A DNA stretch of 64,000 nt from Moniliella sp. 'wahieum' (GCA_003971905.1 RSEE01000074.1:1-64000), one strand, 5' to 3'; positions 1-64,000 are shown, counted from the stretch's first letter. The notes: a model not told the origin generated them from the sequence alone. Numbers and translations are program-made.

Positions 1-1344
1 TAGGTGGGGCGTGGTGAGGCTAACTGCTCGAGAAACGTCTCGGTGTCGTGGCCTGCTTTCTCCGCCAAGTGTCGCCGTTTTCTCTGCCAAGGATCGTGTG
101 AGTAGGCGGCTGGGCGCGTCGGCGTCAATCGCGCCTGGATCAGGTCTCTTTTGAGAGCATGTCGGAGCCTGGAAATGGTGAGGCTGGTCAAAGAACCCTC
201 CCCATCATGCATCACACCGCAATTGTGATCTGTGGCCGGGGTTTAAGGGAGTGGGGGAAAATTGGAGGCGTTGCGATGGAAAAGAGTCACCCTAACCAGG
301 TTTGGTAAATGGCTTGCCCGTCAGTCATTGTTCTCCATGGTCAAACAACCTTCCAATTGTGCCGTCATCATCTGGGCGAGGCCACCGTTGAGGCTGCCCC
401 TTCTCCATCTCCTGCATCTGGTTAAGTAGTGACCAAGAAGGGGATTGCCCATTCGCTTTGTAAGCACTTCCCACTTCTCCATTGCTGGTGTCCAAGAGCG
501 CGGCTGCCCTAGCCAGCGGAGCAAGCTCTCTGTAATTGCAAACCACACTCTTGCGCTACGCACTGGTTTCCAGCGGGTGAACGACGCGCCCCCCGTCGAT
601 AATGCGAGCGGCAAGGGCATATGCGGTGCAAGATCGATCAGCAGCACAAGGAAACGCAGCGGTTATTACTGAAGAGTTAAAAGGTGTGGGGGCGTCCTTT
701 ACTGACAGACCAAAATCAATGCTGGCAGAATTTTTGCGCCATAAGGGTATACCGCCCAAGGCACATGTGTTGTGGGCGACGAGCAAGACGGAAGAAAGGA
801 AGTCGGTACCCTATTGTGTCTGGCATGGCACGTACATCCGGCTCGTCTCTTTGTTTCCCACGTCGGGAAGGGGGGCTGCTTGTGATGGCGGTCCTACCTA
901 TGTCCGGGTGCCTTATTAATTTACCGCCTCTCGGTGGTCTAATGGGTCTAATGAGCCGTTGTGCGGTGCATGTGCATGATGGCAGCCCATGGCGGGAGGG
1001 ATCCGATGATGTGCATAACACACTGGAGTTCACATATGGGCACCTGCCAGCCCCACTTGGTGTCTTCTGCTACTACTAACCTCTACTAAAATGCCATCGA
1101 AACCCAGGGCATGATCAACTCCATAGAACGATGATAGCGACACCAGCAAGCGGTGGTCCAGAACGTGTTGGACATCGCTCAACGATGACCAAATCACTGG
1201 TAAGGGTTTATCGGTATCGATTATCCCTCGGCCAGCAAAGATGTATCCAATCCGTCTGCTCCCTTTCCTTCATCTCGCGTTTCCTGACAGGCTCGCTCCC
1301 CTAGTCGATGATTCTGTGTGCCTCCGATGCGAAATCGCAAAAAA

Positions 1345-1450
1345 TGAAGGCAGTGGGACTCGAACCCACGAGTGTCGCAGTTCCATCCACTCTTAAGCGG
1401 AAGCGCTTAATGACTTGAATACGATGCCATAGACCATAGGCTATGCCTCC
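1345..1450 (-). tRNA. tRNA-Leu(CAA) with 33-nt intron (1381-1413); long variable arm absent
   Basis: Minus strand folds as GGAGGCA TA GCC-TATGGTCTAT-GGC A TCGTA TT CAA G [intron] C TGCGA CACTC GTGGG TTCGAGT CCCAC TGCCTTC A, followed by a T6 Pol III terminator. The intron is at the canonical 37/38 position. Confidence 0.85.
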
Positions 1451-1929
1451 TGATGAGCTTTCTCGCAGCACAATTTCCATATGTTGGCAGATGTGATCGA
1501 ACCTGTCTTCTGCATCTGTTGGTTGAAGGAAAGTACCCAAAGGCAACGCAGTGCGCTCAAGTGAGTTACAGTCGGTCTCACTCTCGATTTCAATCAGCCG
1601 CCACCTTCCGCTGTGGTCCCTATTTACTACCACTCTAGTAGGATGATGCACTGTTAATAGTAGTCTCCTCCGTGAAATGGGTATAACCTGTGTATGGATG
1701 CGAGTCATTGCGGTTTTTTTGTTACCAAGAGCAGCACGCCCCGTCGACTACAGCAGTACTTCAATACCAAGACGGCGAATGAACGAGCAAAATCCAATAA
1801 GATAAGAATAAAAAGCATTTTGTCCCAAAATGCAGTACAGTAGGGGGGGGGGAGGGGGGAAGGAGCAGGGCGATTGAAGGCATCATGGTTAGCGAATGTG
1901 ATGAGGGCTTAGTCCTCATCACTACCACC

Positions 1930-4900
1930 TTACGCTGTTCTGCGTCCCAGGCCACCCGAAATATAACGCCAAAAGGAACGGGATAGGGAGATGCCCCATC
2001 GGTCGAAAGTGGGGTGAACAGTTCGCAGGCAACGTACAGCACAACATAACAAAGAAAGATGTTGAGGAGGATGGTGGCCCAGTAGGGAATGCCTGCCGCC
2101 AGCATCTTTAGGGTTGCTGCTGCGCCAACAGACCAGAACAAACATCCGTGCAGCAGGTACAATGAGAAAGCATTGCGACCAAACACGTTCCAGAACCGGA
2201 GTTGGAAGAAGGTGCGGACCGGTTTGCTCAAGTCACAAAGCAAGAAAAAGGATATGACAAAAACGCCGTCCGTCAACTTGGGCAGATACCATTGCTGCGT
2301 TGTGCCTGCCCACTTGTTAGGACTACCCGTGGAAAAGTCTGGGTGGATTCCCCATTCGTTTTCCATATCAATCACTCGAGCGTAGTCCAGCCAAGTCATC
2401 ACGGCGCCGGTGAAAAGATGAACCAGGCAAAAAGATGGCCCATATGACCAAACTTGATTCGGTACTGGTAGCGAACATCCAAGTCTGCCAGCATTAGCCC
2501 GGCCAAAAAGAAATAGTCGAACGGTTTGCCCACCACGACAACGAAATGCAAGCGGCATAAAAGGGGTAGCGTTTGAAAGGTGCTTTGATTTCCCGAGCGA
2601 TAAGAGCGCAGAGAGCGCAAGTCCAAGTACATTGCACAATGACCGGGACGGTCCACAAGATACCAGTGGCGTAATGCGTCACAAATGGCGTAAGGGAAGG
2701 CGACTGCATCCACCATAAACCTAACCAGTTATCGATGAAGACCCCACATGTTGAAAGTCTTGGTAATACGACCAGATAGAGAACGTGCGAGACGCCAGTT
2801 TGGAGGTCCAGTAGAAGGCTTGCTGCATACCACGCAATTGGAAAAAGGGAAAGGAGTCAATAAGATGAGTAAGTCGAATGGGGCTAGTCCACGTACCACT
2901 TCAATCAAAAAGTAGTTGATCATGATGGCTGCGGTAATAGTCACGCCCAGGCGGGGCACACGAGTTTGAACCAGCTGAGCCAGGTGCTGCAGGTTGCCTC
3001 GCGCCAGAAACCGGTTGCAGACAACGCGAGCCGAAAGAACAAAAAAGATACCAACGTTGAGGCCACCATTGCACATGATCGGTCCCAAGATTCTGAAGAT
3101 CCAAAACTCGAAATGGTAGTGTTGGCCTGACCGGTGGGCTGGGTGGTGAACCCATACTCGTAAATCAGGAAAAAGTGGTGAAGAGAGACGAGGAAACAAG
3201 CAAAACCACGTAGGCCGTCCAGGTACTCTACGCGCCCCCCACCAGAAGAAGTGACTGCCCCTGGCCTTCGTGGACAAAGAATTGGTTTTTGAAGCGTTGC
3301 CAGTAAGAAGTGGGCTGGAACTGGGCAGTGTCCTTCTCATCTTGAGCCTTGACCATCCGGAGGCGCAGCGAGTTGGCCGTGGCCCCATTGCGAGGCAGCG
3401 TGGTTTGTAGGGGCAGGAGTCCAATCAGCAATGGGAGTGACCAAGTCACTGGAGCCCTGAGCCATCCTCCAGCAGTACTGTGGGAGAGATGTGGAAGAGA
3501 AGGAGGGCGACCATAGCCATCGGTGTCAACCAGGGACAAAGCAGAGCGGGTGGGCGTTTCCACGTTCGTGGGTGTGGCGGCCGACTGTTCCATACCATCG
3601 GAGTGGCCGATCCGGAGGGAGAGTGGTTTAAGCCCGACCCTGGCCTCACGAAACCAGATCCAGGCCGGCCCAGGGGAACTGAAGGAAGCGAATGGGCATG
3701 AAGCAAAATGTGGTTCCCTCGGTCGCCAGATCGTTCCAAGGAGGGAGTAGAGTTACCCGAAAGAGCTGGACTGGCCAAACCTGAGCGAGTCAAGTCGGTG
3801 CGTGAAAGCTGGACTTGAGGGGTGACGTAGCCATTCATACCGGTGTTGGTTGCCCGGAAGAACGAGAGGACCGATCGGCCGCATAGTGCCATGCCTCGGC
3901 CGCCTTTTCGTCTTCGTCCTCGTCCGACTCGCCATCGTCACTTTCCGCTCCCTGGGCTGCCTCGGGTTCCAGTAGCATGTCGGGATGCTCCCATTTAGCC
4001 ATCGCTTCTCCAAACGTGTACTTCTCCACCTCCTCCACCGTGTTGTTATCCAATCGGACGGACGCGAAGGAGTTGAAGTGCTAGTCTCTCGGAAGGAGGA
4101 GCCGGATGAGTTCTCCTTCTCGGCATTGTACTTCGCGTAAAAGGCAGCACGCTTTTGGCGGGTATTGCGGAGACGGCGCAAAACCGTGTAACGTGAGCAC
4201 AAAGAAAATCCCTCCGGAGAGGCCGCGCCGTAAATGGAGTAGACCGGGACGTGACGCTTCTTGCCCTTGTAAACTTGCTTCACCGTCGCCTCTAGATCAA
4301 AGGAGGTCGAGTTACGGAGGGTGTAATCATCCGTAGAGCAGGTGGCGACAGCTGCGGTGGCACAAGCTTGGTTGAACTCCATCTCCCGCTCTGGACGAGA
4401 GGAGTTGAAGAATAAACGTGCGTAAATGATCAGCGAACTAACGGCAGCGTGGATGGGAGGCCCCTGGGACTGGGTTGGGGATCCGTTGGACCAGTGCTTG
4501 TACGAGAAGGGGGCACCCTTCGCTGGCGGCCTTACCTTCTTCCCCGACCACACGGCGGCATTCGATGACACGTTGTTGCCTGTGTTGGTAAAGGAGACCA
4601 GGGTAGGCAACCAGTCCATGCGGTACTCGAGACCGTTACCGTTGTTGCGACGACCGAGAACGAGGGAAGATTGGTTCCAAAGCACAGGATCCGGGGACTG
4701 GCTGCTCGACGAGTACGATACTTGAACGTTACCTTGTCCTGGATTATCAGTATTGAAAAAGGCGGTGCGGATTAGCTGAGACTGGTTCCAAGCCACCTCG
4801 ATATCCAAGTCAGTGCCCTGTTTGTAGGATCCGTGTGGAGGGTTAAGCATGGTGCGGAAGGAGCCGTAACGCATGTCACGCCGACGAGTCTGCAGTTGAG

Positions 4901-5292
4901 CCCCAAGAGATACGGTTCTTCGTGTCGGCAGGCGTCACATCCATCCGGAGGCCGTTACCGTTCGGGTCGAGATAGGTATTATTGGGAATAACGGCGGAGC
5001 GCCAAGTCGATGATGAAAAGTCATCCTCCCATTCGTTGATGCGGTCCGAGTTGATCCAGGCTTGCTGGCCGGTACCAGCAAAACCCGCGTTGTCGCGTCC
5101 GTAGCGGTCAGCATATCGCTCGGGAAAGAATACGATCTGGTCGGCTGCGTTGGTCTCGTTGAAGTAAGTGATGACAGCGTCGGTCCAGAGGTCGTTGGTG
5201 GAAGGATCGAGGTAGCCACATTCGCAGGAGGCGCGTACTCTGGCACTGAGGTAGATGGACAATACCGACAGCACCCACAAGATTGGTGTCAT
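1930..5292 (-). CDS. Signal peptide + GH16-like domain + TM + acyltransferase-3 (OafA-like) multi-TM domain; frameshifted in this assembly
   Basis: MTPILWVLSVLSIYLSARVRASCECGY (signal peptide plus the fungal GH16 CECGY start); YGSFRT, DLDIE, EYRMDW, HWSNGSPTQSQGPP (GH16 motifs); TM segment ~4180-4240. C-terminal part has NVGIFFVLSARV, RVPRLG, ILWTVPV, FGRNAFSLYLLHG, typical of acyltransferase-3. Intron 2823-2896. Ends ...GGLGRRTA*. Confidence 0.8.
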
Positions 5293-5555
5293 CGTCGGCG
5301 CCCTAGGCTTGTGGCAAAGGTGGAAAGAAGGAAGTGGCAATTAAGAGGAGGATAAAAGTGGGTGGAGATATGAGGGATGGGAAGCTTCATGTGTCGGAAG
5401 AGAGGGTTTGGAGATTATATGTGGGCCGTGGTTCCTAGGAAAAACTGTCAGATCTCGGGGTGCCGCGTCCTGCATGTTCTCCCTCCTCCAATTGATGGAG
5501 CAGTATGTACGACGTAGTGTAATAGTGTGATAGTAAACGCGGAACACTCTAGCGT

Positions 5556-5583
5556 TCAGGCCTCAGGCCTCAGGCCTCAGGCC
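5556..5583. repeat. (TCA GGCC)x4 heptamer array
   Basis: tcaggcctcaggcctcaggcctcaggcc read directly. Confidence 0.95.
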
Positions 5584-5865
5584 CAACAACGACAGGCACC
5601 CTCAAACCCAGAGAACTGCCCCCCCCGTAAACATTAAACGCGTGAAGCGTCAAGCGTCAGTACTACTCAGTGTGGGAGATGCTGGGGATGCGGTTGCAAC
5701 TTTTGGTTGAGGCCCTCAGGCCCCTCAGGCGCCACAGGGGGGCGAGTGTGGCGCCTGTAGCCTCTCAGTACCTTAGTCGAGATGATCGATGATCATCAAT
5801 ACACCTTTTTGTTTTTTTGCTCCCTTTTGTCACACATGTCACTAGGCCGCGGAGCATGGGAAGCT

Positions 5866-6026
5866 ATGGGATACTACAGGACACTACTCCGTCGATACTC
5901 GATACGATGAGATGGGATGTGGGATACAATGTGATGTGGGATACTCGATACGATGCGATGTGACATGTGATGTGACATGTGATCGCAAGTGATGGGATGC
6001 GATGCACGATGGGGCATAGGATGGGC
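5866..6026. repeat. Decayed ~5-bp periodic (GATGN-like) simple repeat
   Basis: gatac gatga gatgg gatgt ... cgatg cgatg tgaca tgtga tgtga ... gatgg gatgc gatgc. Confidence 0.6.
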
Positions 6027-7150
6027 GCCAAGGAAACCTCGCTGCCCTCGCAGCCGCCATGGAGCATGATGGAGAGCGGCACAGCTTGTCTCATGTCAAG
6101 AACATAATAGGCAACAGTTCTAGTTCTATGACGTTTTGTTGGATCAATATTCAATCGCGTTCAAACGTTTACACTGCTATCAAACGATTAGCAGGCGAGA
6201 AATAATGATTGTGGCGTCCGCTCAACTTTCAGCGATTTCAGCCTCAGCCCGAGCGCTGAGCCGCTCACATGCATCACAGTGCTCTGACGCTTCGGTCATT
6301 AACATTAATCATTACACTCGCCGATTTCAGTGTGCATCACATATGATGCGTGTGATGCAGATGGGCCGCTTGAAGCTGTTTCGAGCGATCCGAGTCCTCA
6401 TGCCATTCTTTCTGATCTTGGTACTCCATATGGTCCTAAGCGCTATTAACCGGATTAACCGTGCTATAACCCCATCAGGATACGGGCGGGCCCACCAGGC
6501 CGGCCTGGCCTCGACCTCACCGGCCTCACCAGTCGTTCGGCGATCTTAGCGCTGATCTCTCAGCTCTCCAGTGGCAGCCGCACAGCCTCTCTCAGTCTCT
6601 CGCACGACCACATCTGGTATATCAACATGAAGAGCAAGTACATATGTCAATTGGGTATAGCGCGAATCTTTACGCGTTAATCGCTTGGAAGGATGGAGGT
6701 CTAGGAGTGCTGGTCTAGTGACCGGCCTAATAAGGCCTCTCTGAGGCCTGAGGTGAGCCTCAGGACTAAGGCCTAAGGCCAGAGTATACTAGTGATTAGT
6801 GATTGATGACTGTGGTAGGTAACTGGTGACCGGTAAAACCGGTAACCATCGATCATGGCTGCGGTCACTGAAGATCACCGGCACCACACGCATCGAGCAG
6901 ATCGACCATTTTGTGATTGGTGTTCTCTGATCATCTTGATCATCAAACAGATCGCCCACACAAGTATGCGCAACAGGCCAGAATAGACCTCGTTTGTTCT
7001 CCTTGGATGGTTAATCGATTAATGATTACACCGATTCATGCATGGTGATGCACCCAGGTGAACCGACGGTAACATACTCGAAGATACTATACTGATTGTG
7101 GGCAACCCACCATGATCCTGTCGATTCTTCTCGCTGTTTATTTTCTTGTT

Positions 7151-7346
7151 TGTCAGGATACGGAGATGGGGGAAAGGGCGCAGATGGATTGCATACATCT
7201 ATGGACGCAGAGGAGGTATATGTACCTCCTCAGGAAGGGGGCACAGTCGAGAGGTGGACACAGGATCTCCCAACTGATAAGAATCACGCCATAGTGCCCA
7301 TACGGGTCTAGTGGCCAAGGGGCCCTAGCACGGCGTGAGTCTGACA
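7151..7346. mobile_element. Solo LTR (196 bp), family A
   Basis: Begins TGTCAG and ends CTGACA (6-bp inverted ends). 5-bp TSD TTGTT at 7146-7150 and 7347-7351. Homologous to 35405-35493. Confidence 0.9.
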
Positions 7347-8149
7347 TTGTTAAGTCTCTTTTCTCGCCTTTTGTAGAAGGCCAGTGAGTATTAGGCAGTT
7401 GATGGCGTATTGCATTACGCATGAGCTCTTCGTCATGTCAAGTACAAAACGCGCTTCGAGGCCGTACAGCTACAGCCTCCTCATCCTCTGGACGACGTAC
7501 ATCAGACATGGTTTCCTGCTACTGACGACAGAAAGCGGTACTCCGCCATGCGGGTGAACTTTGCATTAAGGCTGCTGTGGGATCGGCGTATAGACGATGG
7601 ACCGGAGGATAGCATGGGTGATATGAAACGGTGGACCGGTGGACTAGTATGTGAACTGTGGGATGGTGGACGGTGGACGAGGGGGGAAAGATGACGGGGA
7701 CCTTCGAATCGACATGGAGACAGGCCCAGGCGAAGCCCCAGTAGACTTGCAAAATACAGACTCCGGTAAATCACCATCTCAAAATAAGGTACCAGAGCGG
7801 GCCGTACTATAGGCGCGGTGGTCCCCTCGTAACGCGTAACGCGTAATAATGCAGAATGAGCAAGGATGGAGTTCTACGGTTGCCTGTGGTGATTAACATG
7901 ATGCCCTCCGCCATTTACTATTTACTACCCTTACTAAGTCACTGTTATCTATCGCTCCCCCGGATAATCGATAACCGGGGATCGGAGCAGGACCGGGCAT
8001 GTTATTGACTCTTTCCCGCCCCGGCCTCACCATTTCGCCTTATCTTTCCCTTGTTTTTAAGGCTTAAGATCTAAGGCTTTTGAAACGTGTCTCCCCATTA
8101 TTGCTCCCTATTCGGTTTTCTGGTTGTACTGCAGGTGATGCATGTGCCT

Positions 8150-8184
8150 TCAAGCTTCAAGCTTCAAGCTTCAAGCTTCAAGCT
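8150..8184. repeat. (TCA AGCT)x5 heptamer array
   Basis: tcaagct x5 read directly. Confidence 0.95.
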
Positions 8185-8572
8185 CTTCAAGGTTATTAGC
8201 CAATCACATTTTTCATGAGTCGCTTATAATAGCCTTAAGCTCTGTCAATGATATGGATTCGAAAGGCTAGTCACTAATAATAGTCACTAGTCACTGGTCA
8301 GTATACTGCATCCATATATCATTGACAGAGATTAAGGCTGGGACAACTATAAGAATCGCTGCCCCTAAACCGACCCGTTCACCTGCGTCTGATATTACTA
8401 CTTCTGATAGCCACTACTTAGTCAGTGATAATCATCACTAGTCACTAGTCATTACAGTAGTCCTTTGGCCTGAGACTGAGTACTCAGACTCAGTACTCAA
8501 ACTGAGTCCTAAGTCGTAACTGGCGAAGATGAAGCGCTACTTAAAGAGTAACCGCGGCTTGAAGTGTAACAA

Positions 8573-8608
8573 ATCTGTAAGTAATGATTAATCTGTAAGT
8601 AATGATTA
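8573..8608. repeat. 18-bp tandem duplication
   Basis: atctgtaagtaatgatta x2. Confidence 0.9.
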
Positions 8609-10155
8609 ATGACGGTAACTGACGTGTGTTTGAATAAGAAATTACTACATGCGGGGCTTTGCGTCCACAGAGGTAATCGGTAACCGGAGCACCCTGTATC
8701 AACATGCCACAAATTATCGATTATCACTGAGATAATAGTGATAGAGTGTCCTTCACATAGTTAGTTTGCTGAATTATCCAATAGATGCAGGGCTAGTTTT
8801 CTAATAAAGGGTTTGTGCTTCGAGTGCTTAGAAGCCCCTTTCCGATCTAATTTCTCTCCACCCCTTCTTTCGCATTTCACCTTAACACCGCAATGTTCCG
8901 AACTCTCTGTATTTTGGGGGGCCAGTGGGCGTATATACACCTTCCGCTGCATCCCAAAGGTGGGAAAATGAGACTCCAGTGCTCCTGGTGTACTCTATTC
9001 AGTCGACAGATCTTATAGATATTCAGCGAAGGAAGTGCGTTTTTGGGTCCATCTCTCTTTCTGTTGTGTGGGAAGACGAAGGGAATGAGGGAGAGACGGT
9101 TGTTCTGTTTCAAGAAGAAGCGTCTTGACAGAGGAAGGATACAGAGGGGAGAGTCGGACAAGAAGGAGTGATTACGAAAAGCTGACATGTTAGCGTAGTT
9201 TGCAATCACTACGCCAAAAACACTGCCATCCTTCCTACTATGGGTTAGATCAAGATCCTGGTCTACCTAAATAGGTGAATTGAATGATGAGGGGGCAGAA
9301 AGCCCCGCGGAAGTGTGGTTGGTGCTTTAAAGGAAAGCTCTGAATGATATTCAAAGCATCTTTCACACACCGTAGAAAAAGACGACCTTCTGAGGCAGCT
9401 AGGGACGCTCTGCACGTATGATGAGGGCATGTATCGGTGTGCATCTGAATGCCTACAACCGTGGGACAATGACGGACTCGCTCAGGCCACCACCTCTCAT
9501 ATATCGTCAAAATGCAATGAAAATTCACCGAAGCCACCAACGGGGGGTAGTGCACGACTGAGACGCGTCCCCACACCCTTTTACCACGACCACTCCTTTT
9601 TTCGTTACGACATGAGTGCGATGAGTATTTCTCCACGCGCTCAGCCCGTCCAAGAACCATTCTCGTCTATAAAGAGAGGGTGGTGACCCGAGTTGGAAAT
9701 TCAGGTCGGCGGTTACCGGTTACCAGGGAAACCCTGTGATGTCAGGTCCAACACGCTGAGGGGGGCAGGTGGGGGGGGTCTGACCCCCAGATGGCGGCTG
9801 TGATGCGCTGTAATGTGCTTCTTCTCAGCAGTGCGAAAAGGAAGGAGGCTCGCTCAGGTGAGAGCGATTGAATCAACAGCGCGCAAGACGCTTTGGTGCA
9901 TTGCCGTCGGGCAGCGGAGGCAGGACCGCGGCGATGCCGTCGTTGGCGGAGGTGTGGCAAGAAGGCTGGAAGGGGACTGAAAGCGATGACGCAATTCTGT
10001 CCAACGTCAAAATGGTTGGCCGTCCACGGGACCGTCACCGGTGGGTGAGCGGTGGTGGGCACAGGCCAGGTGCCCGCGAAGGGTGTCCACCGGCCACTGT
10101 CGATCAGATATCTGGTCGGTGATCGATGCGGCGCGTCCTGAGTATGTACTCAGGC

Positions 10156-10200
10156 ACCGGTCACCGGTCACTAGGTCATAGTCACTAGTCACTAGTCACT
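10156..10200. repeat. Mixed heptamer array (CCGG TCA) then (CTAG TCA)
   Basis: caccggtcaccggtcactaggtcatagtcactagtcactagtcact. Confidence 0.9.
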
Positions 10201-10209
10201 CAGTGCTGA

Positions 10210-12720
10210 ATGTCGGTTTTCAAAACCCCTACGCACTCCCGCCGTTTCAGGCGTTGCGCCCGCCACCAAACAGAGCCCGCGCCCCCCCGTCGTCATCCGC
10301 ATCCGCGCTGCGCTCGGCGGCGCTGCTGTCGGCGCTTCTGCAGGCATGTGACGTGCGCGTACGTGTGCTCCAGAACGCCATCTTCTTAGCCCCCCTTCCC
10401 GCCGCCACCCAGCTGGCCGGGCGACGAGCCGACTGGGCCTATCTTACCGACAGCCCGCCCGCTGCGTCCGACGCCGAGCTGGTGCGTGGCGTGGTGGAGG
10501 TGAGCGTGCCGTCGGACCGGATGGTGGCGCAGGTGCGCGTGAGTCTGTGTGCGGACCAGGTCGTGTCCATCTCGACTCGGCCGCGCCACAGTGCCGGTCA
10601 GCTGGGAGCAGACGGCGGCCTTTGATCGCGTGCTCACTTCCCCGCCAGCAGTGGCACTGCGCTTGCCTCGTCCACCCCGAACCACGGCGTTCCCGCTCCC
10701 ACACCCCGGCATCCTCTCGTGCTCTCGTTCCGGCTCCCGCTCCCAGACGCCATCTTACGCCGATTTGCACTTCCTCCCACCTTCATCTGCCCCGCCTCTG
10801 GCCGGCCGCGGGCAGCCCAGCTCCAGCACCGACCGCCGGCCCGCAGCTCTTTCCGTTCGCTTGTCCATGCCTCGCGCTCGCGCTCCCGTGGTGTGGTGCT
10901 GGGCGACGTCGCCGAGCTCGAGTCAGATGGTGAGCCACGCGGCCGGTCGGCACTCAGCAGTGGCCATAGTTCCCGCCCACGCTCGCCCGATGACAACCCT
11001 GAGCTCCGGCCCCGCTCCCGTTCTCGTGGCCGATCTGCGGTTGTACGGCCTGCCACAACAGGACTCTCTTTCTCTCGTACAAGCAGCCCTTCCTCTCGGT
11101 TTTCCCGCCCTCCTTCAGCTGTGCTGACACCACCTACCAATCCTGAGCCTCCCCTTGAGCGTCCCTCCGTTCCGGTGTCGGATCCACCCTCGGATTCACC
11201 TTCATCTCTCATCCGTTCGGCTTCTGCAGGGGTGCGGTCGCTGTCGATCAACAGGTTACGCAGAGGTCTTTCTTCCTCCCGTGGTGGAGAAGACGGAGGC
11301 CGAACGTGTTTTGTCCAGCGCGGTCGGAGTGAGACAGGCCGGTCAGGCGTGCGTCATTCGTCTTTACCTCGACCTTCTCTCGATTTGACGTGGGTTGCAC
11401 GCGACGATTCAATGACGCGCGAGAATGATTACACCTCGGACTCGGGCTCGGACGAGGAAGGTGAAGGAATCTTGCTCGTTAAGGGGGAGCATGCGTACGT
11501 TACCATTCCTCTCTTGGTGTTCCCTCTCCATCTGGTTCTAACCTTTTTTGGCCCGTGAGTAGCTTTGAATTTTCGTTTATCATGCCGTCGGATGCTCCAC
11601 CTTATGAACGCAGTCCGTTTGGTCGCGTGAAGTGGACCATCAAGGCGACTGTTGTCGGTGGCGGTCGGGCCCGATCGAACGTAGAAGATGTGGCAGAGGT
11701 GTATCCCATTGTCATTCCCAATCCTGAGCATTTCTTCGCCACACCCCTCTCGATCTTGTACCACGACCTGCACCCGACTGTGGGGTTGCTATCTCTCTCT
11801 CTCACCTCCACCTCAGTCTCTGTCGGAGGCGTGCTGCACATCGAGGTCCAGTCGCCTCAGCCCCCCCCTGACCTCGCTGTTTACCTGTGTCGCGTCACAC
11901 TGGAAACGACGATTGATCTCACGACGCGACGGAGGGGGAAGCAACGTGCACCCGTCCAGCGACATCGTCTCTTTGAACAAGGCTGGGTCCCACCCAAGCC
12001 GGGAAGTACCAAGCCCGGGGAGGGCGACGAGGCCCAAGGCCCGATCCGCATGCCTGGTTCCCACCAGCCGTGGGGTCTTGAGGCCACCGTCCGCCTGCCT
12101 GATGACAATGCGATCCGGCCGACCACCATGCCTGGGTCCCGCGCTTCGATCCGGTTCACGCATTCCCTATTGGTGGAAATCGTCCATTGCCGCCAAGGGA
12201 CTACGGGCGCTGAGGGCGCACCTCCCGAACTTGCCGAAGGCGAGCGAAAATCAAGGTTTTCGCGCTCCGGCAAGCTGTGGTGATCCCCTCCTTGCGTGGC
12301 GTACAACGCGGTTACGCTCCCTCTTTACACTCGCTCAGATCCTCTTGAGGGCGCCGAGGCTCGACCCCAACTGAACCCACATGGGAAAGATGAGCATGCG
12401 CGGTGTGTGTGTGGGCTTTCTCTCGAGGAGCTCAAGGCCCAGCAACAAGCCCTTTATTTACTGCTACTCCAGTGATTGCCGAGGCGAATTCCGAAGGCAA
12501 GCGGGAGAATTGCCATCTGACTGGGCGCATCGCCTCAGGTTATCGTCCGAGGAAAACAACCCGTGTTTGACGGGCGGAGGAGAACAATCAAGCGCGTGCC
12601 TCGCCAAGTCTGCAAGCCTCCGCCCCTAGGCTTGTTCCCGACCACTCGCTGCCGGCTATAGCCTCAAACGCGCCACCGCTGTACGACGCACATAATTTTG
12701 CATCATCCTTACCGGCTTGA
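10210..12720 (+). CDS. Alpha-arrestin (arrestin-related trafficking adaptor); start approximate, frameshifted
   Basis: LVRGVVEVSVP...VRVSL N-terminal strands. After intron 11495-11562 (GTACGT..TTCTAAC..TAG) it reads KGEHAFEFSFIMPSDAPPYERSPFGRVKWTIKATV (arrestin-N signature). C-terminal LPLY and PPLY Rsp5-binding motifs. Confidence 0.8.
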
Positions 12721-13297
12721 CCAAAACGGTCAATCATGATCTGCATCATCAACGGGGCACACGTATTTATCTGTTGTCGAACGTTTATATCCAGTGCACA
12801 ACGAAGGGTAAATGCTGAACATGGCTGCTATATGGTAGCCCGGTTGTGTATGAAAGGGAGGTAGATGAAGTGCCGCCGGGCACACTGAGGGGTCCTGGGC
12901 CCTGTTCGGCTGGAAGGGTGTAGGTGTGCGTGAGACGGGACTTCTCGCCAAACCGTGGGGGTGTATCTGAGTTTCAAGCATAGGCCTAGCGATCCCCTCC
13001 CCAAAGTAGGTTCGCTACGTGGAAGACATTTGCATTACATGACAACCCAGGTTGCCTGGTGGCTATGTGTGGGTGCACTGCCATGCACCACGCCTTGATT
13101 GCGAGCCAGGGGCTATGGGCCGCCGGCCAACCGGCGGGGGCAGTCTGAGTTGGCGCAGTATGATCGATGATCGATCAAAGCCAAGGGGCTGTGAAGCGTA
13201 ATTGATGGCCAACTCCTCCTCCCTGCTTTATCCTCCCCCCTCCCACCACCCCCACCCCCACCGCCGCTTCCGCCCCTGCATCGCCATCATACCCGTC

Positions 13298-13747
13298 ATG
13301 GTGACGCGGCAAGCCGTCCTGCTTTATTTGGTTGCGCTCATCTGCCCCCCGGCGGGGGTAGGTTGGGTGCGCGGCGTCTGGACCTGGTCTACCTTGGCCA
13401 GCATTGTGCCCCTTGTGGGCCACGTATGGGCACTCTACGTTGTCTGGCTCTACACGCGGGCGTGCGAGCAATACGGCCCGCACGGGTTTGTCTACCGCCG
13501 GGGCAAGTATGAACCGTTGTTGCCCACAATTGTGCGTTCGCCGCGTCCACCCGTCTCAGCATGGGCAGCCCGCGCTCCAGCCGGCACCCCAGCATCTCCA
13601 CTCGTCTCACCGCGTCGCCTGCGTCGCCTGCATCGTCGACGGCCAACGGCAAGCCCGTCACGACGACATTGGGCAACAACTCGACGGTATGTCTTTGTTC
13701 TGTTCTGTTTTGATCTGTTTGTTGCTCTTGCTGTGCGGATACAGTAA
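13298..13747 (+). CDS. Pmp3/UPF0057-like small membrane proteolipid with extended C-tail (3' end uncertain)
   Basis: LLYLVALICPPAGV...IVPLVGHVWALYVV matches the Pmp3 two-helix pattern (PPxGV ... PGxxxAxY). Confidence 0.65.
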   Translation: MVTRQAVLLYLVALICPPAGVGWVRGVWTWSTLASIVPLVGHVWALYVVWLYTRACEQYGPHGFVYRRGKYEPLLPTIVRSPRPPVSAWAARAPAGTPASPLVSPRRLRRLHRRRPTASPSRRHWATTRRYVFVLFCFDLFVALAVRIQ

Positions 13748-14165
13748 AGCGCATCGCAAGGGCTGCTGTGGCCAGACGGGATGGCTGACTGGAAACGATA
13801 GTATGGCACCATTGCCTGACGACGGGATGGCCATCTGTTCTGTAACCCTGAAGACTCTTCGCACGTTTCTCTCTTGGGCCATCACCCCTGCACCGTGGAT
13901 AGCGTGTTGTGCGCGCACCAGGATGGCCCCAATGCACCTTCTTGCTGGTAGGATCCACCACCACTTCTTCTCGCAGAGCATGCGCTTGCCTCGCGCCCGC
14001 CTCTGGAGGCCGGTCGGACGGAGCGTGTCGAATGCTGCGTTCGGGACCGCACGAATGATCAATCTGCGCCACAGGAACCAAGCGGGCGTAGCAGCCGTAG
14101 CTGCCAGACCTATCATAGCTCGCCTGTCCAGCACGCCCCATCCCATTTCTTCTCCGATCTCGATC

Positions 14166-14184
14166 TCACGCGTCACGCGTCACG
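14166..14184. repeat. (TCA CGCG) heptamer array upstream of Tudor-SN
   Basis: tcacgcgtcacgcgtcacg. Confidence 0.9.
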
Positions 14185-14431
14185 TCGCCCCACTTGCCGC
14201 TGCTGCGCAGCGCCCACGTGGCCCGCGGAATGGCGCGGAACCCGCGTCGTGTGGTGTCGCTGGGGCATGGGGCCAGTGTAGGTGGAGCAGGTGCGATGGA
14301 TGGATCCACGGTTGGATGATCCATCCAGCGCCAGATGCAGCCCGCCCCCCCCACAACCACTCTCCCCTCCTTCCCCCCCCCCCCGCCTCCATCCTCCCCC
14401 CCTTCTCACCACCACCGCCAGATCTTCCACC

Positions 14432-17305
14432 ATGGTTGCCCTCCTTCCCGGGACGGTGCGCAGCGTCCCCAGCGGCGACACGCTCCTTGTCCTTCCTGCC
14501 GGCGCGGCGCCCGACACTCCGCCCGTTATGCTCCACGTCGCCGGCATCCAAGCCCCGCGTCTCGGTTCGCGTGATCGCCCCGACGAGCCTGGCGCGTATG
14601 CTGCCGCGAGGCCCTCCGTGTCCTTGCGGTGGGCAAGCCTGTCCGCTGGCGCCCGCCTACACTGTCCCCTCTGCCGGCCCCGACAGTTCGGGCCCGGGAG
14701 TATGCGCATGTGTTTCTGCCGCCGGTTGCGGCTGGACCCGGACCGCAACGTGGCTGTTGAGTTGATTACGCAGGGAGCTGCCCGGGTTCACGAAGGTCGC
14801 ACGCCCGCCACTTCCGCGGAAGATGCATGGCGCGAGCCGCTGCGCAATGCTCAGAGCCAGGCCCAGCAGGCTGCTCGCGGACTCTGGGCGCCCATCCCCC
14901 CCCGCGTCCCAATGTGCAGCGCGACATGCCGGCGCCGACGCTGCCTTTCTTTACTGCTCACAAGGACGAGTTGATCGATGCGGTGGTTGAGCAGGTCAAG
15001 GACGGGTCAATGCTGCGTGTGCGGCTGCTGCTCTCGCCGCAGGAACACCAGATGCTCAACCTGGGACTTGCTGGTGCGCGTGCGCCACGCTAAACTCGCT
15101 TCACCCGGACGATGCGACGAACGAGGCTTTGGGAAAAGAGGCCGCGCGCTTTGTCGAGGACAAGCTTCTCCAGCGGACCGTCAAAGTTCGTCTTCTTTCG
15201 CTCCCGCCCAGCGCATCCGCTGCACCTGCGATGAGCACCCTCTTGGCTGGGAATGGAAAGACGCCGGCGGAGGAACCTCCGCAAGCGGCGTCACACCTTA
15301 TCGGAACGGTTCTTCACCCTGCCGGCGACATTGCTCAGTTCTCCTTGCCGCTGGCTTGGCCAAGGTCATCGACTGGCATGCCGGTGTCGTTAATGCGGGC
15401 TTCCCAGGCAAGATGGAGCAGTACCGTGCCGCCGAACGGATGGCCAAAGAGCACCGCCGTGGTCTTTGGGCCAACCTGACCACTCCCTCCTCTCGTGCGG
15501 CACCCACCAACACTTCGTCCGGGGCCGGGATCAAGATCAATGGCCGGGTGCTGAGCAAAGGAAGTGTATTGGAAGGAACCGTCGTTCGTGTTGTTTCTCC
15601 CGATTCGCTTTGATTGCGCCCAATGATGGGGGCGCCGAGCAGCGCATCTTTTTTGCTTCGCTTCGTGCACCGCAAGCTAAAGATGAGCAGCTGGCAGGGT
15701 ACGCCGCGGAGGCGCGGGAGTGGTTGCGTTCCAAGACGATTGGCAAGCCTGTGCGGGTCGTTGGACTACATCAAACCGCGAGATGGCGAGTATGGGGAGA
15801 AAGTATGCGGTACTGTGTTTAGCTTGAACAAGAAGAAAGGTTCGGCGGCCTCGCTGGGGGAACAGTTGGTGGCGCAGGGGTTGCTGCTAATCCACCGGCA
15901 CCGCAAGGACGACGAGGATGTGGCGGCGGGTTACACGGATCTGGTTACGGCCGAGGCCACCGCGCTCGCCGCGCATAAGGGCCTCCACTCTGGCCAGGCC
16001 AAGCTCCAGTCCCGTGTGGCCGAAGCCAGTGAGACTGCCGCGCGGGCCAACACCTTCCTCAGCGGCTTCAAGCGGGCTGGTAAGCTGGAAGGTGTGGTGG
16101 AGCACGTGGCTAGCCCAGCCCGGGTGCGGGTGTACGTCCCTCGCGAAAATGCGCGTTTGACACTCGTTTTGGCTGGTGTCCGTGCGCCTCGCACCGCGCG
16201 CCAGGGCTCTGGTGAGCGGGACCCCCCGGCGCAGCGGAGGCATTGCATTATGCTCAACTTCATCTCTCCCAGCGGGATGTTACATTTGAGTCCATGCTAC
16301 CGATCGGACTGGTGCGTTTATTGGTGTTCTTTACCTGTCGCACAATGACAACTATGCCCTTGACCTTGTCCGGCAAGGGTTCGCCGAAGTGCTTCCACGG
16401 CAGACAGTTTGGACTTTGTCAATGAGCTGTATGCTGCTGAAGAGGAGGCTAAGGCTGAGGGAAAGGGGATCTGGAAGAGGAGGCGCAAGCAGCGGCGGCC
16501 GCCGCTGCCGCCCCGGCCCCACCAAGCCGCAGGCCGAGTACGCCGAGGTACGCGTTACCAACATTCGAGGCGATGGGGGAGAAGACGAACGATTTGGCTT
16601 CAGCGTCCAGCTCTGTCAGCCGCCTCGGAACTGGAACAGCTGGTTGCCGAGTTGTCCCTCGCTTCGACCCAGGCTGCCCCGCTGGTAGCCACCAAGCCGC
16701 GGCCAGGGGATTGGGTGGCGGCGCAGCAGGGAGGCGAATGGGTGCGGGCAGTGGTGCAGAAGCCGAGCCCGGGGCAAAAGGGGGTGAAGGTTCACTTGGC
16801 TGATTCGGGTACGGTGACCGAGGTTCCCCTTTCGGCCATCCGTGCTTTGGACTCGCGCTTTGGCCGAACCCGTCTTCCAGCCCGGCATCCGGCGCGCTTG
16901 GCCTTTGCCCAGCTGTGGGACACGCCTGGGAGGATGCGGCGGGGATGCGATTTGGGCGTTCCGCCAGGCAGTCGAGGACCGCAAGTTGCTCGCGCGCATT
17001 GTCCATCGCGAAGGCGGCCCTGCGAAGAAGGCGTGGGGAGGCAAGGCGGCGGCAGGGCCAGCTTCGTGCGGGGCTTTTGCATGTGGTTCTCATGATCCCA
17101 CGACGAGCGCATCCTCGACCCTGCTCAGAGCATCAACCGCGACTGGTTGCGGCCGGGTGGGCTGTGCCGGAAGGGCGCGCGGGGCTACGCATCGGACCCG
17201 ACCCACTCCCTGACGGCCACTGCGATCGCCGACGCTGCGCGTGACGCGCGCCGGCAGCGTGCGGGGATCTTCCTCTACGGAGACCCGACCGCCGACGAGG
17301 AGTAA
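14432..17305 (+). CDS. SND1: Tudor staphylococcal nuclease (Tudor-SN); frameshifted
   Basis: GTVRSVPSGDTL..VAGIQAPRLG..DEP; AVVEQVKDGSMLRV..LAGARAP; GLAKVIDW; FFASLRAP..AREWLRSKTIGK; LEGVVEHVAS..LTLVLAGVRAP; Tudor-like PRPGDWVAAQ..WVRAVV; ends GIFLYGDPTADEE*. Confidence 0.93.
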
Positions 17306-18416
17306 CGCCAAAAGAACCGTCTATCGTGAATCGTTCCATGGGGGCGAACCTTCGGCCCAAGCTCCGCCGCGCCAACTGAGCAAAACATCCAAGAACCGCA
17401 TGAACGCTGTGCCAAACAAAAGCATGATCTTTTTGCATGAGATACGATGGGTCATCAAGCTCGGTTGAGATATTCGTTGGACCCGATGAGGTCATTCTGT
17501 AGCGTTTAGGATGTCTGGTTCGTTTTTCCCCAGCAAGCGCAAGGGCTGTGCGGGGGGGGGGGGGGGGACAATGGAAGGATGGAAGGAAGCAGTCTTGAGA
17601 TGAGAACTATGCGATGTCGCTGCATGGGCTGCTTGCGATATCGAGAGGCCCAGTTTGGGCGACAGCATGCATGCATCAATTCTCAGGACATGTGACAGCG
17701 CATCACCGCACCAGCACAGTTGGCAACAGTGGGCTGAAGACCCTGCGATGGACTGCGTTGCACGCCAAGCGGCGGTTGCCCGGCCTCCCTTGCGCGCCGT
17801 AGCATCAGGCCCAAGGGGCCCAGAGCTACACAGGAAGGACGCGCTTGCATCTGCAACGCTGCAAACGATGTAGTCGCAAGCTACGAACAGCCGCACATCA
17901 GCCTGATGGCTCAGCCGGTGGAGGGGAGGCGTGTGAAGCGGGCAGGCTTGCAGGGTCACTAGTCACTCACGCATGTGAGTGCGTGTGTGAAGTCAGCATT
18001 TTCTGGCTTTTTCTTGACGTGCTTGGCGGGGCCGTCGCGGGGACGAGCATGCAGCTGGGCGTGTGTGTTGTGTAGCCTTAACCGCACGACCCTTGCTCCT
18101 CCCCAATCCAGCAGGTGGGAGCGGCGCTGGGCTGGATGCTGGCCCCGCCGCTTGCAATTTGAAACGAGCCTGACCGATGATCGCCCGCCCGAGGCAGCAC
18201 GACACCGCAGGAGCGCGCAAGCGAGCCACTCGCTTCGTTTCACATTTGGGCTGCACTGGCCCCGTGCCGGCAGCCCCCGCCCATTAGAAAGTTGCACTTG
18301 TCTCGCACAAGCGGGAGGTTGAAGCAGCATTCCACGCCCCGAGGAAAGACTGGACCAGGCACAGGTTGACACTGCATTCTACTCGCAGCAGCACGACCTC
18401 CCATCCCTTGCGCCAT

Positions 18417-18583
18417 TCATCATCCATCTGTCCATCCATCCATCATCCATCCATCGCCATCTGCCCATCCATCCGTCCATCCATCCATCCATCTATCCAT
18501 TCATCCATCCGTCCACTTCCATCCATCCTTCCATCCATCCTTCATCCATCCTTCCATCCATCCTTCCATCCATCCTTCCATCC
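18417..18583. repeat. (TCCA)n / (TCCATCCATCCT-like)n microsatellite upstream of chitinase
   Basis: Long imperfect catc/tcca run. Confidence 0.9.
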
Positions 18584-18635
18584 TCTTCCCCTCCCACTCG
18601 CCCCCCCTCCCCCCGCCGCACGCGCTTTCCCTGCC

Positions 18636-20132
18636 ATGCGCCTCCCTCTCCGGTCGTCGTCCTCGCCTCCCTTGCCCTCGGCAGCGCAGCTGCCCACGCC
18701 GGCAGCTCCTACCACCACCATGCCCACGACCCCAGCCACGCCGACCACGACCGCCGCATCCTCCTATCTGGTGGCCAGGTGGGTGCCGAGATGAGTATCA
18801 TGCTCCAATTGGCGCACGCGGCGATGCCAATGCCTCCGCCTCTACCCATCATGCCCACCAGTTGGCGCAAACCTCCAGCTGCGGAGGGCGAGTGACGCCC
18901 AAGAACGGAACTTCATTGTTACCGGCTACTGGCCTGATGTATGTCCCTCATCGCTGCCCCTACTTGTGTGACTAACCTCATCTTGCCTTGAAAGTGGGTT
19001 GGAGCGAGTTGAACCCAAGGACATCCCTGGGACAAATACGACCTGATCTATTATGCGTTTGGGATCCCCACACAGGGAGGCGACGTTAATCTGGATCTGG
19101 GTCCGACACGCTGCTCCAGCAGCTCGTATCCAATGCCAAGCAAAACAATGCCAAGGTCATCCTCTCTGTTGGGGGGTGGAGTGACAGCAAGTATTTCTCC
19201 TCGCTCGTTGGCTCTGCCTCATCGCGGAGCAAGTTTGCCGCTACACTCAAAAACTACTACACCAATACTCACTGGTGGCATTGACATTGATTGGGAGTCC
19301 CCAACGACTCGGGTGCCGGATCCAACCAGAAAAGTAGCTCGGACCGGCCAACTTTGCCACTTTCCTCACTTTGCTCCGCAGTGAGATGCCCAACGCTATC
19401 CTCTCCACCGCCACGACCCAATCAACGTGGAACGGACCGAACGGGGATCCGGTAAAGGATGTGTCCAAGGCCGCCGCCGCTCTCGACTTTGTCTTTGTCA
19501 TGAACTACGACGTCTGGGGCTCGGGCTCCAAGCCTGGGCCCAACGCACCCCTGGCCGACATTTGCGGTGACTCGTCCCAACCCGAAGCGTCCGCTGCAGC
19601 GTCGGTGGCCGCATGGACCGCCGCAGGAATGCCAAGGGAGAAGATCATCATGGGTATGCCCATGTACGGCTATGTCTCCAAATCGTCCGCCACCAAGTTG
19701 CAAGAACGTGCCTCGCTGGATGAAGGAAAAGGTGCTCACCATTCCCACCGTCGTCCGACGCAAGCCGAGATTCAAGAGCAGCAAAGTTTGCTTCACCCCG
19801 GCCAGGGCTCTTCTTTCAAACAATCTACCCTTTCTTCGGGGCAGAACACTTAACGTCATGGTCACCCAGGGCTACCTGATCAAGGACTCGACGGGCAACT
19901 TTAAAGCTCAATCCGGCTGGACGCTCCAGCGGGATGCTTGTTCCGACACTCCCTATATGTACAACCACCAGCAAGTGATCACCTACGACGATCCCTTGTC
20001 GATTTACGAAAAGAGTGTATTTTCTGCCCTGGCCGGCATTGCCGGCGTTGGTTTCTGGTCCATCGAGGGCGACACCAAAACCAAGATTTGGTCAATGCGG
20101 CTATCCGAGGACTGGCACTGCAACCCTTTTAA
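18636..20132 (+). CDS. GH18 chitinase; frameshifted
   Basis: TGYWPD|W across intron 18939-18994 (GTATGT..ACTAAC..AAG); [70 protein letters not shown]. Confidence 0.93.
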
Positions 20133-21283
20133 CCTCAACCCCTTTTCCCAAGTCCCTATATCGCCACAGACCTTATTATCGTACCACTCGTCCTTCTCTT
20201 CTTTCTTTGCATTTTCGGTCGCTCGGAAGAACAACTTCCTCTCCCTGTACCGTCGTGTTCTTCTCAGCGACCCTCTTTCCCCCACTTTCAGTTGGACACC
20301 TATTTTTGCTGTCTCTCGCACCGCCTCTACGCACACCTTGTACAAGCTAATGTGGGTTTTTGGTTTAGCACGTGGTTTCCGTGTCTGCTGGATTGCTGGC
20401 TAAAGCAGGCAGTCTCTCACTCTCTTTGAGAGGCTTCCAGTATTTCCTAGATGGTAGCCATTGGGAACCCGTGTTCTCCAGTAAAAGGAATCGCATATTG
20501 GTTGCAGTACACCATGTCGTGACTGTCAGCTTAATACAGCCAATAATCGTAGCACCGTTACGTCCACTTCAAGTACATAACCAGCACGATAAACTTGGCC
20601 AGGGCGTTGGGGGAGGGTTGAATTCCATCCAACCCGACCCCCTGTGCCCGGCCTATTTGGACTTCCCGCCATCTGATTCTTGCAGGACAAGAAAGCACCT
20701 TCTTCCTATAATGTACCGACAGTAATATGGTATCGAGACTAAAGGCTACGCAGGAGGCTGACAATGGTGTGTGTGCGAGTAAGTGTGGCACATATTCACG
20801 TGTTATGTGCATTGGCCTGCATCTAGTGATTCTCCCCCACCGCGGCCGTTTTTTTCCCTGCTCACGACATCTCCTATTAGTTTAAGGATCAGCTCCACTG
20901 AAGTCTGTATGCTAAGTTCCTCCCTGGAACACCATCACACTAGCAACTGGATCGCTCTCTCGTCTCCACAGTGAACCCCCCGGCAAAAGGTTGCGATTAC
21001 ATCATACTATAGAGAGCACATATATAGTTAGTCCTTCTTCTCTTCAATTCTCTTCTCTTCTCTTTTCTCTTTTCATCTGTCTATACCAGAGAGCCGCATT
21101 TTGTACTCCTGTGTTTCTTGTAAAAGTGTAAACCGCCAGTATACACAGCCGTGACTCTATAGTCGGGAATGGACGAGGGATCCTGAACGACATTTTTGGA
21201 AGATGTAATGTTGCTTGGTACGTCTCTACGACAATATAATGAAGATCAAAAATACATGTATGCACTAATGTTGGAAAAAAAAT

Positions 21284-21367
21284 CGCCCCACGTGGGACTC
21301 GAACCCACAACCGTGAGATGAACCTCTTCGAATAAGAGTCTCAAATTCTACCGATTGAAAGCTAGGC
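21284..21367 (-). tRNA. Degenerate tRNA-Lys(CTT) with 13-nt intron (possible pseudogene)
   Basis: GCCTAGC TTTC AATCGGTAGAAT T TGAGA CT CTT A [TTCGAAGAGGTTC] A TCTCA CGGTT GTGGG TTCGAGT CCCAC GTGGGGC G, then a T-run. About 2 nt are missing at positions 9-10 and the acceptor stem has a mismatch. Confidence 0.75.
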
Positions 21368-21665
21368 TTGATACAAACTAACGGCCATACGCATCACCAA
21401 CGGTACACAGGAAGTTTTCTTGATGGACTGAAAAGCTTCAGACTTTGCCTTCACCAGCTTCTGTGTCGGTGACAATCGATGCCGCGCATCAGATCTCAGC
21501 GACTACTCCTTAAACACTGCCATACAAAGAAACAAACCCTACAGACGAGGCTTTGCCTCGACGTGCCAGCAGCCGCGCCGGTTCATTGGGACTGAGACGA
21601 AGACATCGGCGGGGGGAGCTGTGGGGAATTATATAGGCCACTCTCTCTTCGCCCTCTATAGGACA

Positions 21666-22420
21666 ATGGCAGCGATAGCCCCACGTGCTGCATATCGCTG
21701 ATGCAATATCAGCCCAGCTGTTGGCAACTCCTCTTGGAGCGTTTCAAATTGGCCTGTATATGAGGCTGCCAGTGGTGGCCCGTGTACCGGGGGCTAGTAG
21801 TAAACACCCTACGTTGTCAACCTCAACGCGGCCAAGCAGGCGCTCGCCTCGGCGGTGGCGGCCAACGATGTCAAGAAGCAGGTTGAAATCCGGTCGGCGA
21901 CCATCTGTTAAATGGTAGCGTGTCGCATCAACCACTCTCTGTTTTGGAAGAACCTTCTACTAAGCACCGCCGAAGGCAAAAGTGGGGGCCCGCGCTGCCC
22001 GACGGTCCGCTCAAGCAACAGATTGAGAAGGACTTTGGCTCTGTTGACCCGTTCAAGGGCCCAATTTAACACGCTTACTGTTGCTGTCCAGGGCTCAGAC
22101 TGGGGATGCCTGTGGGGTGGAATCCGCCGGCGGGCAACCTGGAATGTACGTTGCCTAAATTTGAACCCAGCCGAAGGACTGAGGGATGTTGAACTAACTA
22201 CAAAAGAACCAATCCGCATTTGGCGGTGGGCGGTGGTGGTGACCGCCAAGGACTAAGACTCACTCATTTGGCACATCCCCATCATGGTTTAGTGGATGTG
22301 TGTTGGGAGCATGAGTACTACCTGCAGTACAAGAACCTCGTCCGTACCTAGAGGCCATCTAGAGTGACGTCAACCCGAAAGAAGCTGGGCACCTCTTTGC
22401 CGAGAGGCTTCCAAAGTCCT
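21666..22420 (+). pseudogene. Mn/Fe superoxide dismutase (SOD2-like) pseudogene
   Basis: ISAQLL, KH..YVVNLN, INHSLFWKNL, AVQGSDWGCL (canonical GSGWGWL), WEHEYYLQYKN (canonical WEHAYY). In-frame stops TAA (~22254) and TAG (~22360). Intron remnant with GTACGT at 22146 and ACTAAC at 22193. Confidence 0.85.
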
Positions 22421-25400
22421 AGCGTAGCTGTAACGGTTGCGGGTCCCCAACGAGCTCAGCGGAGGGAAGTTGGCGGTACACGATGATGTGAGTAGACTTT
22501 GTTCAACTCCAATGGACCCTCTCCCTCTGTGTGTCCACGGAACCCCGTGAGGAGTGTTTCATAGTAGGGTGGACTGTCATATACGCAGAATGCGTGGGCA
22601 CCGTTGGCATTACATGCTGCGTGCAAAGCAGTGTGCACTGCTTTCCTTTTGTTCGGCTTGTCCCCCGCTGCTGCACATAATGACCCCAGTAAATGAGATA
22701 GTCTTCCAACTAGTTGTAGAAACCATCAGCACCGTGGCCGGTTCGACTCCATCACAACGAAATGAGGCGCCCGGACGAGGAAACGGACGTCCAGATCCGG
22801 CAGCTCAACTTAGGGCACACTTGACTCAATACCAAAGACCAAATATTTGAAGGAGAACAAAATCAGTATTAGGGACTCAAAGTCGCGCACGGATCTCTCA
22901 GCGTACGAAAGGGACTCGATCTTGGTGGCCCATATCGAAGGAAGCATGATCCTTTTAGGCGCAACGGAGTCTATGGGTTGTTTTTCAGGCGAACCAGCCC
23001 ACAGTGACCCGTAACTTTATCCACCCCCTCACAAGGCGTGTCCTCACGCCGAATGAGAGAACATTTTAACATCCCTCCGAAGGAGAAGGGCTTCAAGAAC
23101 AAGTTGAAGAAGCGACCATCAGTCGAATGTGCACCTCCTGAGGGTACGCTACCCCTACTGAGACGAAGGAGCACACCCGGTTGCGAGCTTGGCCCCAATG
23201 CTTCTCACCATGGTGGATGTGGAAGGCGACCTCGGCCAGTGACTCATCACCCAAATCTTTGGCTGGGATCTACTAATCGTTCTCCGACTCAGGAACAAAG
23301 GAGACGAAGAGATATTGTGGAACTGGTGCCGATAGTAGCGGATGTACAAAATCTTGTCCACCAACCAATGCTCTTCTCACCGTTCAGCAGTAGTCGGTGG
23401 AGGTAAAGGATCATGCCGCGGAGCCACCTCGTCAAAACGGTAAGGCTCAAGACCAGACACATTCAATACCATATGAATCTTGATCGAAGCCGGCAGGTCA
23501 AGAAAAGAAAGGCACCTTCATGCACTTTTGCCTTATAACATCGAATTGAACCAAATGTCTTCACTTCAAAGGTCCACTGGGACATGTGAGGGGATTCTTT
23601 CTTGGTCAACCGTCAAAATCGAATCCCCACCTCCAGCTGAGGAGCTTCGTTACGCAGACGACCTCTCCAGATCGCTTTGCCCGCAAGCAAAAACATGCTC
23701 AAGAGCCTCCTTGGCTGGGATTGCAGCAGTGTCGCGAGCAATCTCATGCCCTTGACCCAACGCCATCTCTCCACCACAGTGTCACCAGGTTTGTGAGTGG
23801 GTGGAACCCATGCATGATGTATAACGGCGACGGGTCCGTCGATACCGAGTGATCAGTACTGTTAGAGCGAAAGCCGTGGCATCCAGATACTCGACCCAAA
23901 CGGACTGCGCACATGGCTGACAAAGTGAAGATGGGTCTGAACCAATTAAGTCGAAAAACCGCTCTGATTATCCATCCAACTGAGGATGCTGGGCAGTGAC
24001 TAAAATTTGACGAATGCGGTCACGGGGGGGGTCTCGAGACGGAGCCCGACCCCAGAATTTAGGGGTGAAGCCCTTGGGCGTGGAATCAGAGTTACATACT
24101 TCGGTAGCCCTGCTTCAGATTCTGGTTGAACGATGAGCGGGTGTAGAAGCAAGGGAGAGACCCTCTATAGTTTGGGCGGCTGCCTGCATGCAAAGGCCGG
24201 CTCAGACACTCCGAGGTAGGAGCCGCGTAGGTAATCGTCAGATCAGTTGAAAAGGGATCCATGAGCTCCGAGATAACGCGGTTTCCCGGTGGAGTTACCA
24301 CACGCGGCGCGCTGTGTAGTAGGCGGAATCAGACGAAGTCCTGGTAAAGAGCCCGCGCGATACTTACTGATAGTAACTGCGGCTTGAAGAGTGTGGTCCA
24401 TGTAAGTCGTAAATTCGTAAGCGTATATGGGTGAAGGATTTACAAGGGTGAAGAGTGGAGAGGAAAGTCGGAGGGGAAACAAGGGTTGGGCTGTGAGGAT
24501 CACCGCCCATTGGTCTACAGAATGTATAGGGGAATCGAACCAAGTGTGGAGAAGTGTGCTGGACCAACCACGAAATGCATGAAGAGAGAAACGAGGCAAG
24601 GGTCAAGGGTCAAGGGCAAAAATGACCCGAGACGAGAACCGAGGTGAGAGACCGAGTCGAATCCATATATCAAGTTTTGGAGTTTAGACGCGCGAAGAGA
24701 CACGGAGAAGAGACATTGTTTTATGGGTTTTATAGATAGGCTGAGAAACTCAACATGAGTCATGCGGCTATAGCGAAAGAGAACATGAACATTGATACGG
24801 AAAGAAGCCGAGAAGCGATAGAGACGATAAGGGTGTGGAGGTGGCTGTACAAGGCGACTTAGTCGTCCCCCCGTGACACTATAATACGCTTTGCGGCATC
24901 TCCATTGCGGTCTCGACAATAGCCGAGTGGATCAGGGCGTCTCTACAGTCCGACAAGACGGAGGCCATGCCGTCGCGCCGCCCCATCCCACCCTTGTTGT
25001 ATCCCACATACTCTCTGCGCTTGCTGCACTGGATACAGGGCAAGCCACGTTCCTACTGTGCGTTGTCTTCACCGACTCTAACGCGCTAAAGGTGTGCCAC
25101 GACAGAGCATGGTCTTTTGACTAGCACGTTGCTCGAATCCTTACCGTCACGAAGCACAAACCGGGCCAGTTATTCTGAGAGTGCACTCGGCTCTCCAATA
25201 CAATCGTCATCAAACAACTAGAGAGATTCTGAAGAAATTTAGATTTGGCGACAAGGAACTGCATGATTAAGGGGACACGTTTGAGTAACGGTGCACCAAT
25301 AACTACATCAAGTTTAGCAAACTGCGGTGTCAGGAGTGGTCTTGGTCTATCTCACCGTTGCTCGGCCCTGCATCTTGCCCGCCATTGCCTCGGCCTCAGC

Positions 25401-25971
25401 CCCAGAGGCAAGGTTCATGTTGGCTGTTATAGTTTGGCTGGTCTCGCTCACATTTCCAAATTCTTTGTCCCGAGCGTTTCGCTCTTTCCCTGTTCTTCCG
25501 CTTGGCACCATATCCTCTGCCTTGTTCTTTCTTCCCCCACGAAGTTCGTGATCGCTACATTCATTGACCTAGTCTCGACTCTGGTCTCCCTCGCCGCAGC
25601 TCCGACCATGACAACGGCCTGAGCCCCAAATCGCAGGATTCAGCCTGCGGAAGAGAAGTCTTATCTATCGCCTGATGGTATATGGAATCACAACGGACTC
25701 TCTTCCCCTTTTGATTGTATAGAGCACAACATGGGGTGTTGTCCTGTGGAGGCGATCGGCAATTGTGAAGGAGAGGTGCGTTACCACACCGTGTCCTCCT
25801 TGTTCTGATGCACATCTCTCACCTACTAGTATAGTAGCCTATCCATTTGCAATTTCCACGGTGGCCTCTCGCCCGCGGTGTGAAGCGTGCGGGTGATGCA
25901 TGATAGTCTGGGCGGGCGTGTTAAAGTACCAGGGGCCTGGGACCCACGCATGTGATACGCGTCTGATGATC

Positions 25972-26079
25972 TGATGCATCATGCATCATGCATCATGCAT
26001 CATGTGGTTCGATGATCAAATCGATGGAGGGAACCCGTCACGCGTCACTAGTCACTAGTCACTAGTCACTAGTCACTAG
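25972..26079. repeat. Adjacent heptamer arrays: (TGCA TCA)x4, then TCA CGCG (TCA CTAG)x5
   Basis: tgatgcatcatgcatcatgcatcatgcatcatg ... tcacgcgtcactagtcactagtcactagtcactagtcactag. Confidence 0.95.
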
Positions 26080-27846
26080 CGTCACTGTAACGCGTGACAC
26101 ACGGTGCGTGACTTCGGGGTGACTCGGGATCATTGGTCACCGGGGTCACCGGTCACTCTCACTGAATCATCAGTACCTGAGTGCCCTGAGGCCCGAGGGC
26201 CTGAGGGCCTGCGTGCTGAGGCTGAGTACGAGTATTCACATTCACATATTCACATGTCGCAACCCGCTCCATCCGCGCCACGCCACGGCCACACGGGCGT
26301 AGTAGCGAACGCACTGACAGCTGCCGCGCTGACGCACCGACGGCTGACGCGCTGGCATGTGACATGTGACTCACAGCAGGTTTTGGCCACCGCCTGTATC
26401 GGCCCGGGTCAGGACTCAGACTCGGATCTCAGAGTATACTCTCAGTACCTTCTCAGTCCTCTCCGTGCTCAGGCTGAGTTCAGCGTTACTCGGTAGTGGA
26501 CCTACCGCCACCTCCCCTCTTTGACCAACCGTTACATAGGGCATCCTCCTCTCCCCCCTGGACTGTGAGTGGACTATCAACAGATCAACAGAGTACAGAC
26601 TCGCGACGCCAGGCGATGCCCCTTCAAGCTTCAAGTCAAGCTTCATGGCAAATAGGAGCCAGACGAGGGTGACAATTATATAGCGTTCGAGCAAATTTTG
26701 CGTCTTTTCTTTTCACAGTCCCATATGTTCACCGAGGGCGGCGGGGGGAAATGGACTGAAAGAGCAGTTGCACCGTGGCTGCTGTAAGTAGCACCGCCCT
26801 AGTTACAGAGGTTTGGTCTGTACTTGGTGTGGTCTGCGCCCCGCTCCCACATGGCGCCCCCACTCTGGTCCAGTTGTAAGCCGCGCGCATAGTAGACACC
26901 GCTGGCGCATTCCTGTCTGTTCTTCGTTACCACCCCCACCTCTTCGCTCAACTCGTTACTTCGTTCTCGCTTATCTCCTTCTGGTAGCTCTGACCGCGCC
27001 GTCTGCCTGCCGCAGTACGTCGCTACTACATAGCCGCGGTAAGATGAGGTCTATAAAGTGAGTTGGAAAATACCCACCATTGGATCGTTATCTTGTTTCA
27101 GTAGGAAAAGAAGTGAGAATGGAGAGGCCGGGGAGGGGGAGACGGTAAGGCACTGATATAACCAAGGGAAGATGGCGGGGGTTGAGCCCAGAAGTGGATG
27201 GTAGGGATCATCTAGAAGTCTCGTGATATGGCATAGCAAGGTAGCAAGGCATGTTACAGGAGAACGATAGTGGTACCAGAACGTATGGTAGGATATGTGA
27301 AAAAGGTCCAGCAATGCCCGAAGGAATAGGAACCGAGCCGTGGGCGATTCAAAGCAAGTACCAAATAGATTAAGATATGATGCTGACCATTGCATGGCGT
27401 CGGACCAAATGTTCTCACGATAGTACGGACAAGGCATAGCGAGATTGGGTTTGGTTGGCTGGTGCGTTTTGGGGGCCGATGCACGGGTGTACGAGCATAG
27501 CCAGATGGGGGAGCAATGATAACAAAATATTCGTAGTGGCAGGAGGGCGTAGTGCCAGTTCAGCCTGAGCCGGTCAAGGTAGGGTCCAGGGAGAGAGAGA
27601 TAGAAATGTTGTGTGTGGCGATTGCGATTCGCCACAGGAAGCCGAGACGAGCCAACTTCCTCCATTACTGGATGTGAAGTTAAAGTGCTGCCATCAGCCC
27701 GGACGGTAGGAATACTCGTGTGGGTTGGGATGAAGAGAGCGCGGGCCAAAGGAAGAAGGCGTGTAAGCCTCAGCGGGGCGGTCAAAGGACGCAGCCGAGG
27801 TTGACGGGGGCATTTCCCTCGCCGATCTAGTCCAGGGTGGAGTGGC

Positions 27847-27897
27847 CCCTGCTCCTGCCCCTGCCCCTGCCCTGCCCCTGCCCCTGCCCCTGCCCCT
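27847..27897. repeat. (CCTGCC)n hexamer microsatellite
   Basis: ccctgc repeats read directly. Confidence 0.85.
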
Positions 27898-28218
27898 ACC
27901 TTGTCGGGGATGCTGATCGCGGACAAAGGCCGAGACCGACCGAGGGGATCGTACATCCCTCGGTCGCCGGCACGCCGGACCGAGTTGTATCCACCGTCGT
28001 ATCGATCGGCGGGATTGGACGGAGGATGAGAGGTGGTACGAATACCTTCCCCATACCCATACCCATCTCGGGCGCATACCTGTGCTCCATGTCGAACTCT
28101 TCTCGAGCGGGGTGGGGAGCATCAGGACGGAGGAGCAGGATGGGTGTCAAATGGGTGCGGTACGTTGCGTCCATGATAATACTCGCGGGGCATCGGAGGC
28201 GGTGGTGGGTCACCATGC

Positions 28219-30177
28219 CTAGGCAAGCGATTTGTTTCGCGTGTAGTTCGGGGAGGGAACGAGAGGCGAGAGGCTCATCTCTAAAGCGGAACGATGGAGA
28301 ATCCGCTGTTCCTTTGTTCCTCGCCCGTGGAAGCGTGGGGAGGAATGTAGATACCCGTGAGACCATGAGGCGGTGGCGGGTATCTGAAGGCACTGGGCTC
28401 GAACCTGCCCTAATACGGTTTCGTCCCACTTCGGCGCCTGTCCATGAAGGTGGGTACTCTCTGGGCCGGGCAGTGGCGGAGCAGGACGTTCGCGTGACCA
28501 CCCAGAGGTGGAAGGGTGCCCATGTTGTGCCGACGGACTGCCGACAATGGTGCTCTCGGGGCCCGGGGCACTGATCGGCCGCGTCGAATCAGGGCACGCC
28601 TGGAGTGCCATACGTAGCCGATCGTTCTCCCATAGTAGCTTGTCCCGCTCCTTCTTCACATCTGCAATGTGGTCGATGGCTATAAGAGACAGAAAAGAAA
28701 AACGCAGGTCAGTAATCTGGTGGTTAACTCGCGTACAAATGAGAGATCCACCACCACGTCGGCGGTGCACCACCCATTTTCGCCGGGGTTACCATGATTG
28801 CCGCCGCTCCCCCCGAAAGTGCCTGTGGCCAGAGGCTAAAGCACTGTAAAATGCCATGCCCCGAGCTGGGAACCGTGAGAAAGACGTAGGGGAATACGGG
28901 CAGCAGCACGCCCACAGGGTGCGGCCCAGCGCCAGGAAATGAGAGGAAGTCTTGGCAACTATCCAATCTGGCTAGGAAGGCGAACAAATAGCGGCGGCAC
29001 GGGAAGAAAGGGGGAAGGAACCGTGGTAACCTCAGTCGACGTTGGTGAAGCACCCCCTAGAATAAAAGTAGTGTTGTGACTGTGGCGGATGGGTCTGACA
29101 AGGGAGAAGTAGGGGCAGGGAAGGAAGAGAGGACTCACCTCGTGTTAAGATTTCCCACTTGCTGGTACGGGTGCCATGGTCGTCTGGCAGTTGGTTGCGC
29201 AGGTCCTCGAATAGCTCTTTCATTTCTTTCCTTCGTTTGCGTTTCGGCTAGCTTGTGATTCATCCGCAGCTCGGGGGAGCGGGAGGTGGCATACAAGTCC
29301 ACCATTTCCCCGCTTACCTCGGGGATTGGTCGTCCGGCCTTACTCCTCTCGGCTGGTCTACCATCCCCACCGCACGACGGGAAGAATTCGATTCAGAGGG
29401 GGCCGGTCCGAAGGGGTAGGGAGGAGCGGATGCGTGGATGAACCGTGGGACGGCATGGAAGGCAGATGCTCTTCTTTCGTACGGAGTGGGGAGGAAATCC
29501 CTCCCATGCGCTCTTGCGTTAAGGGCCGTGGAGGTGTGACCCGCTGCTCCGTCAAAGGAAGGGATGAGGTCGCGGAAGGCCCGAAGCGGGCTGTGTCGGT
29601 AGGCTGGTGGCTGCCGCCGGATCGAGAATGGAAACCGAGGTGATCGTGGCGTGGGGGTGGTAAAGAGTTGTCACTGTTGGACGGCCGCCGATACCGGTCG
29701 CCTCGGCTGGTATTTTGTGGTGCGGGACAGCACCAGGGCGATGGCCATAGCCAACCCGATAATCCGATGAGGGGTCATAGGAGGGGGGGACTGCGTCAGC
29801 GCCAGGGACTAAGGTGGATGTTGACGTTGTCGGTGGAGCGAAGCCATAAGCTGGGTGTGTGTGTTGTGGAGAGGGGCCAACTCGCGCTCAGCCCCAGCCC
29901 ACCTTGCGTCACGCGCCGCGTCCAAGTCGGAGCGGACGGAGGATGGAATGTAGGACGCATGGGAGGGAGGGAGAAAGATGGAAGATGACGAGGGCCGGGG
30001 TCGGGCGGCAACGCACCCGGGCCAAGCCTGGGACTGTGGCTAGAAGGAATGGGGGTTGACGTAGGCGCAGGCGAGAAGCCTGCCGTACGCGGATCAAGGT
30101 TAGGCATGCGTCGACGGAGGAGGGAGGAGGATGTGCGGCGGGCGGAGAGTTGCCTGCGGGGCGCTTTTAGCAGGCAT
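28219..30177 (-). CDS. bHLH-ZIP transcription factor with low-complexity N-terminus; boundaries approximate
   Basis: SPELRMNHKLAE-(RKRRK)-EMKELFEDLRNQLPDDHGTRTSKWEILTR | AIDHIADVKKERDKLLWENDRLR, joined across intron 28680-29138 (GTGAGT..ACTGAC..TAG). Confidence 0.88.
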
Positions 30178-30473
30178 GGCCGGCCGCAGTGTGCCAACCA
30201 CGGAACAGAAAGTCGAGTGCGACTGCCCGTGGTGCTGAGGGGAAAGGCTAGGGAGGAGACGGAAGAGGAGAGGGAGGAGGAGGAGGGGGACGAAAGAGGA
30301 GGGGGAGAGGGGGAGGGGGACGGAGGAGGTGGTGGCGGTGGAGGTGGTTGGTGGCGGCGCGGCGATGGCGGTGGAGGTGATGGCAGTGGGTGTGAGGATG
30401 TATCGCGCTGGATGCTGGGGTAAGGTGCTGTGGGCGCTGGAAGACCAGCCTGCTGGGCGCAGCGTGCTCAGTG

Positions 30474-33400
30474 TGAACGTTGAACGTTGAACGTTGAACG
30501 TTGGTGTTGATCGATGATCGGTGACCAAGCGCCGAGCGGTCAGCGCTCAGCCGCTCAGCGCGTCAACGCGTCAGGCTCCGCCGCTGGCTTCTTCTGGCTC
30601 TGGCCTCAAAGCTTCAGGCCAACCAGCCTCAGGCTCAGCCGTTCACTGGGTACGAGCTTGAAGTATAGTGCCAGTGGCAAGGTGACACATGTGACATGTG
30701 ACCGTGACCGATTGCAGTCACTAGTCACTAGTCACCGACCAGTCCGGACTGTCGGTGGTTTATGATCGATGATATCACCCAGGGATCAAAGGAAGCTGAA
30801 CGCACGCGCTGAACGTTGGCTGAAGCGCTGAAGGTTGACGTTGAGGAGCTTGAAGCTTGAGAGCTTGAGGGCTGGTGCTGCGCTGCGCAGAAGCATGATG
30901 AACTTGACACAACTAGCTTTGAAATGCGAAGTATCTAGTGAGTACCGAGTACCGATGAGTAGTATACGATGAGTAGTACTATTGAGTAGTACTAGCACGC
31001 TAGTGAGAATATTCCAAAGTAAAGCTGTAACAAAAAGTAACCCAGTAACATGATAACACTAACGCCTAAGGCTAAGGCCTAAGGGCCTAAAGAAACCCAA
31101 GCCTGCAGACCAAGGAAAAAGGTTCATTATTCAATGTACTGACCGGTGACCGGCACCGGTAACATGAACGCCAACCGATATTCGGTAGCTGGTAACCGGC
31201 ACCGGTAACCGCGGATCGGGGATTAATTCGATTAATATTCGTCCTAAAGCTTAAAGCTTAAGTTAAGCACCTAGCGAGCGCTTAAAGCTTAAAACTTAAA
31301 GTGAGGAAGATTGATGCAATGATCGAGACACTTGTAGCATGCATGATGCATGACGCGTGACCGCGTGACGGTAAATGTGAGACGCGTGACGCATGACATG
31401 AGGCAGTGCGAAGCGCTGCATAATGCGCTAATGCGCGAAGCGCTAAGCTTAGCGCTAATGCCCGAATGGTTGCGGCGGCTGTCTGATGTTGAGCCTGTTG
31501 GCGCTTGGAGCGACCCTGTGAGCGCGTGAGCGCATGCCCACGGACTAGTTACTAGTTAGCGGTGGCCGGTAGATTGGCAGAACGACGAAGGTGGAGATCG
31601 GAGACCTGGAGGCCAGGCCAGGTGGGCTGCCGGTGTGTGTACCGAGTACGTATAGTGTGGCTCCCACACACAACGCCTCGGGGTCGCCGTTGGACGTTGG
31701 ACGTTGGTTGACAGGCTGTGGTGTAAACTCGGGTTCGGTACCGGGGACGTGGCTGGCAGCCTCCGCAGCCTCCGCTGCTGATCAGGCGGGCAGGCCACGT
31801 GTCCATTGCATCATCATGTCATCAATCCTCGATCCTCGGCATTCGACACTTCCCCAAAATTGGCCGGCGCCGGCTTAAGATGACCCTTTGTGATCTGAAG
31901 ATCTGAAGATCTGAAGGCCAGACCAGACCAGACCAGACCAGCCAGGCCCCAGGGGCTGCCAAGAGCAGAGGCAGGAGTCATTTCCAGTTTGAAAAAATCC
32001 CCAAGCTGGATAGCAAGCGCCACACGAGGACAATTTTCAATCGGCTACTTCACGCGTCACACGTCAGTCACACGTCACGTCACACGTCATGCTCATTCAT
32101 CGTGAGCGCGTGAGCTTCTGTTCCAAGCGCCAAGCCAACTTCAGTTGTGTCACATGTTTGACATGACACATATCACAGTGACACATGCTATGTGACATGT
32201 GACTAGTGATGTGTCGCGTGATCTGCCACCCATAATATGCATGACATGGACACCGACGACGTCGTCTACGTTCAACTTCACATGCTATCCGTTCGCTTCC
32301 GTTCTCTTTTCCCCCATTGGCTGGCCCGATACGGCCGCAATCAGTCATCAGCGTATCAACGGCTCAAAACCTTGGATGTGCTCCGGGCCAGGGGCCCTGC
32401 GGCGCCCTGAGGCTGGCGCTTCCCACAAGTAGGTCCCGAGACTTGTCACCGGGTCACCTGGCCGGTCACCGCGTCACTTCGGCACCCTTCGAACGCAACA
32501 TACCATACACTGAGCACTTCTATGTACTGAGTTGTACACCGATCGATGTTCCGAAGCGTCCGACAGGCCACGAGAGGGCAGCCGGTACGACATCGCATCA
32601 TGCATCATGCATCATGAATTGAATGAATGAAGCTGAAATCTCAGATCTGAGATTGATAACTTCGATAAAAACTCGATAACTATATGTGCATGTGTCGATG
32701 AACTTAACCTGGGTGTGACTAGTGACTGGTCCCGTCCCGAAACGAGGGAGAGGGAATTATTAATTAGGCCTTAGGGAACCCTGTTGTCCTTCTCCGTGAC
32801 GCGTGATCCCCGGGTTGGCAGTCATAGAATGGCTTGAATCGGAACTTAGCACAGCAGGGCACAGCTGGCACAGCTCTAAGATCTAATGTCGCTTGTTAAT
32901 CTTCAAGCTTCAAGCTCAAGCTTCAAGCTTCAAGCTTCGTGACGCGCGTGACGCGTGGCGCGTGACTGAAGTGACGGAATTAAGTACCAACGCTTAGTCA
33001 CTCACTGGTCCCCCTGGCTGGTCAGCTGGCTCAGCGGATTGGTTCGTTGAACGTTAGTTGAACGTTGAACGGGTTGAATTTCACACCTTCAGATGTTCAC
33101 ATGATCATCGGATCACCAGTCCGTCTCCGTCCAGCGAGATGGTGTCACATGTCACATGTGATTGCCCGCGTCACACGTCAGGCGCGTCAGGCCGCGCGTC
33201 AGGCCCTCAGGCCCTCTCAGCCCATCGTGGAATCGCAAGTCACAATGACATGTATCTTCAAGCTTCGAGCTTCAAGCTTCAAGCTTGAAAGTGAAGCTTC
33301 AAGTTCCGAAAAGTTCCGCAAGGTTCCGAAGCGAGGCGGCCGCGGAGGCGCGGAAGAGTTGTCAGACGCCTGTATATGTATTAGCAATCGCTTCTCGTAA

Positions 33401-34062
33401 TTCCCCTTCCAATCTCCAACCTCCAACGTGCGTGTCCCACGCGATCCCACGAGCCACGGCCACTCCCGTTGCTGTTGGAAATTTACCGATAACCTATGTA
33501 ATGATTCATGAACGTAGGGACGTATAGAGTTCGGAGGTACGACTGCCACATGTGCGCCCTGTTTATTGTTTGGCATCATGTGCAACATGCATTAAAGTGC
33601 AACAGGCAGTCTGTTGGGGGACAGAGACCACAGCCCAGTGCACACGTACCAGGCCGTGGCCGAAAGCGCTTGGAATATGGATCCCACGCCCTCTTCTAAC
33701 AACACATGGAACAAGGGAACATGCATTGGTACAGAGGACCAAGTTACTGATGCATGATGTACTGTGACAGTGATGTATGATGTCCTGAAGCTTGGCATGT
33801 TTGACAGCTCAGGTGAGCGACGTTATTCGCGTCATGCACGTCATGCAGTCACGCGTCACGCGTCACGCGTCACTGGTCACTAATCATTGTGACCACGCCA
33901 AGAAATGGCCATGTCACGTGATGCACGTGGGAGCTTCCCTGAGATCTGCGATGCGGCCCCACGGAGGCATCGGACTCCAGAAGATTGATTCTTCCTGACG
34001 TTGAAGCAGGCTTCAATCTTCTGAGCGCTGAGCCTCAGCGCTGAAGAAGGCTGAGCGCTGAC
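30474..34062. repeat. Dense field of heptamer arrays with many different cores
   Basis: (TGA ACGT)x4 at 30474; TGA CATG ~30690; TCA CTAG ~30718; TAA GGCC ~31073; TAA AGCT ~31245; TGCA TGA/CGCG ~31340; TCA TGCA ~32599; TCA AGCT ~32903; (TCA CGCG)x3 at 33849; TGA GCGC ~34022. Confidence 0.9.
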
Positions 34063-35404
34063 ACTGTGCCGAAGCCACTTATGCATAATGGGGTCTAGGC
34101 GTTGGGCACCTCGGGAAGCGGCACAAAAGGATCAGCCAGCCCCGGGTTGCGCACCTGGGGATAGGACGCGTAACTGTGAATCGCACCCACTCAAGTATAA
34201 GTCTTGCTAATGCCAATGTTTCAGTGGTTGGCCATCGAGGCCATCCAGATATCCAGGGCCGGTGGCCAAAGGGCTGTGCTGTGCTTGTAACGAAGGTTAC
34301 CAATTAGGCGCTTGGCCATTCCCACGCGGTTTGGGGTGCTGAGGAACTCACAGCATTTTCGCAGGACTAACCCACCTCTGTCACACGTATCACGCCTGTC
34401 GTGCTATGATTTTGGTGAGACCCTCGGAAGAGGCGCAAGTCATAAAGGGTCATCGGCCGGTCTCGATTTCATCATGCATCATGGATCAGGCCTGGGCCTG
34501 AGCCTCAGGACTCCAGGTCTCATCGATCATCATGGCATCATAGTCATAGTCACTGGTCACTGCCGGGGCGTTTTCGGACGATCGCCGAGCATCGAGCATC
34601 GGAACCTCAGGCCAAGGTTATATTACCACGCTGGTACCACATACCGCATATGCCGTTCCTCTTGTTATGACACGCATGACGAGGGCTGTCGGAGGGCGAA
34701 GGCTCGGTGCGTATATTTTACGCCACCTGGACGCCCCATCACCGGCATCACGGTCTGTTCTGCGTCACATGACACAGTGAAATGGGTCACTAGTCACTGG
34801 TCGCTGTCATAGTCACGAGCTTCAAGCTGCAAGCTTCGCGCCCCCCAACATCGTACCCTCCCCTCCCTCCCCCCGACCAGCCATCAGCCGCAAATCCCAC
34901 ACTCATCGGCGACTAATGACGTTAATGACTGAGCACTGCACATTTCACATTCACCGCAACACGCGACCCTCGACCGAAAGCCAATTGTTAAACGTTAGTC
35001 ATATCGAATGGGCATGCTGCATCGCCAAGTGGAGCTGCTAGAGAAAACTGTTACTGTTACGCACACGGTGACCGCGCCACATGGGCCGCTACATGTGTTC
35101 CACACAATCGCCGGAGCGTCGAGAATGAGTTCTTCATGACGTTGCGAGGCAGACGGTCGGATAGCATTGATCATAATCCCGTACCGGGGTAACCGTCGTT
35201 GACAGGTAAAACGTGGTTCTAACCTACCTGCAATTCTGGTAGGAAGTACTCTGAGGTAGCTGGAGGCCTGAGCGCCTGCGCCCGCTATGCACTATGCACG
35301 CTATGATAACACCAAGTGATACTAGTCATGCTAGTGATGCATGTAACATGTAACGCCTGAAAGGCTCAAGGCCTGGTACACCTGATGAGGCGCGCTGTGC
35401 GCAG

Positions 35405-35493
35405 TGTCAGGTGACGGAGATGGGGGAAAGGGCGCAGATGGATTGCATCGGGTCTAGTGGGCCAAGGGCCCCTAGCACGGCGTGAGTCTGACA
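35405..35493. mobile_element. Internally deleted solo LTR (89 bp), family A
   Basis: TGTCAG...CTGACA ends; 5-bp TSD CGCAG at 35400-35404 and 35494-35498; both arms match the ends of 7151-7346. Confidence 0.9.
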
Positions 35494-38400
35494 CGCAGAT
35501 GTTCGAACCCGTCAGATCTCAGACTAGATTGAACACACAAGGGGCTGTTATTTGTGCAAGGCAGCGGCTGATTGTAAATAGATGTCGGAGAGTTGGTGCG
35601 CCAGGGTCGCCAGTTGGACATCGGGCTGGACCTGGACGGATATATGTCGCAGCTTGGCACAGCAGGGCACAGTTCGCATACCAGCACGGTTAAGTAACCG
35701 GTGTTTAACAGTGAAACGCACGGTTACCAATATGGCTGATGTGTGCTTCTGGATCTTGCTTGTACTCAAAACACAGTACTCAGCACATACCTAGAATTTA
35801 GAAAGAGCTGATGAAGACTCAGATCTCAGACTGAGAGTACTCAGTCTGGGTTTACTGAGGATCAGTACGTTCAGTCACAGGGACCTGCATGCCCCTCATC
35901 CTCATACCCCCCGTGTGGGCCGGGGGGGATGGCAAAATAGTGGATTGGGCCTTAGGCCTTATTCTTGAATAGCTTGTTTCGAAGAACTGATATGCCAACG
36001 TTGAACGTTGAACGTTGATGCATGAAAGAGGAGAGCACACCGCTTCACGCACAACCGGCCCAGAAGTGCTCAGAAAACGCGGCAGCGCAAACCCCTAGAA
36101 GCAGAAGAGATCTCGACGTGAGACACGGGGTTAACTGAGGCGGTTTGTTGACAGACACTAGTCACTAGTCAACGACCTTCAAGCTTCGACGTTTGAACCG
36201 TCACCGGCGTCACCGACCTCAGCAAAAGAACAAAATACTTCAACATCAGGCACTTTGAATCATTAATCATTAACCATCCAGCATTTTGCGATGGGCCTTT
36301 CCAGGTATGTGGACAAAAGACCCCGAGCAAGGCTACCTATATCCGTGGTATGGGAGAGAACACAGTCTAGAACAGTCCGTCGACATATATGATTTCGAAT
36401 CGGTCTCTGAGCGAGGCATAGAAGGGAAACATTCGCGAGGTACTCTCGATGCCTAGTAATGATTCCAGAAGACCGATCCATTGGGGGTGTTAACATTTTG
36501 ATTCAGTTGAGTGTCATTACAATGCAGCAAGACAATCGAAAAGAGGGATATTTGAGAGGGAAGGGATAGTAGTGTGACATGTGAGATCAAGATCTGTGGG
36601 GGCGGTGGCATCACGTGCCGCTTGAGTTCTCCACGCTCACTTCTATCATGCGTCATGCACATGATCATGATGCACAATAAATGACTCCTTCTTCGATGCA
36701 TACGCTCGCACTCTCTTTCCGTCTTCACACGGATCGGTCCACATGAGCGTCACCTTGGCCTGGGCTATATGTCACAGTGTGACATGTGACAGTCTATATA
36801 AAACGAGAGAAGGTCAATAAATAATTCAATCTCAACCTCTCAGATCTCAAAATTCAGAACTCAAACCTCCCAATATGCACTACATCGAGGCGGCTAGGAA
36901 GAGATCATCGCGGTGAGAGAAAAGATGTAGGGTATAGATAGCGATTGCGTTTGGCCCGTCTCACAGCCAGGGGCAAAGCTGAGGGAATGATTAATGGCCC
37001 GAGACAAAGAGGTAAGGGCTAAGTTTTTCTCCACAGAAGTAGCAATCGTTCGTGAGGGAAAACCAAACTGCAAATAACATGGAGCAAAGCAGAAAATACA
37101 GGGGGGGGGAGAGAGCGAGACGAAGAAGACTTGAAAATGATGGGGGAGAGATCCCAAACCGTTCACAATTACGTATAGAACCCGAGCCGCAAACTGCTAT
37201 TATATGGAGACGGGGGAGAGAGGAGGCGTATCGTCTTTATGTATGGGAGCAAACTTCCAGATGTATTGATTCTTTCGAAACGCGCAGATCTTGCGATGAA
37301 GTCGCAATCGAGATGAATATTCAGAATGGTGTTGAAAAGGAGAGTGTAAGGACAGGGGGTCCCTGTGGATGCCGCACGTGCCTTGCCTATAGACAGGATG
37401 ACAGATCGCTGTAGTAGAGACGGTATTGCCGGTATGAGCGGGCTGCAGCCATACACGGGGCGACTTTTCTGTTGGCATTTTCATATAGCCTTGAGGCCTG
37501 AGGAGCTTGAGGGGAACGACAACTGTTACGCGTTACGAGCCTCCGTGGATTCCATCCGAGTTGAGCGCTGAGCCCCAATGATTTGTTCGATTTTAACAGA
37601 GCTGCCAGACATCCAGCCTCAGGCCTCAACCAAGTTACGATCAAAGAACGGTTGTACCATGTCCGGTGGTCTAAGCCGACATATCGACCTCCGTACAATA
37701 TCCTTGACAATGATCATGACATACAGTCGCCCCTTTTTTCCACAGTTTTTATATTTTCTGTTCTCACCCACAGCACGATTCTCCTCGTCATTAATCATTG
37801 GGGACGGGGCGCTGCGAGTCCCCGTGTTTCTTTGTCCACCATTCGGGATGATCGATGAACGGTCTTCATTTTTTGTGGCAACTGCGCCCCTGTTCCTTGT
37901 CTATCACTCCGTTCTCACCCGACTGCGTTGTTTGACCTTTAGTCTCCCTGCTTATACGCACTATATGGCTCGTGATTTCCCCCCTACGATCCATTCTGGG
38001 TTCTTCACCCCTTAATCGTCGATCCATACGATATAGGGAGCTTCTCCTGCTCTGAGTTTCCTCTTCTGATCTCCTCATCGATCATCCTCATCTCTTCGCC
38101 TCCCATGCATGACAGCTTCTCAGCTCTCAGCTCTCCAGCTTATCCCGGCAGCTCAGTTTTCGGCTTTCCCTCATCCAATCCGCGACGCTTTCTGTACCAG
38201 CTTTCAGGGTTAGCTCCAAAACCAGTTCTTCTCCATTACAACTGGGGGCAGCGTTGTCCCACCCGGCTGCCTTTCAAAGTTATTCTACTGGTTGTTCATC
38301 ACGTGCAACGGTTGGAATAACAGAGGAAGAGTTTGTAACGGAGACCGTGGTGGAGGCCACAACCGTCGTTAAAAGCACTCGTAGATCAACATGTATACTG

Positions 38401-39024
38401 CCGAAGTCAGTGAGGCAAACACGCCCCACAAGTGATTCAAACGTCATTTTCTCGTAGACATCCTTTTGAGCTGCCCGAGCCCCCATGTATATAGGACCAC
38501 ACGATGAAAAATTTGGCCTGTGGAAGAACATATATAACTATGGACGATGGATTGCAATGGTTGATCAACAAGGCCCTACCGATGACTTGAAGCCTAGAAC
38601 TTCAACTTGAAGCTTGAAGCTTGCACGTTGAAGAGGCTCTCTATCAGGCGCGCTCTCCCCTTTTTGGAAAAAGGACAAGTTAAAAGCTACCTCTGTTTTG
38701 TACCCTTGCATCATGCATCATGCATCACGTTCCACAGTCCGCCCCAATAGCCTTTTGTCGGTTCCCACAAACCGCAACTGCAGTCCATATGATAGACGGA
38801 CTCCAGCGGCCTTTTTGGGCTGGATGTGGCTGATGGATGTCACCATGTCAACTTCCACTATATATAAAGCGAAGACAACGGGGGGCGTCGTGTGGCTTGC
38901 TCCGCACGGTGGTGTGGCGAAGAAGGGGCCAATAAGTGGTAACTGGTAACGGTGTAAGTGACGAGTGTGGCACCTCAAGCTTCAAGTGGCAAGTAGCAAG
39001 GGCCCTTGTTTAAGGCTTTTAAAG

Positions 39025-39096
39025 TGAAGCTAGTGAAGCTTGAAGCTAGTGAAGCTTGAAGCTAGTGAAGCTTGAAGCTAGTGAAGCTTGAAGCTT
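39025..39096. repeat. 16-bp unit (TGA AGCTAG TGA AGCT)x4
   Basis: Read directly; units start at 39025, 39041, 39057, 39073. Confidence 0.95.
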
Positions 39097-39868
39097 GGAG
39101 CATCCTGTTCAACGTATACATAACTGTCTGCGGTCTTGCAGAGCACCGTGCTGTCATACATGTCTCAGTGCTTATAACAGAGCCTAATCTATAATCTAAC
39201 CCACAAAACACCGCCGTTGGAAATAAAATAGACCCTTTACCAAGACCCGTTGAAGGCGCACTGCTCTTCAAAAACGTCGCACGCGCCCGACCGGGGTCAC
39301 CGAGACGAGTCTCATGACGTTCCAGACGATGATAGCAATGAATGAACGTTCAGTTGAACGTTGAACGTTGAACGTGGAACGTTGTCTAGTTGACTGTGGC
39401 GAATTCGGGAAGACCTCTAGGAAGGCAGGCGATACGAGGAAGAGCAGAAGATGATCAATGATCGATGATCGACGATATCTGGACTCGGTGCCAGAGTTGG
39501 GTCTGGGCACAGCAGCATCGATATGAGACACCGAGCCTGCTCACTGGGTCTCTAAGGGTAGTGCTCGAGAGGTAGATTATAGTCATGGGCGGAGACTCTA
39601 GGCCGGCAGAAATACGTTGACGGAGCATGATATCGAGTACGGGAGGGAGGCATGGCCCATGGTCCATAGCTCCCGCTAATATACACTACCTCTCAAGCAC
39701 GCACACAGCCGCCTTCTCTTTGGAAATCAGATCGATTCTTTTTCAGATCTCACATTATTTTGTTGTCAAAAAATATGCCACCACACGAAGGTCTACCCTC
39801 CTACGAGAAGAGGAAGGGTGGGATCTGAGAAATGAGGGTAGGGGTGGCGTTCCGTTGTTCAACGTTCG

Positions 39869-40095
39869 TGTAAGACCGGAGGAACCCAAGGGGTTGGGTG
39901 ATGAACCTCTGGAAATTTAGAAAGCAATACAATCGCGGTGTGGTGGTGGTTAGGTCTAATAAGCCTTATGCCACACCTAGAGGAGACAGAGGTTCAAACA
40001 AAGCCTGAGTATACACGAGGAGACTTCGTAGGTCAAATAAGGGGCAAAGGGTGATAAGGCGCCTTGGCCTCTGTACGGGACCGCGGTTCTCAACA
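39869..40095. mobile_element. Probable solo LTR (227 bp), family B
   Basis: TGTAAGACCG ... CGGTTCTCAACA (imperfect inverted ends, TG..CA); 5-bp TSD GTTCG at 39864-39868 and 40096-40100. Confidence 0.75.
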
Positions 40096-42302
40096 GTTCG
40101 TCTGCTCAGCATTTAGCTCTTCTTGCTCAGACCTCATATTGAACGGAAGCCTGTTGAATCTGGTGCTGTGCTTGCGACCAGAATCTTTGGAACGGGGCCC
40201 CACCGTCGTAAAGCCCAGTTCTTCAAAAGGGGGCGGTTTTTGGAGGATCCGTACGGTGGAAAGCCTGTGAGTGTTGGTATGGGTCGGCAGGGCAAGCCTC
40301 CTCTTCGGGGACACGAACGATTAAACGTATACACTCTCGTCCCACCACTCTTGGCACAGACCGAAAAAACCACCAGGCCTCAAGCAGAGCACTCCCTTAG
40401 TAGTATATACATGCGTTCATGCAATTCATGTGTCATTTGCAGAGCTTTAAAGCTTTTATTAGACAAAAGGTTTGCGCCTAAACGTTTCCCTCATTCACAT
40501 ATACTACAGAACACCTTCTTTCGAAAACGTTGACGGCCGGGCTACCTACTTCTACGGACCACTCATGCCTCAGACTGAAGTCTCTTCCCTCTTTATCTGC
40601 CTCATCAAGTTCTGTTACTGTACTAAGCACTCAACCTCTACACCACACTAATGTCACCGAATGACTAAGCTCGCTCCAATTTCCAATTCTGCATGCTGTG
40701 TCTCCCGCTCTTCCCTTCGCTCTTTTGCTTGTGATATCTGCCCGATGCCTTCTGTTTCCTTCCACGAACAATCAGTTGCCTTTCCCTCCGCCTCTGACAG
40801 GACCTTGTCTCCCTCGTTTAGTCCCGACTGTTACATGGCGCGTTTCATGAAGATAGTGCCGAAGCCAAGACCAACTCCATTTTTGGGAGGTACTATCATA
40901 TCACGAGATGCATGTGTTGGAGATGAGGCGGATGAGGGCTGTTGAGCTGTTGATGGTTAGCAACACTACATAGTCGTGATTTTCATGGATGGAATACTAT
41001 GGAACATCTCTCTCCTCAGATCCGCAGCCCTACCCCCTCTTGCGCCAAGAGTATAGTTGCACCTCACATCGTACCAGCCGCAAAGATATGATATCCTTAT
41101 AACACCGTCCACATAGCTCCCGCAACTAATACTGTTCCGACTATCGTCCCCTCTCGCCCTACTATCTTCTCGGAATGTCTCTTTCCCGCTCAATGAGTTT
41201 TTGTTCCAGGCATCTCTGTGTAGGCGAATATCAATGACGCCCCAAGCCGCTGATGGCCACACAAGAAGCACAATAGGGCACAACTGTGATCAATGTTTAC
41301 CTCTGAGCCTGCTAACCAGACTCCCGTCGTCCGTGGCGATATGTTCGACTAGCCAGGTTCGATACAATCACTTGCTGTGTTCCCCTTGATTTACTATCCT
41401 CTGTTACTCACCCATTATCTTGCATAGTTTTGGCCAGATTGCTATATCTCTCTCCTTAGACACACGGCGTTACACTCAACTGTGACTACTGCTTTTGACC
41501 GTTTTACCCTTACACCAGCTCAACAGAAACAATGATTTCGCCTCGCTTTGCGGGGTATTACCAGGTCTTGCCGCTGCTAACGTTCACCCTCGACAGCTCT
41601 TGTCTTGCGTCGGCCGAGTAGACAAAAATCAATTTCTCCAAGCTCTCTGTTGACATTCGCCTCGCATGTGCCGCCGCGGGCACAAGATGTGGTTTATAAC
41701 GCATGACCACATGTGGGCGAGAATATTAGGTCAACAATGCCTTTCCCCTTCAGATGCTGCTGCTCCAAGGGCTGCAGTCTTCGAAAGATCATTTGATCGC
41801 AGATATCTGAATGGACACCATTCTTCTTCCCCATTAGTAGTACCTACTAAAAGATGCATTTGATGGAGCCGGAAATAATCCCACTTTTCTCACGACGCTT
41901 CTATAATAGCCAGATTAATGCCAACGTCCCGGCCCAGATAGCAGACGAAAAGGTATGCTTGCCTATTAGACGTCTAGCATGGGGCATGTTCCTCCGTGAT
42001 GCGAGAGCTGTTGACGTGAGATTAAAGGGTAAATCGATGTGTTTGGATCTAGACAGTTGCATCAAGCGTTAAAGGCCAATGGTCGAACCCAACTCTGGCT
42101 CTAATCCATCACCTTCTCCTCATCGACCTCATCATTCTGCCCGTCCGGCTCCCTATAGGCCAACATTACCCGTAGGATATTGCTCCGGGACACCGATACT
42201 GCGACGCAATTACATTTTCTTTGGTGAGATTTTGAGCGGAGATAAAGTCGGAATTTGGTTCATTTCCAGACAAACCCAGCAGGAGTGTGAATCCACCGCA
42301 GG

Positions 42303-42445
42303 AAAGGGAGACGAGGGGAAATAAGGCCTAAGGGGAGACAAGGGGAGATAAGGGAGGCAAGGGGAGATGAGGGGAAATAAGGCCTAAGGCCTAAGGGGAG
42401 ATAAGGGGAGATAAGGGGAGGCAAGGGGAGGCAAGAGGAGAAAAG
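42303..42445. repeat. Purine-rich ~10-bp minisatellite (GGGGAGATAA / GGGGAGGCAA) with embedded TAA GGCC units
   Basis: ggggagacaa ggggagataa gggaggcaa ggggagatga ggggaaataa ggcctaa ggcctaa ggggagataa ggggagataa ggggaggcaa. Confidence 0.85.
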
Positions 42446-43327
42446 GTGAGAGGATGGTGGGGTCGGCTGGGGTCGGCTGAGGTCGGCCATCTGCCGTCGC
42501 CCGTAACAGTGGGCTTGCTACATGAGAGAGTGGGTCTTCGCGTCCATTGTACCCTGGCGAGGGTTGCTTCTTCGGTATCAACTCGGCATTGTGGTTTGCG
42601 GCTTCTTCAGGGCTGCGTGCATGAGTTTGAATATGTTGGTACCCACTCAGTAACTCCGCCCCGCCCCATTTAACATGAGCATTTACCCCACACCAAACAC
42701 ACTGGCGCCATGGGCTGGGTCTGCGCGTATATGAGCGCATGGTGCATGATGCATGATGCATGATGGTGCATGACCAGCGTGGGCCTTTTGCTCCCACACT
42801 CCCCACCTTGGCTGCCCCAACAGACACCGGGTGTGGCCGACGCCATTCCATGACGAGGACGGCGGGCAAGGCGAGCAGGCTGCGGTGTGTGCTGGGTGGT
42901 TTGTGGCTAGGATGGCGCATCATCCACCACTGGTCACCGGCACCAGGCGACCATCGGTGGGCGGTGAGCTGCATCAGCCGTATGGGCCCACAAACAGCGC
43001 CTGTGTTGGTCTGTGCACTGCAGCGGGGAGCCAGCGCGCTGGTGAGCCTCCTCAGGCGCTCAGGCCTCACCTCGGCCTCAATGCCCGAGCCCTTATTCGC
43101 GCCGCGTCTTGCTGCCATCCGCCGGCGGGGGGCGCAGTCCCACCAACTCCCCGGCGCCCACCACCTCTCACTGTAGTCAAGTAGCTGTTCAACCCCCACC
43201 GGCCTCCGGCTGCTCCGTCCCGACTCCACTGCGTCGGCCGGGTGAAAGTCGACAAACGCCAAGCTAAAAGACAGAGTGTATACAGCACCACAACGGTTTC
43301 TCTGCCATCAACCCTGCCCCCATCACC

Positions 43328-44454
43328 ATGGCATCTCCTCAACGCATCCGCACTCCCTCACCGACCTGTTCGGCATCAAGCACCCCACCTTCTGGCCGTA
43401 CGTCTCACCTGGTTTGCTGATTCCCCGCGTGCGCGCCACCCGTTAACCTTTCATATGCTCATAGGGCATGAAACGTCGCCTCAGGCCCCGACTTGGCGGC
43501 CGCCGTCACCAATGCCGGGGGACTCGGCGTGATTGGCGGGCTGGGGTACACCCAAGATGCTGCGCGAGCAGATTGGGTACAAGGAAGGTCTGGTGGACAA
43601 GAAAGCGCCGTTTGGAGTGGACCTGCTCCTGCCCCAAGTGGGTGGTGATGCTCGTAAGACCAATTACGACTACACTGATGGCCGCCTCATGGAGTTGGCC
43701 GATGTGATTGTGGAAGAAGGCGCGAAGCTTTTGTGTCGGCAGTCGGGGTGCCTCCACAAGAACTGGTAGAGCGTCTGCACAAGGCCGGCGTCGTGGTGGC
43801 CAATGTGATCGGCCACCCTAAGCATGCCGTCAAGGCTGCCAAGGCTGGCGTGGACATATCATTGTCCAGGGCGGCGAGGGCGGTGGCCACACGGGCGATG
43901 TGCCGTTCAGCGTGCTGGTCCCACGTGTTGTGGACCTGGTTACCCAGAACGGGTGGAAGTCTCCGTTGACGGGTAAGCCGGTGATTGTGGTTGCAGCAGG
44001 GGGGTGTGGAACGGACGGTCGCTTGCCGCCTCGCTGGTGTATGGAGCCGCCGGGGTTTGGGTTGGCACCCGTTTGGTTGCTTCAGAGGAAAGCGGGGCGC
44101 CACGCGGACATAAGCTTGCGGTTCTCTCTGCTACTCATGAAAGCGACGTCCGAACGATTTATTATGACCGGACGTCCGCTCCGCTTTAAAACGGACCAAG
44201 TACATTGATGACTGGGAATCCCGGCCAGAGGAGATCAAGCGGTTGACTAGTCAGGGGATCATTCCTGTTATCGAAGACCTCAAAAACGATCCTGACGGAT
44301 CCAAGGAGAGGCAGTCCGTGAACGTTACTGATGGGCAAAGTGGCAGCCTGCATCGATGACATTTTACCCGCCAAGGTGATTATCGACCAGTTTGTCGAAG
44401 GGGCAGAGTGCGATCCTGGCTAGCAAGGCGGCGCTTGTTTCGTCCAAACTATGA
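43328..44454 (+). CDS. Nitronate monooxygenase / 2-nitropropane dioxygenase family; frameshifted; C-terminal SKL
   Basis: IRTPLTDLFGIKHP.LA|GM (intron 43398-43464); LAAAVTNAGGLGVIGG; PFGVDLLLPQVGGDARKTNYDY; QGGEGGGHTGD; GAAGVWVGTRLVA; TGRPLR; LMGKVAA; ends TCC AAA CTA TGA. Confidence 0.93.
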
Positions 44455-45353
44455 TGGTTTCAAACGCATCCAGTCCACCTTTCTCTTCCCGTTTCTGTGG
44501 TACTTGTAAACCATTGAAGGAATCTGAGCGCTTTGGTTTGGTTCAATGTCGTTTGGGTGCAAGCAACGGCTCTCACTAGCCGAGCGCAAAGGTGGGGGGG
44601 GGGGGGTGATCGATAATGAGTCAGTCGAGTCAGTACAGTCAGTCCAGAGGGTACAATGCAAGACAGGAAACGTGAACAAGCGCGAAATAGCGGACTAGTG
44701 GGGAGAGATGAATAGCAAGATGGGGTGTGCCTCGAAATCTTGTGGTGCGAGGAGTGTGGCAGCCTCTCGGCTATGAGGAGATGCCACCTGCCCCCCCCCC
44801 CCCCACAAGGCAGAATAAGCTAAAGCCCATATCCGGCTCGTGCCCCATCAACATACATATTGCGCGTTGCCGAAGGGAGTTTTACCACAGCCATCCAGGG
44901 CCTTGGTAACGTTTACCTTGCACCCGAGCCGTGACGTGTCCGTCAGACCAAACGCCAAATCCAGCATATCAGCCTTCTCGTCCCCGGTTCTCCAGTTGGT
45001 CAAACACTTCCGGTTCGAGGATCACATGGCACGTACGCTAGCCATGGCCAGCGACTTAGTGGTGCTCATTAATCATTGGCCAAGTGAGGTAGCGATGGAA
45101 CTGTACGGATGGCGGAGAGAGGGCGGGTGGGAATGAGAGCGATGAGATGAGAGAAGGAGAAGAGAGCAGCAAAAGGAAACCTTTTGCAGAGTGAGATCTG
45201 AGACGAAGCAGATGAATGATCGCGGTGACCGATGATCGATGATCATGCACCGACCGATCACCGATCATTGGTCTCCAATACTCATCGATCGTCTTGCCCA
45301 AGGCCCGAGTTCTCCACTTCCACGACCAGCTCCCCCCTCTTCCATCCAGCCCC

Positions 45354-47643
45354 ATGCCTGCCGCCGTGGCGGATGCGGGTGCGACGAGGAGCATTCCACC
45401 CACTCGCTCGCTGTGCTGGACACGGGTGGCGCCAATTTGCGCGTGTGGCTCTTTGACGGCCCGGCCACGCCCGCTGCGCTCAAAGCGGCGGCGAGGCGGG
45501 ACGTTGGACGCGCTCCAAACGAGCGGAGCCAATGTGCTGGTGCTGCCCAATGTGGTTGTGCGCCCCGTGTCGGCGGTGCAGCTGGAGGCGGCACTGCGTC
45601 CGCGTCTTCTTCCCGTACCTACCTCGCTGGCCCTGAGATTGGGGAGCAGGTAGGTGTCTATGCCCGCCTTCAACTCCGTTCGCCCGTCGAGCGTGGCTTT
45701 GTCACCGACTGGGCCGCCCAAACGCTCTCCTGTCCACCTCGCTTCGCCATGCACATGCGCTCCAGCAGCAGCAAGAGCTTCTTTCTGCACCATCGAGCAG
45801 CTGAGCAAGCGGACCCGAAGAACGGGCAATCCAGGCCCGGAACCTGACCCTGTAGCTCGGACGGCAAGTCTGACCTCACCCCTGCTCCCACCCGGCGCAA
45901 ATCGTCGGCGCGCACATCCACTACCCAGGCAGACGTGGGACAGCCATGGTCCGGGCAAGGGCCAGAACCATTGCTGTGGGCCGGACAGTTCTGGTCACGG
46001 AGCCTTACTTCAACATGCCCGAGTTGGCCGCTGCGATGGACACGCTTCTGTTTGAAGAGTCGGCGCCGCGGCCGTCTTGCGTGCTTCTCCTGCCGAGCTG
46101 GCCGCGTGGTGTCTTCGTTCCCTCCTGCCACAGCCATCACGGATGTGGCGGGGAAAAGTCCAGGGTCGACAGCAGCCATACTCTCTCTCTCTCTCCCTCT
46201 CGGCCGAGGACGCACCTCTACCTGCGCCTGGGCCGACGCCGCCCGTACGCGCCGCGCCTGCAAAACGGAAACGTGGGCTGGGAACTGACAAGGCCGCGGG
46301 CGCGATTGCGACGATGCGTGCACTTCCTGAGGCAGCCTTGGTACTTGACTGCGGCCAGCTATTGCCATGCCGTACCGCTAGTCCGGGGACGTGTTTGTCT
46401 GGGGGCGGTCAAACGGTATGTTGGACATTTCGACGTGGCGGTGCTCGTAGCTGACGTGTGTGTTCGTCCAGCCTTGATTTCGGCGGGAAGCATGTAACCA
46501 ATCTGTTGAAAACATCGCTTAGCTTTGGCCAATGGGATCTATCTGAGGATGCATGGTTGGTGGGCAAAATCAAAGAGCGCACTGCCTTTGTTGCTGCCTC
46601 GGCTGGGCCCAGTCAACGCCAAGAAGCGCGGAAAGCCGCCCAGTCCATCTTGAAGCGGGATCCGAGCGAACGCGGATCGTTGCCTGCCTCATCGATGGTC
46701 TTTTGCGACCCTAACCGAACTGTCGAAACTCGCTGCCATCACGCCTTGCGCGGACCCTATCGCGCTTGAGTACTTCCTCCCGGACTACTCGATCCCGTCT
46801 TCTGCTCCTTCCCCTACGACGATCAAGGACGCGACCGTAACTGAACCCCAGCCCGCCTCACCCTTCTTCCATGTGTCCTCCACACTTCCAACGCCTCTTA
46901 CCCTAGAGAAGATCGACCGGGCCACCTTCTGCGACCGGTACGCACGATTGCTCCCTCGGATGCGGCCATGCGGGAATTGCTGCCGTTATCGAGCAAACAA
47001 TGGTCCAGTGAACAAAGGGACCGGTTCCTCTGTCCTCCCCGGCCGTTACCGATTCGCAACAAACGTTCTGCCGTGCCTGGAGCCGAAGCCGAGGAGGAGG
47101 CACAGACCCTTCGCCTCACCACCGATCGCTTTGTCCACACAGAAAACTTTTTCGCCCCGAGTCGGGTACCAGGTCTGGGCCATCCATTTCCTGAGCAACT
47201 GGGCCTAGCGCACCTGACAGTGGCCGCTGCGTCCGAGGCGGAGCAACTGGTTTTGCACCGCGAACTCAAGCAACACAAGCGGGGTCGTGGCGGGCGGGAG
47301 AAAGGGTGGGGGTGGGGCTGTTGTTGGCCAACGTGTTGTTGGTGGGAGGGGCGGCGTGCATTCCTGGTCTAACGGAACGATTGGAGGAGGAACTACGACC
47401 GTTGGCACCCGACGACCCAGTCCGGGTCGTGTTCCCCTCAACCCCATCTCGGCCGCTGCCGAGGGGGGCGCAGCGTTTCTGCTGGCCTCGCTGGCTACTC
47501 TGTATCCGTCGACGGCGGCGGCGTCGCGCCGTGCTTCCGCTTCCCATGCCAAAGACCAAGAGTGGCAGGCCCAAGCGTTGGCGGACCTGCCGGGCCGATT
47601 TACAACCAGGCAAACCTACCTCGATCGGGTGCGCGGGACATGA
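45354..47643 (+). CDS. ARP6: Actin-related protein 6 (SWR1 complex); frameshifted, with large insertions
   Basis: VLDTGG; RSPVERGFVTDWAAQ; VLVTEPYFNMP..LLFEE; LVLDCG..CHAVP; KR|LDFGGKHVTNLLKTSLSFGQWDL (intron 46416-46471); EYFLPDY; NVLLVGG..IPGLTERLEEELRPLAP. Confidence 0.85.
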
Positions 47644-47729
47644 GAAATGCTATGGCGATGGCCACGACCACGGCCACGGCCCAGGCGCAGCACACGACAA
47701 CGGCAGAGCGACATAGACAAGATAAATGC

Positions 47730-48409
47730 TTAAAATAGAGCAGCAAGCGTGTCCGCTTGCTCGGCACAGGACGTGGCCAGATCTTGAACCACGGGGTCCG
47801 AATCGGAGGTGGCAGCAAAGCGGGCGAGCTGCTTGATACGCTGGACCAAGGCCGGGTCCAGCAGTGTGCGTTCCTGGTGGTCTTGCGGGCCGAGATGATG
47901 AGGCAAGAGGAAGGGGACGCCTGCTTGCTGGGCAGACGGAGAGCAGGGAGCCCGGCCTCAGAGAGGCGCAGAGAGGACAGATGCTCGGGTTCCCGACGGG
48001 CCGAGAGCTGGGTTTCGGCGGCAACGAGAAGCAAGCTGAGCAGCAGGTACCCGGCGCGTCGAAGCTGGGGCAAGGAGCGGTCGACACTCAGCGGATCATC
48101 TTCCAAGTCATCTCCTCGTCCGACTCGGCGCCCATCTCGTCCACGTTGGTCCGGCCTGTGACGGGGCTTGGGACGGGCCGGCCGGCGTGACTAAAGGCCT
48201 CCTTCCCCCCTTCGACGGTGAGCAAGTCGATGCCAAGCGGGCCAGCTCGTCACCAGTGCCACTGAGTGCCACAGCCAAGGGCGTCGCTTCGACAAGGGTG
48301 CCGAGGAGTGAGATGGTCGATACTCACAGCGTTGTAGGTACCTGTGTATTCCGCACAAACGCTAGTAATGGGTTGACGACAATCGAAACTAGCGCGAAAC
48401 GAAGTCAGA

Positions 48410-48440
<31 letters not shown>

Positions 48441-51400
48441 TGAGGGAGGTGGAAAGGATAACGTACGTTTTGGGCGTCATTGCCTGCCCCAGACGTTGAA
48501 TCACTGACCAATCGCTTCTCCCACACAGACTACGGTCAACTTGAACAACGGTGGTGGGCACCGTATCCAGCTTTTCGGATGGAAGAGCTGATTCGGGCGT
48601 GGAAGCAGATGCGGGCGTCGGTTGGGCTTACCGTACGGTGCCCATTTTCTGGCGCTAGGGGTTGGTGTGTGGGGGGGAACAGTGCTAGGGGGCGAACCCT
48701 GGACGTACATGCCGACCAGGCGACGGAAGACTTCGCCACCATCGGGGCGAAGAGCCAATTGGGCCAACCCCTTGATGGCGTTCATGTACACATAGCTGTC
48801 TTCCTCATCCAGGGCGACCAAAAAGACATCTAGGACGCGAGCGAGTTGCGCCGCCGACAAACTGGCCTTGGGGGAAGAAACTTCGACAATCAAAGGTCGG
48901 CGTTCTCCCACACCCACCTCATCCAACGCAACCAGTTGGGTGAGCAGGACGAGGCCATGGCCTCGGACCGGAATACTGGCATCCTGCACAAGCGTCATCG
49001 CTTCCTTGTACTGCTGGGCCGTCTGCTGTTCGGGCGTGGGAGTGGTGGTGGTGTCGGTGGGAGGGAGAGGGACGCCGTCGCCTGCGCTACGCGCACGGAG
49101 AATGAGACGCAGCGTAGGTAAGACCCTGCTCAACGGTTCCAACTCCTCGCTGGGGCCGAGCATGGGACGCCTTGGTGAGACGGGCTGTGAGACGTGCCGG
49201 TAACGATCGCCTCCAGCTTGTTCATCACCACTCCAAAAGTGGTGTGTTTTCGAGGGAGAGGGAAGTGTTGTTGTACAACAGTTCGACCAACAGGCTGGCC
49301 GCAGCCGGGCGCATGCCCGTAGCCAAGATGGCCTGGGCTTTGGCCTGAGACTCATCTTTTCGACCGGGCGGAGCGCAGGTTCGGCTGCTTGCTCTGTCTC
49401 GTCCCGCTCTTCGGAACCTTCAAGCGCATAGTCGATAAAAAGCAACACAGGCAGTGCATGCTCCGTGTAGAGCGATGGAGATGCACGAGGAAGTACGGTG
49501 GTAATGCCCTGGAGCAGTACGGCCGAGTGGGCGAGACGTTGACTGGTGTCCGCCAGGCGAGAGCGCTGGACTCGCAACAGTTCCATCAAAAGCAACTTGA
49601 GCAAGTCGTCCAATAACGTGCTCTTGTTCTGGTTTTGCACAGGCGGGTCGGACCGCTCGATCGTTTGAGCGTGGCCCAACAGGTCTACCACCACTTCTAC
49701 CATAGGTAGGAAGGTTTGGATGGGGTCCGAATCGGAAGAGGTCTGGGGACTGGTAACCAGTTTGGTGTCTGTCGAAAGACGCGCCAGCAAGGACGCTAGC
49801 GCCTCCGTTTCGTCCCGCTTTTCATCCAACACGACCCGGCGGACGGTCAAGTGCCCGTGGTCCCAATGCCAAGACCAAACGGCAGTCGAAGGCGTGGGGA
49901 GCTTGACCGAAGCAGGGGAGAGTGCGCCGCCCGGCTGGGGACCGAGTACATTCAAAATTTCCTCGTGGTGATCAACATTTCGCGTACTGCACCATCTTTC
50001 CAGAGCGGCTTGGACCGACTGCATCAGAGCAACGGGGTCGATCGTCAGCGGGTCAGATGAAGTGATCTCCTGCACCTTGGGTCCAGATGAGCCGGACCCC
50101 TTTCTCTGGTGGAGGAAGCCAGCGAGAAGAAGCAAAGGATGAATGTACTGGCCCAGACCCAGCACCGTGTGGAGAAACGTGGGATCGGGTGGGCCAATGC
50201 AAACGAGGGCGAGAAGAGTTTGGAGGGAGAGGACCACAGCCGACGGTGACGCCAGCTCATCCGTGTCCTCGTCCTCTCCTTTGGTGGGGAGGGGAGAAAA
50301 GGGAAACGCAAGCCGATGGGAGAGGAAGGTATACACCTCGGGATGGAGAGAGGCAAGGTGCTGAAGGGCAGTAGCCGCAGTGGAGGCATGGACCTGTTCG
50401 ATGCCCCGCACTGCGCGTGGCATGGCAGTCAACAACAATGGCGCGCCCGCATCCGCAATGACTTCCAACAGTTGAGGTACCACCGCCGCAAGCCATGGAG
50501 GTAGAGGAAAGTGCGGAGGTGGAGTAGCCAGCAAGCTCACCACTCTTTGCACTTTGGCAGGAGCCGGGGGGATCCACCTCGTGCTCCAACACCGAGTCGG
50601 ACACCTCCTCGGCAGGCTGGGAAAGGTGGTGTGGGGGGGGGGGCGGGTTGCCAGCAGCGCGTGCGCCTGCAACGGGGCGGAGAAGCAGGATGTTGAGCAT
50701 GGCCCGCACGCCTCCGGGACGCAAGAGCTGGGCCGATAGGAACCGGCTCGCTTGCGACGAGAGGCCCGGAGGCAGCGGCACGGGCGCAGCCTGGTTGGCG
50801 TCCTCCAGCACACCACTCACGCCCTGGACAGGTTGCCCGCCATGCACCCTCGCCGTCACCCGACAGGGCAGCGTAGCACTGGAGCACGTTCAACCGCCGC
50901 AGTGCCGTCTTGAGCAGCGCATTGGCCACTGCGGAGGCGCCGCGCCCGAAGCGGACAGTTGGTTCCCTCCCACAGCCAGAGAGTCGTAGGCTACCCGGAA
51001 CGCGAGGCGGAAGAGCGGAGCGGCAGACGCACGCAGAACCAAGTTCGCCCGCCTCCTCCTCGTCCGCTCCATCTCGCGGGGCAGCGGCGGGTGGCGGCGG
51101 CTTGCCAGTCTGGGCGGCCTCGATCACGCGCTGCACGTCCACCTCAACCACGTGAGCATAAGAGCGTAGCACCGCACCAGACACGAGACGCACGTCCTGC
51201 AGACGCGCAAACGGGTCGGCAGCACTGCCAATCTCGTACAGCGACGCACGGCCCCCGCGGGCAGCCTGGGAGTGCCCTCGTGCGGCGGCCGAGGCGCGGT
51301 CGTACAGACTGGCCACCAGGTCAAGCGCCCACTGGCTGACGATCAAAACGAGCGTATCGAGCGTCTTGTGGTCGGCAGAGCCCAAGAGCGGGGCATCCGA

Positions 51401-51934
51401 TACCGGCACGTCCTGCTCCTTCCCACCCTTGGGCGAGGCTGGCGCCGCAGCCTGTCGATTCGCAACAGCCGTCTCGAACGACGAGCCAATCCGGCCCAGC
51501 GCATCGAGCGCAGCAAGGCCCGTGCGCACCTGGGTCAGTACGAGGGAGAAGGAAAGCTCGGCCTGGTCGTCGGCTGTCTCCTGTGCCGGCGTCCGGGGGC
51601 CCGCCGCCTGCACGACGGGGACCGGCGGGTGCAAGCGCGCGTCAAACTGCGTTGGATCCGCCGCAACGGCATGTGCATACGCCTCCACCCGCGCCTCCAG
51701 ACGTCTGCGCGCGGCTGGAACAGAAGGGTCAGTCGGGGATGTGGAAGAGAAGCAGGGGGGCGGGATGCGCACTGAGCGTAGCGAGGCGCCAGAGGGGTGC
51801 AGGGGGTCGACGGGGGAGGCGGCTGGGGTGAGCCCAGGCTCAGCGGCGGCGACGGCGGAGGCGATGTGGGGGTCGGCATCGCGTTCTCCCGTCAGGAAAC
51901 GGGCGGCGGCGAGCGCGTCCACCAGCGCAGCCAT
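47730..51934 (-). CDS. RTP1: RTP1/TANGO6 family HEAT-repeat protein (RNA Pol II nuclear import); frameshifted
   Basis: SRFLSAQLLRPGGVRAML; YKEAMTLVQDASIPVRGHGLVLL; VLDVFLVALDEEDSYVYMNAIKGLAQLA; VGEAIGQ; C-terminal DSDPVVQDLA. Confidence 0.85.
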
Positions 51935-52501
51935 GGCGGAGATGGTGGTGGTCGCCACCCCCACACCCACGCCGACGTCCGCCCCGACCTGTGCACCACG
52001 ACGGGCCCCAAATGACGACCCAAGAAGAGCAAAGGGCGTGGGCCGCCACACAGCTAAAACTTTCACCGCCCAAGTCGCGCCCGCCCACATAATTTTTTTG
52101 CGGGAGAAAGTATTCTCTGTGGACGGCGTTCCAGCGGCCGTCCGCGGCAAGGCGACGCAGTGAACGCGCGTTCTCGTTCTGGCGGACACGAGGGAGCACA
52201 TCGCTACCACACACTACAAACCCTCGACGGAGACAGGCCGAGGCCAAGGAGACGCCCTGGTGGCAAGCGTACAAGAACGTATATGATAGTATTAGCGGGG
52301 CAGTGTCGCCTTGGCTGGCCACGAAAAACGGTCCATAAGCGCAAGCGGGGGGAGGGAGGTCTGATGAAAAGGGGGGGAAGTAAACGAAAAAAGGAGAAGA
52401 GATCAGAAACGAGCGAAGCGCCGAAGCACGGCACGAACCGGGCGCGGGAAAGAGCCAGATGGGGGGAAGGGCCAGGTGATGGCCGAAGCTTGCGTCGCGC
52501 G

Positions 52502-54967
52502 TCAGGCCGACAGGTCCGACAGGCCTACCCGCCCTGGCGGACGACCCAACGAGGCTGTCCGCCCCTTGTCCGCGCCGTGCGGGCCGAGCTCGCGAGTCAA
52601 CTTGCCGCAGATGCGAGTGCGGGAGCGCAGAGCGTCGTCCGGGTCCCACAGGAGCGCGACGGAGCGCATCAGGTCCCTGTGCGCCCGCTCCACCAGCAGC
52701 GACAGCCAGTAGTCCACCGTGCTCTCCACTGCCAGATCGGGCGGAAGGTTTCGCAAGGCCTCCCGGACTCGTGCTGCCCGTGCTTCCGTCTTCCGATGCG
52801 GGGGGGGCCCGAACGCAAGACGGTAAGAAAGTGTTCGCGGCGCATGCCGGTCCCGCGCGAGGTGAAGCAGGGAGAGTGCCAGTTCGTCCCTAGCCGAAGG
52901 GGCAGAGGAGCCCGTCGGTACGGGGGCTCGGGGATCGTGGGGAGCAACGGGGAAAGAGCCCCGATGGGAGCCTCCGGGGACCGGCTCAACCGACTGGTTC
53001 GACAGGCGCTGCTGAGGGGGTAGATAAGGGTGCGAAGTAGGGCCGCCGTACGAGCCACCTCGTTCAGGGGGCGGCGGTTCAGAAGAAATGTCTGTCGGGT
53101 AGGAAGGACGGGAAGGATGGGCGGGGGGATAGCCAGCAGGCACAGGCAACGGCAGAGGATAGCCTGCGGGAGCGGAGGGGGGGGCAAGCGAACGGGTCCA
53201 GTCGACGAGTGATGAATGTCGGGTTGCGAAGCGGAGATATGGCTCCCGGCATGAGGGACGGGAGGATAGGGAGCGCCAAAAGGAATCGAAGGGGGAGGCG
53301 AAGTCTGCCCACTGCCCTGTCGTAAAGGGGGGCCGGTGGAAGAGGCGAGGTAAGCAGCGCTCGAACGCTTGCGCTCTCTTGACACAAGCTCGTCGTCCGA
53401 TCCTTCCGGCAGCAACTCGTCCCGGAGCGAACGGCGACTGCGCTTTCGTGGCCGGTCAGCCGGTCCACTCCATCTTCCGAGCCCCCCTGGCCAGGCGGGT
53501 CGTTGTGCTCAGCGGTGCGCAAGGTATACTGATCGCCGCCGACGGCACGCATCTCTTCGTAGAACACAAACGCAGCTTGGTGCACCATATCTGCGCGTTC
53601 TCGATTGGAGCTGTCCTCCCGCAGACGACGCCAATCGTCTTCGGAACCTTCGAGGCGGCCGCACCGGCGCGATTGTAGCGCAATGTAGTTCCGGGCCATC
53701 GTTCCGGGTCCAAGGCCCAGGTGGCACGAGTCAGTCGGACAAGATAATCCAGCGGTGCTTGACCATCGCACCACTTAGTTGCCGTTCGCGGTCGCCATCC
53801 ATCTCGGGGCGGTTGAGCACCTCGGCCAGACGTTCCCAAAATTCAGCCTAGATAGACCAGGACGGGTTAGTAATTTGTGGCTCACTGGAGGGGTAGACAA
53901 GCCAGCAGTGGGTCGGAAAACAGGAAGCCGAGGCAGAGGACATACAGGCAAAGAGGATGGGTAGCGAGTAAACTCGCCAGCACGCAAGGCTTTGTATTGT
54001 TCAATCAAATGGAGCGTTCGGCGCTGGGACATGCCTTTCCTTCGGGGCTTTTGGGCGCAGAATCGGCTGGAGGCAGACGAGAGGTGGCGGGTATGATGCC
54101 CGAGGCAGACAAAGGGGGAGCCACTGTGCTTTCCCTCCTTCTTCCGCCGGACAAAGGAGAGAGGGAAGTGGATGTCAGGTCAGCGCGCTCGTCGTGGAAT
54201 GGCGTAGGGGGGAAGCCGCCGGCCCCGAGTGGTACCGAGGAGGAGGAGTGTGCGGCTGGGCTCTCTTCTGCGGTCTCGACCTCCTCCCCAATGGTACGCT
54301 GTAAGCGTGTCGATGTCCGGGGGCGGCATGGAGCGGTGGGGCGCGGTCGTCGTCGTTGGACGGGCCGGCAAGAGTGAAAGGGGGGCGCTTGGGTGTGTTG
54401 GTCTCAAGGGGAAGGGGGGGCTTGGGAGGCGATGAAGTGGACGCCACGGGTGGGGGGCTGGGAGAAGGATCCAGATCCTCAGGCACGTCACCAAGGGCTG
54501 TTGAGCGCGTAGACGAGTGGACACGAGGGACGAGGCGGAGCGTGCGCCTATCGGGCCGTGGTGCTTCCCGCGCCGGCGCGCCTGGTGCGGGAAGAGAAGT
54601 GGCCACAGACGGGCGGCGCACGCTCCCGCCGGCGGCGGCGGCGGCGACTGATGGGCGACGCAGGGCGGCTGGAGGGCTGGTGGGGCGGGCAAGGAGCAGG
54701 GCCTGGTGGGCCTTGGGCTGCGGCGGCGGGGGGGGGGGCTGGGAGGGGGACGGCGGGGGCTGGAGGACAGAGGGGTGGGCTGGCGCGGCGGCGCGTCGGG
54801 GGATGGCCGAGGGGGCGGGCCGAGCAGGGGGAGGGGGATGGGTGCTGGTCGGGCAGGGTGCTGGTCCAGCTGCCGGGGGGGATGGCGGCGCGGCGTGGCG
54901 GGGGGGCGGCAGCGGGGGAGGCGGATGGCGCCGGCGGCGGAGGCTCGGGCGAGGCGCTGGCGGCCAT
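52502..54967 (-). CDS. Pro-rich protein with a probable Myb/SANT-like (trihelix/MADF-type) DNA-binding domain; frameshifted
   Basis: Reconstructed across indels: RTLHLIEQYKAL..NVW(A)EVLNRPEM..RQLSGAMVKHRWIIL ... AAFVFYEEMRAV. An intron with TACTAAC branch ends at 53848. Confidence 0.5.
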
Positions 54968-57130
54968 GGAGGGCGGGTGGCGGTGGCGGTGGCTGGCCGC
55001 GGTGGCGAGCAGCTGGCGAGCAGCTGGCGGGCAGCTGGCGGGCGCGGCGCGGGCAGGCGGGTGTGGTGGAGCTCTGGCGCTTCGGGGCGGTGCGGCGCGG
55101 TGCTGCCGGGCGGCCGCCGAACAAACCAACGCAAAAAGCCACACCGCACCCAGCCGCGCCCGCCACTGCCCCCGCGCTGCTGTCTCACGCCGCTGCTGCG
55201 TGAATTCAGTCGGCATCAGCGCTGCGCTGACATCACCCATCCGCTGCAGCCGCGCAGCAGCCGCACGGGGGCACTGTCACGCGCGGCGGGCACTGCGGGC
55301 GTCGTCTGCGCCTGCCGTTTCAGTCGTTTTTCCATCTGCATCCTACGCGTACTCCGTCTGAGTACGCAGTGCCTCAGCGCAGCCCCCGCACCGCCTACCC
55401 GCTCCCACGCTGGCGTGAGCTCAGCTCTCGTGACCCCTGACGCTCACGCTCACGCCTCAGCACCTCAGCCTGACGCCCAGACTCCCCCCGGTAAGCTCAC
55501 CGACCGAGCGGCTCAGCGCCAGCGGGACGGGCCAGGCGCTGGCCTGTGCTGACAGGCGCCGGCTGCCTCCCGTCCAGTACAGGGCCAACTTGAATTGTTG
55601 AGCTGAGCACGCAGAGTACTGCCCTACTAGCACTACTCGTGGCGGCCGACGACCCAGATCGTTTTGACAGAACTTATCAAGCTCTAGCTTGAGCAGGGCT
55701 TGAAGGCGGAGTACAATTGGGTCCTGGGCCTGCCAGAGCACTAAAGACGAGTGCTCAGTGTGTTCAGCCACACTTCACATGGAGGGCCTCCGTCAGCGCG
55801 TGGTGCCGCCTGCATACTAATAGTGGCACCGATATCTCAAACACCCGGTTTTCTTAGGTGCATTCCATCCGATATTCCTTCCTAGAGGGCAGGAATATCC
55901 TCTACACTTTGTACCCTTAACGCAATCAACGTTCAACGTTCAACTATTATATCTGCGTGTCTGATCATCGAGTTACCTAATCATCGTTACCGGGGCCTTA
56001 CTGGTTACCGACGCTCAGCGCTTAACTATGCGCTTACCGGTTACCACGCAACGTACTTGAAGATTGAACGTTGAACGCCAAACGACGCGCCACGCGTCAC
56101 GCGCAGGGATTGGAATCTCAGAAACTTTCTCACAGGCCTCGGCCTCATTGCCTCATCGATCATCGAGCACCGCACTCACTGTGCACCGTGCGCGTACAGA
56201 CAGGTGCTGCGACTGTACGCAAGCGGCTTTGAGACGCAAGAGGTTCATTAATCGATTAATCATTGTTACGTTCAACGTCACGTTCTGTTGAATGGAAGCT
56301 CAGCCTGAGCGTTCAGCGAGCGGTTCAGCGAGCGCCGCTCAGGCTCGGCGTTCAGTCTCAGATCCCAGCCTTACCAGTTATAGGTTGCCGGTTACCGGTT
56401 ACCGTTACGCGCTACCGGTTACCGGCCTCAACAAGCGACTAGTCGCAGTGACTAGTGACTGGTGGCGCGTGACGCGACGGAGGGGCCCGGCATGTGTCAT
56501 CGTAATGTGATCCATGTGACACGGGACGGTCAATGTCCTGCCGCCCAGCGCCCGTGTAACACGTAAATCAATATAAATAGCCTCCCAGTTCGATTTCAGT
56601 CCTCTCAGCTTTCAGTGCTGGCCTGTATTGGGTTCAGCCGCTGGGCGCTTAGCCCTAAGTCTACTCAGTACTCAGTTTCAGTGAGTACTCGGTAATCCTC
56701 TGCAGCGTTCCGAGCGCAAAAAAGGCCATGCTGTACAGCGGTGGACCACATGCTGCAGGAACCCAGTCCAACATCGCCCATCCTGCATCCGTCCAAAGAC
56801 AACCTGTCGATCCTGCTATTGCAACACGACATCGAGCTAGGCACTAGTCACTACTACTTCATCGAGTCAGCTAGTCCTAGTCATCGATCATCTCGCAATG
56901 GGGCCGAGGACAACATCCGATAACTTGGTACTTACAAGTTATTAGGTCCCCAAATCAGTAACCCGTACTCTGAGATCTGAACGTCTGAACCCAGACATGC
57001 GCGTACTGTGCTTCTAGTGATGATATTTCGACAACCAACAATTGAAGCCACATCGACCGGTGGCCATCGACATCCAGCATGCCAGGCCAGTACCAGGCCC
57101 TGCCCAACCACACCCAGGGCATGTGGCAGG

Positions 57131-57219
57131 TGACATGTGACATGTGAAGCATGTGAAGCATGTGAAGCATGTGAAGCATGTGAAGCATGTGAAGCATGTG
57201 AAGCATGTGAAGCTTGAAG
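57131..57219. repeat. (CATGTGAAG)x8 nonamer array flanked by TGA CATG and TGA AGCT heptamers
   Basis: Units at 57141-57212 read directly. Confidence 0.95.
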
Positions 57220-57321
57220 AAGCCGTCGGAGAGACAGGTGTCCGGTAGGAGCGCGCACACCTGAGATGTTCCATCGATGACCTTATTATAACAGAGAGTG
57301 TATACGCGCAGGCGCTCGCGC

Positions 57322-57470
57322 TCAAGCTTCAAGCTTCAAGCTTCAGTTCTCAAGCTCTTCAAGAGCTTCAAGCTTCAGTTCTCAAGCTCTTCAGAGCTTC
57401 AAGCTTCAGTTCTCAAGCTCTTCAAGAGCTTCAAGCTTCAGTTCTCAAGCTCTTCAAGAGCTTCAAGAGC
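57322..57470. repeat. ~32-bp unit x4 built from TCA AGCT variants
   Basis: gcttcaagcttcagttctcaagctcttcaaga starting at 57333, 57365, 57396, 57428. Confidence 0.9.
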
Positions 57471-57996
57471 CTCTCTCCGCGAGGGTTAATGCCAAACGTT
57501 AAACGTTATCGATCTGTTACATGTTACATGTCACGTCGTTACGCGTTACGCGTTACGCAAGATACATATCGCGCGTGTGGCATATAAAAGTGTGCTTTGA
57601 CGGTGAAATTGGTGAAGCTTGAAGGGTAACCGGTAAGGCCGGTAATCGATAATCGACGACCCTTGTGCATGCTCGCGCTCATGTGATGCTCAGCGCTGAG
57701 GCTCAGCTGAGCGCGCCCATGCCATCCATGACAATGTGACACAGAGAAAGCCAAGGCGGAGATGAGATCGATGAGACCGAAAAACAACGTAGGCATCTAT
57801 TGAAGTTCTTTTTTTCTGGCAGCAACAAGAGTTGGTTTGGTACTGATTCGGAGTATTCAGACACGTACTGAACGTACTGAGTAGTACCGACGTACTGAAT
57901 GTTGAACGTTGAACGTGTTATACACGTAACGTTGAACTCGTACCCAGTATACTCAGCGTTGGACTGAGTGAGGCCTGAGGCCTGACTGAAAGCATG

Positions 57997-58126
57997 TTAA
58001 CGTTTAACGTTTAACGTTTAATGTTTAACGTTTAACGTACCGTGTAGTACGTGTATCGTCGACGTATCATCGATTGATTTCGTTCATTATCATTCCCTCA
58101 TTATGCATTATGCATTAACGTTTAAC
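57997..58126. repeat. (TTA ACGT)x6 and TTA TGCA TTA TGCA TTA ACGT TTA arrays
   Basis: Read directly at 57997-58038 and 58101-58126. Confidence 0.95.
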
Positions 58127-59450
58127 CTCATTGACCATTCCGTACCATAGCGTAACGGCGACCGGTAACTGACGGTAACCGGTAACCCCCCGTATATAGT
58201 AGGTCACTAGATCACTATACAGATTGGTAGAGTATGACTTACGAAAACACTCGCGATCCTATATGGATCAGCTGCAAATTCAAACAGCCTTCATCAGATC
58301 TTCAGACAAGGCGTGAAGGCAAAGGCTGAGCTTGTGCTAACGTCTGCAAGCGTCAAGCTTCAAGGTGAGATTTGACATGCCGTTTTTGCCCGTAGAAATA
58401 AACAACCAGAATGTTTCGCCTCTCCACAAACAATCGCGTGTTGAGAAAGAGAGAAGATCGACGGTGGCCGGGGTGTAGGATGTGTGACATGTGAATCTCA
58501 TCGATCATCTCTGTCATGCATATTGAGACCATCGGCCCTGAGCCTGACCGGTGACGGTCACCGGTCACCCCACCATTCCACACCGGGCTCAGCGGCTCAG
58601 CCGCCGCCTTCTCTCCTGTTGCTGCGGTGATGGGGTTGGATGACTCGTTGACCCTCCTTTTGTTGTTGGGCAGAGAAGCGGCTTGCGGGACTTAGATCTT
58701 AGAGGGCACTTGCCGTTCACACTCTCATTCTCTCAGAGATCACTGTTCAACTCAACGTTGACCCTGAATCAGGCCTCCCTTCAATATAAATCAGCCATAT
58801 AAGCTCTAGGCCACATCGGCCTTGCACAGGCAACCTTACCGGTATTGACCCGAGGTGAAATCTGAGATTTCGATGGGATGGGAGATCTCAATCGTCCCCG
58901 GACCCAATCCACTTCTCGGGGAGTACCCGCAGTAGTACGCAGTAGCGCGTGCCGTACCCCTGATCCTTCATCTGCACATCCACACATGTCCATGCATGTC
59001 CATCCCCATCCCCATCGCAGATCACTAATCACTGGCGCGTCTAAACCAAAAAGGGAGAAACGCCTGACACCTACCATTTGCTTCCCCCCCACGCTGCAGT
59101 CGAACCGCGGTCGCGGTGGATGCGCCGTGGAGGCTGGTCGTGCGAGACAGTGCTACACTACGAAAGGAGCGGTCCCCGTCCGCGCCTGGATCGCGAGACA
59201 AAAAGAGCGAAGTGGTCATTGGTCCAACGGGGAACAAGGGGGGTATGACGGAACGAGGGCGAAAAAAGACAAGGATCAAAGGACATGAACTGATGAGGCG
59301 GAAAAAGAGAGCAACAGTCACAGCGAGATAATGAAGATGGGAGGGGGAGATGGGATGGCAGAGCAAAATCCCACCGTCAAGGGGCGAGTCAGCGTGTGGC
59401 CTAGTAAGTTAATAATGGTAAATGAAGGCAGAGTGGGGGGGGGGCAGGGG

Positions 59451-62400
59451 CTAGTCGAGCGGAGGGCCAAATTTGGTGGTGAACCAAGTGCCCAGGTCTT
59501 GCCAGAACCCCTCGGCGCGGACCATGTACTTGCGGCTGGGCTCGACCGGCGCCGGTCTGCCGCCAACGGAAGCAGGTCGTGCGCGGGACAGAGGGCGGGG
59601 GACGGGGCGGGAGGGCGGTCGAGCAGTGCCAGCTCCGTTCCGGGGCCGGGTAGGCTGGGTGGGCTGCCGCTCGCCGGTCCAGGTGCGCGGGAGACGGGAC
59701 GCGTTGGTGGAGGAGCACAGTTTGGTCAGGACCACCTGGCTCTCGATGGCGTATGGTGTACACTCGGTGCCAGGCACCAGGGCGTGGCAACAAAGTTTGG
59801 CCGCGCTTCAAGGGCGGATCCAACCGGGCGAGCGGGACGTGACGTTTATTAGCTTCCTCTGCTACGCGGACATCCAACTCGTCCGCACTGTTCGGCACGT
59901 AGGGTGCCCATGCCCAGTCCCCACGCGCACTGTACCCTCCGAAACCGCATACGCTTCCCCCAGCCCCCACCCTTTGCTCGATGCGGCGCGCGCCGAGCGA
60001 CCAGTCATCGACGGTGTCGCCGTCGCTTTGCCCCGGCCCCAGTGCGCTTGTCGACTGCCGGCGGCCGAGCCGAGTGCGGACCACGAGCGACCGCCGCGCG
60101 GCGCAGGCCGCGGCTCAATTGCCGCGGGCGCGCCACCGAGGCCCGAGCGGGGTGGGCGACGGCGTGGGCGCGGTGCGGGGCCGGGCTTGGGGATTGTGGT
60201 GCGGACAGAGGAGGGGGGGACGGCATGGGGCTCGCAGTAGTAGAACTTGGTCCTCGACGGGACGCGGGGACACCAAGTCGTGTGCGCTGCCATCTTGGTG
60301 GCCTGGGCTTGAAGGTCAGCATGCGACCGTCGGATCACTTCCTGGCTTGCCTTTCTCTTGTCGACTCGGCTGAACAATGATCAAGTCCGGAAGCGAAACC
60401 GAGGCGTTGGGGGAGTACGAATGCCGGCTGGAACGGCTCGGTAGCTTGGGACAGGTAGAGCGGGAAGAGGGGTGGGCATGGAGGTCGATGGATGTGCCAG
60501 GAAGGAGGCGTTGGTACGGGCCGCTGAGGGGGATTTGGGGCAGAAGCAGTCGGGGGAGGCTGCTAAGGCCTTAGCGCGCGTGGGGGCAGAAGGGGTGGCA
60601 TGAGCCACTACAGGTGCAAGGGCGTGGAACTTTCACCAGGGTGGAATGGGTCGGCGAACGACGAGGCATGAGGAACGACGATTTGGGGCGGGGGGTAAGC
60701 GAGACATGACTCCACTTGTTGTAAACCAAAGTGAGGTAGATGGAATCGTCGGCAACCGGGCGGGTGTGGGAGACGCAGCAATCAGATCGGTTGGGACGGG
60801 GGGGAATGGTACCTTCTGGAAGCCACTGGCTGTTGCTGGCGTCGTCCCACCCGTCGAGGCAGGCGATACCGACGAGGACAGTTTCGTATGGACGCGGAAG
60901 CAGCAGCTGAAGCAGCGGTGGGAGAGGGGGAGGCGAACGGGGTAGAACCACGGTGCCCGTGGTGGTTGCAGTCCCCGCATTAGAGGGAGAGAGCGAGAGC
61001 CCGCGCAAGCCACGCCCTGGCGAAGGGGAGTAGTTTCCCCTTGAACTGGCACGAGACCCACCGCGCGAGGTTCGAGCGAGACGAGAGACGGTGTGCGAGA
61101 TGGAGGGCGAGAGGTAGGATGGGTAGTAAGGGGGAAGGAAGGCCGACGGTCGAAGGGGGTTGCGGAGTGTGTGGTTCATCTCTAGGTGATCGACGGCTGA
61201 AGCGGACGGAGAGGGTCAGCAATACTAGCAGATAATTGCAATGATTTATCCCTTCGTCCACAGGAGCAAGGCTAAGGCAGCGATCCGGCGTTGTACCTTT
61301 GTTGCGTCCCGCGCGAAAGCGGCAAAACCCGCGGTCAGAGCGTCATGACGTTTGTCTAGTTCCTTGGCGTGGACACGAGGTGGCCATGAAATGCACGTTC
61401 GGCCAAGGCAGCCAGGGCAGTCCGGGCTCGGGAAAGAGCAAGAAAGTACTAGTCTTTTCGATTCGTCAGCGCCCGCACTGCCGAACTCAGCTCGTCAGCC
61501 GTTTTGGGACAGCAGAGACGGCTCGACCTCGTGCGAGCTGGCAGAGATCTCTTTTTACTCTTTCCGGCTGATCCAGACCATCCCGAGCGGTCCGCAGGGC
61601 CATCTCGAGCGCCGCACATAGGTCTGACGCATGGTTGACCGTGGAAAAGGCGCTGGCCTGGTTATCGGACTTGGCCTCGTCCTGGGCCATCCGCGCCTGG
61701 TTGCATCCGGGCCCAGCATAGCCCCAAGTGTGGTGCTGTGTTTTCAGCGAAGCGATAGCACAAGCATCGCTGCCCGTGGCCCGGGCGCAGACTCCCCGGT
61801 AAGTGGGAGCGAATCGGATCGTTCTCGTCCATGGGTTGGCTGAGGGGGCGGACACGGTCAAACTGCAGTCCCAAGGGGTTGGATCCCGTCGTTTTGTCCA
61901 TGTCCATTGCGGCGAACTGCGGGGAGCACTCTGCCGCCCATGGCTCTGCTGTCACTCGCCCCAAGCGGGTGGGGGCAACAAGGACTCGGATCAACTCATC
62001 GTCAAGCTCCCATTGGTCTCGGTTGTGGCGGTGGTGATGTAGAAGCCATACTGGTCGTTCGCGTGTGAACATTGGCACCGTTTCCGAATGGAACTAAATC
62101 GACGTGCGGCAATGTGCCTTGAGCAAAAGCTCGTTCCACCTCAGGTAGTATAGTGGCTGCTTGATTGGCACATTGCTCGGCCTCCGCCATGGTTTGATCC
62201 AACCGAGCGGATACGGTGGCTAGCGCATTCTCTTGGTCTATTCCTGCACCACCTGCCACCACATCTGGGGAATGACGCACTTCCTGGAACCGAAAGAGAG
62301 CGGCTTGGACGGCCTCGATTGCTTGGCTCCATGCCGCGGCGGTACGGATGGCCATGGCGATGGATACCTCGGTCTGGTCAAGTGAGAGGGGGATCTTGCT

Positions 62401-63484
62401 GGGGCCTACACTGCGGCTGGGAAAGGGCATGGCGTCAGCGGCAAGCGGCTGGGGATCTCGGATATTGGACAAAGGAAGCACCCGAGCAAGGGTGTGTCGC
62501 AGGCCGTCGGATACGGAGACTGTGCGGGACCGAGGGAGGAAGCCATCGGAGGCAGGGCTGTCAGGCGGTACGGGTACGGACGATGAGCGAGATCCAGGCC
62601 ACGGGGTGGTGGGGGTGGGGCCTGGCGTGGTGGGAGTGAGGAGGTGCGGCTGGTGGGGGCCGGCAAGGGAGCGGGAGCGGGTGCAAAGAAGCGCATACTT
62701 TTGGGTGGTTCAGGCGTGGGCGGCGATGGCGGCGGGGAGGGGGGGGGGGGTAACGGCGGTGGCAAGGATGAAGACCGCGCGGCGCAAGAGATGGGCGGCG
62801 GGACGAGGACGAGGACGATGGCAGGCATGGGGAAGATGAGTTGGGGAGGGGCACAAATGGTGCCAGAGGATGGGCGCCGAGGGTGTTGGCGATGGGGGAA
62901 AGCGGGGCAGTGGAGACAGGGTGCGGGGCAAGCGGTGGCCGAAGGGGCACGGGCGCGTGCAGTCTGAGCAAAGCCGAGCGTGCAGGCGAGCCGGCGGACG
63001 ACATGTCGGCGGTGGAGCGTGTCTGGGCAATGGCTCGCGCACGGGCCCGCGCCCTGGCTACGGCCGAAGCGCGGTCGAGCGAAGCGACAGGGGGGCGCGG
63101 CACATGCACCGGCCTGTCCACACCATCCGCCGCACCCACCGCACCCATGGCATCTGCCGCGCAACTGTGGGATCCAGGTGCTGGGAAGATGTGCGGACGT
63201 CCGCGGTGGTTGCCGCGGGCATGGCGATTGCCACCTGCACCAGCGCCAGTGCCATCACCAACACCATCACCAGCACCGACACCATCAGGACCAGGGCTGG
63301 GGGAACGGGCCGGGCTGTCTGGACCAGGGCCGGATGCTTGGAGGGCAGCCGAGGAGGAGGGGCCATCGGGTGGGCACTCCATGTGTGGCGGAGGGCAGGC
63401 ACTGGGGCTGTGGGTGGTGGGGGTGGCGGGGGGAGGCGGTGCCTGTCCGTCCTCAACCGCAACGGTGTGTGGACGAATGGCCAT
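59451..63484 (-). CDS. Hypothetical protein (Pro-rich N-terminus, no recognisable domain); frameshifted, start uncertain
   Basis: Chain of overlapping minus-strand ORFs with ordered-looking segments, a clean intron at 61197-61296 (GTACAA..GCTGAC..TTCAG), ending ...WQDLGTWFTTKFGPPLD*. Confidence 0.6.
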
Positions 63485-64000
63485 GCTAACCACACCCTGT
63501 GTGGCGCAAGCGCAAGTTGAAAGTGGCAAAAAGCCAGCTGCATGTGCCCTCCAACGCCATCGACGTCATCGATCAGTACTGAGATCCTGCAGCACCCACA
63601 TCTTGTGCGACCGATGTGATCTGTGTGTGACAGCTGGTTGATTCAGCCCTGGCCGCTTGCCACATCTGCTTCCCCCCTCCTCAGCCCACCAGCACGCCCA
63701 TGCGACAGGGCGCATCGTGGCGAGCGCCCTCCGCTCTGCCATGCAGTGGGGCAAACGCCAGATGGGTGTGCGAGGTGCAACACATGCATGCATGGTTACT
63801 AGTTACGCTTACTGGTTATTAGGGTGGGGCCACCTTTTGCTCATTAACAAAGCAAATCCTCCCCACAATTTTAGACGCAGGGGCCTATCTGTCCCTTTTT
63901 CACTTCGACTGGTCCTATGTATATACCACCCCGCCCTACACCCCTCGCCACCCGTCCCAGCATCAGCGTTGTTGCTGCCCACCGCTATTCAGCAGCAGCA

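What the first reader, a model, noticed from the sequence alone, without database searches (positions are those of the whole stretch)
5556..63818. Intergenic DNA is written in a sequence-independent 7-bp grammar: (TNA + any 4-bp palindrome)n
Seen: dozens of short arrays share one rule although their sequences differ. Each unit is a perfect odd palindrome ab-T-N-A-b'a' repeated head to tail. Cores found by eye: GGCC (5556), AGCT (8150), GTAC (~8477), CCGG and CTAG (10156), TCGA (13161), CGCG (14166, 33849), TGCA (25972), ACGT (30474, 57997), CATG (~30690, 57517), GCGC (34022), GATC (~35819), TTAA (~36260). That is 13 of 16 possible cores; I did not see AATT, ATAT or TATA. The spacer is always T-N-A (mostly TCA/TGA, also TAA/TTA). 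Slippage expands whatever seed exists and would not enforce a TNA centre plus perfect dyad symmetry for arbitrary flanks. Inference: an enzymatic process creates and duplicates these 7-mers. Options are (a) repeated insertion/excision or staggered cut-and-fill by a transposase-like nuclease with a TNA-centred target (established analogies: PIF/Harbinger TWA targets, 7-bp palindromic TSDs of Galileo, palindromic P-nucleotide footprints from hairpin-forming hAT/RAG enzymes), or (b) iterative fold-back synthesis by a repair polymerase. Every TNA is a stop codon on one strand, and period 7 hits all three frames within three units, which fits their apparent absence from CDS.
Basis: partly seen in the sequence, partly recalled or inferred. 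Interest (0 to 1): 0.88.

Follow-up and report, generated by a model that had tools for sequence, protein, structure and literature searches.

The report
Palindromic 7-bp scars at TNA sites
The non-coding DNA of this fungal genome piece is peppered with 7-base insertions made at T-N-A sites, whose structure looks like the scar of a DNA-cutting enzyme that seals and reopens DNA ends as hairpins.

Summary
The window has 99 exact period-7 tandem runs of 14 bp or more, against about 3-4 in Markov simulations. Of these, 73 are T-N-A plus a 4-bp palindrome; none is centred on ANT, CNG or GNC.

The title overstates the extent. Strict period-7 arrays cover 4.4% of the non-coding DNA.

The arrays are not the elementary unit. 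That unit is a 12-mer, [TNAxy][y'x'][TNAxy]: a 5-bp direct repeat with a 2-nt filler that is the reverse complement of xy. It occurs 34 times in unrelated flanks, against 0.1 expected. In 97 of 112 terminal TNA-palindrome-TNA 10-mers the palindrome is copied from the adjacent flank.

Best reading (inferred): a 7-bp staggered target centred on N is duplicated. The flanks are then sealed as hairpins and nicked 2 nt off the tip, giving 4-nt 3' tails. Ligating either strand gives the 12-mer. Heptamers that are already palindromic give cohesive tails and an exact 7-bp duplication, so arrays grow. Slippage adds to this.

The likeliest agent is a cut-and-paste transposon, or an enzyme derived from one. 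None lies in the window. My literature searches found no description of this.

The parts
5350..10150 (.). non-coding-like compartment 1, rich in TNA-palindrome units
   Evidence: GC 0.48-0.54. No Pfam-bearing ORF. Part of the 26.5 kb that holds 194 of 216 12-mer hits.
20450..27000 (.). non-coding-like compartment 2
30430..42350 (.). non-coding-like compartment 3, the densest
   Evidence: Chains of TNA with changing cores, in phase.
55600..58850 (.). non-coding-like compartment 4
5556..5583 (.). array of TCA+GGCC, 4 copies
   Evidence: DNA hairpin -9.5 kcal/mol, z -4.45.
8148..8184 (.). array of TCA+AGCT, 5.3 copies, followed by a 2-nt CT insertion and another palindromic heptamer
10155..10200 (.). 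two abutting arrays in phase (cores CCGG, then CTAG) that share the TCA register
25974..26004 (.). array of TCA+TGCA, 4.4 copies
26044..26079 (.). array of TCA+CTAG, 5.1 copies
30474..30503 (.). array of TGA+ACGT, 4.3 copies; it heads a chain of TNA units with other cores (TCGA, GCGC and others) up to about 30575
33848..33873 (.). array of TCA+CGCG, 3.7 copies; its length is 7n+5, as expected for an array seeded by the 12-mer
57997..58038 (.). arrays of TTA+ACGT (N = T)
33748..33759 (+). isolated elementary 12-mer [TGATG][CA][TGATG] in unrelated flanks
35512..35523 (+). isolated elementary 12-mer [TCAGA][TC][TCAGA]
38975..38986 (+). isolated elementary 12-mer [TCAAG][CT][TCAAG]
56034..56045 (+). 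isolated elementary 12-mer [TTACC][GG][TTACC]
6515..6530 (+). period-9 product [CCTCACC][GG][CCTCACC], in which the 2 nt on each side of TCA are equal; this is the predicted 2-nt tail-pairing outcome
57761..57776 (+). period-9 product [GATGAGA][TC][GATGAGA], same class
57130..57221 (.). 9-bp array (CATGTGAAG, about 8 copies), read as heptamer TG-TGA-AG plus a 2-nt flank-derived filler, then expanded
   Evidence: family D3
39023..39101 (.). 16-bp higher-order array made of two TGA+AGCT units plus AG
57322..57488 (.). 31-32-bp higher-order repeat that contains TCA+AGCT arrays
   Evidence: family D5
31688..31707 (.). 7-bp array whose TNA is mutated (TGG+ACGT) in all copies; it grew without an intact TNA, so slippage also acts

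Best explanation
These are repair scars of a site-specific DNA-breaking process that acts on T-N-A in non-coding DNA. Most likely it is repeated insertion and excision of a cut-and-paste transposon, or the action of an enzyme derived from one. No step below has been observed directly.

Proposed steps:
1. Integration at a 7-bp staggered target centred on N (pq-TNA-xy) duplicates that heptamer.
2. On excision both flanks are sealed as hairpins. Each is nicked 2 nt from the tip. This leaves 4-nt 3' tails, xyy'x' on the left and q'p'pq on the right.
3. The two tails lie opposite each other in a gap of exactly 4 nt. Ligating either strand, then copying it, gives pq-TNA-(xyy'x' or q'p'pq)-TNA-xy. 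That is a net +7 bp and is the observed 12-mer [TNAxy][y'x'][TNAxy].
4. This product contains a palindromic heptamer. At a palindromic heptamer the two tails are complementary, so the ends religate cleanly as an exact 7-bp tandem duplication. Arrays therefore reinforce themselves.
5. Hairpin-prone arrays also change length by replication slippage.

The TNA, the 'any palindrome' and the period of 7 all follow from the geometry. No sequence-specific reading of the palindrome is needed.
For: Shown by sequence statistics:
- The 12-mer class occurs 34 times against 0.1 expected. Its flanks are unrelated: the left 2 nt match the filler at 0 positions in 24 cases and at 1 position in 10, which is about chance. 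So these are not decayed arrays.
- The pattern [abcxy][y'x'][abcxy] is found 216 times with a..c = T..A against 0.5 expected. All other classes together give 74 against 8.2.
- The palindrome is flank-derived in 97 of 112 terminal or isolated TNA-pal4-TNA 10-mers; chance is about 12%.
- The second TNA keeps the same N: 174 same, 19 complementary, 9 other. A duplication predicts this; a pure fold-back does not.
- Array ends fall at three phases 2 nt apart: after TNA 17, after TNAxy 18, after the full core 16. That is 51 of 73 ends, with mirror starts at 48 of 73. These correspond to tail removed, native flank and tail kept.
- The predicted 2-nt tail-pairing product (pq = xy, period 9) occurs 4 times against 0.0 expected.
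- Exact duplications of palindromic heptamers: 57 against 0.
- No extended target consensus beyond T.A at 54 isolated sites.
- Arrays fold as DNA hairpins with a TNA triloop, -5.4 to -9.5 kcal/mol, z -2.5 to -4.9.

From the literature (passages read in PMC5499845): hAT, Transib, MULE and RAG make hairpins on flanking DNA. Host enzymes such as Artemis open them, and end joining leaves footprints.

Recalled, from no call: Artemis nicks about 2 nt 3' of the tip, giving 4-nt 3' overhangs.
Against: - No transposase domain was found in 228 stop-to-stop ORFs of 100 aa or more.
- A scan for inverted termini flanked by 7-bp TNA-centred duplications found 4 candidates, all of them array-against-array matches.
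- No superfamily whose TSD length I read in a paper has a 7-bp TNA-centred target. hAT is 8 bp and MULE 8-10 bp (PMC5499845). Transib is 5 bp with GC-rich targets (PMC1131882).
- Plain 7-bp duplications of non-palindromic units do not share a TNA-centred register: of the 12 such arrays that contain a TNA, only 2 start 2 nt before the T.
- Products with both tails lost (TNATNA, 59 vs 59.8) or both kept (period 11, 0 found) are absent. The model explains this only by assuming single-strand ligation.
- Arrays run longer than uniform re-hitting would give (my rough estimate). The model therefore needs cohesive-end advantage, local re-insertion or slippage.
- Six of the 11 TNA-less arrays read as a 4-bp palindrome plus a one-mismatch TNA (my reading of the list). 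So growth can occur without the target.
- In one search the mirror-image count of the 12-mer was not measured, because of an anchoring error in my script.
- No related genome could be examined.
Confidence: 0.5

Rival explanations
1. A transposon-less, site-specific nuclease or recombinase, for example a domesticated transposase, cuts at TNA. Host repair then produces the same duplication plus palindromic filler, with no mobile element ever sitting at the site.
For: No element or transposase in 64 kb. The density of scars is very high: 216 pattern hits in the window. The target is only T.A.
Against: Duplicating the heptamer needs gap-filling synthesis, and spacer-free palindromes need covalent hairpins. 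Both come naturally from integration followed by excision. A simple cut does not supply them (inference). No candidate gene was seen in the window.
Confidence: 0.15
2. Polymerase template switching or fold-back synthesis at breaks or stalled forks creates the inverted 2-nt filler and the repeat.
For: Arrays are self-complementary and fold. 19 of 202 TNA-core-TNA cases have the complementary N, as a true fold-back copy would.
Against: The xy|y'x' palindrome has no spacer, which a polymerase snap-back cannot make (established constraint, recalled). N is the same in 174 of 202. The strict T.A requirement (216 against 74 for all other classes) has no polymerase explanation.
Confidence: 0.1
3. Ordinary replication slippage expands chance seeds, with hairpin-forming units favoured. 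No dedicated enzyme is involved.
For: Arrays with a mutated TNA still expanded: 6 of the 11 TNA-less arrays read as palindrome plus near-TNA. Arrays fold as hairpins. Higher-order repeats exist.
Against: The 12-mer is not a duplication of pre-existing sequence, yet occurs 34 times against 0.1. CNG- and GNC-centred palindromes would fold better but are not enriched. Period-7 runs number 101 against 3.3.
Confidence: 0.05
4. PIF/Harbinger-type or Tc1-type footprints: a 3-bp TNA duplication with 2+2 nt of transposon termini left between the copies.
For: TNA-NNNN-TNA with the same N is found 174 times against 3.0 expected. TNA or TWA is the PIF/Harbinger target (recalled).
Against: The filler matches the adjacent flank in 97 of 112 cases, so it does not come from element ends. 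At least 11 different cores would need as many element families. TNATNA is not enriched. Pure 10-mers without a flank match: 5 against 1.3.
Confidence: 0.03
5. Selected cis-regulatory arrays (for example bZIP-like TGA/TCA half-sites), or a sequencing or assembly artefact.
For: The units are confined to non-coding DNA. TGA and TCA are half-site-like (recalled).
Against: Cores vary freely and follow the flanks. Copies decay by point mutation and indels. An artefact would not respect the coding/non-coding boundary or the T.A rule. Reads were not available to me.
Confidence: 0.04

Closest known systems
Excision footprints of transposons that form hairpins on flanking DNA (hAT, Transib, MULE) and P nucleotides of V(D)J coding joints
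   Same: A target-site duplication is retained. Short spacer-free palindromic additions are copied from the untrimmed flank end. Joining is by end joining. (Mechanism passages read in PMC5499845; P-nucleotide rule recalled.)
   Different: The duplication here behaves as 7 bp centred on T-N-A. The published lengths are 8 bp (hAT), 8-10 bp (MULE) and 5 bp with GC-rich targets (Transib) (PMC5499845, PMC1131882). The outcome is nearly deterministic (+7), and it builds arrays. No element was found.
[quoted passage not shown] 2012 and Schirawski et al. 2010)
   Same: Same subphylum, judging by the best named GH18 hits. Short intergenic repeats read as transposon scars. TNA+4+TNA is 10 bp long.
   Different: I could not see the sequence of those repeats. 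Laurie 2012 is not held. Identity with this pattern is therefore untested.
PIF/Harbinger target sites (TNA/TWA, 3-bp duplication; recalled)
   Same: T-N-A as the only specified target bases.
   Different: There is no 3-bp duplication signal, and the filler is flank-derived.
Microsatellite and minisatellite expansion by slippage at hairpin-forming repeats
   Same: Copy-number growth of arrays. Hairpin-forming units. Expansion of units with a mutated TNA.
   Different: It cannot create the 12-mer seeds or the T.A rule.

Membership tests
Slippage-driven tandem repeats (sole cause) | New copies are duplications of pre-existing sequence, with no constraint on the unit | tested here: not met
   The 12-mer contains a 2-nt inverted filler (34 vs 0.1). 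Only T.A-centred units are enriched.
PIF/Harbinger footprints | 3-bp TNA/TWA target-site duplication (recalled) | tested here: not met
   TNATNA with the same N: 59 vs 59.8 expected.
PIF/Harbinger footprints | Element or transposase present | tested here: not met
   0 transposase domains in 228 ORFs. This covers the window only.
hAT | 8-bp target-site duplication (PMC5499845, PMC1131882 passages) | tested here: not met
   Same-N TNA pairs at period 7: 275 vs 42. At period 8: 84 vs 38.
hAT / Transib / MULE / RAG | Hairpin on flanking DNA, giving palindromic additions at the joint | tested here: met
   The filler is the reverse complement of the adjacent 2 nt in 97 of 112 cases. This is a sequence signature only; the chemistry was not observed.
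Transib | 5-bp duplication and GC-rich targets (PMC1131882 passages) | tested here: inconclusive
   The direct repeat in the 12-mer is 5 bp. However, plain 5-bp duplication is not enriched (gap 2: 42 vs 36.8). No palindromic addition is seen on the TNA side. The target is T.A, not GC-rich.
MULE | 8-10-bp duplication (PMC5499845 passage) | tested here: not met
   Period 7 dominates.
P/Galileo-type elements | 7-bp palindromic duplication (recalled from the finding; no paper read) | not tested
   No element in the window; no eukaryotic genome collection was open.
Any cut-and-paste transposon family | Resident copies with inverted termini flanked by the duplication | tested here: not met
   4 candidates, all array-against-array matches. 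The only dispersed element has TG..CA ends and 5-bp non-TNA duplications.

The most novel reading that the evidence does not exclude
A low-copy or domesticated hairpin-forming transposase with a 7-bp, T-N-A-centred target is a leading source of insertions in this basidiomycete lineage. It adds intergenic DNA 7 bp at a time. It also creates its own 'landing pads': palindromic heptamer arrays whose 4-nt cohesive ends let breaks heal cleanly. The unexplained 10-bp repeats reported for Ustilago maydis could be the same scar.
Probability: 0.3. Interest if true: 0.8.

Novelty: new variant of a known kind. Interest (0 to 1): 0.7.

Why it matters
If the reading is right, the sequence alone records the geometry of a DNA-breaking enzyme: a 7-bp stagger, a T.A target and hairpins opened 2 nt off the tip. 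It also shows how one repair outcome can seed self-reinforcing repeat arrays.

It would name a major, lineage-specific source of insertions and of hairpin-prone, fragile intergenic DNA in relatives of smut fungi. It would also make the old 'transposon footprint' idea for these streamlined genomes directly testable.

Tried and rejected
**Mechanistic models**
- Model A (3-bp TNA duplication plus transposon-end filler): rejected.
- Model P (break at N, both flanks palindromised, giving two different palindromic heptamers side by side): rejected. Only 5 such pairs at distance 7, which is the background level at other distances.
- 5-bp duplication with symmetric hairpins: rejected. There are no [TNAxy][N'A][TNAxy] products and no period-5 signal.
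- hAT-type odd hairpin (one base offset): does not fit, because both y and y' are present at the joint.

**Search for the agent**
- Pfam on 228 ORFs: no transposase.
- Inverted-repeat and duplication scans: nothing real.
- The pair at 8231-8339 is an inverted repeat without a matching duplication.

**Organism**
- The RTP1-like ORF found nothing in the word-indexed search. The 418-aa ORF at 13509-14765 also found nothing.
- In the exhaustive search the RTP1-like ORF reached only 34% identity.
- The GH18 exon gave basidiomycete hits. The named hits at 52-56% identity include many Ustilaginomycotina. The Atlas gave only weak phylum leads.

**Literature**
None describes TNA-palindrome heptamers.
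- Literal 14-mers of five arrays occur in no held paper.
- Laurie 2012 and Laurie 2013 are not held.

**Not checked**
- No eukaryotic genome collection was open, and metagenome and viral contigs were closed. Relatives, strains and reads therefore stayed unchecked.


Full report
**Setting.** The window is nuclear DNA of a eukaryote with multi-exon genes. Pfam on stop-to-stop ORFs finds:
- an acyltransferase fragment (2944-3336, minus strand);
- a Tudor-SN-like gene (SNase at 14282-14971, Tudor at 16364-17092);
- a GH18 chitinase (19338-20400);
- a nitronate monooxygenase fragment (43822-44205);
- an actin-like fragment (47195-47713);
- an RTP1-like gene (48504-50816, minus strand).

The GH18 exon finds basidiomycete proteins. 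The named hits at 52-56% identity include many Ustilaginomycotina (Parajaminaea, Sympodiomycopsis, Kalmanozyma, Melanopsichium, Ustilago). Unnamed hits reach 75-78%. The RTP1-like ORF reaches only 34% identity to the best of 1.84 billion representatives. The lineage is therefore thinly sampled.

Four GC-poorer stretches without Pfam-bearing ORFs total 26.5 kb: 5350-10150, 20450-27000, 30430-42350 and 55600-58850. Their GC is 0.512, against 0.608 elsewhere. I treat them as non-coding.

- Exact tandem runs of two or more copies number 99 at period 7, against 17 at period 8 and 13 at period 9. Order-3 Markov simulations give 3.3 +/- 2.1 period-7 runs.
- 73 of the 99 rotate to T-N-A plus a 4-bp palindrome. 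None has an ANT, CNG or GNC centre. 26 are not palindromic.
- TNA-centred 7-mer palindromes number 455, against 188 +/- 11 expected. The other three centre classes sit at expectation.
- In the non-coding stretches 355 of 1792 TNA (19.8%) are followed by a 4-bp palindrome, against 88 of 1171 (7.5%) elsewhere.
- Eleven cores occur in exact arrays, and three more (GCGC, GATC, ATAT) in 12-mers or imperfect arrays.
- The claim of extent is too strong. Strict period-7 coverage is 4.4% of the non-coding DNA.

**The elementary event.** I sorted period-7 runs shorter than 14 bp by length and phase. One class stands out: length 12, from the T of TNA to the second base of the next core. It occurs 34 times against 0.1 expected. 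Its neighbours (length 13: 12; length 11: 10; length 10: 5) are much rarer.

- Written out, the class is [TNAxy][y'x'][TNAxy]: a 5-bp direct repeat separated by the reverse complement of its own last two bases.
- The flanks are ordinary, unrelated sequence and match the filler no more often than chance. These are therefore primary events, not eroded arrays.
- Across both strands the pattern is found 216 times with T..A in the first and third positions, against 0.5 expected. All other base pairs together give 74 against 8.2, many of them other registers of TNA arrays.
- At 54 isolated sites no base beyond T and A is preferred.

**Where the palindrome comes from.** In 97 of 112 terminal or isolated TNA-palindrome-TNA 10-mers, half of the palindrome equals the two bases just outside one of the TNAs. 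Chance would give about 12%.

- The 'any 4-bp palindrome' is therefore a copy of the flank plus its inverted copy.
- This removes the need for many element families. It rejects a filler made of transposon termini.
- It also rejects a 3-bp TNA duplication. TNATNA is at expectation (59 vs 59.8), and pure 10-mers without a flank match are few (5 vs 1.3).
- The second TNA keeps the same N in 174 of 202 cases. This marks a direct duplication rather than a fold-back copy.

**A model that fits.** The steps are inferred. The chemistry is taken from passages of PMC5499845 on hAT, Transib, MULE and RAG. The 2-nt hairpin-opening rule is recalled from no call.

1. A 7-bp staggered target centred on N (pq-TNA-xy) is duplicated by integration.
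2. At excision each flank becomes a hairpin and is nicked 2 nt from the tip.
3. The left end then carries the 3' tail xyy'x', and the right end carries q'p'pq.
4. The two tails face each other across a gap of exactly 4 nt. Ligating the top strand gives pq-TNA-xyy'x'-TNA-xy, which is the 12-mer. Ligating the bottom strand gives its mirror image.
5. The net gain is always 7 bp.
6. If the heptamer is already palindromic, the tails are complementary. The ends religate as an exact 7-bp tandem duplication (57 such duplications against 0 expected).
7. Every 12-mer contains a palindromic heptamer, so arrays seed themselves.

Other features follow from the same geometry:
- Array ends cluster at three phases 2 nt apart: after TNA 17, after TNAxy 18 and after the full core 16, together 51 of 73. 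These read as tail removed, native flank and tail kept.
- When the bases on the two sides of TNA are equal (pq = xy), the tails can pair by 2 nt. The predicted period-9 product is found 4 times against 0.0 expected.
- Abutting arrays with different cores, in phase, are expected from the two alternative ligations (10155-10200; the chain from 30474).

**What does not fit, or is only assumed.**
- No transposase and no element with such duplications lies in the window.
- No superfamily whose duplication length I could read has a 7-bp T.A-centred target (PMC5499845, PMC1131882).
- Products with both tails lost or both kept are not seen. I explain this by single-strand ligation, which is an assumption.
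- Run lengths modulo 7 peak at 0-2, not at 5. Many arrays therefore have ends reshaped by one-sided deletion or by slippage.
- Non-palindromic 7-bp arrays show no TNA-centred register. Six of the 11 TNA-less arrays read as a palindrome plus a one-mismatch TNA. Arrays fold into DNA hairpins with a TNA triloop. Replication slippage therefore contributes to growth.
- In one search my script did not count the mirror 12-mer, because of an anchoring error. Searches cover both strands.

**Rivals.**
- A transposon-less nuclease or domesticated transposase cannot be excluded. It would, however, have to supply both the duplication and the hairpins.
- Polymerase fold-back is disfavoured by the spacer-free palindromes, the retained N and the strict T.A rule.
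- Slippage alone, transposon-end footprints, selection on binding sites and artefact are each contradicted by at least one test above. I could not check reads.

**Comparison with what is known.** The signature works like hairpin-type excision footprints and V(D)J P nucleotides. It is not shown to belong to any named superfamily.

- Ten full-text searches found no description of TNA-centred palindromic heptamer arrays.
- The nearest statement is in PMC4081816 (passages read). [quoted passage not shown] TNA+4+TNA is 10 bp long.
- The source paper is not held, so identity is untested. Supplements of those papers were not seen either.

**Verdict.** I rate the finding a new variant of a known kind of process. 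My confidence is about 0.5 that a transposon, or an enzyme derived from one, is the agent. It is about 0.8 that a site-specific break with hairpin processing, rather than slippage, creates the seeds.

Noticed in passing
window 7151-7346 and 35405-35493: A dispersed element of about 89 bp in two copies, 95-97% alike, with TG...CA inverted termini (TGTCAG/CTGACA). Its perfect 5-bp flanking duplications (TTGTT and CGCAG) contain no TNA. It looks like a tiny solo LTR or a MITE, and it is unrelated to the heptamer target.
   Followed up: partly
window 7195-7302: A 108-bp insertion inside copy A of that element, absent from copy B. Its ends look imperfectly inverted (CATCTATGGACGC against CACTATGGCGTG, by eye), and CAT/CATA is repeated at the junctions. 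It may be a nested small element.
   Followed up: partly
window 1345-1450 (-): Rfam finds a tRNA of 106 nt (42 bits, gathering score 29), presumably with an intron. ARAGORN reports no tRNA in the window.
   Followed up: no
window 18413-18583 and 17552-17589: A (CCAT)n array of about 42 copies lies just upstream of the chitinase gene. About 1 kb away is a G16 run with GGAAGG repeats that is its imperfect inverted partner (82% over 33 nt).
   Followed up: no
window 42295-42447: A 10-bp purine-rich repeat (GGGGAGATAA-like, about 8 copies of a 33-nt reference) interleaved with TAA+GGCC units at the edge of a gene-rich stretch.
   Followed up: no
window 8231-8254 / 8316-8339: A 24-nt inverted repeat (96% complementary, 61 nt apart) encloses TCA+CTAG heptamer units. 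No matching flanking duplication is present.
   Followed up: partly
window 48504-50816 (-): The RTP1-like ORF reaches only 34% identity to the best of 1.84 billion representative proteins. The GH18 exon finds 75-78% unnamed relatives. The organism appears to lack a close sequenced relative with named proteins.
   Followed up: partly
window 48410-48437: An exact 7-bp array TAGAAAG x4, with no TNA and no palindrome, in the gene-rich part next to the RTP1-like gene. It does not fold (0 kcal/mol). It is an ordinary slippage-type repeat, which serves as a useful contrast.
   Followed up: partly
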